From: Macrostomum lignano
Taxonomy: Eukaryota
Direction: 5' to 3'
Assembly: GCA_002269645.1 (NCBI GenBank)
Contig: NIVC01002129.1
Coordinates: 124,001-188,000 of the forward strand
Length of the DNA stretch: 64,000 bases
Part shown: positions 1 through 64,000 of the stretch, in pieces
How the letters are laid out: each line of letters begins with the position of its first letter
Position numbering within the stretch: position 1 is the first letter of the stretch
Translations under genes and position numbers: made by a program
Notes under the pieces: generated by a model
The model's input: only the letters and a program-made list of their open reading frames with translations
Told to the model about the DNA's origin: nothing
Databases searched by the model: none

Positions 1-1
1 C

Positions 2-562
2 AACAATAACTTGCGAGTTTGAAATGTTTTTAATATCGCCTGCCGACGAAATTTGGTGTAGTAGATCGTTTAAGTTGAAATAGTTGGCTGAGTTTGTACA
101 TGGTCTTGGAATGGCGGTTCCAACAATAATATTGTGGACAGTGTCCAAAAATCCTCGGATGCGCCTTCCCTTGTAAAAGGCCTCGATTCGAGGTTTGTCG
201 TAGCAGGTTGTTGTAGTATTTGATGGCAAGATGTTAAAGTGGTTGATCGGTGTACATTTATAGATTAGCAAATATCCGTAAACTGGAATTGCCAAGACAT
301 CTTCAATACCTGTGATTTTCCTAAAGGTCGTCGTGGGATTGGCATAATAGTTCTGTCTTGCGTAATTTAGGCTGGTTTCGTGCATTCGGCACGTTAGTTT
401 GACCATGGATCGATGCAGATAGTTCAGTTGCTTGTGTAGCTTATGTTCCATGGCGGCTAGTTTTGCTGCCAGAAGTCGTGCTGATACTAGAGAAGGCTTA
501 GGTAGGTCTCGCTTATGTCGTTCTATGACATCTTCTCTCTGATAGGTTCCATTTACTACCAT
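2..562 (-). CDS. Partial envelope-like glycoprotein, class III fusion type (herpes gB / chuvirus G-like); runs off the left edge and is 5'-disrupted
   Basis: Not in the ORF track because there is no stop in the window. Hand translation from ATG 562: MVVNGTYQREDVIERHKRDLPKP...KLAAMEHKLHKQLNYLHRSMVKLTCRMHETSLNYARQNYYANPTTTFRKITGIEDVLAIPVYGYLLIYKCTPINHFNILPSNTTTTCYDKPRIEAFYKGRRIRGFLDTVHNIIVGTAIPRPCTNS..., 187 open codons. It has a furin-type RHKR site, sequons NGT/NTT/NIS, a long helix then C..NP..G..C.P..CY..P..FL..II..C spacing as recalled for gB/chuvirus glycoproteins. A 10-bp tandem duplication (ccatttacta x2, 549-568) breaks the frame upstream. Confidence 0.62.
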   Translation of the reverse strand, partial: MVVNGTYQREDVIERHKRDLPKPSLVSARLLAAKLAAMEHKLHKQLNYLHRSMVKLTCRMHETSLNYARQNYYANPTTTFRKITGIEDVLAIPVYGYLLIYKCTPINHFNILPSNTTTTCYDKPRIEAFYKGRRIRGFLDTVHNIIVGTAIPRPCTNSANYFNLNDLLHQISSAGDIKNISNSQVIV

Positions 563-1416
563 TTACTAGTGGCTTGTAGGCTTCTTGGTTTGGCTTAGGT
601 GACTCAGTACCTCCGGGAGTCCTTGACTTTTATCAATTGGACAGGTATGGTCCCTCAGAGATTGGTCTTCTTATTTCTTCAGTGTCTTCTTAGAGACCGC
701 TCCGAGTCTGAATTTTTTACTTGAATTTTCACTTATATTTATAGCAAAATTTTGGAGAAAAACCGGTTTGGGATTGGGTATTTACTTAGGTCAAAAATGT
801 TTGATTAAGCGGTCATGCATGTTTGAGCATTACCAGATATGGAATTAAGCAAATAAAACTCACGAGAACCGGTTTTTTGATCAAATAAACGTCGGTCCTA
901 CGTAGGGCTCTGAGTCACTTCTGTTTGCATGTGACTCATTCTAAAATAGAATTTCTAAAAATAGATATGACTCATCATGACTCATTCTAAAATAGATTGC
1001 GAGTTTAAATTGATTTAGTTAGAATATTACTTTAAGTAGTGCGTTTTGTTATAACTTACTGTTCTCTACAGTGTGAAGTATATTATTATTAGTAAGTTTA
1101 TCTTGCTTAATACAACATCTAGATCTAGTTTTTTTCCACGATTTACATTAAAAACTACTTGTAGTAGAAACTTCTCAACCATTTGCTTTCCTGAATATCC
1201 AGGATTTTTTCCAGGATTTGTTTTCTAAGATTTTTCCGTAAAGCTTACTCATAGTAGTTTTTAATGTAAATCATGGAATATTATAAGTGTCAATATCAGC
1301 TTAGCTTAGTCCGCCGATGCCGTTAAGGTCCAGGTTTTTTTTCCACGATTTACAATAAAAACTACTTTTAGTAGAAGCTTCTCAAGTAGTAACTCCGAGT
1401 TTTTTCTTGAGAGTCG

Positions 1417-1890
1417 CTAGGACTTCGCCTGCTTTCTTCTGGCCAGACAGCCAAGCACCTCCAAATCCTTCACGAAAACTTTAAGCTCATTAAATTGACG
1501 TCGCATTCTCTTCTCGTCGCCTTGCACATAAGCCATGCTCAACTTCTTTGCGTCGAAAAATCTAAAAAGAACTATTACGGAATTATAATGTGAATAAGAT
1601 AAAGTTGGTTTACTAGCAAATATCTTTAGTCTATTTCTACTCGCGTTTTCACAAAGCGACAAATTAATTATAAGGTGAAAATTTTGTCAATAGTCTTTAG
1701 TAGTGAGCCAATAGAACAAAACGCAAAAAAATTTACCTTGTCCTGACGACAATTTCCTCATTCCTGATGTTGTTGAGGCTTTCCTTCAACCGGGCCATGA
1801 AGCGCTTCCCGGCGCTCCTTGTCGTTTTCAGAGGCGCTTGGCGTCTTCAGTTCGCTCTTTCTTGGCGGACGCTTGATCGACTTTACGCAT
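1417..1890 (-). pseudogene. Possible two-exon gene remnant of unknown function
   Basis: Donor AG|gtaaat near 1737 and acceptor ttttag|A near 1562 join in frame to give ...RFMARLKESLNNIRNEEIVVRTRFFDAKKLSMAYVQGDEKRMRRQFNELKVFVKDLEVLGCLARRKQAKS*. The upstream part has stops or frameshifts. No recognisable domain. Confidence 0.25.
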
Positions 1891-2712
1891 TATTTCGAAC
1901 AGTGAGGTCTGCTCCTCTTCGCCAATAGCGGCAATCGCAACCGCCGTGCTTACAGCGTCTTAAGAGTTTATGCTCTTAATAGCATTTAGTATCTTAGTTG
2001 GCTGTTTAGCCTTAGAAGCCATGGTTGGCTTAGAGCGATGCAGATGCGGGGCGAAGCGAGGCGGGGCGAGGTGCGGTGTGAATCGGCTGTTTATATACCT
2101 TTGGTGGTATACGGTAGTACTCGGAAATCTCTTTTTTCTAGAGTATTCTAGAATTCGAATTCTAGAAGGGAAACCCGCAGATTTTCTATTTATAGGCAGT
2201 ATTTTCTATTAATGGTTGATTAGGGTTGCCAAATTAATTTTTCCCTACCCATGTACTACCGTGTAAAACGCTACTATGATCTAAATATACTTTTGATTGT
2301 ATCGCATTTGTGTTGCATGCCAATGCGGGTTTTTTTTACAACTTGCGTCTGCACTCTGCACCCTAAGATCCAGAAAACCAGGAAGAACCTTATTCTCCTG
2401 TGACCTGGAAATTTTCCTGTGACGGTACGTGTCTTGGCTAAGAAATTGGTCAATGCTAAAGGCAATAAATATTCGAAAAACATGCTTTTTTGCAAAGGTC
2501 AAGCATTGCGGCAGTATTCAAAATGCTATGTGGAAGCGTAGCACCAGACTTAATTTAGATTGCGTAATAATTTTGTTAACTGACACTGACCGACTGAGAA
2601 ATAGATTATGTCGTAACTGCTTCGTGTGATTTACTCTATGCGTGGAGTTTTGAAAGTGTTGAATTTATATATATATATATGTGCTAAAATTCATGTTATC
2701 AAAACGATGAGA

Positions 2713-2772
2713 GCTAGCCTAGAGGTGAACAGACTGAACTGCCAAATGCAGCGACGATGGTTCGAATTTTAA
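2713..2772 (+). other. Degenerate tRNA-like (Pol III A/B-box) segment inside the Helitron copy
   Basis: tagcctagaggtg (A-box-like) and ggttcgaat (B-box); homologous to 44488-44548. No complete cloverleaf could be folded by eye. Confidence 0.4.
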
Positions 2773-2804
2773 GAGAGTAGAGTTTTTGTTAAAGAAACTT
2801 TTTA

Positions 2805-3160
2805 AAAAGAAGCGTCATTTAAAAATCATAGAAGCGTCATGTAAAAATTAAATAAGCGTCGTGTAAAAAGTTATAGAAGCGTTATGTAAAAAATCATAGA
2901 AGTGTCATGTAAACAATTATAAAAGCTTCATGAAAAATCATAGAAGCGTCTTGTAAAAAATCATAGAAGCGTCATTTAATGAATTTTAGAAGCTTAATGT
3001 AAAAAATTATAGAAGCATCATGTGAAAATTATAGAAGCATCATGTGAAAATTATAGAAGCATCATGTAAAAAATCATAGAAGTGTCATGTAAAAAATAAT
3101 AATAAATGAAGGAATAATAAAAGAAGCGTCATGTCAAAATTAAAAGAAGCATCACGTAAA
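2805..3160 (+). repeat. ~21-22-bp satellite (aaaaatcatagaagcgtcatgt), short array
   Basis: Directly visible tandem units; same unit as 44601-46200. Confidence 0.9.
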
Positions 3161-3898
3161 ACTGTTCTGTTACTCTTGAGGAGAATTACTATGATATTAA
3201 GGCTCACGGAGAATAACTGAGATGTAAAGGATTACCGGGAGATTTCTCTGAGATGTCAAGCCAAAAGTCAGAAGCTACATGTAGTTTACTCACATTTTTT
3301 ATTACATTCTTTGTTGGGTCGCCAACAAAGAATGTTGGGTCTTTGTTGGGTCGCTACGATGTCAAGGCTTGGATGGAAACACTATAGTGCTGTGATTCTT
3401 GGGTAGGAATCACTAAAATGTCAAGGCTTAAGGGGGGGAATTGCTGCGATGTAAAGGCTTTAGAGTTAGTGTTAGGGTTAGGTTTAGGTCAGGTTTGAGT
3501 TTAGGGTTAGGGTTTAGGGGGTTTCAACCCACATAACCAAAATTATCGCCCCTACACCGCCCTGATATCGCTTTCTGATTAGCCGTGATATCTGGGCGTC
3601 ATCGCCTAACTTATCGCCTATGCATCAAAAGTGGTCATCTTTATCTACTCGCCTCGATATCGCCCCGCGATATCGCCGGGCGAGATGTAGGCGATTGCGA
3701 GGCGATGAAGTCGACTGTTACTACTTTCAGTAATATTATTTGAAAAACAACAATAAAAAATGAATCGAATTTGCATTATTGCGCATTTCGTTGCTTTCTG
3801 ATATCGCTTTAAACAAACGTTGTCCAAGTAACTTATATATTTTAATTGCTAACTGTTGGAGACACTGTCTGAAAAGTAATGTTAACAAATGTCAAAAT

Positions 3899-5765
3899 TT
3901 TAATTGGGATTGTTCCCAGAATCAACAGCATTTACGCGCTTTTTGTGCTCCCTAGTAACATCTGTGGCGTGCATCAAAACATAGGATATAGCACCATTGA
4001 TCTCTGCAGCCGTGCCTCGCTAGAGTTGAGAACTAAATCGTGCACTGAAGTTCCGTTGAAATTTCGCTTAAAACCACTGCTGCCGGTGAAGCTGAACTTC
4101 GCTATTATTGCCGGAGCCATCAATTGTCTCATGATTCGTCTGATCGTGTCCCGAAGGTCTCTTCCACCAAGATTTTTCAACTGCCGACCCTGTGATTCAA
4201 ACGAGGAAGTCAATTTTTTAACAAGGATATGATAAACAATGCTATACAGAGCATTCATGGCAATATTATGATCCACGAAATAGCTCTAAAATAGGGAAAT
4301 TATCATTACATAATAACCCACTGGTAATAAGGAATCATAATCTGGGAATCATAATCAACTATTACCTAGTTGATTATCTTAAAGTTTATCGAATAAATGG
4401 TAACTTACGAAGCTTTCGATATTGGAACTCTCTTTGAGCCAGGTATCAAATTGCTCAAGATCATCGTCGCTCGATAAAGTCAGCGAGACCGGAGGCTTGA
4501 TAGCGAATTTAGAAGCGCTATGTTGCGAAAGCAGAATTGAAATCTGCCTAGAGTTGCATTCGGCGATCTCGCGAATGGTCGATAACTCGCGCAGAACGCG
4601 AAGTTCGAAGCCTAAATTTATAGGATCAGATAGTTTAGTGATTATTAACCTGGGTATTTTAAAGGACACATATGATAAATGTTTGCATGCACTTCTATAT
4701 GATAATCTACAGATCTACAGACTGCCTTAGTGGAATCATCGTGTTGTATTTAAATACAAGATTTTTTATCCCCGTAAGGATCCCTTATGGATCCTATGGA
4801 GCTTATGGATTCCTATTTCCTATTCGTAGTTCAAGCTTAATTCACAAGGATCTCATTTGCACAGCAATTAGACTTACTAGAAAATCGAGAGGCTTACTGG
4901 GCTGAAGCGCCTTGAGTAGCAAGCTGTAATCGATGGGGTGTCGCCTGATTGACACTCACAGTCGCAGAGAAAGACGAGGGGCTGCGTCTCGAAGACAGGT
5001 TGGGCTGGCGACCTGGAGGTGGTAAATTTGCAGAAAGGTACCTTATGTAATTCGTATTTGCGGGACTCAGATGCACTTGGTCTAAATCGGGAGTTGAGAA
5101 GATGGCCAAGCCACCCCTTTCAGTACCACAGCGAGCTACCAAAGACCGTAGAACAGTTTAGAGAAATTTTTACTATACTTCCTTTCCTGGACGTGTTTGT
5201 ATATATCTACAAGTGTAAATATATCGCTCACGTCTGATACTGATCCAGTTGCAACAAACTAATAGTTTACCAATCTGTACCATGCTAGAAGAAACGTTGC
5301 TAACCCCAGGTCTAAAACACTAAAAACCTGACTTACTAGGAACTTCAGAGAGTGACTGGGACGACGCGGCCTGATTAGCAGACTGTGGTTGACGAACTTC
5401 TGGCAAAGGCGAAGAAAAGCGGTCAGGCTCCGAGTCGAAATCAGCTGCGTGGCTCACAGTGAATTCAGGAACATCAGGGCAGTCATCAGCAGAATCACTG
5501 CTAGATGAAGAGGTCTCTGGCCTTGCTCTTTTTCTACCGCGCTTGTCTTTCCGTTTAGTCGTTTTCAGCTTGGCCTGAGAGCTTTCACAATTTTCAGATT
5601 CGGAAGAATCGGAATCACCGCTATCATTGTGTTTTTGCAGCAGCATCTCTGTCCCGGTAGACATTTAAAGATGGTCTTGGTCGGCTTTCTTCTGGGTCGG
5701 TTGTGCTGTCATACCAGCTTCCGCCCGTTTTATTCGCCTTCTAGCCTGAAGTCCATCCTCTGAAA
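3899..5765 (-). pseudogene. Spliced DUF4806-like EnSpm accessory gene, frameshifted
   Basis: Exons EDGLQARRRIKRAEAG, GFELRVLRELSTIREIAECNSRQISILLS and GRQLKNLGGRDLRDTIRRIMRQLMAPAIIAKFSFTGSSGFKRNF match ARRRCKRAEAG, GFEIRVLRELAALREIADSNTRAISLLLS and QLAHIGGKDVRETARRMLRHVLAPDVMETFNFTGTGSKRSF at 47645-49065. The last exon shifts frame near 4010 (continues AAEINGAISYVLMHATD). GG....R......TG..K..F is the recalled DUF4806 pattern. Confidence 0.65.
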
Positions 5766-5803
5766 TGTAAAAGGAACCCAGAATTGCAGCTAACTCATTT
5801 TAA

Positions 5804-7177
5804 CAGTAGGAATACCAAGCCATTTTTCCGCCCGTCGAACTACCAAGAGGGGGGGGGAAAATTTCCCCCCCCCTGACAATTTTTTTTGCTGCGCCGGAAC
5901 GGAGCAACGCAGGCACACGAAATTCAAGAACACGGGCTAACTTTTTGTTGCGCACCTTCTCAAACAAGAATCAAGTCGCCAACCCTCCGGACCGTCGAGA
6001 TATTCGACGATTCTGCCAGAAGGTCCATAGTCACCTGGTGTAATCTGTTGAAGGAGCCGACGGCGTCGGGATGATGACGGAATGCTCGAGAGACTAGCTG
6101 ACAATGTCCGTCGGTTGAGGTTTGCCCATTATTGAAGCTTGATAAGAAAGACCTGACATAGTTGCAAAAGGACGTCCATAGTCACCTGATGCCACCTGTT
6201 GAAGGTGCCGACGGTGTCGGGATGATGACGGAATGCTTAGGAGACTAGCTGAAGGTGTCCAGCAGTTGAGGCTTGCCTACTGTCGAGGCTTGATCGGCGA
6301 AACTAGAGAAATTCGCATCAGGGTGTCCTTACTCCCCTGGTGTCATCTGTTGAAGGAGCCGACGGCGTCGGGATGATGACGGAATGCTTAGGAGACTAGC
6401 TGAAGGTGTCCAGCAGTTGAGGCTTGCCTACTGTCGAGGCTTGATCGGCGAAACTAGAGGAATTCGCATCAGGCTGTCCATAGTCACCTGGTGTAATCTG
6501 TTGAAGGAGCCGACGGCGTCGGGATGATGACGGAATGCTCGAGAGACTAGCTGACAATGTCCGTCGGTTGAGGTTTGCCCATTATTGAAGCTTGATAAGA
6601 AAGACCTGACATAGTTGCAAAAGGACGTCCATAGTCACCTGATGCCACCTGTTGAAGGAGCCGACGGTGTCGGGATGATGACGGAATGCTCAGGAGACTA
6701 GCTGAGGGTGTCCGGCAGTTGAGGCTTGCCTACTGTCGAGGCTTGATCGGTGAAACTCGAGAAATTCGCATCAAGGTGTTCATAGTCACCTGGTGCCACC
6801 TGTTGAAGGTCTAGAAGCTCCGTCTCGGTGAAGGCCAGTAACCAACGAAGTCAGAGCTGATGCAGACACATTTGGTCGACGTGCTGATGAAATTTGGAGA
6901 CTTGGCAAGGCTGCACTGAGGCGCAGTGCTAATTGGCGCACAGGGGTGTACTGAATACACTAGCGCTTATGGGAAAAATCCGACCTTCTGGCAGAATCGT
7001 CGAATATCTCGACGGTCCGGAGGGTTGGCGACTTGATTCTTGTTTGAGAAGGTGCGCAACAAAAAGTTAGCCCGTGTTCTTGAATTTCGTGTGCCTGCGT
7101 TGCTCCGTTCCGGCGCAGCAAAAAAAATTGTCAGGGGGGGGGGAAATTTTCCCCCCCCCCTCTTGGTAGTTCTACTG
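5804..7177. mobile_element. Non-autonomous foldback/MITE-like element with ~190-bp TIRs, flanked by TTAA
   Basis: 5837-6025 is the near-perfect reverse complement of 6984-7172. Outer ends read TTAA|CAGTAGGAATACCAAG (left) and TTAA|CAGTAGAACTACCAAG (right, reverse complement). No coding capacity. Confidence 0.8.
6026..6810 (+). repeat. 151-bp tandem repeat, ~5.2 copies, inside the TTAA element
   Basis: Unit start catagtcacc at 6026, 6177, 6479, 6630 and 6781 (steps of 151; the ~6328 unit start is diverged). Two sequence variants alternate. Confidence 0.9.
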
Positions 7178-7649
7178 TTAACCATACGATAAAACAGTGC
7201 ACAAGTATAACCACACTTACTAGTGAATGAAGACGCTGTCGTCTTCAAAGGTGGGACGATGGTTTATATTGGCTTATAACCCAATAATTTAACAATGCGT
7301 AATATATTAGTTACTGTGCTGAGCAGTCAGCTTCTGTAAGCTCGTGCATACATGCATTTGCTTCTATCATGGCGCTGTACCTTCGGGAAGCAACTGAAAA
7401 AATTTGAATATTGTCTTTATTTTCAATATATTGAAATTAATATTTTATTTTCTTTATTTTCATTTTAAAACAGCTGAAATTAAATTTACACTATACTTAG
7501 ATTAATAATAATTAGACGCAGAAAGTCACCAGTATACATCCCATCGTCCAAATCCTCTCCAAATCCTCTATTAACCTCCCAAAAACCATGTTGTTTAACA
7601 TGTTTGCAAAAATTGACTGCCTGCCATTGTCCAGACTGAGACTCTCGTC

Positions 7650-8290
7650 TGTCCCTCTCTCCTCTTTGCTCTCTCATCTCTAATCTCTCCTATATCCTCT
7701 CTGCTCTCATCTGCTCGTTTATCTATCAATTCTCATCTCATCTCTAATATCTCATCTCTACTCTCTTATCTCTCCTTTCTGCGCTCTCATATCTACTCTC
7801 TTATCTCTCCTTTCTGCGCTCTCATATCTACTCTCTTATCTCTCCTTTCTGCGCTCTCATATCTACTCTCTTCTTTCTCCTCACTACTTTTTCCTCTCTT
7901 CTCATTTATCTCTTCTCTCCCCTCTCCTTTATCTCCTCTCTGCTCTCTCATCTCTACTTTCTACCCTCTCCTCTCTCCCTTATCCTCTCGCTTCTCTCTC
8001 CTCTCCCTCCCCTCATCTCTACTCATTTATCTCTTCTCTCTCGTCTTTCGGCTCTACTCCCTCCTGTCTCCTCTTTCACATCTCTTACCCCCTCTCCTCT
8101 CTCCTCTCAATTCCCTTATCTCTTCTCTCGCCTTTATTCTCTTTTTTTTCTTTTCTCTAATCTGTCCCTTTTAATTCTCTCTTTTCATGTTCTCTTTAAT
8201 CTAATATTTTATCTACTCTTTCCTTTTCTCTTTTCTCTATTCCCTTTCATTTAGCCATTTCATCCTCTCTATGAAACAGATATCATCAAA
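7650..8290 (+). repeat. CT-rich low-complexity tract
   Basis: ctct/tctc-rich, with a short ~33-bp triplication (tctactctcttatctctcctttctgcgctctca) at ~7757-7870. The start motif tccagactgagactctc recurs at ~8526. Confidence 0.8.
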
Positions 8291-9093
8291 ATCCTCTCCG
8301 TTAAACTGCAATCCAGCGTGTATCATCTCCTTCAAGCTACAATCCATCAATTTAAAAAAAATATTATCTCTATTGAATTTCAGTCAATTAAGACTATGAT
8401 ACTGAAGTCTATAAAAATATGCTTTTTACTTGTTTGGGTATACGTCAAAAAATCTTTAAAATCCTCCATAAAACCTGTGAAATATCATAGCATGTTTTCC
8501 CTGTTTACAAAAATTTACTACCATGGTCCAGACTGAGACTCTCCTGTTTCCTCTCTCCTATTTGCTCCTTTATCTAATCTCTTCTCTCTGCTCTCATCTC
8601 CTCTCATCTCTACTCTTACTTTCTTATCAATCATCTCCCATCTCTCAACTCTCCTCTCTGCGCTCTCATCTCTATTTTGCATGCATCTCTAGTATGCAAA
8701 ATTTCATACTATTTCCAGCTATAACAATTAATAATATTAGCAATACAAAACTTGCAAAATCCTCTATTTTTTACGTGAATAACTGGGAAGATTGCAGCCT
8801 AATGAGCTATATGGCAAGCATGCCGAAGCACCATTCAATATAGTTAGGAAATTGCAAAATTACAAAATGTCAAAATGACAAAATTACCCTATTGTCCCGT
8901 GCATATTGGCAGTGTTATGCACTGTAGTCTTATAATAAGCAGTGATCCGTTGATACACCTTAATAAGGGTAAAGACTTTTCATTAACACTACTGACCTGC
9001 CGTTAAGTGTTTATAAACAAATAACTAATTTGCATTGATAATAATTGGCGTCATAACGGACTTCAATATTTTCAATATAGTGCCCAACACTGC

Positions 9094-10013
9094 CTATTGC
9101 ACAACGCACCTACCCCCAGCCCTAGCCCCAGACCCAGCCCCAGTCCTAGATTCAGCAGAAGCAGCAGGAGCAGATGTCGAGACGGCAGCAGACGCAGCTG
9201 GAACAGTTGCCGCACGTGCAGCTGCCGCACGTGCAGCTGCCGCACGTGCTGCTGCCGCACGGGCAGTGGCCGAACGTGCAACCGCTGCACCTGCAGTATC
9301 AGCTGCAGCAGTAGCAGCTGCAGCAGGAGCAGCTGTAGCAGGGGCCTAAATTAAATTTTATGTGCTTAAAATTAAAACGCAAGCTTTTGCAGCTATAACG
9401 TCTTTAAAGGATTTAGTAATTAATGAGAGTAATAAATACATTTGCACATGAACTTACGTTGCGCCGCATTAATTTACATTCTCGGGCAACGTGCCCGAGA
9501 ACTTTACATCGATAGCATCCTACAAATTTAAAATTTTGAATAAAGGTTGCTTACATTAACTAAGATAATGTAGAAATATGTAATAATTTTAACAACAAAT
9601 TTATGTTTTAGACTGCTAAAATTGAAAATTTAGTGTATATTTTACTTACGATAACTTCGCCTGCCGGCACCGCCGGCACCGCCGCGGCCGCCGCCACCGC
9701 CGCGGCTGCCACTGCCGAAATGGCCGCCAACGCCACCACTGCCGCCATGGCCGCCAACGCCGCGGCCGCCACCGCCGCCAACCGGATGGCCGCCACCGCC
9801 GCCATGGCCGCCACCGCCGCCACCGCCGCCATGGCCGCCACCGCCGCCACTGCCGCCATGGCCGCCACCGCCGCCACTGCCGCCATGGCCGCCACCGCCG
9901 ACATGGCCGCGGCCGCCACCATCACGGCCGCCACCGGAATTGTCGCCGCGGCCGCCACCGCCGCCACCGGCAGGGCCGCCATCGCGGCCGAAATAAAAAT
10001 AAAAATTCGACAT
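9094..10013 (-). CDS. Three-exon gene: Gly/RGG-rich domain + CCHC zinc knuckle + Ala-rich tail (225 aa), putative RNA-binding protein
   Basis: Exons 10013-9650 (364 nt, cag|ATG ... C|gtaagt), 9519-9458 (62 nt, tag|GA ... AAC|gtaagt) and 9345-9094 (252 nt, tag|GCC ... TAG). The phases add up to 678 nt. Product: MSNFYFYFGRDGGPAGGGGGGRGDNSGGGRDGGGRGH...GGRGGAGGAGRRSYRCYRCKVLGHVARECKLMRRNAPATAAPAAAA...ARAAAARAAAAR...GGRCVVQ*. CYRCKVLGHVAREC is CX2CX4HX4C. Confidence 0.75.
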
Positions 10014-10059
10014 CTGAAAGCAGAAAATACAAACCAAATGACTAATCATCATCATTCAT

Positions 10060-10405
10060 CATCAGTTATACTAAAAATAGAACTATCTACCAACCTATGT
10101 ATCTATCTATGCGAATTTTGGCTTACTTGACATTGTGTGAACCGATTTTCTTCAAACTTGCACTATTAGATCAGAAATTTTTCCGTGAGGGTACATGTAT
10201 CGTGGCTAAGAAATTGGTCAATGCTAAAAAGATAATAAGGTAAAAAGAAAAACTTTTCTGCAAAGGTCAAGTAGCCCTTTCCACGAGAAATGCATTGTAA
10301 GAATTATAGAAAAAAAACTGACTGACTAAATTCTGATTCTGACAAGCATTGCATCATACTAAGCATTTTATTCATGTCTAAAAAGGTATAAAAAACATTT
10401 CACAC
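10060..10405 (+). mobile_element. 5' fragment of the Helitron family, interrupted by the outer KDZ element
   Basis: tatactaaaaat..., accgattttcttcaaacttgcact..gatcagaaatttt..gctaagaaattggtcaatgctaaa..gcaaaggtcaag..attctgattctga, colinear with 43996-44270. Confidence 0.55.
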
Positions 10406-11759
10406 CACCCGTATATACAGTTTTGCTGGAAAATATCACGAATAAGTGCAGCAAAAAGGCTCAGATATCATGATACGGTGATATTATATCATGATATTCT
10501 TAGCCAAAATGCTGCAACAATGTAGTCTATTTGGGATTGTTTATGGCGTCGTTTTAAAAGTCTAAATGAAGTATATTTTGTTTTCTCTAAGCATTATATA
10601 CATGTAGCATAGGAAGCTTTGCTGTATCCTGGGCTGTAGCACGTGGCCATGTAAATTATGCTTGTATGCTTCTTTTTAGCAAAATGAACATTGGATAGGG
10701 TTAGGGTTGCTTAACTGTATATCATCTACGGTATATAGGGCGCAGATGAATCTAAATTTATTGATTTTGATTATTGTATAGGCTGAAATAGGTATGAAAA
10801 AATAGGCATGAAAATGCATTGCATCACACAGTTTATCATGGTTATGTAGTTAGTAGCTTTGCTTTACCCAATGTAGCCTAGTTCTTTTTAGTCTAAATGC
10901 TAGACCTTTTTTCAGTTTGTACACCCATTTCAACCATTAAGGCATTAGTCCTAATTAGTAAAATAAATTATAATGCCTATCAATCATCCATGATCCACTG
11001 TAATATTAATACACGGTAGTATCCTATATTTATAACCTTATCTAAACTTATATTGATCATATTATTCGTATTTATCAAGTCAATACAATATTGATTTTAT
11101 TAAGTTTTTTAATGATTATTTGGTGGTTATATGGCTTCTCAAATATTAAAAATAGCATTTTAATATGCTAGATTAGGCCTAAACTGAGCAAAAGCAGAAC
11201 TTAAAGTTTTAAAATAAATATCTAAAGATAATAAAGCCAAAGGGAATTTTGCCTGTTAGTTGACTCGGAAAGACATAAAGCCTATTCTATGTATTTTTAT
11301 GGTAGGCCTAGGAAACTAGGCTTTAATTTAAGAACTAAGTCATGAAATGATAATAAAGAATAAGCTATATTATTTAATATAAAAGGATAATATAGGCCTA
11401 GCAAGTCTAAAATTTCTTTGATATAATAGGCTAATGAATTGCTTCATATATATACTAATATACTAATATACTATTACTATTACTATTATATACTAATATA
11501 TACTATATACTAATATATACTTAATATATACTATATTATATATTAAGTTGTTAAAATGTTTAGGGGCCTTATTAATAAGAATAAAAGTCAATAATTGTTT
11601 GATCGATTTAAACCTTTTGCTATTTATTTGGTACTTCTTTATACTTATACTTTTTCCTGTTTGTTTTTGCTTTATCCTTTTTCCTTTTATTCTACCCTAT
11701 AGCTGTCTACTTTATATGTTATTTTGCCATATTGTTCTATTCCTTACTTTGCCCCATCT

Positions 11760-12860
11760 GTTTGTATCTTTATTTTGACCCCTATTTGCATCCAGCTCTA
11801 TCTCCCTACTCTACCATTTGCTCTGTTCCTTATTCTGCCCTTTGGCCCTACCCTCTTGTGTCCTACTCTGTTCCTTGCTCTACCCTTTGCTCTGCCTCCC
11901 TGCTATGCCCATGCCCTCCTGCTCTGCTTGCTGTTCTGCCCTGCCTTGCCCCTGCTCTGCCAGTCTGCCTCCCTGCTCTGCCCTCCTGTTCTGCCTCCCT
12001 GCTCTGCTTATTGCTCTGCTTGCTGCTTTGCCCCCTCCCCCCCACTTTGTCCCCTACTCTTTTGCTCGCTGCTCTTCCCTCCTGCTCTTCCTTGCTGCTC
12101 TGACCTTTTGCTCTGCTCCCTGCTCTGCCCTCCTGCTCTGCCCCCTGCTTTGCCTTCCTGTTCTGCCCCTGCTCTTCTGCTTGCTGCTTTTCCCTCCTGC
12201 TCTGCCCCCCCCACTCTGCCCCTGTTCTTCCCTCGTGCTCTTCCAGCTTCTGCTCTTCACTCTTACTCTGCCTCCTTGCTCTGGCCTCCTGGTCTGCCCA
12301 CCACTCTGCTCCCTGCTTTGTCCCTGCTCTTCTGCTCGCTGCTCTGCTCGCTGCTCTGCCCCCTAATTTGCCTTCCTGCTGTGCCCCCTACTTTGCCTTC
12401 CTGCTCTGCGTCCCTGCTCTTCCCTCCTGCTCTGCCCCTCACTCTGCCCCCTACTTTGTCTTCCTGCTCCGAGTCCCTGCTCTTCCCTCCTGCTCTTCCC
12501 CCCACTCTGCCCCCTACTTTGCCTTCCTGCTCTGCCCCCCACTCTGCCCCCCACTCTGCCCCCCACTCTGCCCCCTACTTTGTCTTCCGCTCTGCGTCCC
12601 TGCTCTTCCCTCCTGCTCTGCCCTCCTGCTCTGCCCCCCACTCTGCCCCCTACTTTGTCTTCCTGCTCTGCCCCCCACTCTGCCCCCTACTTTGCCTTCC
12701 TGCTCTGCCCTCCTGCTCTGCCCCTGCTCTTCTGCTTGCTGCTCTTCCCCCTGCTCTGCCCTCCTGCTCTGCCCTCTGCTCTGGTCCTGCTTCCTGCTGC
12801 CTATTCCATCCCTGGTTCTCTTCCCCTACTGTCTGCTCTTCTGCCATCTGCTCTATCCGG
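11760..12860 (+). repeat. Degenerate C/T-rich minisatellite (ctctgccccc / cctcctgctct motifs)
   Basis: Visible tandem motifs; it produces stop-free Pro/Leu/Cys ORFs in all three plus frames. Confidence 0.85.
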
Positions 12861-12990
12861 GCTCTACCCGGCTTCTCTGCTCCTTGTTATGCGTCTGCTT
12901 ACAGTATATTTGAGTTTCCAGCTTTCTAGAAGCTACTCGTTAAACAGCTCAGCTTTAAATATAAGATAACGCGTTCTTAAATTCAGGGTC

Positions 12991-13824
12991 ATGGGACGAC
13001 GAAAAATTAATGTGGCAAAGACTTCCGCCAAGTTGTATCGTGGTTCTGCTCGAAGTCGAGCGAAAGTTATTCGTATCATTGCTACCTCAAAGCAGAGTTC
13101 CGCGTAAGTTATTAATGTTTGCAAGCTGCTTTTTGTTTGGATTACTTTTTCAGTTAAGAGAAAAAATATTTTTTCTATTTTCTTTTCATTTGCAGTAGTT
13201 CGTCACGCTGTCCAGACCCCGAATCCGATTTGGAGCACGAGGGTGCCGTTGAGCCCTTGGACGATGTTGAAGACGACGAAGATGATAATAATCAAGCTGA
13301 GCGGAGTCGTTTCAAAGAGTTTTGTGAGGCCGAAAGCGACCGCTGGGATGAGCTACTTTCCACAGGAACTCTTGCTGATGGTGTGGCAAAACACTATTCT
13401 CTGAAAAAAAGTGTCGTATGTGGCTCTGCAGATGGATTGTATCGGTGCGAGAAGTGTCACCTACTTTCGGTCTGTCTCGAGTGTCTCGAAGCGCGCCACT
13501 CGCACCGACCTCCGCATGCTGTCCAGCTGTGGAATGTAAGAAATGCAACTTAAATTCCATATACGAGCATAAGTCACATTCCCTTTGTTAATTTTAGAAT
13601 TGCAGTAAGGATGCATATATTAAAAATAACGTCTAAGTCGGCTTTTTACGTTTTAAAATTACTTGGATGTATGCGGCTACTGTACAAATTTATGCCTGTT
13701 CACTTACTATTAAAGAGAATAGTAGCACGCATATTTGATTCACAAACACTCTCAAGTGCGAGTCTGAGAAATATTTTATTATTTACTCAATTTTTCAGGG
13801 AAATTTTTATGAAGTTGTCCCGAC
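12991..13824 (+). pseudogene. Outer KDZ transposase, 5' exons (CxC cysteine cluster)
   Basis: Exon 1 12991-13103 (MGRRKINVAKTSAKLYRGSARSRAK..., phase 2). Exon 2 13196-13535 (...SRFKEFCEAESDRWDELL...YRCEKCHLLSVCLECLEARHSHRPPHAVQLWN|gtaag). Exon 3 starts at 13799 (GNFYEVVP). RCxxC...CxxC...H...P.H.V..WN is the recalled CxC2-type cluster associated with KDZ transposases. Confidence 0.8.
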
Positions 13825-14944
13825 CACCCGTATATACTCTTTTGGCCGTATATATCACGTCAAAAAGGGCCAGTTTTGGCCGGAATATCATGATATATGA
13901 TACGGTAGCACGGTATCATAATGCAAAAAGCTTATATCTTTTCGCGCAATTTCAAATGACTTATGCCTGCAGTTTCATTTATTGCTTGTAAGATATTTAA
14001 TTTCATTGTAAAATCTAACGGCGGTGGTACTTCACCAGCTCCTACTGGCTAGCTACTTTTCTCCATGTACACAGTGTATTACGTTTACGTTTTCTCCCTT
14101 TTAGCATGATGATGTACATTACTAGCTGTAGCTATTCATAATCATAACTCAGCTAGCTAGAAGTGTTGTCAATCATCAATTAAGTATATGGGACAATATC
14201 TGACTCTAAGCATATTATATATATATATTAGCTATTTTGAAATGCTATCTGAGTATATAATATAATATAATACTGTTATATATAAAAGGTATATAACTTA
14301 GATCTAGCCTCCAATCCAATCTGAATCAGATAAAGAAACTAGCCTAAAGATCATCTAGGCTGGTTTTTTGTATAGATAAAGTGGAAATGGAATTATTCTA
14401 TTTTAATAGACATTAAGGCTAAGGCCTACATTAAAATTGATTTTCAATCAATTAATTTTCAGATAAATACCTAGAATTAGGTACTAACTATACTCTATAG
14501 TATATTTGTTATTGTATTTTAAATTCTTTTTTTATATCTGTTACAGACTTGTTTCCTCCTTCTTCTGCTGACCTCTAGATGTCACCAATTGTCACAGACG
14601 TACTCGTTCTAACTGCAATTTCACCTTAAAGCCACTGAATCTTTACAGACTTTCTGGCTCTTATCACTAAACTGTCTATTTCTAGTAGTATCGGCTGCCC
14701 TAAACTATGACCTTTCTCTAATTTCACACGATTTCTTGGAAACCTTGTGATAGCGTGTAGTGCCCGAGCGGTAAGACACTGTCTAATCCCCTAGTTTTAG
14801 TCCGAAAGTCTAGCGTTTTCCGAGGATCAAGGGTGTCCAGCAGTAGCTAAACTATTCCTAATGCCTAATCCTTAATGTCTATTATTAGCCCGCACGGCTT
14901 TCTTAGGATCTATACGATCTCGATCTCCCTACTCAGGTTTCTAT

Positions 14945-15242
14945 GCTTGGTCTCCACGACCTCAAGTTTCCCTATTCAGATCCCTAATTCTTGGTCTCCA
15001 CGACCTCAAGTTTCCCTATTCAGATCCCTAATTCTTGGTCTCCACGACCTCAAGTTTCCCTATTCAGATCCCTAATTCTTGGTCTCCACGACCTCAAGTT
15101 TTCCTATTCAGATCCCTACTTCTTGGTCTCCACGACCTCAAGTTTCTCTATTCAGATCCCTACTTCTTGGTCTCCACGACCTCAAGTTTCCCTATTCAGA
15201 TCCCTACTTCTTGGTCTCCACGACCTCAAGTTTCCCTATTCA
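14945..15242 (+). repeat. 44-bp tandem repeat, ~7 copies
   Basis: Unit ttcttggtctccacgacctcaagtttccctattcagatcccta(a/c), head-to-tail with no spacers. Confidence 0.9.
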
Positions 15243-17611
15243 ATAAATAAAATAGCGAAAACAAGTCTTAGCGGAAGTTTAAGGTTGAACACTCCAATTG
15301 CTAAGAGTTATTGAGTTTTTAGTTGAGAAACGAGGGTGAGCGCGAGTTGTATATTTGGCGGTCCAAGCTGTCTCTTTATATAATCGTTGACAAAGGGGGG
15401 GGGTGAACATAAGATATTTAAACAAAAATAAAAAGGAATTTTTAACAAAGTATCGTTTTAACAAACCTGTAATTTAAACAAAAGGGGAAGAAATTTGCTG
15501 ATTGGCCAGGATAAAAAGTCGCGATTAGCTACTGCTATAAGTAATATAGATGATTTATAACAAGCTGCCTCAACTGGCTTCCCTAATTTAAATTTTTCGA
15601 ATAATTGTTTGAGTGAAAAAATTTAACATAATATTAACATAATATTAGAAGTAGAATATGGGCAAAAGAACATGTTAGGAATAAATACGGTGAACAATAC
15701 AGACATTAATATGAAGTACACGCTAAGTAATTAATGTACATGAGCATGTGGACAAATAGGTAATGACCAGGGAAGCAATATATCACAAATATATACCGGT
15801 TCAATATCACAAATAGTGATTATGAACCGGTGCGTAAAAATACATATTAGCACAAGCAATAGAGCAACATACAAATGAGCAATGGATATTTGGCGTGAAC
15901 AAATGAGTAAATGTATGATTTAGCGTGAGTAAATGTACATGGCTTGGCATGATTAAGCATGAGCGAATGAATAAATGTACATATTAATATGATTAAATGT
16001 TACTAGGACTTAGCCAGAAAGCAAAATTGTCTTACTTAATCAATTCGTTAAGTCGTTAAGTCGTTAAGTCGTTAACCTAGATAAAGTTATGATCTCAGAC
16101 CTAAGTAATCTATACTCATTGTCATTTCGTATCAGCAACGCACCTTCACTACGGCCTCGAAGCCACTGAAGCTTATCTTGCCGTTATTTCCAGTGCGGTT
16201 GAAGTCAAACTGGACATGGAGTCTTTCCCTTCCAGCATGCAGAGCTCTCGTATCTGTGGGAAGTAGAAGTATGTGTGGTCAACGATGATCCTATTTAGAG
16301 CATTAAACTTATCAAGAAGTTTTTGCAAAAAAAAACTGCAGGGCATCAAGCGAAATCAACTCACCACTCATTGCTTCTGGAAATTACTGACGCCAGCATC
16401 CTGGCCTGCACGTTCAGCGCTCCTGTGGCCTGTGGGATGAATTTATGAATGCACGCAATGAATTTGATTGACTGTTGCTTAACTAAATTGTACAATATAC
16501 GTTAATTTCAGCACTTTATTATACTTAAAGCGATTTTCTTAGCACGCACAATGGTCGAAAGTGGGCGAAGCTATAACATATCAGATAAATTACTCGTAAT
16601 ATTAATCTATATAAGATATATTTGCCACCTTAAAAATTGTACTAAAAGTGGTGCTGACCGACTAGAGCAGGATTTAGAAACTTACTGATGAGTTCTTGCT
16701 GAGCTCCTGACTCCTGCAGATTAACAGTGGCATCGTATACTGCTGACAAAAGGTTCGGTTTGAATGCAATCTCTGTGCTTTATGCTGCTGTAGACTCAGC
16801 ATTTCTGCTGTTTGAATACCTCAGGGAACAGTTCGTTCGTTGAGAAGATCCTGTGAAGACACAATCAGCATCACAATTAATGTCGCCATCCATCAGTCTG
16901 ATAGTCAGCCGATATTTGCTGAAATTTCAAATATAGTTTCGATAAATTTTAGCATGTCTGAAACATAGTTTGCACAAAGACAAAGCCGATTACATGAAAC
17001 ACTTACTTCATCTGGGCGATATGAGTTCCTTCACTCTGCTTCACTCTGTCGTTTCTTTCAGCAGACCTGCGCACGCCAGCTCTCTGCAGGCATAAAGCTT
17101 AGCCGGCTTCAAGTCCTTCTTTGTATTCCCTACTTGTATGACCACCGCCTTATACGGTCTGGCCTCGCCATCGACCACACGGTAGTTGACGCTTTAAACT
17201 ACGGGGTTCATGTCTAAGCTAGCTAATTCTAGAGATTACAACAAGCTTGCAAAACTCGCTAAAAGGAATTGGAAGCACAACTCGGCAGCAATGTGGGTTC
17301 GTGATGCAAAAATATATTTCAAAGACCCTTTTAGGTAAAATTATTTGGGATCGGGGAGCGCAATAGAATATGCTGCGCACCGGTTGGCTGTGAGGAAGCC
17401 TTCCGTGCTTTGTGCTCTCACACACAGAACTCCACTCGGGTTATCCCCTCCCCCTCCAGCAGCTGTTCCCCCTGTTCCTCTGTTCCCCTCCCCTCGAAAT
17501 CGCCAGTTGCATGTCAGTCATTCAATTCATTTGATTGGATGAAGGGGAGCCCCTCGTGGAAAAAGCTTGCGGGCGCCCATATTCAAAGCTTTTCTTCCAG
17601 GCTCTGACTTC

Positions 17612-17637
17612 GAGAGAGAGAGAGAGAGAGAGAGAGA
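17612..17637 (+). repeat. (GA)n microsatellite
   Basis: Directly visible gagagaga run. Confidence 0.95.
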
Positions 17638-19444
17638 ATCTCCCCAGATTGGTTTATATTTCTACAGTTTATATGGAATCCTCAATGCTCATACTCAATT
17701 TCTCACCCTCCGACCAACATTAAAGGGCAAAGTTTGAAAGTTTTACTTAATTACTTATACGACTACGAGTAACAGTCAGCAAGTAATAGTGAAAACGAAA
17801 AAAATTAGATTAGTAGAGCACAAAACCGCACACAGAGCAAGTAAACCATTTTCATGGAGAATAAATTTGAGCTTATCGATCGTTCAGACTTTAAATGCTA
17901 AAGAATCTTAGACTCCCATGAAGCTAGCATTTGCGTAGGGGGGACTGCTTTTGCCTTCTTGCCTTGCCTTGCCTTTTGCCTGTTTTGTTTTCATTCTCTC
18001 TTTGTGTGATTCTGATTAAACTTTGTTTTGGCCACCCCTTCTATTTAACTGAGAAAAACCTTGGATAGATGAGCCCACCCACTGCCCGCACAGCTCCAGG
18101 CGTGAATTTTTCCGGCCATAAATCTTCTATACAACTAAATCTTGAATAAAAACTGAACTGGACTGCGCACCCAGGGCTTGGAATCTGTCAAAATGACAAT
18201 GGAAAGTCTCTCCGCCTGCAGCTATACTATAGATACTTTTTGGTCTGGGATAAATATTGTTTGCGATAGCTGTGCCCGGCCGCCACCTGGCTACCATTTC
18301 TATTCATCCAACTCTGATCCATTCAAAAAATTTTCCTTTGTTTACTTAAATTCTGCCATTCTGACGCACACACACAGCATTCGAATTCGCGCTGATATGA
18401 GGGGGCGCAGCCCACGCCGCCCACCACAGAGACTATGGGATGGGGCGCCAGAAAATCCGTCACGTATGCTCATGGATAGTAATTCTGAAAGCTAGGTTCT
18501 GGTCCTAGGGTTACTTTTTTGGTCTGTGCTTAAACGAGCAGCCTTATTTAATAATTACTCTAGGATAGCTTGTTGGACGGCGAGGTAAAGCGGTTATAAG
18601 ACAAGGTTAATTGTGCCAGAAATATTTACTGGCTTTAATTAACACACTTCTAGCAGAATATATAGCAGAATAGTGTAATGCAGTTGCATTGAATTTCCTG
18701 CAAGATTGTACTTTGCATGCAGCAGTCAGCATCGATAAAGATCAGAACAGACCAATAGAGAACTGTACCGGCCTATTCGTTTATTACTGCGCTTGCTGCG
18801 CAAAAATGTGGCGGTTGTAACTGTATGAGCTTTAGAATTTCAAAACAGTTAGTATTTACTTGCAAATTTTCGGTTTTACCCCATGACTTTAGAAAATTCT
18901 TTGCTGACTACTTAGGTATATAGAATACTAGAGAATGACGAATATCTAAGCAAAAATTAGTTGACAGAATGTTCGGCCATTTTTCGACCATGTTTCGACC
19001 AACTATGTTCCCTCTCTGAAAATTCGATGTTCTCCCTAGATTCGACAGAGAATCGACGTCGAATTTTACACCGGGAGGTTAGATAGTATATAATATTAAA
19101 TGTTTATAATAATATACTAGCTATTATACATGTTTCATTAAATAATAGTATAGCTAGAAATATTTAAATATTTAAATAACAATATTTAACTAGTCTTGGT
19201 TAAGTACAACTAGTTATATGGTTAGTGTAAATTTATACTATTAACAATAAAATATTTTATTTAATTATTGTTTTTAAAACCTTCCTAATTACTTGCATCC
19301 TTGTATTAGGCCTATTTCTTTGCCCTTCATATTATCCTATCTCTTTGTTGTTCTATCATGTTATTTATTTGCTCTAACTTTGCTTTCTCATTTCCTTGCT
19401 ATCCTACTTTCTCCTATTGCCTTACCGTCATTGCCACTATCTAT

Positions 19445-20130
19445 TTATGCTGTCCTACCCTCTATACAGCTCCACCCTTCCTGCTGTCCTACCCTCCATA
19501 CAGCTCCACCCTCCCTGCTGTCCTACCCTCCATACAGCTCTACCCTCCCTGCTGTCCTACCCTCCATACAGCTCCACCCTCCCTGCTGTCCTACCCTCCA
19601 TACAGCTCCACCCTCCCTGCTGTCCTACCCTCCATACAGCTCCACCCTCCCTGCTGTCCTACCCTCCATACAGCTCCACCCTCCCTGCTGTCCTACCCTC
19701 CATACAGCTCCACCCTCCCTGCTGTCCTACCCTCCATTCAGCTCCACCCTCCCTGCTGCAACCTTTCCTACTGTCAAACCCTCCCTGCTGTCCTACCCTC
19801 CATACAGCTCCACCCTCCCTGCTGTCCTACCCTCCATTCAGCTCCACCCTTCCTGCTGTCCTACCCTCCATTCAGCTCCACCTTCCCTGCTGTCCTACCC
19901 TCCATACAGCTCCACCCTCCCTGCTGTCCTACCCTCCATACAGCTCCACCCTCCCTGCTGTCCTACCCTCCATACAGCTCCACCCTCCCTGCTGTCCTAC
20001 CCTCCATTCAGCTCCACCCTCCCTGCTGCAACCTTCCCTACTGTCAAACCCTCCCTGCTGTCCTACCCTCCATACAGCTCCACCCTCCCTGCTGCAACCT
20101 TTCCTACTGTCAAACCCTCCCTGCTGCCCT
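19445..20130 (+). repeat. 34-bp minisatellite, left-arm copy
   Basis: Unit ctccctgctgtcctaccctccatacagctccacc, with an occasional variant gcaacctttcctactgtcaaacc. The same peptide string appears in all three frames, as expected for a period not divisible by 3. Confidence 0.95.
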
Positions 20131-21309
20131 ACCCTCTTTACTGTCCCACCCTCCTTGCTGTCCCACCTTTTTCCTGCCCCACCACACTCTTTCTCCTCTA
20201 CCACCTATATTTTTTCCTACCCTCCTTTTTCGCTATGCTGGAGTTTTTCTTCTTTCATGGTAAAAATTGTTGCTGTTTTAATATTTAAAAAAATCTGGTT
20301 TCAGAATGTCTTGGAAGGAGCATTGTCGCCAAAACTGCACTCCTGGTGTTAGTATTACGCGTGAGTGATACTTAGTGATCAAGGAATAGTGGAAGCATTT
20401 TTTCTACTAGAAGTATTTTTAAATCAGTCGTTTTCTTGCCGTTTTTAAAGTGTTGTTTGCCAGGCAGTGTACCCCTGAAATTTTTCTTCTCTTTTAGTAG
20501 CCATCCTATAGATGCTTCAATGGATCTCTATATGTAACTATAAATATTGCTATTTTGCACCGTGTCAAAATTCAAAGCAATCCTTTTCCTGCCTTTCAGA
20601 CCAGATTGACAGTTTGCGCGCATCTTACACAAACTTAGGAGATGCGGAGCGCATTTTTTTGCAAAATGCTGCTGCTCAACGAAAAAGTTGTAGCAAAGAT
20701 TTCACGGAAAGGAAGCTTCGAAAGGCTGCCAAGAAGCTTGTAAGAATGATAAAATGATTACAATTTTATTAAATAAGGAATGTTTCTTTGTTTTATTCAG
20801 ATGTTAAAGTATGGCTTCAGAAGTTAATTACTCTCCTTAAGCAATTTAGTTCTACGAGAGTATATGGAATTTCAGATTGATTCTGCTGACACAGCTGGTA
20901 TGCATGCCGTCGTGCTGCTTCACCCAAAAAGCGGCGGAGAAACCAGCGTCTTCGAGTCGGAGGACGTTATGGGGTTCTGCGAAAAGCGAAACATTGCTTC
21001 GGTAAGATATCCACCGCATATTCGTGCGGATTTTCGGAGCGAGTGTGTAATTTTTTTATGAATTTAAGAAAGAGGGTTTTACAGTGTGGTTTAGGATAAG
21101 CCATTCACGATATGTTGCTGAATGTGGCCACAACGTTTAACCTAACGAATTTTTTGGGGCCTTCAATCTGCGGTGGCAAATTCTGGGAGTGGCCCTACTA
21201 CCGCTGCTGGCCTTCGTATCGCGGTTAGCGAGCTTTTGCAAAGAAAATTTTGTAAGCATTTTTCTTATATGTGTTTGTGTTTTGCTGCTTTGCAATTCAG
21301 TTTGATGTA

Positions 21310-22850
21310 CCGTGGCGCACAACGAATTAGGACAACCGAACACAAATTAGAACTTTTTATTTTATAGCCTACACAGAATGCGGGATCTAATCAGTTATAG
21401 ATAACTATGGTATCGATCAATTAAATTAATGATGTATTAGGTACTTGCTCGCAATTGAGTGTCTTTAATTGAAGCCCCTTGTCTCACTTTAGAATTTGAT
21501 AAGTCACAGATTAATAAGACCACTTATTTTTTGGCTTAAAATGTGCTATAAAAATTTCTCAAACTCTCCTTGAATGGAGAAAGACAAAGCCCTATCGCCT
21601 GAGCCGTGTTGTTTGTGAAAGTCGACAATGTGCGTCCAGCAAGCACCCAGGCGCCTCAGCAGCACTGGCAGCACAGGCTGTGCCCCAAGACCTGGAAGGG
21701 CACCAAAAACTGACCTCCGACTGAATCAACGAATTGTTCGAACGTCCGAATCCAACCGTCGGCTCCCGCTATGGAGATCAACCGTGAACTTCTGGTGTCC
21801 AGCTGCACCCCATGACTGTCCACCACCATCTATCTGGTAGCTGCTGGACTGAATGGCCGCATTGCTAGGAAAAAACATTGATTTCCGACAAAAAGCAGAA
21901 GCGGCGCTTAAACTTTGCGTGGCAGTTGGACGCCCTAGGACTGGACCAAGGTCATCTTAAGTGACGAGAGCAAATTTTCCCTCACTGGTTCTGATGGCCG
22001 CCGGCATGTGCGCGTCCGAGCGAGCTGATGCGGAATTCTATCCCAGGTGCACCCTTGGCACCGTAAAGCATGGAGCTGGAAGTTTCATGGTGTGCGCTGC
22101 ATTCTCCAGAGATGTACCTGGGCCATTGGCCAATAACTTGCATTGAGGGCATTATAGACAGTCAGAAGTACCGTGATACTCTCTCAGCAGGACAACGATC
22201 TGAAGCACCTCTCTAAGGTTGTGAAGGCATGGCTTGCTGAGAATAACATCCGCACCATGGACTGACCATGAAGCGCAGTAACCAGACCTCAATCCGATTG
22301 AGAGCCTGCGAAACTGGATCGAGCGGGACATCTAAAGGCAGCAGCTAGGTTCCCTCCCATCATCAGCTCCACCGTATCATTGATACGGTGATCAATCGTA
22401 AGCTGCCATCTTTCCAGAAATGTGCCAGAAGCTGGTGGACACCATGCGTAGGCAGTGCAATGCTGTGATTAAGTCAAAAGGACATACTCGTACTAGAGTT
22501 AGTTAGATATCAGTGATATTTGCTTTGCTTATTTACCTACTAATCAATGTCAAACTTAAAACCATACTTCCTATTCAAATATCACATTCTTCTAATATAT
22601 AAAAATGTAAATTTTGCTTGCTTGTTTGCTTGTTCTGAACTAAAGACTAATAAAAAGGGAATCTATTTTACTATAAAATTACTGTAACTATTATATAACT
22701 ATATGACTATAATTACTATAAAAATAACTTTAAGTAATATTCTTACAATATTTACTTTAGATTTAGTGTTTGAAATTTTGCTTAAAGACCAGAATGGCAA
22801 AAATACAATAATTTTACAGCATTGTGTTCTTAATTCATTGTGCGCCACTG
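21310..22850 (+). mobile_element. Tc1-like element (1541 bp), degenerate
   Basis: TA|CCGTGGCGCACAACGAATTAGGACA at the left and TA|CAGTGGCGCACAATGAATTAAGAACA at the right (reverse complement); TA duplication at 21308-21309 and 22851-22852. Confidence 0.9.
21540..22500 (+). pseudogene. Tc1 (DD34E-type) transposase remnant
   Basis: Fragments RPGRAPKTDLRLNQRIVR, KRRLNFA, DWTKVILSDESKF, TVKHGAGSFMVCAAFS, QQDNDLKH and PDLNPIE, with several frameshifts and stops. Confidence 0.8.
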
Positions 22851-23229
22851 TATATAGTGGTGCATACTGAAATACTGAGTTGTTCAAAGATGTTAGTTCG
22901 TCATAACACATCATGAATGTATAAGAAGCTATCAATATGCCGGCCAGCACTGCTTCTTGAGTCATACTCGCGTTTTTACTTTTCCTTTCAGCGAAGGCTA
23001 TTAAAAACCGGCAGCTCCAATACTCCAATTACACACGCTTTGGTCGATGGATTAATTGGCCAACCGGTGTTCGGCAAGATTGTCACCCGCAGCGACTGTG
23101 CAAGAGGGATTTGATCTCTATCTGGTTAAAAAAAGAATCTCTTTTCTTTGAAAGATCAGCCGACCTACCATCAACCACTGTTGACCAGTCAAGAAGTGCG
23201 GTGTCGGCTGGCATCGCTGTCGGAAATTA

Positions 23230-23628
23230 TGCATCATCGACTGGTGCTGGTGCGGTGTCGGCCGGCATCGTCAGAAAGTCTGCATCATCGACTGGTGCTG
23301 GTGCGGTGTCGGCCGGCATCGTGAGAAAGTCTGCATCATCGACTGGTGCTGGTGCGGTGTCGGCCGGCATCGTGAGAAAGTCTGCATCATCGACTGGTGC
23401 TGGTGCGGTGTCGGCCGGCATCGTCAGAAAGTCTGCATCATCGACTGGTGCTGGTGCGGTGTCGGCCGGCATCGTCAGAAAGTCTGCATCATCGACTGGT
23501 GCTGGTGCGGTGTCGGCCGGCATCGTCAGAAAGTCTGCATCATCGACTGGTGCTGGTGCGGTGTCGGCCGGCATCGTCAGAAAGTCTGCATCATCAACTG
23601 GTGCTGGTGCGGTGTCGGCCGGCATCAA
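23230..23628 (+). repeat. 51-bp in-frame tandem repeat (~8 copies; SASSTGAGAVSAGIVRK)
   Basis: Unit gtcggccggcatcgtcagaaagtctgcatcatcgactggtgctggtgcggt; lies in an exon-like block after a pyrimidine-rich acceptor near 23156. Confidence 0.9.
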
Positions 23629-24337
23629 TGTCGGCCAGAAGGTTGCTGTTTCTTATACTTCTGTATGTCTTCATTGAAGCAGCCTTGAACAGTGTTTAAA
23701 ACCTATAAATAGGCAAAATCTGCTGATCACTGAAGCTGATAATAGAGAAAAAAGATATGTGATTCATGTGAAGCTGGCACTAGGGCTTTCGAAATTGTGA
23801 TCAGTGTCTCAAATTTCTGTTGTTTTCTACGACTATTTAGGTGCAGAGATTGACATCCGGCAGAAACAGGCCCGGTTCCCTTCGAACATCTCTCCTTTCT
23901 TCTCTCTCCTTTCTCTCATGTTTCCCCTATCTTCTGCCCAATCTATCTCCCCTTTTTCATCTATTCCCCATTTCGTCACCTCTATTAACACGGCCCTCTA
24001 GCGTTTCTTGTACTCTCTCTGTTGCCCTCGAGCCGTATAAGTTTGCCGACCCCTGATATAGGTCGATTCTATTAATACGTCAGTTTGTTAAAGAGAGGAA
24101 TGGGCCCAGTTGCATTTCTAGTTATTTTATGCGTTTTGTAGCTGGTAGCGGGTTAATTCTGCAATACGAGCTACACGTGTTTTCCATCTACCGGTATTGG
24201 TTAAAAAATGAAGAATCTTAACAATCTGAAGATTTATGCTCGTAATTACTATAAAGTCGCCATTTTTATTTTTTTAGTTTTTAGTGGTATAGTTGCTATT
24301 TCGCTTATTTTGATAAGCAAGGGTACATTTATATGCA

Positions 24338-25340
24338 CTTGGATTTCAATGCATTGCACTGTCTTCCGAGGCTGTCTTCGAGGAAGGCGATGTCTTCAGG
24401 GATTGTCTTCACAGTCTCTTAGCCGCACTTACCTTTTTCTCAGCTTTTTTGTCAACGAAATAAATGGTTGAGTTGAATTACAACACGTAATAAACTAAGT
24501 TGTTTTAGTTATTGGCCTTCAGTCGCCTTTTGTGTACACGGAAATGGAAATGAGTTGTTGGCATAAATTTTCCGGCTTCACCATTTTGTCTTCATTTTAA
24601 TAGACGCCATGAAAGCAAGTGACGAGTTCATAGAATTCTAAACCTTATAGTACTCTAAGTACTCAAAATGGGAAAAATGAATTCAGAATATCAAGTGTTT
24701 CTCCCCTCCCTAACTTCCCTAAGTATTCAAATGGTATATCCCTGTATAGTTCCTGCATACATCGACTCATTCGACTGTCTTGTTCATCCCATTAAAAATC
24801 ATCAAGCGAGTCGGTTAATGTTAAGTCATTTAGTGTGAGTTCGTGCTAGAGGCAGAAATTTCTGACTGTTAGCAACACGTGCAAGTAGGCCATTGCTTCC
24901 AGCTGATTCAGAATTTGAGTACCGAGTTTTTAGGAGAGGGAAATTATATTAACACCAGAGCGGATAGTGTTCTGGGCGGGTTTCCGGCCCTTTCCACGTC
25001 CGCCTGTTGCTGCAGCTTTCGCGGCTTTCCCTCTGACAGGGTCCACGTCCTTGTAGGGGTCGTGACGAACGGGAGCTTCTTTTCCTAGGCTTTTCCGCCC
25101 GGCAGAACCCCCGCTCGCCCGCTTACGCTTCTCCGGGGGCGGTGGACGGGTGGCGTCAGACACAAAGCTAAAGAGCTGAATTTGCATCAGCCCAACTGAG
25201 ATGATCGGGAAATTTCCGGATAGCGGAGCATCCAGCTATCCGACAGTCCAAGAATGGCCGTGAAACCGTCTCCGCCCGGCTTGGAGATGGTCTCGTGAAC
25301 TACATGTACGACCCATTTGCCGGTACATGTAGCTCCGGGT
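24338..25340 (-). other. GC-rich exon-like blocks of an unassigned gene inside the giant element
   Basis: Block ~25170-24950 encodes the basic peptide SDATRPPPPEKRKRASGGSAGRKSLGKEAPVRHDPYKDVDPVRGKAAKAAATGGRGKGRKP. Block ~24415-24338 encodes TIPEDIAFLEDSLGRQCNALKSKCI*. No complete model. Confidence 0.25.
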
Positions 25341-26379
25341 TGGCTTTTCCAAAACATGAAATAGGCATAGAATAAAATGGCGAGTGCTGGACCAGGCGAG
25401 GGGGCCTATGACCCGGTAATTTAACAGTATGGGTAGCAGTGCCTAGCTGAAAATGCTGGTAAACCTGTGATCCGCCGTCTTCTTATTTTTTTGATTCCGC
25501 CTTTTTATCTCTTTATTTTATAATCCAATATTTTTTCTGCGTTTTTACATCTGGCTTTTGCCTCGTTTTATACAAACATTGCAAATTTTTCTTTTACCCA
25601 AATAACCAATACTGCTTTTATTTACTATTATCCAAATGTTCCACCATAACCATACCAAATTACTATGAAAAGGAACCGCTGAGGCCTTTTTACATCTTTT
25701 ACACTCTTTTATTTTCCAATGCTCAAATTATTTCCATAAATCCCAAATCCAAAATGCACTGCCCCCCTAACCGTACAGGTCCAAATCTTTGTGAGGACCC
25801 CCACTATTTAGATTACTCCCCCTTTTTTATTCAGTGCAGTCATAGAAAATATTATTTTTTTTTAAAAATCCAAATGTAAATATTAGGCGATTTTCGAAAA
25901 CGTTTATTTATATATTTTATTTCGTGCACCAAATATTTGTCAATTAAACAATATATCGGCAGAGCCCACACAGGGCTGACCCGAGGGACAATACCCTGTC
26001 CCATTCGTTTAACACACACACAGCTCCGGGTTGGTAGCCACTAGCAGGCGACGCAGCTCGTCGACCTAGGTAATGCAGCTGCGAGCCGGAATCGAGGCGG
26101 TGCCGGTGTGTCCGGTGTCGCTCGTCCTCCCTGTAGACAAACAGGTTTTCCAGCTCCGTACCCCAGTCGAAGGTTTTCAGCATCTCGGGGAGCTGCTGTC
26201 CAGACTGGCTGTCGGGCTGGATATGGAGGGCTTGGGGCTTGGTCCTCGACTTTTGTCCTTTGGACTGGAATGGCGGTGCGTCACCCTGAAGGAAGCGCGG
26301 TGGCGAGAGAAGCAGCCATGCATGCCCGGAGAGGGCCCATGTACATGTAAATCTCTTAAGATCCCTGCGGTTGAGCCTA

Positions 26380-26830
26380 AAGGAAGCTAAGCTCTACGCA
26401 GGGGGGACAGCAGCACGGGATTTCCTGCAATTTCGAGCGTCGATCGTACGCTTGCCACCTGCGGAGATGCTCAGAGTCAGCCCAGTGCTTGACGCGGCCG
26501 AGTTAATCACCGAGGCGCAGGGGTGGGGGCCCCTGGGCCCAGAAGCCAGTCTTGCTGGGATGGAAACCATGACATCGTGGGCCGGGATCATTTGAGCTCC
26601 ACCTGGTTGTCCAGCGCAAGCCCATGGAGCCGGGCGTTGCAGTCCAGGACAGATCTGAAGTTGGTGGTGCTGCAGCAGACGGCCAGAAGGGCTGCTTGGC
26701 TGTCGGAGTGAAAAATAAATTTCTGACTGCAAGCTATAAGCAAGCTGCCTTCGATCATCTCTGCCACACAGGAGCTGATAGCAAGCACCTCGCTCTGAAA
26801 AACACTAGAATTGAGTCCCAGGTGTACCTG
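26380..26830 (-). pseudogene. Non-LTR retrotransposon RNase H remnant
   Basis: FIFHSDSQAALLAV...SVLDCNARLHGLALDNQVELK matches the recalled IFSDSQAALKAL..V..C...L..L...N.V.L.W motif of RNase H in I/R1/Loa-type LINEs; stops follow. Confidence 0.6.
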
Positions 26831-27131
26831 CTATTCAGTAGTTAATAATGCTTTGCAAGCTTAATATTTAACAACAAAACTTATCTCCACTTTTGGCACT
26901 TTTACTGATCGCAAGTGGATCCACACGCAGCCATGGAGTGGATTGAGCTGGACTAGTCGAGCAGCCCCGTGGACTGGACTTGAAAACGTAGTACACTGTT
27001 TTTTTCGCTGATTAGAAGAGGTGTGGAAATTCACCGAAATTTAAGCATCGATATCTCAGCAACTACTCAATATTTTGACAAGCGGTAAAGTACAGCTGGC
27101 TCAGAATTTCTTTACCTTTTATCGAGTAAAA

Positions 27132-29810
27132 CGGGGTGTGAACTTAAGCTCCAGAATGGAGCTCGAATGAGGCCAGCAGACCAAACTGACTGTATCGATA
27201 ACTTGTTGGCCTACAAACTACAGACTACAAACGCTGACACATCCCACCTGAGTCTATTCTACTGGGTCCTGGGAAGAAATGGGATAAATGGGGATTTCAT
27301 GTGAACTTAAGGCTCATTTCTCATTAAGTTTATGATGAGGACGCACTTTTTCCCAAATCCCGCGCTAGCACATGGGCTTAAAACATACTTGCTTACTAAC
27401 GGTAGGCTATGGGCATTTTTTATCCGTTTTCTGCAAATTAACTTAAAATCTATACTAGATATAATGTCTGGCCATACTAGTAGTCATAATAACATAGGCA
27501 TTGCTTTTTGGGTCATAAATCATCGCTTTCGAAGTTGGTCTGACAGCCACCTGCGCCTCACTCAGTGTTGAGACGGGCGCCTGATGGTCTGAGAGGATGC
27601 GGGCGGTAGCTTTTTTCTCATCATTTTGACAGGCCATCAAGATTTATGAGGTCAGAGCCTATTGTTCGTGTTCACTCAAGCGTGTGACAGCTTTGACAGC
27701 TATGCGTTTTACCCCTAAAAGTACTTTGGGATTAGCGATTAGCAATTTCTCTTCATTATCTTCACTTTCTATTTAATAAGAGCTTTCTAATGTATATTTT
27801 TTCATTAATTTCTGTCAATCCTACGCGAAAAGTCATAAATCATTTTGTTGCGATTTTGATTGATTTATGGCCGCACTGTCATCTTTTTACGACCCTGTGG
27901 GAACTGATAGGATCTCTTGGTCACGTGATTCTGGGTAGCAACAAGCTTAGCCAATCAGAAAATTCGGCGCTCATTTTAACAAAACGGCTCAAGCCAATCA
28001 GAATCGACGTGTTCCATTATAACAAACTGCGGTCCAGTTGGCCGCTATTTAAACCGGTGTTTTTGGCCCGCTCGGACCCCAGACGCTTGCTCTCGGCCAG
28101 GAACTCTTTCCCCGGCCTGACCGTCGTTTCTTGATCCCCGGATTGCGACTTCCCTCCTCATCATCAAGGACGAGTCTTTCAGTCACCAGCAGCGAACATC
28201 AAAGTTAAGATCATCACCTGCTAGCTATCTGCGAAGACTGTGACAACATCATCCCGAGTCTACAGCTGCGAAGCATCGAGCCGATTCGGTCACTGTGGAT
28301 TACCTGGTCTCCGGCTGTTGAGTTTCTGATTGGTTGGGTGAGAGGCTACCTAGACTTGCTTGATTGGGTGATTCCTTATCTGTCCCCTATTTTAGTAGCT
28401 GGATTAGGCGCACACTTTTGCTCATTTTGTTCAGTAGTGCTGTTACTGAGGCAGAAATCATTCAATAATACTGCTAGTAGTCTGAAACTCCTATTCGATC
28501 TGAAGTCTGAAGTGATCTAAGGAGAAGGTTAAATCTAACAGTTATTTTTATCGGTTTTATTTCTTTGCTCGCCGATGGCTCAGATGAGTAGCTAATCTAG
28601 TAGGCGCCGGTCACAGTGGACCAATGGCAAGGCAGTTCTCAGTCGATCCATCAATCAAACCAGTGAGCAAAACTGCCAGAAGTGCAGAATCGGCGCCAGA
28701 GATGTACTTTGTGCACTCTAGGTTAGCCAAGCGGCTCGGGTAATGAATCATGCGGTCTCTGAAGCTCGAGTTAGTCTATCATCAGCGCTATGAGAGGCTA
28801 GTTGGCGTGTTGAAGGCCAACATATCTTCGTATTTAGCAATTTAATAGTACATGTAGCTACCCCATAGACTCGCCACTGCAAGAATCCCCTGCACAAGTC
28901 CTCTCTGTACCTGCATGGCCAATGCGATCAAGTCCCAGCAGTGTCCCTTATCATCGGCTATGACTTCGAGATTGACAGCTAAAAGACACTAGTTGGCAGG
29001 TAAGTGCAAAGCCCCTTCTAGTCGGAAGCCCGATTTCGAGAGTCCCAGTGTGGTGAGCCAGGACACGTACGGGCTGGTGGCAGCGAGTTAGCTTAGTCTG
29101 CGGATTAGCTAATTTCTACCTTCAAAATTCTCCCTGCTTGTCTCTCACTGTCCCTCTCCTAGCTATAGGACCTAGACTGCTCGCCACACGATCAAGCTAC
29201 CATCGGGCTGACCATCTGACAGGAGTGGGGGGCCAGGACTCTAATTGATTTATTTCTGAGGCCTGAGGCCCGAAGGCTTCCTCACCAGGGGCCTGAAAGG
29301 TCGAAACCCATCATTTATCTCAAGGATGCGCAGTGTTATGCAGCCCTTAAGCCATGTTAAGGATAGTGATTATTTTGGAAACTAAGAAGCAAGTCAATGG
29401 CCCTCACATTTCAGTTTTTGGTTTAGGCTGTGACTTTTTTATGGTTTAATTGTCCAAGACCATAAGGTGCCATCATCGCCACTCAGGCTGGCGAATGGGG
29501 AAGCGGTTGCCCCCCCCCCCACCTTAGGAGGCGACCCGCAAAAAATTGTTCGGGAGGACCAATCGAATTTTTGCGAAAATCCTAGCCCGCCTTACGCCAC
29601 CCTCCGTCTGCTAATCCTAGCTAATGCATTCTGGAGCTTAAGTTCACATGAAATCCCATTTATCCCATTTCTTCCCCCAGGACCCAGTAGAATAGACTCA
29701 GGTGGGATGTGTCAGCGTTTGTAGTCATCTGGGCCGAGAGTTATCGATTCCAGTCGGTTTGTTCTGCTGGCCTAATTCGAGCTCTATTCTGGAGCTTAAG
29801 TTCACATCCC
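27132..29810. repeat. Pair of ~180-bp inverted repeats (27132-27313 and 29625-29810) 2.3 kb apart
   Basis: ggggtgtgaacttaagctccagaat...cgctgacacatcccacctgagtctattctactgggtcctggg..gaagaaatgggataaatgggatttcatgtgaacttaag occurs reverse-complemented at 29625-29810. Confidence 0.8.
27905..28060 (+). promoter_or_regulatory. Promoter-like cluster (E-box, two CCAAT boxes, TATA-like)
   Basis: tcacgtga (~27921), agccaatcag twice (~27949, ~27992), tatttaaa (~28047). No downstream ORF identified. Confidence 0.3.
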
Positions 29811-32674
29811 TTTTCATGCGCCAAATCAATCGTTTTGGGGTGCAGTATATACATGTATGGCTCGGAAAGAAAGAACTGGAGAAAGAACTTGAGTAGTGGA
29901 ACACTCGTATAAAGGAAACTCCAGTATTGGAACCTTGCAGACTCCAATACTAGCTCGTAGATTGATGGTCGATTTTAGCGTGCAGTTTGACTTGACTTAG
30001 CTTGACTTAGCTGCAGGGTGGTCCGTAGACACAGCGGGGAGGCGAGGGTCGCCCATTCCGCTAGTCCCTGAAGGCCCGCAGACAGGCAGAGGCGTGGGGC
30101 CGGTCAGGCTGGTCCGCCGGTCCGTCCTGCAGCGTGATCTTCCGTTGGGAAGAAACTGGCTCGTCTGATCTAGTCGCCCGAAGGAACTGGATGAGCCGTG
30201 AGATGCTGTCGGGCTGGCAGACCTCGTCGATGGATGGGTTCGGCCCGAGGTAGCGTAGCCGGTCTCTGTTAAAGAAAGGGCAGTGACAAACAAAGTGCTG
30301 AGCATCTTCATTGTCGCACTCGCAAAAAGGGTAGCGTGCAGTTTAGTGCGACACTGCTCAGCGGCTTGCGTAGTTTTGATTAGTTGCAAGTTGCAGGACA
30401 GCCGGTTTACTTGCAGAATCTTTACTGTCAGCAGGTTAAAATTGATAACGTCTAAATTTGACAAGTGCACCTAGGCCGGGGGGATACAAATTTTTGGCAT
30501 TTTGCAGAGTGGATTTCTCGCCTATGCGACCAACATTTTCTGATAGAAATTTCGACCCCCTGAGTCGATTGGCACCGGTCCCAGAGCGCCAGAAGGTCGT
30601 CCAGTAGAGTTATTTGCACTTTTCTGGTGCCAAAACCGAAACTTCAGCATTGGAGCATAAGAAAACTCCAGCATTGGAGCGAGACTGGAGCTGATATAAC
30701 TCCAGCATTGGAGCCAGCATTTTTTCCTTTGGTACTTACTGGCTCCATCGTCCCGATGCTCCTCATGCTGCTGACAACATGCGGATGGCGTGTGGCGAAG
30801 CTTGAAGTTATAGTCGTGAAGTTGAAGAGGCAACGCCTAGCTGCGTCCGCGTGCCCGGAACCCCTGCAGCTAAGTCAAGTAACCCTCTACCACTGTACAC
30901 AACTCTCAAATCTGCGCAATAAATACATGTGCATGTAGCTAGTGCATGTGCACTTGCCAAGCACAGAGAAGGCAAAACTTCTGCCCGATATTGTGCTTCT
31001 CAATTCAAATGCGCATTTAAGAAATTAATAACATGCAATCCGTGTTTTCCGTTCGTTATTTTCAGCAGTACAGCATTTTTGCCGATCCCCCTCATAATTT
31101 GTGCCCCTAATTACTCATGTTGGCTTCCCAAACTTGGACCGCCCCCTCCCAAAATGAAATTCTAGATCCGCCACTTATCATACATGATAAGACTGACTGA
31201 ATTTACTATTACTAATATACCTATACTGATTATAGATCATTTGTCTCAATCGGATGGAAACAACTTACATATGTAAATGTCCATGTATCAGGAAAGTCAT
31301 GGCTATTTAAAAAGTGGCAGGATGTCAGGCTACGGTAGCACGAGACTTTTCCACAGAGGCTTTTCCACCGAGATTTCCTCTCATTTTTAACCAACAGGTG
31401 CTGCAGGCTGCAGAGACAGAGGGTGAGGAGAAAGGGAGGTCAAGGGGGGCAGACAAACTATTGACTACTGTAAAGTAAAATCATATACTTTATACCTCTC
31501 GTCCTATGGCTCTACCTCCCACTATTCTTTGTGACCGTCGTGTGACCATATTTGTGTCATCAAAAGAGAATTCGATAAAACAGGAATGTTTCAGGACAGG
31601 ACAGAGTGAATTATCATAAAAAGCATAGGTAAAATCAGTGAAGTATGTTTTATTTTAGAGGCACATGTTTATAATATACAGTTAAGTATATACTCGTAAA
31701 ACTGTACGTTGAAAAAAGACAATGAAAAACGATTGTCAAAAAAACGCGCTGCATAGTTCTCTCAAAGTTTGCCTAGCAAAACTCGACAGGGAGGGGGGGG
31801 GCGGCAAAAAACTGGCATTATAGAGCGGGAGAGAGAGCGTCAGAATTTGTGATGAATTTATCCTACGCTGCTCTAGAGCGTTAGTTACGGGTTTCCGATA
31901 TACACGTAAGATATCTGTGTCCACAGTGGACCGAAAAACATGACAGTTTCATCAATCCAACAGGATATTGACAATACTAAATAATAGTATTACTACTGTA
32001 CTATTTAAAGGGAAGGAAAGTTGCCAAAAATTATCATAGAACTGTAACATTTCCCGAATTCACCCGTACTTAAAAGAAAAGGATTACTTTTAACCTCAGT
32101 TGCTATATTTTTCGATACATTTTAAATGCAAACTTACACAGGAAAGTACATATTGGATACCACACATAACGATATTTATTAAAAATAGCATTACGTACAG
32201 TACTGTAGTACTTGCAGCAGTAGTAAAAATTTAGCATTACCCGTACGAGTATTTTAAGGACATAACGAGACTGTTAAATCAAGAACGGTACAAAAGCATA
32301 ATTTCAAAGAATAAAGAGACCGTGCGTTAAAATGTTATATACAATCGTGCTTGATCCTACGTGAATTAGAGTTCCTACGCCTTGTACAACTCATACATAG
32401 CTAAAGTAGACGCAAAGAATCACTTCACGCAATAGCAGAGTGGATCGCGACAAAAAGTCCAAAGTAAGACAATCGGAAGACATTCTTAAGCACAGGTTTC
32501 GCATTGAAATCATTGTGAGTGTCCCGTATCCAAGATATGGCATATATGGTAACCACCTATCGAATTTTTTTATAGGCAACAACTTTTGTTTATAAAATTG
32601 AAAACTATTGAAAAAGCAATATATTCCTCGAAAACTAGATTGAAACACCTTGCTCAGTCGCTCTGGGTCCTAGA

Positions 32675-35600
32675 TCAGTCAGATTCATACTCGGATTCGC
32701 TCTCGGATTTGCTTTCGAATTCGCTCTCGAAATCGCTTTCCGGCGATGAAGATGGTGAACTCGATAGGTCGTTACCGGAACCACTGGACGCTGAAATAAA
32801 TCCAGGGTAGAAAGTTCATAAGTTTATTATTTATTCATTAAGTTTATTCTTAAGTCATAGATCATTTGCAAAAATTAAGTTTGTAAGTCTGAATTTCACA
32901 GTCTGAAAATGTGAACATGCTTTATGGGCTTTACCACGTGCTGTCTGCAGGCAGGAAATGCTGGTTGTAGTGGAATGAACTGCTTGACATTCTGAAGGGA
33001 AGGCTGCTAAGTGAGCTTCGAGTATCTGAAGAATGCCATTCTCTCTCATCGACAGTGCGGCAGCCAATGGACCATCTCGAGCTTCTACTTCCGTGCGCGC
33101 TTTGCGAGCCGCATCATTGAGAAATTGCAAAGTCCTCTCTGCTTCCGCAGCGACCAGACGCGACTCCTCCTGGATACGAAGGTACAGGTCTCGAAGCTTC
33201 ACAGCATGTACTTTTTGAGCTTGGTTTCTGATGCTCACAAGTTCCTCGAAGCCGAGTGATTCAGGCTTAATGAAGTGGCCTGGATTTAGTTGGTCAGTAG
33301 GATTCGCACTGTTAAAACTCGAGTAGATCGCTTTTGTTTTGGCAAGCAATTTGTTAAGAGAAACTCGAAGAAGCTTTTGCATGCGCTGTCCACGTTCTGT
33401 CCCCACATGCTCAATCAAATACCGGCGCTCGCAGGCAATTCCATAGAGCTTCTGAATGGCTTTAGATTTGGGCGAAGATGCTTTGGAATGAGCAGTTAGT
33501 ATAGCGAAAAGCTCCTGTCTCCAACCGGCTGCAGCGCAGAGAAAATCTTCCAGACTCACTAAAGAGGTCAGTTTGCAAGGTAAATCATTAATTCCTTAAA
33601 GGGTATCCAGACCCTCTATATTAACTACTCGCAGAGTAAACTCATTTAAATTTCTATTTTAAGTGCACCGTCAAAATCTTACTTAAAGAATTATTCTGGA
33701 GTCGAAAAGTCGAAAGCTCTTCTTGGAACTGCTGCATTGCTTTTCTCTCCACGGCTTTTCGGCCGATAAGCCAGGTAGCTAAAGTGAGATTTAAAATAAA
33801 GTGCATCAGTTAAGTTCTTATTCGTAGTTTTTTTTATCGCTTTTGTTGGGTTTCCACTATTTTGCGCAATTTCTACTGTATGTATAGCACTATGACTTAC
33901 TGATCTTTGTGATACACTGGAAGTTTATAGTATTCGCTAGATAGTTCAAAAATTCGCGACGGTTATCGTGGGCCATCTCTTACAACTGAGGGCCAAAACG
34001 CCGAAGCGTTGCCCAGACGAGCTCTACACTCTCACCATCTGTCAGGCCGACTGATTGAACAGAGCGTATACCATGTGAGAGTTGACAGCGTAGAACATGC
34101 CCATAGGAATGAAAAGCCGGAATGGCGAAAGATAGCCTTGAGTCGTTGAAGCGACCGGTTAGTTTACATCCGATGTCGTAGGATACGACGATTGGCACCA
34201 TTGGCGGAACATCCCGAAGCATTTGAGCAATCATTGTAGTGGAATAGTTTAGTCTAAAGATAAATTCAATTGCAAAAATCACGAAATGGTGCTGTAAGTT
34301 TTGAAATTTGGGAATATTTCCATATACTAAAAATGGTGTCGGTAGGTAGGTATGTGGGTAGGTATAGGTATGCTATCGATTTTAGATTGGTTCTAAAAAC
34401 AATTTACCGTTCACCAGTCGATGTCATATCGGCCAAATAAGTTATTGCAGAATGTCTGCAGGAACCAGAGAATGCACCAAAAACATCTAGCTTAGCGCTA
34501 TCTGAAGAAGTCGACAGACCTTGGCCTCTTCCACCTGCATTCCAGTTTGCACAGTGTCCTGTAGAGGGCGGACACTTCTCAGTGAGGTCGACGTCAAGAA
34601 AAAAGCCAGAATGAGCTGGTAGAGTGGCATTTCCAGCAGTTTTTCGATGGCGAAGACCAAAGCAGTCATCCATCAATAAAAAAACTGGCTCTTCACTAGC
34701 CGCATTCGTGTTGACCTGAATTTTGTGTAGAAGTCACGTTAATTTTTTATTACGCAGATTGCACAGGAAATAGAAAAGGAAGCATTTTGTAAAATACTCG
34801 TAAATTAAAAATAATGTTACCAAATAGCAAGCGGGGCATGATGCTTTCTCTTCCCACCGAAAGTTTTGAAGCACACGTCGAAATGATTTAAACGCGCCAG
34901 TCAAATTTAAGGCTCTAAAAATATCGAGCTTAAAAGTGGTACAGAAGTAAGAAATACACTGAAATACTCGTGTCGATAATAAGAAATTGTCAGTCAGGGG
35001 CAATGGTGCCTGAAAAACTTACTGATGGGGATTTGCGCATCCAAATTGACTCACGATAACGCTTAAAAGCCCAACAGAGAGATGATAAGGATGCAGTGCA
35101 GTTGCAATTAAGCGAGTCAAGTAGTAGTAGAAGGTCGACTGCAATAGCCGTCAGCATTTTAGAACATTCTGGTCTGGCTTGCAAAGGCCAAAATCCATGT
35201 ACCAGAAGTGCAGAATGGTACGTTGCACAGGAGCAAACTTCTAAATCTACTTGCATCTCACTTCCTAAATTGTGTTAAAAACATGGAAGCTTTTACCATC
35301 TAAATATACTAAATTAATATACTAAAAATGAAAGCAAAGATAGAGTTGTTTATAAGGCAAAATTTAATGTCCAAATAATTTTACCATCGTCTGTGATGAC
35401 AGTAACAGGAAATACGCCAGCTATTGTTGAATTGCAGCCACACATTCGAGCCAATCGCACATTCGGTTTGACAGCCTCAAAGAATTTGCCCTTGTATAAG
35501 GAGGTACATTTAAAAAGGTATAAAAATGTATGAACTTGAAATTTTAAGAATTATGCAAAATCATTCGTGAATGCCTTTACATTCCAATGGTGTACAATAT

Positions 35601-35947
35601 GAGGTGGCTTGTGTGCATGCTTTATTTCTAGACAGGCAAAACACACTGACAGCAGGTGGCACTTTGTACAGCGGAACATGCTGTCGGACGAGATACCCCA
35701 GACAACACATGGGTGCCGATTGAAGTAGGTAGCAAAATCCTTGAGAAGAGTACCAGACTCAAACAAGTCGCTCCAGGCAGCAGATTCGTCGTCGCAAAAC
35801 TGCTTGAAACGACTGGGTGGCTTTTTCGCGCGGCTACTTGGGGGCATCGTGCAATCGAATAGATTAGGATGGTCCGTGCCTTCAGGGATATCTTCCCAAT
35901 CTTCATCGTGGACATCCGTACGGTCATTATTATTATGGACTTCGTCA
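32675..35947 (-). pseudogene. Inner KDZ transposase: spliced CxC + KDZ gene with a nonsense codon
   Basis: Exons give ...FRCTKCHLLSVCFACLEIKHAHKPPHIVHHWN | GKFFEAVKPNVRLARMCGCNSTIAGVFPVTVITDD | SEMQVDLEVCSCATYHSALLVHGFWP... | LDIFRAL...SCPACYL | ...FLLMDDCFGLRHR...GSCRH...TGER | LNYS...VSYDIGCKL...IPAFHSYGHVLRCQ...GLTDGESVELVW... and then an acidic SESE tail ending TGA at 32675. D, CxH, GE, YDIxC, H..H..C and DGExxExxW are the recalled KDZ signatures. In-frame TAA at 33980-33982 (GPQL*EMAHDNRR versus GPQVKEMAQDNRR in the outer copy). Confidence 0.9.
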
Positions 35948-36004
35948 CTGAAAGATAATAATTTTTTCTCTAAAAATAGGAGCAAAACTGAAGTTCTAAA
36001 GAAG

Positions 36005-37075
36005 AGCAAACTGTATAGAGGGTAGGACAGCAGGGAGGGTGGAGCTGTATGGAGGGTAGGACAGCAGGAAGGGTGAAGCTGTATGGAGGGTAGGACAGCA
36101 GGGAGGGTGGAGCTGTATGGAGGGTAGGACAGCAGGAAGGGTGAAGCTGAATGGAGGGTAGGACAGCAGGAAGGGTGAAGCTGTATGGAGGGTAGGACAG
36201 CAGGGAGGGTGGAGCTGTATGGAGGGTAGGACAGCAGGGAGGGTGGAGCTGAATGGAGGGTAGGACAGCAGGGATCGGGAGGAGCTGTATGGAGGGTAGG
36301 ACAGCAGGGATCGGGAGGAGCTGTATGGAGGGTAGGACAGCAGGGAGGGTGAAGCTGAATGGAGGGTAGGACAGCAGGGAGTGTTTGACAGTAGGAAAGG
36401 TTGCAGCAGGAAGGGTGAAGCTGTATGGAGGGTAGGACAGCAGGGAGGGTGAAGCTGTATGGAGGGTAGGACAGCAGGGAGGGTGGAGCTGTATAGAGGG
36501 TAGGACAGCAGGGAGGGTGGAGCTGTATGGAGGGTAGGACAGCAGGGAGGGTGGAGCTGTATGGAGGGTAGGACAGCAGGGAGGGTGGAGCTGAATGGAG
36601 GGTAGGACAGCAGGAAGGGTGAAGCTGTATGGAGGGTAGGACAGCAGGGAGGGTGGAGCTGTATGGAGGGTAGGACAGCAGGAAGGGTGAAGCTGAATGG
36701 AGGGTAGGACAGCAGGAAGGGTGAAGCTGTATGGAGGGTAGGACAGCAGGGAGGGTGGAGCTGTATAGAGGGTAGGACAGCAGGGAGGGTGGAGCTGAAT
36801 GGAGGGTAGGACAGCAGGGATCGGGAGGAGCTGTATGGAGGGTAGGACAGCAGGGATCGGGAGGAGCTGTATGGAGGGTAGGACAGCAGGGATCGGGAGG
36901 AGCTGTATGGAGGGTAGGACAGCAGGAAGGGTGAAGCTGAATGGAGGGTAGGACAGCAGGGAGGGTTTGACAGTAGGAAAGGTTGCAGCAGGAAGGGTGA
37001 AGCTGTATGGAGGGTAGGACAGCAGGGAGTGGGGAACTGTATGGAGGGTAAGACAACATGGAGGGTAGGACAGTA
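36005..37075 (-). repeat. 34-bp minisatellite, right-arm copy (inverted relative to 19445-20130)
   Basis: ggtggagctgtatggagggtaggacagcagggag is the reverse complement of the left-arm unit, including the same gtttgacagtaggaaaggttgc variant. Confidence 0.95.
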
Positions 37076-37630
37076 GGGAGGGTATGGAGTAGGACAGGAG
37101 GGAGAGTAGGATAGCAGGGATTGACATAGATAGTAGAGCAACAAGGAGATAGGGTGGGATAGCAGGGAAGGTGGAACATTAGGATTCAGGAAAGGGGTGG
37201 GGCAATGAGGTGGAGCAGCAGGGTAGAAGATAAGAGGGGCAACAAGGAGGGCATTGCAGGGAGGGTAGGATAGCATGAAAGTGGAATATAAGGATAAAAG
37301 GGTAGGATAGCACTGAAAATAAAACACAATATAGCAATGACAGAACAAGCAAGATGGGATAACAAGGTAGGATAACAAGGTGGGTAGTACCAGCAAAATA
37401 GATAGTGGCAATGAGAGAGGGTAAAGCAATAGAAGAGAAAGTAAAATACCAAAGAAATGGGAAAACAAAGTTAAAGCAATAATGCAATAACTTGAATAAG
37501 GTAGGACAGCCAAAAAAGATTGGATAATATGAAAGGCAAGAAAATGGTCACAATACAATGATACAAATAAGTAGCAAAGAGGTTTAAAGAAACTAATATT
37601 TTATTGTCAATAATAGTTAGGCCTAGCTAT

Positions 37631-37805
37631 CATGGGTGGCGGGAGCTTGTGGCACAGGGGGCATGTGCCCCCCAGAAAATGAGTCCATATGGTAATTTTT
37701 AGTGCTTTTTCTTATTTCAGATTCTAATTAACTTATAAAGGTACCTGTGCCCCCTTTGTCCTGTGCCTGGTGCCCCCCCTCAAATATTAGGCTCCACCGC
37801 CTTTG
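37631..37805. mobile_element. hAT-type MITE (175 bp)
   Basis: 8-bp TSD CTAGCTAT at 37623-37630 and 37806-37813; imperfect ends CATGGGTGGCGGGAG / CTCCACCGCCTTTG. The 8-bp TSD is the basis for the hAT call. Confidence 0.78.
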
Positions 37806-37999
37806 CTAGCTATTAAAAGCGATACTAGCTATACTATTATTTTAATTAAACATGTATAATAGCTGGTATATAATAAACTTTTAATATACCACATAACCTA
37901 TAATAATAAACAACAATATAATAAAGACTTTATAAATATAATATTAAATATAGCATAGTATCAAATTCTAGGTATTTATTTGAAAACTAATTGATAGAA

Positions 38000-38605
38000 G
38001 GCAGTGCTTATTTAGCCGGCACCGGTCAAATAAGCGCGTCACTATTTAGCCGGCAGTCCTGCCCCATTGCCGGTCAAATAAGCGCGTCACTATTTATCTG
38101 GCAGGCCTGCCCAACTGCCGGTCAAATAAGCCCGTCACTATTTAGCCGGCAGTCCTGCCCCAGTCCTGCTGCCGGTCAAATAAGCCCGTCACTATTTAGC
38201 CGGCAGTCCTGCCCCACTGCCGGTCAAATTAATAAGCTATAACCCATTCATCCAAGCGATCCTTGCCCTCTCGTGTGCTACAGACAGTATACATGTACAG
38301 TATGGCCAGGGCCCACAACTAGGACGTATTAAACATTCGCCGACACTTATTCAGACACTTCTACAGACACTTTAGTTTCTGTCGTACGAATCGTAGGAAC
38401 AAGCATTAAATTTGTTTATTGCCGGCTAAATAGTGACGAGCTTATTTGACCGGCAGTGGGGCAGGACTGCCGGCTAAATAGTGATGGGCTTATTTGACCA
38501 GCAGTGGGGCAGGACTGCCGGCTAAATAGTGACGGGCTTATTTGACCGGTGCCGGCTAAATAGTAGCGAACTTATTCGACCGGTGCCGGCTAAATAAGCA
38601 CTGCC
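38000..38605. mobile_element. Mutator-type foldback MITE (606 bp)
   Basis: 9-bp TSD TTGATAGAA at 37991-37999 and 38606-38614; ends GGCAGTGCTTATTTAGCCGGC / GCCGGCTAAATAAGCACTGCC; arms built from ~45-bp subrepeats. Confidence 0.85.
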
Positions 38606-39312
38606 TTGATAGAAAATTAATTATTATAATGTAAATATAGGCCTGGCCTATTGTCTATTAAAAACTAATAATTCCATTTCCATATCAATTCATATATACA
38701 AAGAACTATATCTAAGTTACCTATAACGTAATAAAATATACTCATTTTTAAGAGACTAAGAGTATTATACTATATTATATATCCTTGTTCACTCACTTAG
38801 CATTTCAATAATACAATATAGTTAATTTAATATGCCTAGTTATAGACATAGTCCCATAGACCTAATTGATGATTAGACAACACTTCTAGCTAGCTAGTTA
38901 ATGAATATGATTAATGAATAGATAGCTAGTAATTTTAGGGGCCTAAAGATAAAGCCAGGACCAGGTTGTATAGGCTGTACATCACTATGCTAAAACTCAA
39001 GAGAGAAAAAATAAACTGTGTACATGGAGACGAGTAGCTAGGCTTAGAGCTGGTAAAGTAGCACAGTTAGATTCTACTTATGGGGTATAGAATCATTCTA
39101 CAATGAAATTAAATACCCTACAACTAACTGCAACTCTACTTAAGCGAGCTAGCTCAATATGAACCCGAGAGTCATTTGAAATTGCGCGAAAGGGATAGGC
39201 TTTTTGTATTATGATACCGTGCTACCGTATCATATAGCATGATATTTCGGCCAAAACTGGCCCCTTTTGACGTGATATATACGGCCAAAAGTGTATATAC
39301 GGCTGTCCCGAC

Positions 39313-42311
39313 AGAGGTGTGCCTTTTGCGTCAGTGTGGGTGTACCGGCATATCTAGTATATTTCCGGTAACTGTTATCACCGAGGAAGGTATGTGTTGG
39401 CTTGCGAATGCATAAATAAACTGCTTTATAAGACCATAAAAGATCTCAGCCGGCGAGGGAGATGCTGTTCGTAATCTATGTTATACTGTAAACATATTTG
39501 TTGTTGTCTAGTACCTCTTTATCCTTCTGGAAATTTTGGAGCTAATTAGTAATAATTGAATGGGGGTAGTACCCTTATTATAAAACTATAGTTTTTATTG
39601 TATATTTCGCATCTACCGCCAGGCTACTTCCCTTAAATTTTTACGCGAAAGCTTATCACAAATGTAATTGGCTCATTTACAACCTTTACAAATTGAATTA
39701 TAGTGTTAAGTATGGCTAATTGTTTCTTCTTTCCAGTCAACGAGATTCCTATTAAAGTGGAGGTTTGCTCCTGCACTACCTACCATGAAGCACTGCTGAC
39801 CCACGGTTTCTGGCCAATCCAAGCAAGACCTGAAAACGCAATTAAGGCTGTTGACGGCCGTGGCCATTGGTTTGCTTCTTCTTATTGACTGTCTCAACTC
39901 CCAATGTACAGCCTCACTCTCCTCACTGTGTGCTGCACTGAGGCACTTTCGGAATTCAATGTGGATACCCACAACCTTGACGGTATGTTTTGTGGCTATT
40001 GTTTGGGTCATGTCATGAACTTTTATTTTCTTGTCTGAAGAGCCCCACTTTTGAATTCAGGTTGACCTTTTCCGAACACTCAACGTCAATGGATCATTTC
40101 GTGCTTTTCGAAGCGTTCTTCAGAGCTTACGATGGGGACAGAACGCGTCATGTCCGGCGTGTCATGTGGTACGGATTGTCTAATACTAACTCTGTGCTCC
40201 TTCATTTTGCTTCGTGTCTTGATTTTCCGTCATTGTCGTAGAAATAGTCATCAGTACAGCATTTGTAAAGCCGAATCTACTTTATGGTTCTGTAAAACTA
40301 CTAATTACAGTCTTTACCATAGCAACACACAGTTAGTTGATGGCAGTGCCCAACTCTATTTGTAGAAAAATGAAACATCCGATAATCCGTCACCAGTGTT
40401 TCTTATGATGGATGCGTGCTTTGGCATCCGCCATCGCAGGAACGCCGGTAAAGCTACTATGCCACCCGCTTCTGGCTTCTTTATCGACGTAGACCACAGC
40501 AATGGTGTTCAGCCTTCTGAGGGGCACTGCGCCAACTGGAGCGCCGGCGGTCGAGGCCAGGGTCTTACCAGCGGAGCTGATCGCAACAAATTGGATGTGT
40601 ACGGTTTATTTTGTGGCTCATGCCCACACTCGTTCATCAGGTACATGGAAGATGTGACTACTCCTGGCGAGCGGTAATTCCTTTCAGTGCTTTGCTGCGA
40701 GTACTAGTTTTCCTTTCTGATTTTTGAACGCCAGTTATTTTGCTTTTTTACAGCCTCAACTACAGCGAGTGCATGGTTCAGCAGATGCTGCGCGATATTC
40801 CTCCCCACGTTCCAATAATCGTATCTTACGATATAAGTTGCAAATTGGCTGGTCGATTCTGCGATCCACGATTAACTTTTGTCTTGCCGGCATTGCACGT
40901 TTATGGTCACGTTCTTCGTTGTCAGTTGTTGTTCGGCATTCGTGCCACCGAGTCTGTGGGCCTGATAGATGGCGAGAGCGTTGAGCGCATTTGGCCGCCA
41001 TTCCGCAGATTTGGACCTCAAGTAAAGGAGATGGCACAGGATAATCGTCGCAATTTTTTGAATTACGTCGCTGACACTATGAACTTCGCACGCATCATGT
41101 CGATCAGTTAGTATTTTATTTGTGTGAATTAATTCGTATGTCGTTGTGATATAGTATGTTTATATTTATTATTTTTTTGTATATTATCAATCTGAATGAA
41201 AAATTCATTTCCATCTATCCATTTTCAGCTGCTTGGTTGCAAAGTCGCCGAAAGGTTGATGAGATAGCATTCTTGCGCTTTGAGACAGAGTTCGCAAAGT
41301 TTTTGGAAGAAAGCAAAAGCACTCGTGAGTTTTTATGAAAAAAATGTAGACGCTAATACTGTACAAAAAATTTCATTACTAGACAGCACTTTTGAAACAT
41401 TAAATGAGGTTGCAGTGAAAAAAATCGAAGTAGTTTTTTTTACTTATTAGATTTGAGAGCGCGTTTCCATCCACCTTTTTAAGCAGGAGCTGCACTTTTC
41501 CTTTTCAGTAACTGTTGACGAATTCCTACAGAAGGCAGGAGAGTCGCGGGAGACAGTTTTGTCTTCCTTGAAGGCTAAACCCACAGCAGCAACCTCAAAG
41601 AAAGCTGAAGCCATCCGCAGCTTGTATCGTGTTGCATGCGAGCGCCAGTACCTAATTGACCATGCTGCAACTGAGCGTGGCCAGCGAATGAACCGACTGC
41701 TGACTGTAACGAACCAAAAGCTTCTGAAAAAGACCAGGAGCATTGTAGCGAAATTTAACGGTCTGCACCAGAGTGACCAACTTGACTATCAAGATTTCAT
41801 TTCCCCGAATTCTGAAGGATTTCAGCAGCTGCTGCACATTAATGGGGATATCGCACAGAAAGCTCGAGCTGTTAAGCTGCGAGACTTGTACTTCCGCTGT
41901 AAAGAGGAGTCACAACGAGTAGCAGCCGAAGTGAGGCGAGCATCATTTTTTTCGTTGATGCGCTACAAGTAACCCGCTCGCAGATTCAAAAGGCCAGAGG
42001 ATTACCGATTTCAACAATGCTTCACATGCGTGAAAATGGCATTTGTCGTTTAGTAAGATCTCATCTGTCAGCCTTTCCGTCCGAGTTCCCGATTCTCCAT
42101 GAAGCAGCTAATACCAGATGCGACAGTGAAATTATTGAATCAAGTGAGTATTTGCATTTATTAGCCAGTCTTGCAAATTCCGATTCTGTTTTTACATTAT
42201 ACGTAAAACTCAAAACACTTTTTTCTAGTGCCCCTTTCGGACTTCAGTAAGGACAGTGAAAGCTCTCAGGCAACAACAATATTATCAGATACCGACGAAG
42301 ACTATATCTAG
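39313..42311 (+). pseudogene. Outer KDZ transposase, 3' exons (frameshifted)
   Basis: 39313-39389 completes exon 3 (TEVCLLRQCGCTGISSIFPVTVITEE). From 39737: VNEIPIKVEVCSCTTYHEALLTHGFWP, with a frameshift near 39845. Then VDLFRTL..SCPACHV; FLMMDACFGIRHRR..GSCPH..PGER; VSYDISCKL..LPALHVYGHVLRCQ..GLIDGESVERIW; ACERQYLIDHAATERGQRM; acidic tail ending near 42311. Colinear exon-for-exon with 32675-35947. Confidence 0.9.
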
Positions 42312-42538
42312 ATAACTGATTGCTGTTTTGACACTTGAATTTCTGTAACTACGAGCTATGAACTTTTTGGGTACCGTTTGAATAATTCTTTTGCCAGTAA
42401 ATATCCGTTTCTTGTTGCTAATTAATGCAAGTTTTTGAAGGCCTTGTCAATTTGCTTATCCTGCGATTTCATCATTTTTACGATTTATAATCATTAATAT
42501 TTATCTTTGATTGCAAACCTCAGGACAAGTGTCCATTA

Positions 42539-42930
42539 GGATAGCACGAACTTTGCTAGCCGAGAATTTTGCTAGCCGGAAAGTTGCTAGCGGAGAAAAT
42601 TTGCAGCAATGTATGTACCAGCTCAGCATTTCAACATCTGACTAATTTTGCAGTTGTGCATCAATTGTAAATTGTAAGATCTTTTGTATATCTATCTATA
42701 ATACATTTATGGTATATTAGCTGCATTAAGAACCTGTATTTAAAAAAAGAAATGCATGTATTAGGTTTTGTAATTGATTCATAACTGTAAAATTAGACAG
42801 ATGTTGAAATTCTGAGCTGGTTAATACCTTGCTGCAAATTTTCTCCGCTAGCAACTTTCTGGCTAACAAGATTCTCGCCCGGAAACTTTATGGCTGGCAA
42901 CTTTCTCCGGGTGGCAAAGTTCGTAGACCC
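42539..42930. mobile_element. Small MITE-like inverted-repeat element, family unassigned
   Basis: cacgaactttgc..gaaagttgctagcggagaaaatttgcagcaa (42546-42608) is mirrored by ttgctgcaaattttctccgctagcaactttc..gcaaagttcgtag (42830-42925); TA on both flanks. Confidence 0.55.
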
Positions 42931-44487
42931 TACCACTAGACTTAAGAATACCAGTATTTCATTTGAAACAAAGAATAAAAAATGTCTACCATTGCGGAAC
43001 AACAATTACCAACCCCTGATACCAATGTTAGCAGCAGAGTCTGACTTGTTGTTTGTCGCTACCGCCACGTAATTTTTTAAATGTTACTGCTCTTCATGAA
43101 GGACGCGTGCAAAATACAAATATAAACATTTTCATGTCCAATTTCATAAAATTATGCATGACCTGGCAGCCATGGTCTTTTAAGCAGTCATGACTAGGCG
43201 CTATCCGATCTTAATCGGACATTAAATATTTTTGTATCGAAAACTTAATCTGTTTTATGTTTCTGCAGTGTTTCTTCAATTATTGGTACATGCATTATTT
43301 AGTCAGTCGGGCTTTTTTTACGCTCTAAAAGTAAAATTTTCTATGAGTGAACTCACACTTTTATCTCGAACTTTTATCTCGCTTTTAGTGGTGACACTTG
43401 GGCAGTGTTTTGAATGCGACCTATCTTCCCAGTAATCTCCTAATGTCTTTACTTGCTCGCTCGATCGTCCACGGTGCAGATTTGCTGAGCGCTCAATTCT
43501 GCTGAGTAGTGACCAGTGACGTCGTCCATTGTGAATGAAAAATTTAGGCAGTATTTCAGCACAGGGTTAGGGGTCCATTGAGGGTGGGAAGGGGCTCGCA
43601 GCAGTCTACAAGTCAGCTTTTTAGAACACATGTAATTGTTATTTGACTAAGATCTACATTTAGCTTCCCACATAACCAAAAGCCTCGCGGAAAGACCGCG
43701 TCGACATCGCCTGGCGACTCGCGAAATTGTCGCCGGGCGACCGCCCAATTATCGCCAAAGTGTCGCCTTTGTCCGCCTGTGCGATATCGCTGCGGATCGC
43801 CCCGCGATATCGTCTGGCGAGTCTCTGTCGTAGTTACAGCGATGCACTCGTACACTTTACCGCTCTTTCAAGGGATAAAATTTTGTTACGAAAAAAACTA
43901 AGACTGAAGCTGAAGACACATACACAATTTCACAGTTCTATATAGAGGATGTCAAACACCAAGTGACCTCCTCGTCCTCAATAACATATGTCCAATCCTA
44001 TATACTAAAAATGAGTTGTTTGTTTGTACGCAATCGATTAGAGAAAAAATGGCTGGACCGATTTTCTTCGAACTTGCACTGTTCGATCAGAAATTTTCCT
44101 GGGACGGTACATGCATCTTGGCTAAGAAATTGCTCCATGTTAAAGCGATTAAATATTCGAAAAACATGCTTTTTTGCAAAGGTCAAGCAAACTTTTCGAC
44201 TTGAAATGCATTGTAATAATGCTAGAGAAAAAACTGACTGGTTGAATTCTGATTCTGAAATAGATTGCATCATAACTGAATTGTAACTCCAGCTTGAATT
44301 GCGTCACAGTATTGAAAATGCAGTGTGGAAGCGTAGCACCAGACTTGATTTAGATTGCGTAACCATATTCTCAACTTTAATTGAGACTGATACTGACTTG
44401 CCTGGGAAATTGATTATGTCATAACTGCTTCGTGAGTGAGTGTTGAATTATATAAGTGCTACAATTTCATTTATAAATTCGATAAGA

Positions 44488-44548
44488 GCTAGCCTAGATG
44501 TGAACAGACTGGTCTGCAAATGCGGCGACCTGGGTTCGAATCTTAGTA
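44488..44548 (+). other. tRNA-derived (A/B-box) segment inside the Helitron
   Basis: gctagcctagatgtg ... ctgggttcgaatc; not a complete tRNA by eye. Confidence 0.45.
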
Positions 44549-44600
44549 GTGAAAAGTTTTTTATTAAAAGCTTTTATTCAAGGACAAATAAAGTACAAAA

Positions 44601-46200
44601 GGCGTCATGTAAAAAATCATGGAAGCGTCATGTAAACAATTATCGAAGCGTCATGTAAACAATTATAGAAGCGTCATGTAAAAAATCATTAAAGCGTCAT
44701 GTAAACAATCATAGAAGCGTCATATAAAAATCATATAAGTGTCATGTAAACAATCATAGAAGCGTCATGTAAACCATCATAGAAGCGTAATGTAAAAAAT
44801 CATAGAAGCGTCATGTAAACCATCATAGAAGCGTCATGTAAACACTCATAGAAGCGTCATGTAAACAATCATAGAAGCGTCATGTAAACCATCATAGAAG
44901 CGTCATGTAAACCATCATAGAAGTGTCATGTAAACCATCATAGAAGCGTCATGTAAACCATCATAGAAGTGTCATGTAAACAATCATAGAAGCGTCATGT
45001 AAAAAATCATTGAAGCGTCATGTAAAGAATCATAGAAGCGTCATGTAAACCATCATAGAAGCGTCATGTAAAAATCATAGAAGTGTCATGTAAACAATCA
45101 TAGAAGCGTCATGTAAAAAATCATAGAAGCGTGTAAAAAGCATAGAAGCGTCATATAAAACTCATAGAAGCGTCATGTAAAAAATCATAGAAGCGTCATG
45201 TTAAAAATCATAGAAGCGTCATGTAAAAATCATTGAAGCGTCATGTAAACAATCATAGAAGCGTCATGTTAAAAATCATATAAGCGTCATGTAAAAAATC
45301 ATAGAAGCGTCATGTAAACAATCATAGAAGCGTCATTTAAAAAAATCATAGAAGCGTCATGTAAACAATCATAGAAGCGTCATGTAAACCATCATAGAAG
45401 CGTAATGTAAAAAATCATAGAAGCGTCATCTAAAAATCATAGAAGTGTCATGTAAACAATCATAGAAGCGTCATGTAAAAAATCATAGAAGCGTCATGTA
45501 AACCATCATAGAAGCGTCATGTAAACCATCATAGAAGTGTCATGTAAACAATCATAGAAGTGTCATGTAAAAAATCATAGAAGCGTCATGTAAAAAATCA
45601 TAGAAGCGTCATGTAAAAAATCGAAGAAGCGTCATATAAAAAGCATAGAAGCGTCATATAAAAAATCATAGAAGCGTCATGTAAACCATCATAGAAGCGT
45701 CATGTAAACCATCATAGAAGCGTCATGTTAAAAATCATAGAAGCGTCATGTATAAAGCATAGAAGCGTCATGTAAAAAATCATAGAAGCGTCATGTAAAA
45801 AATCATAGAAGCGTCATGTAAACAATCATCGAAGCGTCATCTAAAAAGTCATAGAAGCGTCATGTAAACAATCATAGAAGCGTCATGAAAAAATCATAGG
45901 AGTGTCATGAAAAAATCATAGAAGCTTCATGTAAGCAATCATAGAAGCGTCATGAAAAAATCATAGAAGCCTCATTAAAAACTAATGAAAGTGTCATTTA
46001 AAAAATTAAGAAGCATCATGGTAGAATAAAAGAAGCGTCATGTCAGACATGAAAGGTGTCATGTAAAAATTAAATGAAGCTATAGTGCTGGGCTAGGGAG
46101 AAAAACTGAGACGTCAAGGCTAGAAGAAGAGTCATGTAAAAAATAAAAGTAGCACTATGTATACATAAAAGAAGAGTCATGTCGAAGTTAAAAGATTCCT
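44601..46200 (+). repeat. ~21-22-bp satellite array (~1.6 kb) inside the Helitron
   Basis: Dozens of tandem aaacaatcatagaagcgtcatgt / aaaaaatcatagaagcgtcatgt units, degenerating after ~45950. Confidence 0.95.
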
Positions 46201-46740
46201 TTGGGAATTGCTACGATGTCAAAGCTTGGTGGAAATCGTTATAGTGCTGTGATTCTTACAGAAGGAATCACTAAAATGCCAAGGCTTAGGGGAGAAGAAT
46301 TGCTGAGATTTCAAGACTTTAGGTTGGGTTAAAGTTAGGTTTAGGTCAGGTGTGGGTTGAGGGTTATATTTTATCGGGTTTCAAGGTTAACAGGGGATTT
46401 TTTAGATTTCAAGGTTTATGGGGGCCATTGCTGACATGTCAAGGCTTACGGGGGGAATAGCTGAGATGTCAAGGCTCACGGGGGTATAAATGAGATTTCA
46501 AGGCTAAAGTCAGAAGCTACATGTAGTTTATTGAAAACTTTTTATTACATTATTTGATGCCTCCTCAGGGGAGGGATCGCTGATAAAAAAGCGTAATGTA
46601 AAAAATAAAATAAGCTTCATGTCGAAGTGAAGAGATGCATTTGGGAATCCCTACGATGTCGAGGCTTGCAGGGAATCGCTATAATGCTGTAGTAGTGCTA
46701 TAATGACTCTTAGAGAGAATTACTGAAATGTAAATGCTTT

Positions 46741-46834
46741 AGGGTTAGGTTAGGGTTAGGGTTAGGTTAGGGTTAGGGCTAGGGTTAGGCTAGGGTTAGG
46801 GTTAGGGTTAGGGTTAGGCTAGGGTTAGGGTTAG
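46741..46834 (+). repeat. Interstitial telomeric-type (TTAGGG)n tract inside the Helitron
   Basis: agggttaggttagggttagggtt... ~15 units with variants; degenerate counterpart at ~3465-3520. Confidence 0.9.
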
Positions 46835-47644
46835 AAGGTTGACAGATATTTTTAGATTTCCAAGGCTTATTGGGGGCATTGCTGAGATGTCAAGGGGGGA
46901 AGTTGATATGTTAAAGCTTGTGGGGGGGAATTACTGATATGTCAAGGCTTACAAGTTTTGACAGGAGATTTTTTAAGATAAGGATACATGTAGCTTATTA
47001 AAAAAACGTGTATTGCATTTCTTTGGCTCCCCAACGGGGGCGTAGATTGCTAGTAATTTCCTATAATCCTTTATTTTGGATTAAGACGTTCAGGGGTATT
47101 AAAACGGTAAAAAAGTGTAACATTGTTGTGTAATGTAAGATGGAAAAGACGGTCACATTAATTCAATTACTAAAGCACTTACTAAAGGCAAGTCAAATTC
47201 AAAGTAACACGGTGGCCCCGCCATTGCGGGAGAAAAATTCCCTGGGTTTCCCTGGACATTCAAGGACTTTCATTCTAAGGATTTTCCAGGATATCTCGAT
47301 CCCTTCGATTTTTGAGGCGCCCACCCCCGAATTCTTCAGGCACCCTTCAGCTTTTACAATTTTCCTGGTGCCCTTCAATTTTTGAGGCACACTCCTGAAT
47401 TTTTGAGGTGCACTTCATTTTTAGGCACCCTTGCAATTTTTCAAGCGCCCTTCAATTTCTAAACTTTAAGTATTTTCTTTTACTTCTATCTACATGTCCC
47501 CATTGCTAAAATTAATATGATCTAATAGAAAATTTCAACTGATAAAAATCAGCCCATGAGTAAAATTGCCGGGGATTTCCAGGATTTCAATGACGCAGGG
47601 CTACCCTGAAAAAAGTCAAGTTAAATTCAAATTACTGAAGAAAA

Positions 47645-49447
47645 CTACTTGACAGTCTTGCTATGACGCCTAAGTGGATCGTTGGCGCGCATCAAACAGT
47701 AGGCAACAGCATCATCAACCTCCTTGTCGGTGACGTTTGAGCGGCCTAGGCGGAAGGCGCATATGACCACTTTGTAGAGCAGGCACTGCTTGAAAGAGCG
47801 CTTCGAACCCGTACCTGTGAAATTGAATGTTTCCATCACGTCGGGAGCAAGAACGTGCCTGAGCATCCGGCGGGCTGTCTCCCTGACATCTTTGCCACCG
47901 ATGTGAGCCAACTGCCGTGCCTAGAAAAAAATGTCAGTAAAGAAAAATCAACCATCATCAGAATAACCTAAGAATATAAAATAAATTTTGAAAACATCTT
48001 TAACTAGGTACTACCAAACGCATTTTCTTACCAGGAGTTTTCGGAGACCTTTGTCGCCAAGAAGCTCGAGAAGGTTATCCAGACCTTCTTGACTGCTTAC
48101 GGGAAGGCTCATTGGCAGCTCTGGGACCTCCCTCTGGCTGCTAAGCAGAAGAGAGATTGCTCGGGTATTGCTATCAGCAATCTCACGCAGTGCAGCCAAT
48201 TCTCGCAGAACTCGAATCTCGAACCCTAAAAGTTTTGTCAACCCAATAATTTAACAGGTAAAAACAGACAGACACTGTATGGACAGCAAATAATTCACGT
48301 GCAATAAAACTCCATAAAAATTACAGGACTGTACATGTATATACAATGTATTAAAACAACGGTGCAATTCATCATGAGGGTAAGGAACAGTGACTTACGA
48401 GAAAGGCCTTCACTGGACTCATGTCTGCCCTGGCCGGAATGCGCAGCGCCCAACGAAGGCGAGCGCACGGAGTCCAAGCGGCCCTCGCGCGAATGCGCAG
48501 CGCCCAACGAAGGCGAGCGCACGGAGTCCGGGCGGCCCTCGCGCGAATGCGCAGCGCCCAACGAAGGCGAGCGCACGGAGTCCGGGCGGCCCTCGCGCGA
48601 ATGCGCAGCGCCCAACGAAGGCGAGCGCACGGAGTCCGGGCGGCCCTTGCGCGAATGCGCAGCGCCCAACGAAGGCGAGCGCACGGAGTCCTGTCGATCA
48701 GGATTGTCATCAAAACTGCTTGGAGTGCTTGACTCATCCTCCGTATTAATCGGAGAGCGTCGGGGAGAAATCTCATAGCCAGGACATTGTTGGCCTCCTG
48801 GAAATACTGGAAGAGCTTCCCTAGATGATTCCGAATCAAATCGCGGGCGTTTTCGCTTTCCCTGCGCAGGATTTACTGGGGAGTCCGAATCCGATGAGCC
48901 ATCACTTGAGTCACGTTGGCAACGTCGACGTGCAATCTGAGCTTCGCAGTCGATGAAGCGTGCTGGAGAGGCTCGACGACGAGGTGCCTCCGGATCTGTT
49001 GTGAGATCGTCTTGGCCAGCTTCGGCTCTTTTGCACCTCCGCCGCGCCGTTATTTCGGAGTCTGCAAATATGTGCACAAAGATTGTAAATTCATTAAGCT
49101 AACAATGGTGCAAGCCTCAAAGGCATTCACTTGAGGACGGGATCAGTCTGCTTCTTAAAAATGTACATACTGTTGCGAAAATCCTATTATGTCGCATTGA
49201 TTTCCATTTTCATTTTGAGAGTTCGTCTTTTCACATCAAGGGTACATCAAACATGCAACATACCACACTTAGAAAGAACCGTCACATTGTGGGTCTCCCA
49301 GCCGTCCTGCGGTTTGACCTGCGATCTTCTTAGAGTAGCAACTTGTGCTTTGCTTCCTTTTGGCCACCGGCATTCCATCAATCCACACATCCATGCTTCA
49401 GGGACATAGTCAACAAAATTTTCGTCAAATGCCACGATGTAGAACAT
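47645..49447 (-). CDS. Four-exon DUF4806-like EnSpm accessory gene
   Basis: Exon 1 MFYIVAFDENFVDYVPEAWMCGLMECRWPKG...GWETHNVTVLSKCG|gtatg. Exon 2 DSEITARRRCKRAEAG..., Ser-rich with a 54-bp repeat. Exon 3 GFEIRVLRELAALREIADSN...GLRKLL|gtaag. Exon 4 ARQLAHIGGKDVRETARRML...FNFTGTGSKRSF...TVK*. Junction phases not all verified. Confidence 0.72.
48428..48690 (-). repeat. 54-bp in-frame tandem repeat (DSVRSPSLGAAHSREGRP, ~4.5 copies)
   Basis: Unit gaatgcgcagcgcccaacgaaggcgagcgcacggagtccgggcggccctcgcgc on the + strand. Confidence 0.92.
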
Positions 49448-50232
49448 CTGAAGATACCAGTGAAATATTGTGATAGTCAAGTAACAACAACAGCTGCAGA
49501 TAATTCTAACTCCATCATTGCCTTACTATTTTTCTACTCATTAAATTGTCATTAAAATAACTGACTCAGTAGATCAATTGAACAAAAACTCTTCAAAGCA
49601 AAACTGACCTTTATGGCTTTATAATACGTAATTAATTACTTGTCATGTATTACAATGGTGAACATAATACTATAGTAAATTATGGCAAATTTACAACATA
49701 CAAAAGTACAATGGTTGTCTTATTTATATCCTAAATAAATTCAGTTATACACTCAGCACCAATAAATAACAGATACCTCAATACGAGTAGCTTAACCAGG
49801 TTGAATACAAGGGGCTGCTCACTAAAGTTATATTTTGAGAGGTTGGAAAATGATTGACTATGGGATTGGTGGGGTCCCCTGATCTTCCTTTCTATCTCAT
49901 TTACTTCTTCAGTTGTATAAAGTCTGCACTCTGTAACCTGAGGATTAGGGGTTGCCAATTCATGAATGGAATTGTAGAAATTGTCACTACCTAGTAGGCC
50001 ATCCATTTTATTAGTGCTGTTAGCAAAAAGTGGTACAACAAGTCATTAAATTTCCTTGTAAACTGGCAATAGGTATACAAATTGTAAAAAAGCTATATTG
50101 GCTACAACCTAAATTGCAACAAAGAATACAAACAAACTTTGGTTAGATTGTGTGAACAATTCCAACTGACACAATACATCAAGAAGATGCACCAGCCAAT
50201 GTACTGGCAAAACAAACCTGTGTACGAACTGT

Positions 50233-52175
50233 CTAGTGTGAATTGAACCTTGGATCCAAGGGGACAAACATGGGAAAAGCATACAGATTCTGCTTGTAAG
50301 GCAAAACACAAGCTTTTCTGAAAACTTCAGTGAGGGGCAAATGCAACAAGTCAGGTGAGAGTGAAGATATGCTGAATATGTTCAGCTTCTTTGAATCAAC
50401 AGGATAGTTGTATACACTAGAATAGCCTTCATAACGCTGGCAAACAACTTCACATGACCCCTCAGAAGAAATAAAATGGCAAACACGGTAGCAATAGTTG
50501 TTCCGATCATAGAAATGGCAGTCATTGTCAGAATTAGAAAGTCTGACATTGTTAACAAAGCAACAATAAAATGCCTTCTGACCAATGCGTAGATTGATAT
50601 TAGAACATGGAAACTTAAAAGCAACATTAACATCAGCATGATTGGATGACTTTTTCTTACTAAATGTAATAGATTCATATATACGATTTGCACATTGAAC
50701 AAGAGGACGGCAACTGCCTCGTACCCAACTTTTTATCTGCTGCATATAATTCTCAAAAGGAAATGCACTGAAATTATCCAGACAACCAAAACGTAGACAT
50801 TCATGTGCCAAATGTGACAAGGAATGAATGCTATAAACAAGCATTTGGGAGCCATATACCTTTTTACAGCTACGAATAAAGTGAAACAGAAGCTGGTTGG
50901 CATATTGAATAAGATCAGAACTAGAAAGTGGGTCACACAAAATAAAGATAGCAGAATGAAGGAGTATAAAATTATGCGAAATCTTCTTGCTTAAGCCACG
51001 AGCATGAATTAAAGCAACTACTCCACTATACAACAGAAATGAACGATATTCAGTAGCCTTCCAAAAATTCAAACAACTGAGAGAGCGTGGCTTCCTTGAA
51101 AACTCACTAGGAAAAAATCCACGAAGAATAATCAAGATATTTGATACAGAGCTTGATAGCTGGGAACCAAATCGGGTATGCAAAGGTCCCCGGATCCAAA
51201 ACAACAAAAGGCGCCGCATAACACCAAGCAGAACCAAGTGCATATAATCATATGGAAATGAATATACCATGTCAATTGGTAGTGCTTCAAATGGACTGTC
51301 TCCACCAACATGATGATCAGGGTCACTTCTTCCACGAAATGATTCATCAGTTCTTGGTTGACAATTTAGCTCATCAAAGATCACTTGTTGTTGATACTCG
51401 CCTTGAATTGTACATTTATCGCAAGCTGAATATCCATTGTGTCCCTTGATACACTTCACAAATGCTCGAGCTGGACGGTCAGCAATTATCTTCTGAACAA
51501 CAACATAATCACTTAGGTCTTGAAGCTCAGCCACAAGGTCATGGAGAAATGGTCCAACATCAGGCTTGTCGGCTCCAAAGTACAAAGCAATTACAAATGG
51601 CTTCATTCCAGGAAAAGTTCCTAGAATTGTCCAAAACCCTTCTTTCTTACTTTTAAACAATGGCAAACCATCAATATGGATAGTAAGCTTCAACTTCACA
51701 TTTGAAAATCCATCTCTTCAACTTTAGGCAAATGACTATGAATGCCAAAGTAAGCATATTCTCCAGAACCAAGTTGGACTGTCTCAATTTGCCTTGGAGT
51801 CTGCAACAATGTTCGAGCCGATAGCGGTAGCCAAGGCATTGAAAAATGTAGCAAATGAATAAGACTATCTATAGCAGTAGATGACACATTAAACTTCAAA
51901 GCCCATTCTGCAAGTTGTTCTTCAGAAAGCTTAGTATCAGTCTCAGAATGAGATTCATTATCAGATTCAAGTACAAATTCTTCTGCATCTTCCAAAAGGT
52001 CATAAAATAGCTGCTGGTCATTATCAGCATCAGGATTATTTGCTTCAAAGGCCACTTCTTCCACAGACTCATCAGATTCAGACTCACTAGTAGACACATG
52101 CATATCTTCCAACAATGCATCAAATCTTCTTTTTGCAACTCGACGAGCAGCTCGTTTGGAACTAGCAGGATTCAT
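50233..52175 (-). pseudogene. EnSpm/CACTA-type transposase, split into two ORFs by one frameshift near 51700
   Basis: ORF 52175-51696 (..LAEWALKFNVSSTAIDSLIHLL..LPLSARTLLQTP..GEYAYFGI) followed by ORF 51699-50233 (IDGLPLFKS..FWTILG..ADRPARAFVKCIKGHNGYSACDKC..DYMHLVLLGV..RKPRSL..WKATEYRSFLLY..LDNFSAFPFENYM). These are recalled motifs of animal EnSpm-like transposases. The second frame has a TGA only a few codons upstream of the overlap. Confidence 0.85.
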
Positions 52176-54289
52176 GTTTGCAGTTCTGGAAAAATGGATA
52201 AGCCAATTAATATTCTTTTTATAGAAAATATGAAAATAAAAATGTAGTAGTATTACACTTAATTTTTCTTATTATATATATTGTCTTTTTAGTTCCATAA
52301 ACTAAATACAAGTATGAAAAAACTATACAACTTTATATATTATTATATTATTAATAAGTATTATAAATTTATAAAAACATATAAAGAAATTTCATTTTAA
52401 ATATTTAACAGGGCCTAAGCTTAGTCAAAAAATAAAAATATACCATATATATAAATTGATTAGATACCCAATTGCAAATTAAAGCCAAGTTAGAAAACTG
52501 TTTAAATTGAATTACTATTCTTATTTTTTATAATATATAAATATTATAACTGATAATAATGTAACAAAGAGGAAAAACAAATTGTAGACAAATTGTACAA
52601 ATATAGATGCCTATGGCATGTGGCATACTTTGGAGAAAAACTTGGTGGCATGGTACATGGGCTCCTTATGACTAAATAGATAATAAGGCTTTTCAATGCA
52701 TAAGTAGAGTCATATTTATTCCTACTTTTTACCTAGACAAATGCAAAGAAAACAAAGTCAAAAATGTATATAGTGTCTGGTGTGGCATGGCATTTGTTCT
52801 AAAAAATGGTGGTAAGCATCCATAGGCCTTTTGAGTTTATTCCAATACGGTTTATCCTATTAGTATGCATATTAATATAGTATTAATATAATAGCATAAA
52901 TTTGATTTTTTAAGACAAAAATTTATTTAAGCTTTTACCATAGATTTCATGAGTTGATACTTAGCCTTTGGACTGAATGTATAAAATTTTGCTATCCTTG
53001 GCATATTTTAAGTGGAAAAGATGGGCCTAGCTACATATTTGATTAGCTAGGCTTATCAATAGGCCTAGCAATCCTTGGCATACTTGAAGTGGAAAGGTAG
53101 CCACCACATAATACTAATACTAGGCCTAATAGCTAGGCCTATCATACATCAGTAGGGTTAGCCTAGCCCTAGGCCTAGTCTAATTTTGTAGAGCTATTAG
53201 GAGATTTATTAAAAAGTGAAAACTGGAACAAAACAAAATGTGATTTTGTTTATTTTAAAGTACAAATAGTCAATAAGTATGGAATATTCATTGCCAAACC
53301 GTTTTTGACTCTGAGTGCGATAGAGTAGGCCTAATTATATTGCTGACTGCAGACTAGGCCTACCACTACTGTGGACTGTATGCATAATGGCTTTTAATGC
53401 ATTGATAGAAAAAGGTGTTCCATTAATTAAAGTTCATAGCAATTGGAATATGCAGTGAAAAACTATAGGATATGGCAGATTGACTTGCACTTTCACACAA
53501 ACGCTCTTTGACAATCATAGAAATTGGAGACAGAAAGGAAGCACATGCTTTTGCGAATCTCACAAAACAGAATAACTTGCGCGCGAATCACTTTTGAATT
53601 AGCAAAGAGAGTGAAATAATTAAAACAATGTATTTTTATGATTTTCAAATATTTGCTTTTCAGGTCATTTGGACAGTCAAAAAATATATTAATGTATTAC
53701 TCTGCTGTTTCTATGCAAACTAAGAATCAAATTTTCCATAATACATGTGCACGTTACAAAACTAATCGCCAATTTAAAAAATGGCGATAATGAGGCGATG
53801 TCTGACATTTCGCAAAAATAATCCTTGTCGTAGATATACGGGTTGATGCAAAACAAATTTTGTTGCAATCTTTGTTCCTACAGGAACTATTCGGTAGGAA
53901 TTATATGACAGACAATTTTCGCCACTTTATATCGCTGCTATATCGAGAAGATATTGCCGGGCGAGCTATCGCCACTTATCGAGTGGCGACATGAGTGCGA
54001 TCATTTGGCGATATTCATGGTTACGTGGGTTATGTAGACCATGGCTACAGCTCTAGAGTCGCCAATTAAAATCAAGCTGTTCCTGATATTGGCTTCAATA
54101 TACAGTACGATGTAGATTTACATGTACTTGCGTTCATGCACACGTGCATATTACGAGCATATCGTATACAGTGTAGTCCTTTGGAGCCAAGGTGTATCTA
54201 TACATGTATGTACTTCCATTCATGTCTCCAATGAAAGTCGAGACGCTGATTTACATGTTAATTTCCAGCTCGTAGCTACCATACATGTA

Positions 54290-54830
54290 CATGTATATTA
54301 GGACGCAGAGCTCGAGGGCAGACCCCTTGCTGCGCGCACGTGCTCGCAGAACAGGCAGGTGGGGCAGCCAGCAGCACCCCAGCAGCAAGTTGGTTGGGAA
54401 CGCCGGGACAGTTGAAGAGCTAGGTGTTCAACCGTCTCGGCCGTGTTGCACCTATACAGGTATAGGGGCGATATTGAGGTCCAGCTTGGCCTTGTAGGTT
54501 GAAGCCTACAGTGCCCCGACCAAAGCGGGGAGTCGTTCTCTAAACCCTGTTTAGCATGCGCTCCCGCGGTTTAGTCGATTGGGGAAGCCGACTGGTTGAT
54601 GACGGGCCGTTGATGGTGCGATTGCTGAGGTAGGTCTGGACGCAAAGAGAGTGAATGACCTAGATAAGGTTGGATGGCGAAGGAATCTCGGCTGAGATGA
54701 CGTTGATGGCGGACTTGGTTGGTGAGAAAGCTGGTGGCGAGGGTGCGGACAGAGTGTGGCGGAGCTGCATGGCGCGGGGCAGACGTACGGTTTGGAGGTG
54801 ATGGAGTAATTACGCACTACGCTGGCATCT
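54290..54830 (-). pseudogene. Non-LTR retrotransposon C-terminal remnant (CCHC/zf-RVT-like)
   Basis: Frameshifted fragments MLNRV..GTVGFN..KLDL..RCNTAETVEHL / LFNCP resemble R...G...N.HL.K....C.C...ET..H.L..CP. Confidence 0.5.
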
Positions 54831-57190
54831 AGAGTGGTCGCCAGTGTACAATTAACCCCCGCAAGTAGAATGAGTTAATGCCTGCATACATCCCGCTGTT
54901 CAGATGCCGGAGCTATGTGAATTGTCAAGTACATGTAGCTTGTTGCCGAGCCGTATGGTATCAGAAGAGTCTTGCAAAAACAACTTAGGACCTAAAATTT
55001 CTTCTAGGTGGTCCGGAGATTGCTGTGCGGATGCAAGTCATGACAACTCGCTTGCAGACCGTTATCTGTACTTCTACATGTACATACAAAAAGCAATTCT
55101 TTTGAAACCTTTTAAGATCGCTTCTGCACTTTCATTCGAGAATCCTCTAGCTCCTAACCCCCCGGGTATGTTCCAGTATGGCACCATATGCGCCTATATG
55201 TATACGTTACAGTACTAACAACACTAAACATCAACTTTTCATGTTTGCATAGCCCTGGGCGTGACGAAGCTATTGCAGTAGGGCTCCTTCCTCGATCCTT
55301 TCTTTCTTACCACTGCTCATAGCTACTATGAGCTGCATAGAATGCAGTCATATTTGCGAAGGACTGCACCTAAAACTTGCTGCGTAATTTGCATTTTGTT
55401 CTGTGTGTTTAACGTTCCCACGCGCCTGTTCGGCTGTGTTTTAAATAAAAGGAGAGACAGTGAAGGCGCTCGCTTCACTTTTCTCTCGCCCGCATTCGCG
55501 GGCCTAAAGGCATGGCCATTGCCTCGGCTGGGCTGTAGGCCGCAGCAGCCTGGGCCCAGAAAAACCGTGCTTCGAGTTCACTTATTTGTTATCCGACTTG
55601 AGCAGAAGGTACAGGCAGGACTCAAAATCCTACCTGTTACAGCTACCTGTTGTAAAAAGCTACCTGTTGCTACCTGTAAAATAGCTACCTGTTGTGGTTG
55701 TTGTAAATGTAAATGGAGCCTTCAATTTCTGCCCTTTATGCCGAGAAATTCCGAGAAATGCCCCTGCATGGCAGCAATGAGTGCCCTGAAGACACTGAAA
55801 TTGACTCGTACATCCGAAATCACACCGTTACCGCGGGGATCAAGGTTGTCCAGCGGTGGGCTCTATTCTACACATTCATGGTTTTTTTTTCATTCAATAT
55901 CAATACTTAAGATCGAATTTCTAATTTGTACGATTTTGCCTGAGGAAAATTCTCCCCTCTACCCAACATTTCTCCCTACCTACTAGTCTTCACGACTTTT
56001 CCCCTTCCTGTCCAAAGTCTTCAATACTTTTCCAACGAGAGGAGACTACACGTCTGATTCGTCCACTTTGGTGCTTCACGCACTGAATCCCAAATCGGGG
56101 TTTTACGCCTTTATTTTGCCTAACGCTTATTAAAATAATTAACACAATAAAAAGCTTCGTCTTCTAAAATTTACATGTACGCCCAAAATTTAAAGATCTT
56201 GAAAGAATAAGAGAAAAAAGTTTGACCGTGTAATTGGCACACAATTGGTGTGAGCAAGAGAGCAACGAGAATTAAATTTAACAAAAATTGCCCAAAATAA
56301 TTAGTAAAATTCGCTAAATCCCACGACCTACCCGCTTCTCTCCACCTCTCTGGTAAAATTCTGCTCTAGAAGCCCAGCTACGAAGCAAAACTACTCGTAA
56401 TACGAAAAAATCTGACAATCGGTTGTCGCATTTCTCCTGGTCTCATTTTGCCGGACTGCAGGACAATCGAAACCTTCCGCATTTCATTTCAAGAATAAAA
56501 AAACAAAATCTACCTCTTTAAGATGTTGCAGAGACAAAAAAGTTACATACACGAGGGCATCTCGAGGGCAAAATAGGGGGAAAATGCTTTCGGCATCACC
56601 AGGTGTTAAATATAATTATTGGGAATACGAGCTTAATAGATGTTATCGATGTTCGGCTGACGGCGAAACCTAAATTTCTGCGCGAGCGTTACGGCGCTAT
56701 GAATATGTTCTTGTTTTTTAGTTCTATTTCTATAAAATTTTACCTCCATTTCATCCTTCCCTCATCCATGCCGCAGTTTCAATCACATTCCAATAATAAG
56801 TCATTATCATTCATCCAAACGAAATGCTGAAATCGTGCATCCGCTGGCCCGTGGCCGCCCCGGTGGATTTGGCTCGCGCGAAATATTGCCTTACCACCTA
56901 ATTTGTGGTCACCTTGTGTGCCACTCTCTGAGGTACCTCTTTAATATAAAGTTTCTGTGGCCGAAAAATTCAACAAATATTTTATTGACTGGCGCTGAAA
57001 ATTTGACTTCAAAAGTCAACTGGCCACTGTCCCACTAAATTAATGACATGCATGTCCAAATTATAAATAATTCAATAATTCAATAATAAACCTAGGTGCT
57101 GTGTCAGCTTTTGCTGAATTATGCGCCAGACATAATAATTGGGCAGCTATCAAGACTATCCTGGCAAGGTCCCTCTAAATAACCTTTTAG

Positions 57191-57201
57191 CGTGGTCGCC
57201 A
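57191..57201 (-). promoter_or_regulatory. Putative primer-binding site TGGCGACCACG
   Basis: Immediately after the putative LTR end; complementary to a tRNA 3' end ...CGUGGUCGCCA (recalled as tRNA-Arg-like, not verified). Confidence 0.55.
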
Positions 57202-58094
57202 AATATAAGTTTCCTAGTTGGCCGCAAACTAAGAACCTTACATATGATTAATAGTAACTCAAACGAGGTAGAATATGCTTGGATGTTATTTACCGATCAA
57301 CCATATATTTATATTTACTACTGCATTTTCAACGTTTGTATTAATAAGTAAATAAGCAAATAAGCGAGCTACAAGCAGGGAGAATAAGTCTGAGACACTA
57401 CGATATAACTAAGCTACTCAAATACTCCTATTAATCTATTATATATATATATATATAAATTACGCCTATCTACCTGGTCTGAGACCGATACGCTACTATT
57501 CATAAATCTATAGTCATGGCAGTGCTCAGTCTTACCCTCCGGTCACAGGTGTCTGCAGAAGCGGTCGTCGTGATTTGCAAACTATTAAGCAATCCAAAAG
57601 TTAATACAAGGCGTGTAAAAGAGAGTGAAAAGAGAGTGAGAAAAAGGTAAAGTTTTTCAGCATTTAACCCCTCGCTTATATATAGTAAATTTCCCCGATG
57701 AAGTCCCTGTGAAACTGTCTGCGTTATCATTTCCCACGTCTTCCAGCCACCGCGCAATTCCGGCCGATTCTCACGGTTCCCCTTTCTCGTGCGAATTCTG
57801 AAATGTCTCTGTTAAAAATGTAATTGAACCCCGCCCCACATAAAGCAAAAAACCCCTCTAAAGTGGAAGCAGACTTTTAGGGCGGCCTGCACTCGCCCTT
57901 TGCAATGCCGTCATCAAGCACTTGTGGCTTTTTGTAAGAGTGCAGCTGTCCACAACTGCTACACTCCACCACGCTCTGATAACAATGCAATTCTCTAATT
58001 ATTGCCTAATTTAGTCCCTAATACTACTTCCTAAAATAGTCCCTAAATAGTCCCTAAGGCCTACATGCATATGAAATTGAATCCTTATATTACT
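57202..58094 (-). mobile_element. Putative LTR (~890 bp) of the Gypsy element, preceded by a polypurine tract
   Basis: On the minus strand GAAAAAGGGGA (58105-58095) precedes AGTAATATAAG. The far end reads CTTATATT followed by TGGCGACC. There is an 8-bp terminal inverted repeat aatataag (57202-57209) / cttatatt (58084-58091). No second LTR copy in the window. Confidence 0.58.
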
Positions 58095-58313
58095 TCCCCT
58101 TTTTCAAAATGTGGTCCCCACATTTGCATTTAGTAAAATATGGAGATGAAGAAATCATTGAGACTAGTATGAAAGCAAATAGCTGTAAGTATGAGCGAAT
58201 GATTTTAATCTCGTAAAGCTTTTATCATTCTGGATATAGCGATGTAGCTCGTTCAATCTCACCTCAAAACCATCTGCGATCTTCGATTTATGTTGTCCGA
58301 CTCAACTTGAGCT

Positions 58314-58577
58314 TCAGTTGTCCTCTGAGCTGTCCTCTTCGGTAGTATTCGCATTACCCTCGTTTCTTAGGAGAGAAAGTAGTTTGGTGCAGCAGATAAC
58401 TATCAGCTCCCAAATAATGCGTCCCTCGCGATATTCGTCATCGTACATATCGTCAGCGAGATTGCGGAGCTCCGTCTTGTATACATCAATCGGCCGTGTC
58501 GGTGGCGGCTCTCTGAATTCTACTTCAGAAACTCCCGGTTCGTATAGTCTACGTGCTTCCGTTCGGATATCTTCCAA
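58314..58577 (-). CDS. Short acidic ORF between integrase and PPT, unknown function
   Basis: 87 codons (EDIRTEARRLYEPGVSEVEFREPPPTRPIDVYKTELRNLADDMYDDEYREGRIIWELIVICCTKLLSLL...); the ORF track start is TTG; no recognisable domain. Confidence 0.3.
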   Translation of the reverse strand: MEDIRTEARRLYEPGVSEVEFREPPPTRPIDVYKTELRNLADDMYDDEYREGRIIWELIVICCTKLLSLLRNEGNANTTEEDSSEDN

Positions 58578-58692
58578 GATGGGTAATACTCTTTCCTTAT
58601 AACCCGGCAGTAGGGGGGAGAATCATTGAAAGAAGTGGATCCTATGGTAGATCCATGCTCGGCGCTCAAAGTCGTTCAGGATATTCATGGTT

Positions 58693-61600
58693 CTACTTCT
58701 TGCGTGGACGCAAAGTGAATCTCTTACAAGCTGATTCCTCTGTTACTTCTGTCTGCGTGGCGTTGGATTTGTGCAATCTGATTTTATGCGCATCATGTGT
58801 TGTGTTGCCATTTGTTTCTTCAGAGAATGGTTGAACTGCTATTGGTGGGCCTGACAATAGTCTCTTCAACCTATTGGCGTTTACTGTTCTAGCTTCCTCG
58901 TTCTGTTCATTTTCCGGTCTTTGAATTTCAACTGTGGAATCGCCTATCACTTTCCTGACGGTAAAGGGGCCTTCATAATTTGTGTCGAATTTTCCGTCCT
59001 TCACAGGTTTTTCCAAATATACGATGTCTCCTTCAGACAGTTTATGATCTTTTCTTCCTTTGTTCGCTTGCTCACTTTGTTTGAGACGCTCTTGAAGTAG
59101 AAAATTGCCTGCAACATCCCAACTCAATTTCAAGGAACTAGCTAGCTTCTTTACATAACTTGGGGCTTCGTCATAAACAGACACCTGTTCCTTTAGAACT
59201 CTTTCGGTGGGGGTCTTGTATGCATGGCCTAAAATGAGCTCATATGGGGAAGTTAGAAGATTTTTATTATAGCTTATGTTCAGGGCTAAAGTCGCCGTTG
59301 GCACGTATCTTGCCCATTCCGTCTGTGTTTCATGAATATATGTGGTCAGAACATTCTTTAAAAGTTTGTTGTAAAGTTCGACTGCATTCGCATGCGGAGT
59401 GTAATAGCTTGTATAGACGATCTCACAGCCAATCATCACCTTCATTTCTTTCATCTGAGCACTAGTGAAGTAGCTTCCATTGTCTGTTATTATTCTTAGT
59501 TTGTTTACAAGCACTTCCGTTGTTGGTTTTCGAATCGGAATTGCAAAAGCAAATTTTGAGAAGCAATCCTGCACTGTCAATATGTAATTAAATTCATGTC
59601 CTTCAACTTCTGACGTTACGAGCTTTCCCCGACCGCTTTGTACTCAAACATGTGTGACAACTTCTTACGTACTTCTGCATGTCCTGCCGCATTGAATTCC
59701 AATAGTAATGTCGCGCCATGCGCTCTAACATTTCTGCCATCCGAGATGTCCTGATAGTTTATCCTCATGATAATGTCGTAACAGTGCGAGCTGATACACT
59801 TTTGGAACAACCAATTGAACTCCAGTAATGCTTTCCCGATACAGCGTGTTTCCTTCCATCCTGTACTGATGAATATTCTTCCTGATAAATCTATCCTCTT
59901 TCGATTTCCCATTCGGTAAGTCTCCACCTCCATCACCTTAATCAATTTGCTCAGAGAGGAGTCTTTCCTCTGTTCTTGCTGTATCTTCTGTGTCGATGGA
60001 ACAGGATGTATTAAGTTGATTTCGTCTACGTCTGCTGGTGTAAGTCGGCTTAAATAATCAGCAATTGCATGCTTCGTCGAGCTTCCTGGACAGTAAGTTA
60101 TCTTCATCTGGTATTCAGAAAGAAACAGAACTGATCTCGTTACTCGTGAGTTTGTTTCCATAATACCTCTATCTTTTATTATCGTCAGCAACGGCTTGTG
60201 ATCGACTTGCACCGTAAATCGAGCTCCAAAGAGTAGCCTGTGAAAGAATTTTACTGCTGAAACAACTGCCAGTAGTTCCCTCTCGGTGACTGAATACCGA
60301 GTTTCTGCCGATTGTAATGTCTTGGAATAATAGGATACAACTCTCTCTCTCTTCCTTCATCATCCTTTTGCGTCAAAACTGCTCCCAATGCGACATCTGA
60401 TGCATCTGTTACTAGTTTATATTCTTTTCTTACGTCTGGAAAAGCTAACACGACGTCTTCTTGTAAACATCTCTTCAGACGATCAAAAGCCTCTTGACAC
60501 TTTTCTGTCCAAGTGAATTTCTTTGGCTGTGATTTCTTTCGCAGAAGCTGATATAATGGAGCCGAAATCATGCTAAAATTTTTCACATGTCTGCGGTAAA
60601 ATGTCGCAGCTCCCAAGAATCTTTGCAACTGTTTTTCGTTCTTGGGTGTGGGAAAGTCAATTATTTTTGTCCTTAGGCCCTGCTGCATCGCGATGCCAGA
60701 TTTACTTAGCACAAAGCCTAAATACGGCAATTTGTCCTTGGCAATTGCAGACTTCTTAGCTGATAGTTTCAGTCCCAAACTGCGCAGTCGCGTGAACAAA
60801 TCTTTTAAAGCTTTATACATCTCGTCGAACGTGCTCGCTGTAAGCAGTAGATCATCAACGTATCCGATAGTATTTTTGAGACCGGCAACCAACATATTTG
60901 TCACCTTTGACATATATATCGGACTAACATTTAATCCTTGTGGTAGGCGCGTAAATTGATATTGCGAACCTGTATACGTCGTGAAGGCGGTTAGATGTCG
61001 ACTATACTCATCCAATCCAATATTAAAGAATGCATCCTTAATGTCAAAAACACAAAAATACTTCGTGTTCTGTAGTCGGCTCATCATGTCCTGGATTTTT
61101 GGAAGACTCTGAGCAGGTTGCCTGAGCATGCGATTTACTAGTCGAAAGTCAACTATAAATCTGAAGCGGCCATCTTTCCTTTTCACAAGAAGCGTTGGCG
61201 ATGAAAAACAGGAGTCCGACGGTTCGATTACCTTTGCCTTGAGCAATTTAGCGATCTCATCGTCATATGCAGATTCTAGCTTCATTGGCAAAGGATAGGG
61301 TCTCCGATTGATTATTCCTTGGCCTGGTTTAACTTCCAATTTGACGCTTGGTCCTGTCCATTTCCCAATATCCGAATCATGTCCGGAAAACACGTCAGAG
61401 TATTCCAATATAAGTCTATGCAGTTCTTCTGTCTGTTGCTGATTCAAATCTTCGCCTTTTTCTATCAGATTCAATTTTTCTTCTGGGGTTAGCCTCTCCT
61501 TTTCTTCTGTACAGATATAATCGTGCTGTGCCGTTTGCTCCACCAAGTCCCTTGTTCGACCAAGCTTCGTTCCTCTAACCAGCTGAATTTCTTCTTGGCG

Positions 61601-61762
61601 ATGATTCATTATGGAAAGAACCATTTGATCATGCTCTACCTTGTGGTTCACCAAAACTGGCCACATTTCGTATCCATTTCTTTCAGCATTGAATTCATTC
61701 GGTTCGATCCATAAAGTTCCTCGATCCACTTGTGCCAAAATTTTGACTGGTACTTTCATCAC
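58693..61762 (-). pseudogene. pol: Gypsy/Ty3 pol (RT-RNase H-integrase), frameshifted, 5'-truncated
   Basis: RPYPLP, SPTLLVKRKDGRFRFIVDFRLVN, DIKDAFFNI, RLPQGL, YVDDLL, FLGAATFYRR, TDASDVALGAVL, VDHKPL, QDCFSKF, ITDNGSYF, YTPHANAVE, YEGPFTV. Three ORF pieces (61762-60251, 60212-59616, 59580-58693); part of the integrase core appears deleted. Confidence 0.92.
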
Positions 61763-61778
61763 ACTATGCGCAGGAATT

Positions 61779-64000
61779 CTAATATTCTCGATATATTAGA
61801 TATATATATAGCTTCATGGCGGCTTTGTACTGACGGTCTCTGTTCCTGACCGTCTTTGCTGCAGCCTGCGGCTTGACTCCTGGAATGCCGTCTTGGACTG
61901 GTCTCCCGAACATCAGGTCGGCTGGGGCGACTCCTGTGGCCGTGTGCGGAGTGCTGCGGTACGCGGCGAGCCACTCCTGCAATGCCGTCCTCCAGTCGGT
62001 TTTTCGGGCGTTGGAGATGCGGAGCAGCTTGTTCAGGGACCTGTTGATTCGCTCGGTAATGCCATTGGCCTCGGGATGGTACGGTGTGATGCGCCGGTGG
62101 CTGATTCCGTGGCTTGTGACGAAACTCCTGAAGGCTTCTGATGTGAATGTCGGACCGTTGTCCGTCACGATTTGCTGGGGAATCCCGAAGGTCGCGAAGA
62201 CCTGCTGTAACTGTCTGGTGGTGCGGTCAGCTGTGATCGACTTCATCGCCACGACGATGGGGTAGCGCGAGTAGTGGTCTATGATCACCAGGAAATGTCG
62301 ACCGTTGGCAGGTCCAAGAAAGTCGATGCCGATAGTGGACCAGGCAGACTCTGGCAGCTCAGTCAGTTGCAGTGGGGCTGCCGAAACTTCCGCTTGATGG
62401 TTGGTGGCCGCACATTCCAGGCACTGTGCTACCAGTTGCTTGACCTCAGCTGACATTCCGGGCCACCAGACCTTGGAGTTGAGTCGGCGCAGTGTTTTGG
62501 TCTCGCCTTGATGTCCTTGATGAGCCAGCTGCAGGACAACGGGCCGCTGGGCTTTTGGGATTACCAATATTTGGTCTCGCAGCAGAACGCCAGAAGCCTC
62601 GGTCAACTCGTGCCTGGCGGCGTGCAGTCGTCGGATGCTGTCGTCCCGCAGATCCCAATTGCCTGTTCTCAACGATGACAGCACAGTCGATAGAATGGCA
62701 TCACGGGCCGTGGCTTCCCGGACTTGCTGCAGGGACAGGCCTCTCGGCGTCGCCGCTTGCGCGATGCTGCCGATGAAGTTTGTGTCCAGGATCTCGCCGA
62801 TGTTGATCGATGTCGGAGCGGGCTCTGGCTGCCGGCTGAGGATGTCGCTCGGGTTGAACGGGCCTGGCCGATAGATGACGCTGAACTGCATGTCCTGGAT
62901 GCTGAGCGCCATGCGCTCGATGCGTGGAGGTGGGCGCGAGCCGGGCTTGAGCATGAAGGTCAGCGGCTTGTGGTCGGTGACGACAGTAAAGTTGGCGGCG
63001 CCGCTGAGATAGTGTCGAAATTTCAGGCAGCCGAACTTGATTGCGAGAGCCTCCCGTTCCGTCTGTGAGTACCTCGACTCGACTGCCGATAGGGCTCTGC
63101 TTGCGAATGCAACCGGCTTGGATGAGCCGTCGGACTGAATCTGGCAAAGAATGGCGCCGAGTCCGATGTGGCTGGCGTCGACAACGAGTTCGGTATGCCG
63201 GTGCTTGTCGAAGAAGACCAGTGTGCTGTCGACTGCGATGCGATCTCGGACTTCTTGAAAAGCCTTGGCCTGCTGCTCGCCCCACTGCCAGCTTGCACTC
63301 TTCTTGGTCAGGTCCCGCAACGGCTTCGTCATGTCCGCCAGGCCTGGCATGAAGCGACTGACAAACGTAACCAGACCGAGGAAGGAGCGGACTTCCGAGG
63401 CGTTCGTTGGCTCTTTGAAGCTTTTGATCGCCGACACCTTGGCTTCAGCTGGCTGGATCCCTTTTGCCGACAGTCGCATGGCCAGGAAGTTGACCTCCGG
63501 CACCGCAAATTTGCACTTGGACGGGTTGAGAGTCAGGCCGTGTCCCTAAAGACGCTGAAGGCAGCTGACTAGGCGACTGTTGTGCTCCTGGATGTCCCGG
63601 GCATACACAATGATGTCGTCGTGCACCCATCTCACTCCTGGCAGGCCGCTGAGTACTGTAGACATCACACGCTGTAGAATTTCTGAAGCCGACGTGAAAC
63701 CCATACAGAGGCGCGTGAGCCTCATTAAGCCCAGTGGTGTCGAGAAGGTCAGAAACTTGCGTGACTCCTGATCGACCTTGATTTGGTGAAAGGCTTTATT
63801 GATGTCTAGCTCCGAGAAGAAGTGTGAACCGGCCATTTCGTCTGTGACCTCTTCAAAGGTCGGAATCGGCTGCTTCTCCGGCACTACGTATTGATTGAGG
63901 TCTCGAAGGTCTTGGGTGATTCGCACCTGGTTCGGAGTGCTTTTTGGTACCACTACCATTCTAGCGACCCATTCGGAAGGCTCAGATACTCGCTCGATGA
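61779..64000 (-). pseudogene. pol: Second, GC-rich Gypsy pol (RT-RNase H-integrase) with one in-frame stop; runs off the right edge
   Basis: SEWVARMVVVPK, DLRDLN, LDINKAFHQ, RLCMG, WVHDDIIV, then RL*GHGLTLNPSKCKF (TAG at 63546-63548, same frame on both sides), FLGLVTF, VDASHIGLGAIL, TDHKPL, AHQGHQG..WWPGM..C..C, IDFLGP, VTDNGPTF, YHPEANGITER. Truncated near 61810 before any 3' LTR. Confidence 0.93.

Follow-up and report, generated by a model that had tools for sequence, protein, structure and literature searches.

A gB-type env fragment at the left edge of the window

The window analysed here is a 64,000-nucleotide stretch of the Macrostomum lignano genome (G000:C2129:124001-188000, contig NIVC01002129.1), and the locus of interest lies at its left edge. 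An earlier note on this DNA, made from the sequence alone, had described 187 open codons running off that edge, and the frame is found on the minus strand at positions 2-562. Its translation contains all of the motifs listed there: an RHKR furin-type site (aa 15-18; positions 509-520, minus strand), three N-glycosylation sequons (N4, N115 and N179) and a Cys/NP/CY/FL pattern made up of C58, N75-P76, C103, C120-Y121, F138-L139 and C155. A basic motif occupies the same place across the family described below, and the protein is presumably cleaved there. Positions 2-560 (minus strand) encode the middle part of a gB-type Env, starting shortly ahead of the furin site and reaching into domain IV, with 98% identity to aa 935-1120 of a 2,503-codon copy elsewhere in the genome (G000:C717, hereafter C717). 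The long helix that the note had predicted corresponds to fragment aa 27-74 (positions 341-484, minus strand) in an AlphaFold model of this 98% identical copy. Based upon the helix at 325-372 of the model, the invariant alignment columns and the alignment to EBV gB, it matches the long central helix of gB domain III, carries the invariant C58 and is followed by a conserved (N)P.

Searched alone, the fragment matched the Pfam family PF24664 (Monjiviricetes_fusion, E 5e-6) at 25.2 bits, below the curated cut-off of 27, and a sequence search of the PDB returned nothing at E 5 or below. It has at least 146 matches in the genome (a lower bound, with 150 of 151 candidates scored). In the search for intact, pol-linked copies that the note had suggested, 16 of these matches were found in open frames of at least 2,400 codons. 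The genome matches, together with the Pfam match, indicate that the fragment is more than a chance open frame.

A deletion joins the env fragment to a truncated LTR

The sequence upstream of the fragment is a 5' LTR (positions 567-1070, minus strand), which starts with TGTAGAG at 1070, keeps 504 of its roughly 617 bp and was recognized by its match to the element's own 3' LTR; across these 504 bp the two differ by two single-base gaps and by no substitution. Beyond it, at 1071-1074, lies a 4-bp target-site duplication, ACAC on the element strand, whose second copy follows the 3' LTR at G000:C2129:117580. The window copy, flanked by this duplication, spans 7.5 kb, and its LTR pair, free of substitutions, marks the insertion as very young. 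Because positions 567-1070 are the 5' LTR, the codons upstream of the fragment are LTR sequence. The earlier note had read a 10-bp duplication at 549-568 as a frameshift, the removal of which would add about 20 codons up to a TAA at 630-632. Both the tandem repeat and the TAA are present, but there is no env frame upstream for the repeat to shift, and the added codons belong to the LTR rather than to env.

The 10-bp repeat is instead the scar of a deletion that joined the LTR to env. At this junction (549-568, minus strand), which occurs once in the genome, LTR homology stops at 567 and env homology starts at 560, with a 6-base insert at 561-566 between them. The insert copies bases beside both breakpoints, each time after the same TA, which accounts for the apparent 10-bp duplication and for an in-frame ATG; the first Met of the fragment frame was thus created by the junction. 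In total, about 3.2 kb is deleted, fusing the 5' LTR directly to mid-env; what should follow the truncated LTR, from the primer-binding site through gag to the first half of env, is gone. Both LTR ends, the purine tract and the target duplication are retained. Past the junction the frame continues for 1,566 codons, encoding the rest of Env, a transmembrane helix, protease, reverse transcriptase (RT), RNase H and integrase, with 98.6% identity to a full-length copy over 1,539 aa. The protease begins about 640 bp to the left of the window in the same frame as the env fragment, so the statement in the earlier note that no pol is adjacent holds within the window but not just past its edge. Extending the contig leftward, as had been proposed, located the transmembrane helix, purine tract and LTR as well as pol. 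Further frame changes are found near the integrase C-terminus and in the first of two accessory genes after pol. The window copy therefore lacks the intact three-gene coding capacity that other copies have and, with neither primer-binding site nor gag, is likely a dead end.

A second copy of this insertion, in the same flanking sequence, is found at G000:C262, which likely represents the allele or a chromosomal duplicate. It retains the end of the LTR, the primer-binding site, gag and the early part of env, which implies that the deletion in the window copy postdates integration. The C262 copy carries damage of its own: pol has a gap of 310 bp, and env is interrupted by 3.5 kb of inserted DNA (G000:C262:220240-223800, L108). 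This insert, likely a DNA transposon, is bounded by terminal inverted repeats of 399 bp and contains two ORFs, one of 349 codons and the other of 394. The deletion in the window copy would have arisen in the already integrated DNA, through an end-joining event that left a short templated insert; such inserts are typical of polymerase-theta end-joining. In four other independent runs, contigs follow env sequence past 560 and LTR sequence past 567, with no junction-bridging contig among the matches listed; this one junction could therefore stem from the assembly or be private to the sample.

The fragment derives from a Ty3/gypsy element with Gag, Env and Pol in one frame

Longer copies of the element encode Gag, Env, protease, RT, RNase H and integrase in a single frame of about 2,500 codons. 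In C717, a CCHC knuckle (258-273) is followed by the env match (965-1092), protease (1333-1421), RT (1658-1817), RNase H (1882-2014) and integrase (2109-2281), which places env between gag and pol in one Ty3/gypsy frame. The Pfam families matched by the pol regions of four polyproteins are gypsy-type (RT_RNaseH, RT_RNaseH_2, Integrase_H2C2 and Asp_protease_2), and no Pao family is among them. A hydropathy scan of C717 shows hydrophobic stretches at 617-634 and 1217-1244 bracketing the ectodomain; such stretches flank both sides in four of five polyproteins, and in the fifth only the C-terminal one is detected at the threshold used. Members of the family have TG...CA LTRs, a primer-binding site, a polypurine tract and a short target-site duplication. 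LTR pairs were found in 18 of the 33 regions tested, all at least 99% identical. Eleven pairs have a 4-bp target duplication and one a 5-bp duplication; three were unscored, and in three our script found none, among them C262, where ACAC is seen on manual reading, and a pair at a contig end. Judged from these sequences, the family is young and multi-copy.

Together with the gB comparisons below, these data lead us to conclude with a probability of about 0.92 that the fragment is the gB-type class III env domain of a Ty3/gypsy element encoding Gag, Env and Pol in one frame, and that in this copy a deletion removed the primer-binding site and gag along with the first half of env, leaving it likely immobile and without a working fusogen.

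Elements of this layout have been described. HSV/gB-type Env in GAG-ENV-POL order is reported in elements from Nematoda, Bryozoa and Platyhelminthes (Chary and Hayashi, eLife 2026, PMC13524379), and the supplement available with that paper lists Platyhelminthes_Rhabditophora_Mlig_errantivirus_2, with 16 copies and the primer-binding site TGGTGATCTCGC. This element shares with the present family the Env type, the gene order and the primer-binding site, and the LTR length (864 bp) and LTR spacing in its row of the supplement agree with those of our C995/C2112 subfamily. That subfamily and the window copy group together at 100/99 in the RT and env trees (the RT tree contains no named reference clades), with 81% identity in RT and 66% over the fragment. 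The window copy differs in its LTR of about 617 bp, against 864 bp, and in its internal deletion; it is a broken member of a subfamily neighbouring the published one. The suggestion in the earlier note that the lineage may be undescribed is for the most part contradicted by this comparison: the gene order is already published in PMC13524379, and the lineage is largely described. The available portions of PMC4604429 and PMC12801592 contain no passage on the env of this element.

Env is related in sequence and predicted fold to herpesvirus gB

Among 14 natural env copies, which are 24-94% identical to the first, 12 cysteines are invariant. When a profile of these copies was compared with the PDB, herpesvirus gB made up the top 24 of 28 matches (best, EBV gp110 at E 4e-14), and the profile aligned the helix and the NP, C and CY motifs of the fragment to EBV gB. 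An AlphaFold monomer model of the C717 ectodomain, built from a 75-row alignment, has a pLDDT of 78 and a pTM of 0.54, and in a fold search against the PDB herpesvirus gB filled all of the best 33 rows (best E 1.1e-21), with a TM score of about 0.47 and an rmsd of 11-15 A; these scores leave the arrangement of the domains uncertain. Thus, the profile and fold comparisons that the earlier note had proposed both gave herpesvirus gB as the best match in the PDB, in agreement with its assignment to the class III, gB-like fusogens. Its label "chuvirus-like" fits less well: a viral structure library gave Nyavirus G (nyamivirus), the G of a rhabdo-like virus and herpes gB as its best rows, and no chu-like name appears before rank 17. 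The likeness to gB of EBV (gp110), KSHV and HSV-1 extends over the class III fold, the long central helix, the C...NP...C...CY..P...C pattern and a furin site before domain III. In contrast to gB, the element's ectodomain of about 580 aa lies inside a polyprotein that encodes no gH/gL partners, and identity is only about 13%.

The env profile matched 479 proteins in protein databases at E 0.001 or below, and a protease, RT or integrase follows env in the same chain in 15 of 21 relatives scanned, which were picked mostly by length from 150 of the 479 matches. One such relative is named from the nematode Globodera rostochiensis and has env before protease and RT. A word-indexed protein search with the env region gave one match among 2,312 candidates. 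Among named proteins, the closest come from Macrostomum lignano, in keeping with this flatworm as the host. In the env tree, relatives from outside this genome group in a clade that excludes its ten copies, at a point where long branches meet. Certain non-canonical nematode ERVs reportedly carry a nyamivirus-like env in one continuous frame. Like the family here, they have Env before pol in a Ty3/gypsy element (Sacco et al. 2022, as described in PMC13524379); they differ in host phylum, and the non-local relatives form their own env-tree clade.

In a related lineage of this genome (G000:C1884, C270, C1695 and C695; L042, L030, L046 and L056), a mucin-like stretch of about 250 aa, rich in Thr, is inserted immediately ahead of the Env furin site and could act as a glycan shield. 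Three database relatives (P0018, P0022 and P0094) have two protease-like domains, placed in P0018 one before and one after env.

Double-RING genes lie between pol and the 3' LTR

Two double-RING ORFs follow pol in the window copy, just left of the window (G000:C2129:118452-119812, minus strand; L016 3852-5212). Across the family, accessory genes of this kind lie between pol and the 3' LTR and encode proteins of about 200 aa with two tandem RING-like fingers and a helical domain. Their number varies: C3126 has none, C717, C583 and C2112 have two, C391 has three, and C4009 has seven RING-like pieces within 8.5 kb after one pol. The ORFs contain the C3HC4 RING motif, Pfam RING is matched in 14 of 16 proteins, and the domain is matched in the PDB by SIAH1, TRIM21 and RING1B. 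These similarities suggest that the genes likely encode ubiquitin ligases; ICP0 is a viral RING E3 ligase.

Searches turned up no homologue spanning the whole protein. Its model has a pLDDT of 93, and the viral structure library contained no full-length fold match at E 0.001 or below. A PDB-wide fold search likewise gave no full-length match, its best Z of 6.1 reflecting a common helical arrangement. Homologue searches from a single sequence and from an alignment found none among 47 and 616 candidates of near length, which is no proof of isolation, and the best score in an atlas search, 0.83, serves as a lead only. Nei-Gojobori dN/dS is 0.21 for the first RING gene. For the second, the comparison of the window copy with C583 gives 1.2, but with just 8 non-synonymous and 2 synonymous changes the value cannot be interpreted and lends no support to selection. 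The second RING gene and the LTR differ between element bodies that are otherwise 98% identical, which points to cassette exchange.

RING does not appear in the main text and seven supplements of PMC13524379, figures aside, and literature titles and abstract openings yielded no RING or E3 genes in LTR elements. Thus, the zero to several double-RING genes after pol, together with the mucin-like Env insert of the related lineage, may be new. In the portion available of a study of bdelloid rotifer LTR retrotransposons (PMC5408684), non-env accessory ORFs likewise lie between pol and the 3' LTR; the cargo here differs in its two tandem RING-like fingers and helical domain, and in its variable copy number.

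A distant gag-env-pol lineage (G000:C1189; L032:1299-2096, minus strand) has a 266-codon non-RING ORF after pol, with a weak Pfam match. The family also includes a 6.9-kb non-autonomous derivative that retains gag and both RING genes and in which early env runs in frame into the end of integrase. It has six matches in the genome (C301, C352, C525, C1192, C2828 and C2869; L104-L106 and L117-L119); in the five copies checked, the LTRs are near-identical and the 4-bp target duplications differ from copy to copy. Its joint is present in three of the four other runs.

How unbroken copies might work

Unbroken copies could function as follows. Gag would be made in the cytosol until a signal sequence within the chain, at aa 617-634 and preceded by a basic patch, directs Env into the ER, where signal peptidase would release Env from Gag. 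Env would be glycosylated in the ER and then cut by furin at RHKR. The helix at aa 1217-1244 would stop transfer and return protease, RT, RNase H and integrase to the cytosol, with Pol staying tethered to the Env tail until cut by the element's own protease. Particles leaving the cell by budding would carry Env trimers and enter a different cell by fusion, the target probably being a stem cell or a germ cell. A single frame would yield Gag, Env and Pol at 1:1:1, which counts against this explanation; one might speculate that the 6.9-kb derivative supplies extra Gag. In its fullest form, the family would be a still-infectious retrovirus-like agent of a regenerating flatworm, with Gag, a gB-type fusogen and Pol threaded through the ER membrane as one chain, with rapidly duplicated and swapped double-RING ligases destroying host restriction factors as retroviral accessory genes do, and with a related lineage bearing a mucin-like shield beside the furin site. 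We offer this picture tentatively and regard it as possible rather than probable.

By the Nei-Gojobori method, dN/dS for env in unsaturated pairs is 0.082 (C717/C583) and 0.054 (C717/C391), compared with 0.013 for RT and 0.40 for the Gag-Env spacer; values between distant subfamilies are saturated. The two halves of the ectodomain have values of 0.05-0.11, and both are thus under strong purifying selection. Env could alternatively be kept as a membrane anchor or particle-assembly scaffold, with the element moving inside one cell and no cell-to-cell infection. The 6.9-kb derivative has spread without the second half of env and most of pol; it would need help in trans, so its own Env must be dispensable. 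Yet the purifying selection covers the ectodomain, its cysteines and the furin motif, beyond what an anchor would need, and we consider a scaffold role unlikely.

The fragment might also be a free-standing endogenised viral glycoprotein (from a herpes-, chu- or nyamivirus) or a host-domesticated fusogen. The fold matches to nyamivirus, rhabdo-like and herpes glycoproteins and the Pfam match to Monjiviricetes_fusion are what such a gene would show, and the junction does set an ATG in frame with 1,566 codons. However, the fragment shares its frame with the protease, RT, RNase H and integrase and sits in an LTR-bounded insertion that has a target duplication, the frame is nearly identical to that of a full-length copy, the insertion is very young, and neither the signal sequence nor the N-terminal half of the ectodomain is present, all of which make this origin highly improbable; as a free-standing viral gene it is ruled out by the in-frame pol and the LTRs. 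Of the two origins offered in the earlier note, an endogenised fusogen or the env of an invertebrate retroelement, the second is the one that holds. The note had further named some BEL/Pao and Gypsy elements, with Tas and Anakin as examples. In a BEL/Pao element of that type env would follow pol, and gB- or chuvirus-like env genes are known from BEL/Pao elements (PMC13524379, in the part available), but the pol matches the gypsy-type Pfam set, env lies upstream of protease, and the published RT phylogeny places the matching sister element among Ty3/gypsy, so that a BEL/Pao carrier is scarcely credible.

The fragment alone carries little weight, since its element is broken and of a kind already published. 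The Ty3/gypsy family to which we assign it is useful, being young and multi-copy, with Env under strong selection and a host flatworm in which RNAi and transgenesis are available; the role of gB-type Env in non-insect gypsy elements could be tested in this host. If the RING genes do encode ligases directed against host defence, retrotransposons would have in them a counterpart of the accessory proteins of viruses.

Other features of the genome and the window

A 70-kb stretch at G000:C2121:1-70000 (L110-L116) is dense with copies and 3' fragments of several subfamilies, the listed matches all lying on one strand. It could be a uni-strand piRNA cluster or a hot spot of nested insertion, and similar stretches occur at C1130 and C87. 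No tRNA gene was found in the window. Two similar, helical-looking ORFs of 246 and 171 codons, without Pfam matches, lie at 32855-33595 (minus strand) and 41457-41972 (plus strand). At 50233-52268 (minus strand) are ORFs of 494 and 190 codons, the longer of them without a Pfam match, which we take to resemble a CACTA/EnSpm-type transposase. Finally, two fragmented gypsy-type pol regions with RT, RNase H and integrase, unlinked to the env fragment, occupy positions 58693-61795 and 61779-63998 on the minus strand.

Follow-up and report, generated by a model that had tools for sequence, protein, structure and literature searches.

Probable transposition of one KDZ transposon into a related KDZ element's transposase gene in Macrostomum lignano

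The stretch of Macrostomum lignano DNA analysed here (64,000 nucleotides; the window) holds two related KDZ transposase genes, one of them lying within an exon of the other, and we attribute this arrangement, with a probability of about 90%, to nested cut-and-paste transposition of one KDZ transposon into a related one. The inner element is 25,481 bp long, has termini 5'-CAC...CTG-3' and occupies positions 13825–39305, with its transposase gene on the minus strand; it is delimited by its termini and its inverted repeats, and with defined ends and a target-site duplication it has the structure of a mobile element. Both proteins exceed the curated cut-off of Pfam PF18758 (26.6 bits), the inner at 117.6 bits (E=8.5e-34) and the outer at 96.5 bits (E=2.5e-27), with the profile covered almost fully (3–217 of 217), and the preliminary description was thus right to read the locus as KDZ within KDZ.

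Restoration of the interrupted exon

The standard proof of a nested insertion is a flanking duplication together with host sequence that is restored when the guest is removed; the guest lies here within a transposase coding exon, so that an exact check is possible at the protein level. The left piece of the split outer exon (13799–13824, plus strand, 26 nt, encoding GNFYEVVP(T)) was recognised from its sequence and its alignment with family members; it reads ggaaatttttatgaagttgtcccgac, with ...tttttcag directly 5' of it. The right piece (39313–39389, plus strand, 77 nt) reads agaggtgtgcc...accgaggaag, bears the CGC (C-x-C) motif and ends in G before gtatgt. Fused, the two form an AG/GT-bounded exon of 103 nt with the translation GNFYEVVPTEVCLLRQCGCTGISSIFPVTVITEE, and the join that had been proposed, with its cag and gtatgt borders, is present base for base. 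The alignment claimed with the inner element's own exon also holds: the counterpart, GKFFEAVKPNVRLARMCGCNSTIAGVFPVTVITDD, is a 106 nt exon with AG/GT borders at 35490–35385 on the minus strand, and the joined peptide matches it with E=8.6e-7 (tblastn within the window), the phase being equal and the joined exon one codon shorter, as the one-residue gap in the alignment requires.

The left piece taken alone, GNFYEVVPT, has aligned counterparts in five other family members (GKFFEAVKP, GSCFETVTS, GSVYVHVPT and GSFYETQAT), and the whole stretch is unbroken in 13 further KDZ proteins (P0002 and 12 others), those of flatworms, amphioxus and scallop providing independent uninterrupted versions of it. 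The join exceeds chance, given the direct and inverted repeats, the phase, the tblastn match, the alignment of the left piece and the 13 uninterrupted proteins. Exon restoration had also been offered as independent confirmation of the element boundaries, and it agrees with the limits that the inverted ends and the flanking repeat define separately.

Boundaries and target-site duplication

A 9 bp direct repeat, TGTCCCGAC, flanks the removed block at 13816–13824 and 39304–39312, and the restored exon has an identical sequence whether 7, 8 or 9 bp are taken as duplicated. Alignment of the three termini in the window places a 7 bp duplication, TCCCGAC, at 13818–13824 and 39306–39312, and this is most likely the real target-site duplication within the 9 bp repeat, because all three termini then begin CA(C/G)CCGTATATAC; both the length (7, 8 or 9 bp) and the end motif are based on a single insertion and three termini. 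Under this reading the outermost bases of the element are CACCCG...CGGCTG. An 8 bp reading, GTCCCGAC, also fits within the repeat, with a right terminus of ...GGCT against CAC... on the left.

These features bear on the relationship to described KDZ elements. Kyakuja elements have 7 bp duplications and CA..TG termini, duplications in Zisupton and Dileera being 8 bp, and the published fungal Kyakuja families are without terminal inverted repeats (Kojima 2025, PMC12730594). The inner element resembles Kyakuja in its KDZ transposase domain, its 5'-CA..TG-3' termini and, as the most economical reading of this one insertion, its 7 bp duplication; the 8 bp reading that would align it with Zisupton and Dileera leaves its termini asymmetric. 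It differs from the fungal Kyakuja families in its flatworm host, in ends that are near-identical over about 137 bp and in arm homology on the kilobase scale. In its combination of a KDZ transposase with terminal inverted repeats, and in its animal host, it is like Zisupton, which is known from fish and other eukaryotes.

It might be supposed that the 25.5 kb were misplaced between the exon halves by repeat collapse or mis-joining. The region is highly repetitive, and gaps do occur in such elements of M. lignano assemblies (a run of N lies at 28259 of L001, a copy of another M. lignano KDZ family), but a mis-join would not yield a perfect duplication exactly outside matched inverted termini. 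Moreover, the predicted M. lignano protein A0A1I8HMS9 (P0001), presumed to come from a different annotation of the species, omits precisely the broken exon, which may hint, weakly, that the interruption is present there too. We regard an assembly artefact as scarcely credible.

Arms and interior of the inner element

At the inner termini 127 of the 137 terminal bases are identical (~93%), and gapped homology extends inwards to about 650 bp. The terminal part of the left arm lies at 13825–14507 (plus strand) and that of the right arm at 38612–39305 (minus strand). To about 3.3 kb the arms are colinear inverted copies, tandem arrays included: a 34 bp array in the left arm (19236–20167, plus strand) is inverted relative to that of the right arm, where the array (to 37084) and adjoining arm sequence occupy 36011–37615 on the minus strand, immediately upstream of the inner gene. 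About 4.6 kb of the left arm (14507–19093), including a 44 bp tandem array at 14946–15242, is without a right-arm counterpart and reflects either a secondary insertion or a deletion from the right arm. Two facing blocks of 48 bp repeats (38022–38229 and 38420–38549; 38022–38549 overall) are confined to the right arm.

The interior also carries LINE-type fragments. One is RNase H-like (...VFQSEVLAI..., 26591–26830, minus strand), was recognised by eye in the list of open reading frames and has no Pfam match; the other is a C-terminal Cys/His fragment (CECDNEDAQHFVCHCPFF..., 30064–30342, minus strand) that matches the LINE-like N-terminus of P0001 at 54.5% identity. A Pfam search of the 53 ORFs of at least 65 aa between 14.4 and 32.8 kb, tandem arrays excluded, gave no matches, although short exons could be missed in this way. 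No cargo gene was found in that set, and specifically no TET/JBP dioxygenase, unlike the fungal KDZ elements that carry one.

Some of the 25.5 kb is probably of secondary origin, and this raises the question of whether it ever moved as one unit. A composite origin, in which the two ends derive from a much smaller element, or from two distinct copies or solo ends belonging to one family, and the 25.5 kb was never mobile as a whole, would accommodate the LINE-like fragments, the several unrelated tandem arrays, the 4.6 kb asymmetry of the arms and the lack of a coding domain in the interior. The flanking duplication, however, pairs the two outermost ends, which argues that both integrated together, and the one transposase gene lies between arms that match as colinear inverted copies for about 3.3 kb. 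Large size seems normal here, since a further KDZ family of M. lignano has a repeat unit of some 23 kb. We consider a composite origin unlikely, and the whole block may have moved as a single unit; later enlargement by secondary insertions can be reconciled with nested transposition and is hardly a rival to it.

The two transposase genes

The inner gene (32675–35947, minus strand) has nine exons, at 35947–35581, 35490–35385, 35264–35023, 34928–34821, 34715–34408, 34253–33901, 33778–33683, 33558–32935 and 32790–~32675. Its orientation is opposite to that of the outer gene, whose exon holds the inner element. The first mapped outer exon (13196–13535, plus strand) encodes a Cys/His (B-box-like) cluster, ...CGSADGLYRCEKCHLLSVCLECLEARHSHRPPH...WN; it is 44.6% identical to inner positions 35883–35581 (E=1e-25) and 100% identical to P0001 residues 83–143, and at least one outer exon further upstream is missing from the model, since this one has a phase-1 acceptor. 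Beyond the split exon the outer gene continues over 39737–42311 (plus strand) in exons at 39737–39982, 40061–40168, 40366–40673, 40754–41106, 41229–41324, 41509–42143 and 42229–42311, the last with the stop codon.

By tblastn the two genes are colinear, and intron positions and phases are all conserved: from the restored exon onwards the outer/inner exon lengths are 103/106, 246 (242+4)/242, 108/108, 308/308, 353/353 and 96/96 nt, all bounded by AG..GT. The proteins are about 52% identical. P0001 links the 13.2 kb exon to those at 39.7–42.3 kb with 97–100% identity per exon. Colinearity and P0001 thus uphold the earlier view that the exon at 13.2–13.5 kb and the KDZ exons at 39.7–42.3 kb form one gene. 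The label of CxC exon given to the former has to be dropped: it encodes the upstream Cys/His cluster, and CGC sits in the split exon. The outer protein has a weak Pfam CxC1 match over residues 150–215, in the exon after the split exon (20 bits against a cut-off of 26.9, E=8e-4), and Pfam gave no CxC1 match in the inner protein; relatives from amphioxus, fish and scallop score above the CxC1/CxC2 cut-offs at the equivalent site, just upstream of the KDZ domain, and the C-x-C motif column is conserved across M. lignano families. Three acidic residues, D in MD(D/A)CFG, D in SYDI.CK and E in DGES, do not vary in an alignment of the inner and outer proteins with P0001 and P0002, and from general knowledge of DDE transposases we take these to be candidate catalytic positions; a DDE-type mechanism would be in keeping with them.

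Both copies are dead. In the inner gene the evidence is one in-frame TAA (33980–33982, minus strand), where the outer gene, P0001 and P0002 all have Lys. In the outer gene two frame shifts are seen besides the split exon: a 4 nt insertion, ATTA, at 39841–39844 (plus strand), which accounts for the 246 nt of that exon and through which P0001 reads as ENARLLTAVAIG, and a T7 run at 41946–41952 (plus strand), where a homopolymer sequencing error is also possible.

Relatives outside Macrostomum are distant, the nearest being fish, amphioxus and scallop proteins and the nearest non-flatworm sequences only ~31–35% identical. Other M. lignano KDZ families (PAA87534.1/PAA90160.1, at L001/L002, and A0A1I8GP41; ~40–46% protein identity) share the succession of Cys/His cluster, C-x-C stretch and KDZ domain, as well as a large unit (~23 kb) whose tandem arrays lie in or beside the gene, but they differ in their left terminus, CATCAGTGTCAC..., and have no copy of the CCGTATATAC motif.

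The outer element

The left (5') terminus of the outer element, CACCCGTATATACAGTTTTG...ATATCACG...ATATCATGATA, lies at 10406–10490 on the plus strand and has an exact 13-mer, CACCCGTATATAC, in common with the inner left end. Eight CCGTATATAC-like sites were observed against 1.9 expected, and the subterminal motifs ATATCACG, ATATCATGAT and GATACGGT cluster jointly with such sites only at the three termini. The inner and outer families probably have related end recognition, because the outer left end (10406) shares the CA(C/G)CCGTATATAC motif. A CT-rich tandem array of 12–13 bp units (TRF; 11964–12791, plus strand) precedes the first mapped outer exon and is the counterpart of the inner 34 bp array, with which it shares a CCCTCC(C)TGCT core and its position relative to the gene. 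The right end of the outer element was not found within the window, and the element is thus delimited on its left side only.

This missing right end, and the presence of a protein model in UniProt, would fit an outer gene that was a domesticated, KDZ-derived host gene, so that a functional gene had been struck. Against this, the family motif marks a terminus 2.8 kb upstream, oriented as expected, the array-then-exon layout that follows it is that of the inner element, and the gene has two further frameshifts; the model itself, P0001, is a patchy automatic one fused to a LINE tail. Domestication is accordingly very improbable.

Proposed history

In the nested transposition that we favour, a KDZ transposase, encoded either by the inner element itself or by a sister copy, would have integrated 13825–39305 in antisense orientation into the second mapped exon of a related KDZ transposase gene, duplicating 7 bp of target (TCCCGAC) around an element with 5'-CA...TG-3' ends. 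Insertion would have broken the 103 nt exon that encodes the C-x-C portion of the cysteine cluster, thereby inactivating the outer transposase. Both copies would have decayed afterwards, or partly before, the outer through the 4 nt insertion and the T-run frameshift and the inner through its nonsense codon, and the inner non-coding interior may have gained or lost material in the form of LINE-like fragments, the 4.6 kb arm asymmetry and tandem arrays. Our searches retrieved no second copy of the inner or outer family and no empty site.

The locus is like other transposon-in-transposon nests of repeat-rich genomes in that a younger element interrupts an older one, and differs from nests in general in that host and guest belong to one superfamily, share a terminal 13-mer and meet in a transposase coding exon. 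Such features could point to directed or preferential insertion, whether by recognition of KDZ gene sequence or chromatin, in competition between related transposons, or by local hopping: the element struck the homologous exon of a related transposase, where C-x-C is encoded, and the 13-mer is common to both elements, although neither point is a test of preference. There is only one event, however, and the window is dense in repeats (an EnSpm-like ORF, Ty3-like pol ORFs and LINE-like fragments), so that a transposon as target is unsurprising; in addition, L001 and L002, which each carry a copy of a different M. lignano KDZ family, have neither the inner-family motif nor an insertion of that inner family. 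We judge preferential insertion to be improbable. It is similarly a long shot that the families could cross-mobilise through their shared terminal motif, with the inner family perhaps also preferring KDZ genes and so disabling competitors or homing to kin. Most simply, the landing in a transposon was chance in a repeat-dense region, at no cost to the host.

Significance

Complete KDZ transposons have been well characterised only for Zisupton and, since a recent survey, the fungal Kyakuja and Dileera (PMC12730594). The inner element adds a fully delimited animal KDZ element of 25.5 kb, with termini CA(C/G)CCGTATATAC...TG, a probable 7 bp duplication, long inverted arms with tandem arrays, and a nine-exon transposase gene encoding a Cys/His cluster, a C-x-C stretch and a KDZ domain; the outer element represents a second family bearing an identical terminal motif. 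The nesting itself is ordinary biology, and its chief value is as a clean internal proof of boundaries. Both families are useful for repeat annotation in Macrostomum, and the locus provides an entry point to the question of Kyakuja-type end chemistry in animals.

Two KDZ genes and the split exon

By tblastn of the open frames, two colinear KDZ genes can be traced: the outer gene on the plus strand (13196-13535, the split exon, and 39737-42311) and the inner gene on the minus strand (35947-32675), inside the inserted block. Both gene models were built by hand from splice sites, and their translated products match almost the entire Pfam KDZ profile (PF18758; E=8.5e-34 and E=2.5e-27). Each mapped intron has the identical place and phase in the inner and outer genes, all exons of both have AG..GT borders, and the outer and inner lengths are 340 and 367 nt for exon 1, 103 and 106 nt for exon 2 (the split exon) and 246 and 242 nt for exon 3, with 108, 308, 353 and 96 nt in both genes for exons 4 to 7. 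No conserved coding exon was found between either terminus and the first mapped exon.

The left junction reads ...tttttcag/GGAAATTTTTATGAAGTTGTCCCGAC, then CACCCGTATATACTC..., and the right junction ...GTGTATATACGGCTG, then TCCCGAC AGAGGTGTGCC...GAGGAAG/gtatgt; joining 13799-13824 to 39313-39389 yields GNFYEVVPTEVCLLRQCGCTGISSIFPVTVITEE. The preliminary description had given the same bases at both junctions and the same joined exon, and the inner counterpart exon that it quoted lies at 35490-35386 on the minus strand, flanked by AG and GT; its observation is confirmed, and its interpretation is supported with small corrections. The rejoined exon differs from the inner one by exactly one codon, which coincides with a one-residue gap in the protein alignment, and it fits the series of outer and inner exon lengths. 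In an alignment of 13 relatives and the two window genes the junction (P/T) falls within a gap-free, conserved segment, and the nine residues of the 26-nt left piece are recognisably homologous to the relatives (G.(F/V)(Y/F)..V..). The M. lignano protein A0A1I8GP41 contains this stretch without interruption (WNGSCFETVTSPVRIARRNACDCSAVHSRRVLGVTEEGE), and an outer copy lacking the insertion is predicted to have the empty site ...GAAGTTGTCCCGACAGAGGTG....

One correction concerns the exon at 13.2-13.5 kb, which had been called the CxC exon. It encodes a Cys/His cluster (C-x8-C-x2-C-x6-C-x2-C-x5-H-x-H), of a kind named B-box-type in UniProt for relatives that have it, and the C-x-C motif sits in the split exon, as CGC here and as CDC, CSC, CNC or CHC in M. 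lignano relatives. The Pfam CxC1 match of the outer protein is weak and spans the exon after the split exon, and animal relatives pass CxC1/CxC2 at the equivalent position, immediately before the KDZ domain. It is thus the cysteine-cluster domain itself that the insertion cut.

Neither copy, as present, can encode a full transposase. The outer reading frame is shifted by a 4-nt insertion, ATTA (39841-39844), placed in exon 3 by the lengths of 246 versus 242 nt; an insertion of 16 nt was ruled out, as the exon lengths and the database protein A0A1I8HMS9 both give 4 nt. A second outer frame shift lies at a T7 run (41946-41952), where a sequencing error is also possible. The inner reading frame is broken by a single in-frame TAA (33980-33982) where its relatives encode Lys.

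Database relatives

When the rebuilt outer protein was used as a database query, two M. lignano proteins came up, A0A1I8HMS9 and A0A1I8GP41, for neither of which is a genomic locus on record. The first matches the outer exons to the left and right of the insertion at 97-100% identity, which places the DNA in M. lignano or a very near relative. Its model joins these exons, which bears out the earlier proposal that the exons at 13.2-13.5 kb and 39.7-42.3 kb form one gene. It reads through the position of the 4-nt insertion and so comes from another copy, allele or assembly. The model passes from the middle of the 13.2-kb exon directly to the exon at 39737, omitting exactly the broken exon, which is compatible with, and weak evidence for, an interruption in its source as well. 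In A0A1I8HMS9 the KDZ exons are preceded by a fused Cys/His motif of the LINE C-terminal type (residues 1-82); such LINE sequence is absent upstream of 13196 in the window, whereas the inner element contains a fragment 54% identical to it (30064-30342, minus strand). Repeat pieces have probably been joined into a chimaera in this model.

A0A1I8GP41 is 46% identical to the rebuilt outer protein. An exhaustive phmmer search with it gave 1,952 relatives at E<=1e-3, with more M. lignano proteins ranked best and those of amphioxus, a characid fish and a scallop coming next. No further copies of the inner family were found among proteins.

Boundaries and class of the inner element

The tips of the inserted block are near-identical (127/137 bases match in local alignment of the left end with the reverse complement of the right), and gapped homology extends to ~650 bp. 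A more sensitive search shows the arms to be colinear much further in, pairing 14443-14507 with 37999-37934, 19093-19157 with 37887-37825, and a 34-bp tandem array at 19236-20167 with 37615-36011. By these pairings the right arm measures ~3.3 kb; the left arm contains each of its parts and, in addition, ~4.6 kb (14507-19093). A cluster of 48-bp repeats (CCGGTCAAATAAGCCCGTCACTATTTAGCCGGCAGTCCTGCCCCACTG) at 38022-38549 is private to the right arm, where its two blocks of opposite orientation form a large palindrome.

The direct repeat around the block is 9 bp (TGTCCCGAC). In a three-way alignment the termini at 10406 (CACCCGTATATACAG), 13825 (CACCCGTATATACTC) and 39305 (reverse complement, CAGCCGTATATACAC) all begin CA, and therefore the inner element is 13825-39305 (25,481 bp), with ends 5'-CA...TG-3', which leaves TCCCGAC (7 bp) as the duplication itself. 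Economically read, the 9-bp repeat is most likely a 7-bp target-site duplication from a single insertion, the additional TG on the left being a 2-bp coincidence; the restored exon sequence is identical under any of the three duplication-length readings. The terminal motif of the two families is CA(C/G)CCGTATATAC, CCGTATATAC-like sites number eight against 1.9 expected, and the subterminal words ATATCACG, ATATCATGAT and GATACGGT co-cluster at the 10406, 13825 and 39305 termini only.

Such an arrangement would be produced by DDE-type cut-and-paste integration, in which an element with defined ends would enter a target cleaved in staggered fashion and repair would duplicate the target. Mis-assembly of the inserted block would not produce a duplication exactly outside matched inverted ends, and the pairing of the outermost ends by the duplication restricts the scope for a composite origin of the 25.5 kb. 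The inner element has likely grown internally since, which is compatible with a single insertion.

Fungal Kyakuja elements have 7-bp duplications and CA..TG termini without inverted repeats, and Zisupton and Dileera have 8-bp duplications (Kojima, 2025; PMC12730594). The inner element resembles Kyakuja in the dinucleotides at its ends and, if the duplication is read most economically, in the length of that duplication, but differs from the fungal elements in its long inverted arms, its flatworm host and its lack of a TET/JBP gene. We class it at the level of KDZ only.

Content of the inserted block

Apart from the transposase gene, Pfam searches of an ORF composite (53 ORFs of >=65 aa, 14.4-32.8 kb, outside tandem arrays) found no coding domain, and scans for Rfam families and tRNAs found none. 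The interior includes tandem arrays of 44, 34 and 51 bp periods and two LINE-like fragments; a candidate nested element (27129-27315/29634-29814) was rejected, being an inverted pair without flanking duplication. Some of this content may not have travelled with the element.

At two different loci, another KDZ family of M. lignano (PAA87534.1/PAA90160.1) makes up a ~23 kb repeat unit with left end CATCAGTGTCAC, which suggests that KDZ units of large size are usual in this genome. In these loci (L001, 5002-28258; L002, 5004-27322; GCA_002269645.1) the unit is >99% identical and the flanks differ; the left end is CATCAGTGTCACAATCACG, and the right end is obscured by an assembly gap. This family also has a 19-bp tandem array after its Cys/His exon and a ~170 bp segment 80% identical to 37637-37801 of the window.

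The outer element

The outer left end, at 10406, precedes the first mapped outer exon by 2.8 kb and is oriented as is the gene-proximal end of the inner element (3.4 kb upstream), and in both elements a CT-rich tandem array immediately precedes the first mapped exon. This parallel layout of terminus, array and exon argues that the outer gene belongs to a related transposon. The upstream terminus and the additional frameshifts make it unlikely that the gene is instead a domesticated one of the host. The arrays (11964-12791, 12-13 bp units; 36011-37084, 34 bp units) have CCCTCC(C)TGCT in common, and in the inner element the array recurs, inverted, in the other arm (19448-20167); they may be transposase-binding repeats, promoter elements or just arm repeats.

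The outer right end was not found by blastn-short of 1-13196 against 42300-64000 on the opposite strand, by terminal 10-mer pattern searches (one mismatch) or by subterminal-word scans; it is either beyond 64 kb or lost. A distant right end would not be odd, since in the inner element 19 kb follow the gene. The repeat at 10138-10358 was rejected as a mark of the outer boundary, as it repeats 44054-44274 and 2408-2505 in direct rather than inverted orientation, and was assigned to a different repeat family.

Other repeats in the window

That non-KDZ family has three direct-orientation copies (2408-3527, 10138-10358 and 44054-46850), the second ending ~50 bp short of the outer KDZ terminus. A head of ~100-220 bp is common to them; after it comes a tandem array of 23-bp units (GCGTCATGTAAAAAATCATAGAA; 63 copies, 44602-46043), and after the array TTAGGG-like (telomere-type) repeats, at 3346-3527 and 46210-46850.

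For a long open frame on the minus strand (50236-52268; 494 aa plus a 190-aa upstream frame) there are 728 relatives in the database, from across the animals; an M. lignano protein is the best of them, with 62% identity. The frame itself has no Pfam match; some relatives carry PF02992 (Transposase_21) or PF13960 (DUF4218), families of EnSpm/CACTA-type transposases. Short minus-strand frames at 3977-4285 and 47648-47920 resemble it by eye.

The minus-strand pol ORFs at 58696-63998 are apparently Ty3/gypsy-type by domain order, and from two adjacent or nested elements: RNase H and integrase (61782-63545), reverse transcriptase and RNase H (60254-61795), and weak, sub-threshold integrase-like matches (58696-59643). 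The last of the series extends past the window end. Tandem arrays at 6023-6775, 7650-8170, 9611-10127, 23196-23626 and 48415-48696 (151-bp, TC-rich 14/21-bp, 9-bp GC-rich, 51-bp and 54-bp units) yield long spurious open frames on several strands.

Significance

The sole exciting reading of the locus is that the inner family preferentially targets KDZ genes. We consider this very improbable, as it draws on one event in a window full of other repeats (the EnSpm-like ORF, Ty3-like pol ORFs and LINE-like pieces). The locus is a well-proven, ordinary transposon-in-transposon nest, and its value is that it delimits a previously undescribed flatworm KDZ element.

Follow-up and report, generated by a model that had tools for sequence, protein, structure and literature searches.

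Zisupton and Dileera elements of the KDZ (Kyakuja-Dileera-Zisupton) superfamily make an 8-bp target-site duplication, and Kyakuja elements make a 7-bp duplication with CA..TG termini; Kyakuja are fungal, were reported without terminal inverted repeats (TIRs), and often carry TET/JBP (Kojima 2025, PMC12730594). In Cryptococcus neoformans, KDZ1-KDZ3 of the Dileera clade are 9-11 kb long and experimentally mobile by cut-and-paste, and KDZ1 is bounded by TIRs of 236 bp and makes a duplication of 8 bp (bioRxiv 10.1101/2024.08.15.608186). Zisupton sensu stricto, found in fish, fungi and nematodes, has a transposase of 1000-1400 aa that includes CxC4 and SWIM domains, and it makes an 8-bp duplication (Bohne et al. 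2012; PMC9297572). A first-pass annotation of the locus described here had considered the ends of Kyakuja and Dileera elements to be poorly defined, a view that is outdated because Kojima 2025 (PMC12730594) and the work on Cryptococcus KDZ1 (bioRxiv 10.1101/2024.08.15.608186) define them.

We analysed a window of 64,000 nucleotides from the flatworm Macrostomum lignano (contig NIVC01002129.1, positions 124,001 to 188,000), in which positions are counted from the first letter. The window contains an element of about 25.5 kb at 13825-39305, bounded by inverted ends, which is very probably an inactivated cut-and-paste (class II) copy of the KDZ superfamily, from a clade that diversified within M. 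lignano, nested in a sister element and inflated later. It had been put forward as the best candidate for a new system; what is new is the family, and the KDZ (Zisupton-type) superfamily is already known.

Positions 13828-13961 and 39302-39170 align in inverted orientation with 93.3% identity over 134 bp, and with the terminal CAC/CAG included the ends fall at 13825 and 39305. The first-pass annotation had reported inverted ends at exactly these coordinates. The left TIR (13825..13961, plus strand) starts CACCCGTATATAC and carries the motif CCGTATATA twice in its first 35 bp, and the right TIR (39170..39305, minus strand) begins CAGCCGTATATAC when read on the minus strand. Identical copies of TCCCGAC abut both ends, at 13818..13824 and 39306..39312, which gives 7 bp with symmetric CA...TG ends. 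We calculated that a 7-bp match lying directly at both ends would arise by chance with a probability of about 1e-4. No second copy of exactly this family was found, so that the number of copies, the consensus of the ends and the length of the duplication are based on this one insertion.

The left terminus of an outer element was recognized at 10406..10513 (plus strand; nhmmer E = 2.7e-4), where the first 13 bases, CACCCGTATATAC, are identical to those of the inner element, and over 105 bp the similarity to the inner TIR is about 62-65%. A C-rich 13/25-bp minisatellite (11964..12783, plus strand) lies before the 5' end of the outer KDZ gene, and it is placed and oriented with respect to terminus and gene like the inner array described below. 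The first recognizable coding exon of this gene (13197..13535) is 100% identical to residues 83-143 of UniProt A0A1I8HMS9, exon 2 is broken by the inner element into a 5' half (13799..13824) and a 3' half (39313..39394), and the remaining exons (39736..42247) are 95-100% identical to A0A1I8GH28 and A0A1I8HMS9, all on the plus strand. Within the window, no right end of the outer element could be recognized. The outer and inner KDZ proteins are about 55% identical. The assignment to an animal lineage made earlier agrees with the origin of the DNA in M. lignano and with these UniProt matches to the flanks at 95-100%; it had been missed that a sister KDZ element hosts the insertion.

When the inner element and one copy of the repeat were deleted in silico, outer exon 2 was rebuilt in frame and at its conserved length. 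The joined reading is GNFYEVVPTEVCLLRQCGCTGISSIFPVTVITEEGM, equal in length to inner exon 2, and its E-x-V-x-x-x-V spacing agrees with that of the inner copy and of P0001. In-frame restoration of the exon by exact removal of the unit proves that one transposition event carried the inner element into exon 2 of a sister KDZ element's transposase gene, and the TCCCGAC duplication proposed earlier is real. The locus is thus a clean animal KDZ insertion that documents itself, since a paralogous exon allows reconstruction of the empty site.

The inner element encodes a KDZ transposase on the minus strand (32855..35847) with eight exons and 749 codons, the compact, intron-rich gene that had been described earlier. 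Exons 1-4 lie at 35847-35581, 35490-35385, 35264-35023 and 34958-34821, and exons 5-8 at 34715-34408, 34253-33901, 33778-33683 and 33594-32855. An upstream exon may hold the true start, and there may be a short acidic terminal exon near 32788-32678. All introns have GT-AG borders, and a single TAA is the only interruption of the reading frame. The KDZ domain profile PF18758 matched the inner protein over its full length (profile positions 3-217 of 217) and scored 119.3 bits (cut-off 26.6; E = 2.5e-34), which bears out the earlier placement in the KDZ superfamily of DNA transposons. D267, D380 and E428 are invariant in an alignment of the inner protein with three M. lignano proteins and one sea cucumber protein and, judged by position, probably form an intact catalytic DDE triad. 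The TAA (33980..33982, minus strand) is codon 445, within the KDZ domain exon, and the residue is Lys in all five aligned homologues. With this nonsense codon inside its own transposase the window copy appears to be inactivated, and it could now move only with a related transposase acting in trans.

CxC1 matched exon 3 only weakly, at 19.2 bits and below the Pfam cut-off of 26.9, and weak matches (E 4e-4 to 1e-3) were also found in three of the seven clade members for CxC1 and in two of the seven for CxC2. SWIM and CxC4 were absent from the inner protein and the seven clade members in a profile search. Transposases of the clade are 630-830 aa long, and the inner protein is about 750 aa.

The Cryptococcus KDZ1-KDZ3 elements resemble the window element in their large size, KDZ domain, target duplication and TIRs several hundred bp long, and they have an N-terminal cluster of the CxC type, for which the window element gives a weak match. 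They are fungal, however, with an 8-bp duplication, a clear CxC1 and no minisatellite arms described, whereas the window element has an animal host, a duplication most likely of 7 bp, a weak CxC match and subterminal arrays. The symmetric reading of the window insertion, 7 bp with 5'-CA..TG-3', is that of Kyakuja, whose consensus sequences start similarly (CACATA...). In contrast to TIR-free Kyakuja, the window element has 134-bp TIRs and its relative, the P0008 element, has 305-bp TIRs, and unlike the fungal Kyakuja it groups in an animal/flatworm clade that is apart from fungal CxC2 proteins. In the unlabelled neighbour-joining tree on which this placement is based, the flatworm clade stands apart from the fungal CxC1/CxC2 groups and adjoins other animal KDZ proteins. 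With Zisupton sensu stricto the window element shares the KDZ domain, a multi-exon animal transposase gene, TIRs and large size, but its protein is about 750 aa and lacks SWIM and CxC4.

Inverted similarity between the two arms continues inward from the ends. The left, gene-distal arm (13825..20225, plus strand) has native parts at 13825-14537 and 19093-20225 (about 1.85 kb), and the right, gene-proximal arm (36005..39305, minus strand) has native parts at 36005-37999 and 38612-39305 (about 2.7 kb). Collinear inverted blocks pair 14136-14272 with 38910-38773 (80%), 14382-14460 with 38682-38612, 14443-14537 with 37999-37903, 19093-19157 with 37887-37825, and 19273-19460 with 37588-37382, and these are followed by 34-bp arrays that lie between each terminus and the interior of the element. 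On the left, the minisatellite TGCTGTCCTACCCTCCATACAGCTCCACCCTCCC is present in about 21 copies (19448..20167, plus strand) and is C-rich when read inward; its inverted partner on the right has about 31 copies (36011..37088, minus strand) and is separated by 164 bp from the first in-frame ATG of the transposase gene, which lies downstream. Between the two arms the arrays are about 95% identical, whereas the unique sequence of the arms beyond the first 134 bp is only 66-89% alike. The inverted arms of about 2 kb proposed in the first-pass annotation therefore hold as collinear similarity through the arrays, but they are diverged subterminal sequences and not near-identical foldback arms.

Arrays lie upstream of the transposase gene in six of the seven M. 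lignano KDZ families (inner, outer, P0007, P0011, P0162 and Mlig004599), with unrelated unit sequences, and foldback-like array pairs also occur near other KDZ genes (loci L001 and L002). In the complete relative, the P0008 element, no arrays were found, indicating that arrays are not required in a KDZ element of this clade and that long array-bearing arms are not universal. The 34-bp arrays may be subterminal reiterated protein-binding or regulatory sites, for example transposase-binding or promoter-proximal ones, and as such sites their likeness on both arms would be maintained. Foldback, Galileo (P superfamily) and CACTA/En-Spm elements have array-bearing inverted arms or reiterated subterminal motifs near their ends, and they belong to transposase superfamilies other than KDZ. 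By comparison, the arms of the window element consist mostly of unique sequence with a single array per arm, and arrays are lacking in a close relative. Foldback elements consist almost entirely of very similar long inverted arms built of tandem repeats and code for little or nothing. A Foldback element was rejected for the window on the basis of the 3-kb transposase gene, the 12-kb interior and the 66-89% likeness of the arms outside ends and arrays.

The first-pass annotation called the element giant. The 25.5 kb was reached largely through at least four later insertions and minisatellite growth, and the complete relative is 9.9 kb. About 4.55 kb (14538..19092) is a later insertion confined to the left arm, since the right arm runs without a break through the corresponding point (37903 to 37887). 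This insertion includes a 44-bp array (14946-15242), and its ORFs gave no Pfam match. In the right arm, a palindromic MITE of 612 bp (38000..38611; TIR GGCAGTGCTTATTTAGCCGGC) is nested with its own 9-bp duplication, TTCTATCAA, and the uninterrupted site is kept in the left arm. The interior, from the left arm to the 3' end of the transposase gene (20226..32854), has no recognizable second gene. It holds Tc1-like remnants (21961-22146 and 22173-22265), a 51-bp array (23196-23626), a 2.7-kb element with 190-bp TIRs (27118-29825) that has relatives of 89-90% identity in locus L004, and a LINE-tail-like ORF (30064-30342); the Tc1 and LINE calls are based on motif or similarity to the N-terminus of P0003 and not on Pfam.

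The P0008 element (locus L003), the clade's only complete element besides the inner one, has plain 305-bp inverted ends and a 6-bp flanking repeat with symmetric ends. The terminal motif CACCCGT occurs at the left ends of both the inner and the outer element and at the two ends of the P0008 element, and each of these three elements encodes a KDZ gene. Other M. lignano KDZ families also begin with 5'-CA, their boundaries having been set from copies with different flanks. Two copies of P0007 are 99.6-99.9% identical on different contigs with different left flanks, and P0162 and Mlig004599 have at least five copies each. The clade thus seems to have been mobile recently. These data show that M. 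lignano has at least seven KDZ families, some of them recently active and longer than 20 kb; the window element itself is a dead, low-copy member.

The length of the duplication is unsettled, in that the symmetric reading gives 7 bp for the window element and 6 bp for its complete relative. The 7-bp duplication named in the first-pass annotation is the most parsimonious reading and most likely for the window element, but it is not established, since the same junction also reads 8-9 bp. It reads 8 bp (GTCCCGAC) with the terminal G taken as part of the duplication and grows to 9 bp (TGTCCCGAC) when the last two bases of the element are counted, which leaves the right terminus short of one or two symmetric bases; likewise, the L003 repeat extends to CTCATTCAC (9 bp) with the first three bases of that element. 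Duplications of 8 bp are known from Zisupton and Dileera (PMC12730594) and from Cryptococcus KDZ1 and KDZx1 (bioRxiv 10.1101/2024.08.15.608186), and if the true length were 8 or 9 bp, the duplication would not set the element apart from ordinary Zisupton-superfamily elements. At either length, however, each element would have one end without the 5'-CA of the other, and 5'-CA is retained at six of the seven tabulated M. lignano ends and in six of seven fungal KDZ consensus sequences (Kojima Table S1). Moreover, the window and L003 elements stay one base apart under any fixed cleavage position, so that a length of 8 or 9 bp fits the two no better than 7 bp does. We therefore consider the longer readings rather unlikely.

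The 9-bp reading and the long TIRs would also suit a Mutator-like (MULE) element carrying the KDZ gene as a passenger, and the flanking protein A0A1I8GH28 is labelled 'MULE domain-containing' in UniProt. No MULE transposase domain was found in the window element, however, one terminal motif accompanies three KDZ genes (with the same layout in the outer and P0008 elements and an equivalent orientation in the inner one), and the divergence of the ends follows that of the proteins, which makes a MULE highly improbable. It is also hard to credit that the locus is not one mobile unit, but an inverted segmental duplication or foldback, or two short opposed elements bracketing a KDZ gene by chance. 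The long arms with tandem arrays, their moderate similarity past 134 bp, and the foldback-like array pairs beside KDZ genes at L001 and L002 would fit such an origin. But a single duplication surrounds the whole 25.5 kb, and a conserved exon is regained in frame when exactly this unit is taken out; had there been two separate insertions, each would be flanked by a duplication of its own and the exon would stay broken.

For the single KDZ transposon thus favoured, the proposed mechanism follows DDE transposases generally and the mobile KDZ elements of Cryptococcus, whose likeness and experimental mobility lead us to expect the same mechanism here. The transposase of about 750 aa would combine N-terminal cysteine-rich zinc modules (B-box-like; a weak CxC1/CxC2-like cluster) with an RNase-H-fold DDE core. 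By analogy, it would bind the terminal inverted repeats 5'-CA(C/G)CCGTATATAC..., bring the ends together and cut the element out; the 3' ends would then be joined to target phosphates with a stagger most likely of 7 bp, and gap repair would leave the TCCCGAC duplication.

A SETD8-like SET gene is carried by two multicopy sister families. It is possible, and we propose it tentatively, that M. lignano harbours a distinct animal KDZ branch with TIRs, CA..TG ends and a 6-7 bp duplication, with kilobase functional arrays habitually placed between terminus and transposase promoter and with SETD8-like capture in some families, of which the window element is a decayed member. If this is true, capture of a SETD8-like H4K20 methyltransferase would be the animal counterpart of TET/JBP capture in fungal KDZ elements, and if the array architecture and the SET genes of the sister families are borne out, the few transposons known to carry chromatin modifiers would gain new members. 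For annotation, masking of the region as nested KDZ elements is advisable: A0A1I8HMS9 and A0A1I8GH28 are fragments of a transposase gene, and one of them is a gene model spliced across a 25.5-kb transposon.

The KDZ (Kyakuja-Dileera-Zisupton) transposon at 13825-39305 of the window, hereafter the inner element, begins with CACCCGTATATAC on the left and with CAGCCGTATATAC on the right (minus strand). Its inverted ends (13828-13961 against 39302-39170) are 93.3% identical over 134 bp, and inward of them lie collinear inverted blocks of 76-89% identity that terminate in 34-bp arrays (unit TGCTGTCCTACCCTCCATACAGCTCCACCCTCCC), with 21 copies in the left arm (19448-20167) and 31 copies in the right arm (36011-37088). 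TCCCGAC adjoins both ends (13818-13824 and 39306-39312). On re-measurement, the ends, arms, arrays and abutting repeat were as the first-pass annotation had described and placed them. Between the arms the array stretches are about 95% identical, exceeding the unique arm sequence. The left arm alone carries an insert of about 4.55 kb (14538-19092), to which the right arm has no counterpart, and the right arm alone carries a 612-bp palindromic MITE (38000-38611) built of 48-bp repeats, with a 21-bp TIR (GGCAGTGCTTATTTAGCCGGC) and a 9-bp duplication of its own (TTCTATCAA), at a site that is uninterrupted in the left arm. The 9-bp duplication is of Mutator-like length. Long ORFs through the 34-bp arrays were rejected as coding, because the base composition leaves all three frames open. 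A match between 37637-37801 and positions 5653-5828 of two related loci (L001 and L002) was rejected as arm homology, and probably marks a small repeat that has entered the right arm. The TIR of the inner element had no match in JGI metagenome contigs.

The window is Macrostomum lignano sequence, as the UniProt entries A0A1I8GH28 and A0A1I8HMS9 match its plus strand at 95-100% at 13197-13379 and 39736-41951. The plus-strand exons flanking the inner element belong to a second KDZ gene, whose protein is about 51-55% identical to the inner one, and the inner element interrupts exon 2 of this gene. Joining 13824 to 39313, which excises the element together with a single repeat copy, gives GNFYEVVPTEVCLLRQCGCTGISSIFPVTVITEEGM in a single frame, whereas the frame is broken when both copies are retained. 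The uninterrupted exon is predicted to read ...GAAGTTGTCCCGACAGAGGTG..., and the rejoined exon aligns residue-for-residue with exon 2 of the inner gene (GKFFEAVKPNVRLARMCGCNSTIAGVFPVTVITDDG...) and with the related KDZ protein P0001. The rejoined exon is a paralogous empty site, which proves a single insertion event with target duplication; the finding is real and neatly demonstrable.

The outer KDZ element spans 10406 to at least 42247. Its first 13 bases are identical to the left end of the inner element (chance expectation 0.72 with up to 2 mismatches), and across 105 bp its terminus is about 62-65% like the inner TIR. The layout is also that of the inner element, with the terminus at 10406, a C-rich minisatellite at 11964-12783 and the gene start at or before 13197. 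Its right end was sought in the window with an nhmmer TIR model, low-stringency self-BLAST, a CA[CG]CCGT scan and local alignment, all of which gave background-level results. The two UniProt entries are partial models of the outer transposase. A0A1I8HMS9 splices 13379 to 39736 across the whole insertion, and its LINE-tail-like N-terminus is absent from the window locus.

The gene of the inner element was modeled with 8 exons from 35847 to 32855 on the minus strand (749 codons, all introns GT-AG). The protein covers the whole Pfam KDZ profile (PF18758) at 119 bits (cut-off 26.6) and keeps D267, D380 and E428, residues that do not vary when it is aligned with three proteins from flatworms and one from a sea cucumber. 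CxC1/CxC2 zinc-cluster matches were sub-threshold, and Pfam found no SWIM or CxC4 domain in the protein. An in-frame TAA occupies codon 445 (33980-33982), where all homologues aligned have Lys, so this copy is unable to make a full-length transposase.

A flatworm profile run exhaustively through HMMER retrieved 2130 relatives with E < 1e-3, 29 of them with E < 1e-30. The closest were all M. lignano proteins, followed by proteins of amphioxus, scallop, sea star, sea cucumber and cave fish at 25-30% identity, and a further homologous-protein search added only two distant fungal proteins. In a neighbor-joining tree of the KDZ core, built from unlabeled flatworm, other animal and fungal proteins, the flatworm proteins formed a clade of their own, adjacent to KDZ proteins of other animals and separate from a fungal CxC1 group (Puccinia, Tilletia, Mucor) and a CxC2 group (Suillus, Mycena). 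One member of the flatworm clade, P0009, is a 748-aa intronless KDZ ORF on a Logan contig of 2935 bp; this contig has the look of a spliced transcript after assembly, a hint that some members of the clade are expressed.

The best-supported reading is that the inner element is a KDZ cut-and-paste transposon, nested in a sister element, inactivated, and swollen by later insertions. It had been put forward as the best candidate for a new system in the window, but on this reading it is an ordinary transposon with a DDE transposase, an apparently new flatworm family in the known KDZ superfamily and not a new system. A literature search on KDZ elements in Macrostomum found nothing. The element had also been called giant, and its 25.5-kb span holds; the size, however, is largely secondary, owing to the two arm inserts and to transposon debris in the interior, and a complete relative of the P0008 family (L003) measures 9.9 kb. 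The interior contains a 2.7-kb nested element (27118-29825) with TIRs of about 190 bp (88% identical) and no recognizable ORF, relatives of which are 89-90% identical in L004 (16931-21422), together with Tc1-like remnants (including 22173-22265, with a QQDNDLKH motif), a LINE-tail-like ORF (30064-30342) and a 51-bp array. ORFs of at least 58 aa in the rest of the element had no Pfam match, and tblastx found no second conserved gene common to the interior and the rest of the window.

Thirteen related genomic loci (L001-L013) were drawn from GCA_002269645.1 with 10-kb flanks and searched for the 34-bp unit and the terminal motifs; only the motifs were found, at the ends of the L003 element, whose 305-bp TIRs start with CACCCGTGTCAC and so share CACCCGT with the window. 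The P0007 element (protein PAA87534) is represented by L001 and L002, on separate contigs (NIVC01000126.1 and NIVC01000227.1). These two copies are 99.6-99.9% identical and have a common left boundary (CATCAGTGTCAC...) adjoining unrelated flanks, which points to recent transposition. In both, pairs of inverted 28-bp arrays precede the gene, pairs of inverted 40-bp arrays follow it, and intron 1 holds 60-78 copies of a 19-bp unit; assembly errors in these arrays are possible. Inverted repeats of 800 bp that bracket the gene in L002 were rejected as KDZ arms, since they are instances of an independent MITE whose TIRs are 32 bp. The Mlig001681 family, that of P0162 (L006-L009, at least 5 copies), and the Mlig004599 family (L005 and L010-L013, at least 5 loci, gene names running to g29) exceed 20 kb, and their left ends (CAGTTTATGGCC... 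and CAGAGCATATTCC..., respectively) have 5'-CAG next to differing flanks. For P0007, P0162 and Mlig004599, the 10-kb flanks stop short of the right end of the element.

In six of the seven KDZ families examined, the stretch from left terminus to gene contains arrays of 0.8-6.5 kb that are unrelated in unit sequence. This recurrent position and the homogeneity between arms raise the possibility that the arrays serve as repeated binding or regulatory sites. However, the L003 element contains no arrays, which argues against their being required.

The target duplication of the inner element is 7 bp when the ends are taken as symmetric CA...TG, as first proposed, but since TG also closes the left flank, readings of 8 or 9 bp fit this junction too. 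The repeat flanking L003, CTCATT, is 6 bp with symmetric ends and reaches at most 9 bp if terminal bases are included. Wherever a constant cleavage point is placed, the two elements disagree by one base, reflecting either a 1-bp indel at one junction or a varying stagger. Zisupton and Dileera duplications are 8 bp, and Kyakuja has a 7-bp duplication and CA..TG termini (PMC12730594); the inner element, read symmetrically, resembles Kyakuja in both respects, whereas Kyakuja is reported to lack TIRs and the inner element has TIRs of 134 bp. Cryptococcus KDZ1 likewise bears TIRs, of 236 bp, but its duplication is 8 bp (bioRxiv 10.1101/2024.08.15.608186). Since an initial CA occurs in six of the seven fungal KDZ consensus sequences in Kojima's table (PMC12730594) and in all seven flatworm KDZ ends, the duplication is probably 7 bp.

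The transposase is followed, at a distance of about 2 kb, by a SET-domain gene in two KDZ families that are multicopy in M. lignano, Mlig004599 (L005 14863-16865, L010 9357-11393, L011 14821-16856, L012 14829-16865, L013 14857-16860) and Mlig001681 (L007 13238-14236). In Mlig004599 its product is 486-497 aa in four loci and 409 aa in L013, and the order KDZ, SET, small gene (84-98 aa) is found in four of the five loci, the small gene not being called in L013; the set sits within the region common to the copies. The SET ORF is closest to SETD8/KMT5A, an H4K20 methyltransferase (E = 1e-13). This carriage may be an animal parallel to the capture of TET/JBP by fungal KDZ elements. A literature search found no paper on SET genes in KDZ elements, and the window contains no SET-like sequence.

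A complex repeat, composed of a 23-bp minisatellite (AGAAGCGTCATGTAAAAAATCAT), a 30-bp array and interstitial TTAGGG repeats (46739-46834), occurs at 2408-3684 and 43667-47055, partially at 10138-10358, and in L003 (4336-6086) and L005 (1-561). Three different KDZ elements have their left ends within 0.05-1.4 kb of this repeat, which could be a preferred target or just an abundant sequence. Pol pieces of a Gypsy-type LTR retrotransposon (RVT_1, RNase H, integrase) occupy 58696-63998 on the minus strand, where two sets of RNase H and integrase suggest two adjacent or nested copies. A 187-aa minus-strand ORF at the window edge (2-562) has a sub-threshold match to Monjiviricetes_fusion, a viral fusion glycoprotein (25.2 bits, cut-off 27), and is possibly a fragment of endogenous viral or env-like origin. 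Two long minus-strand ORFs at 50236-52268 (494 and 190 aa) have no Pfam match; the larger has an unsubstantiated transposase-like look (HIDGLPLFKS...FW), and a first guess of an EnSpm-type transposase at 50236-51717 was dropped for want of Pfam support. A 190-bp inverted repeat, 99% identical (5834-6025 and 7175-6982), flanks a 151-bp tandem array (6023-6809), and this repeat and a 317-bp palindrome (42561-42877) are probably further foldback-type or MITE repeats.
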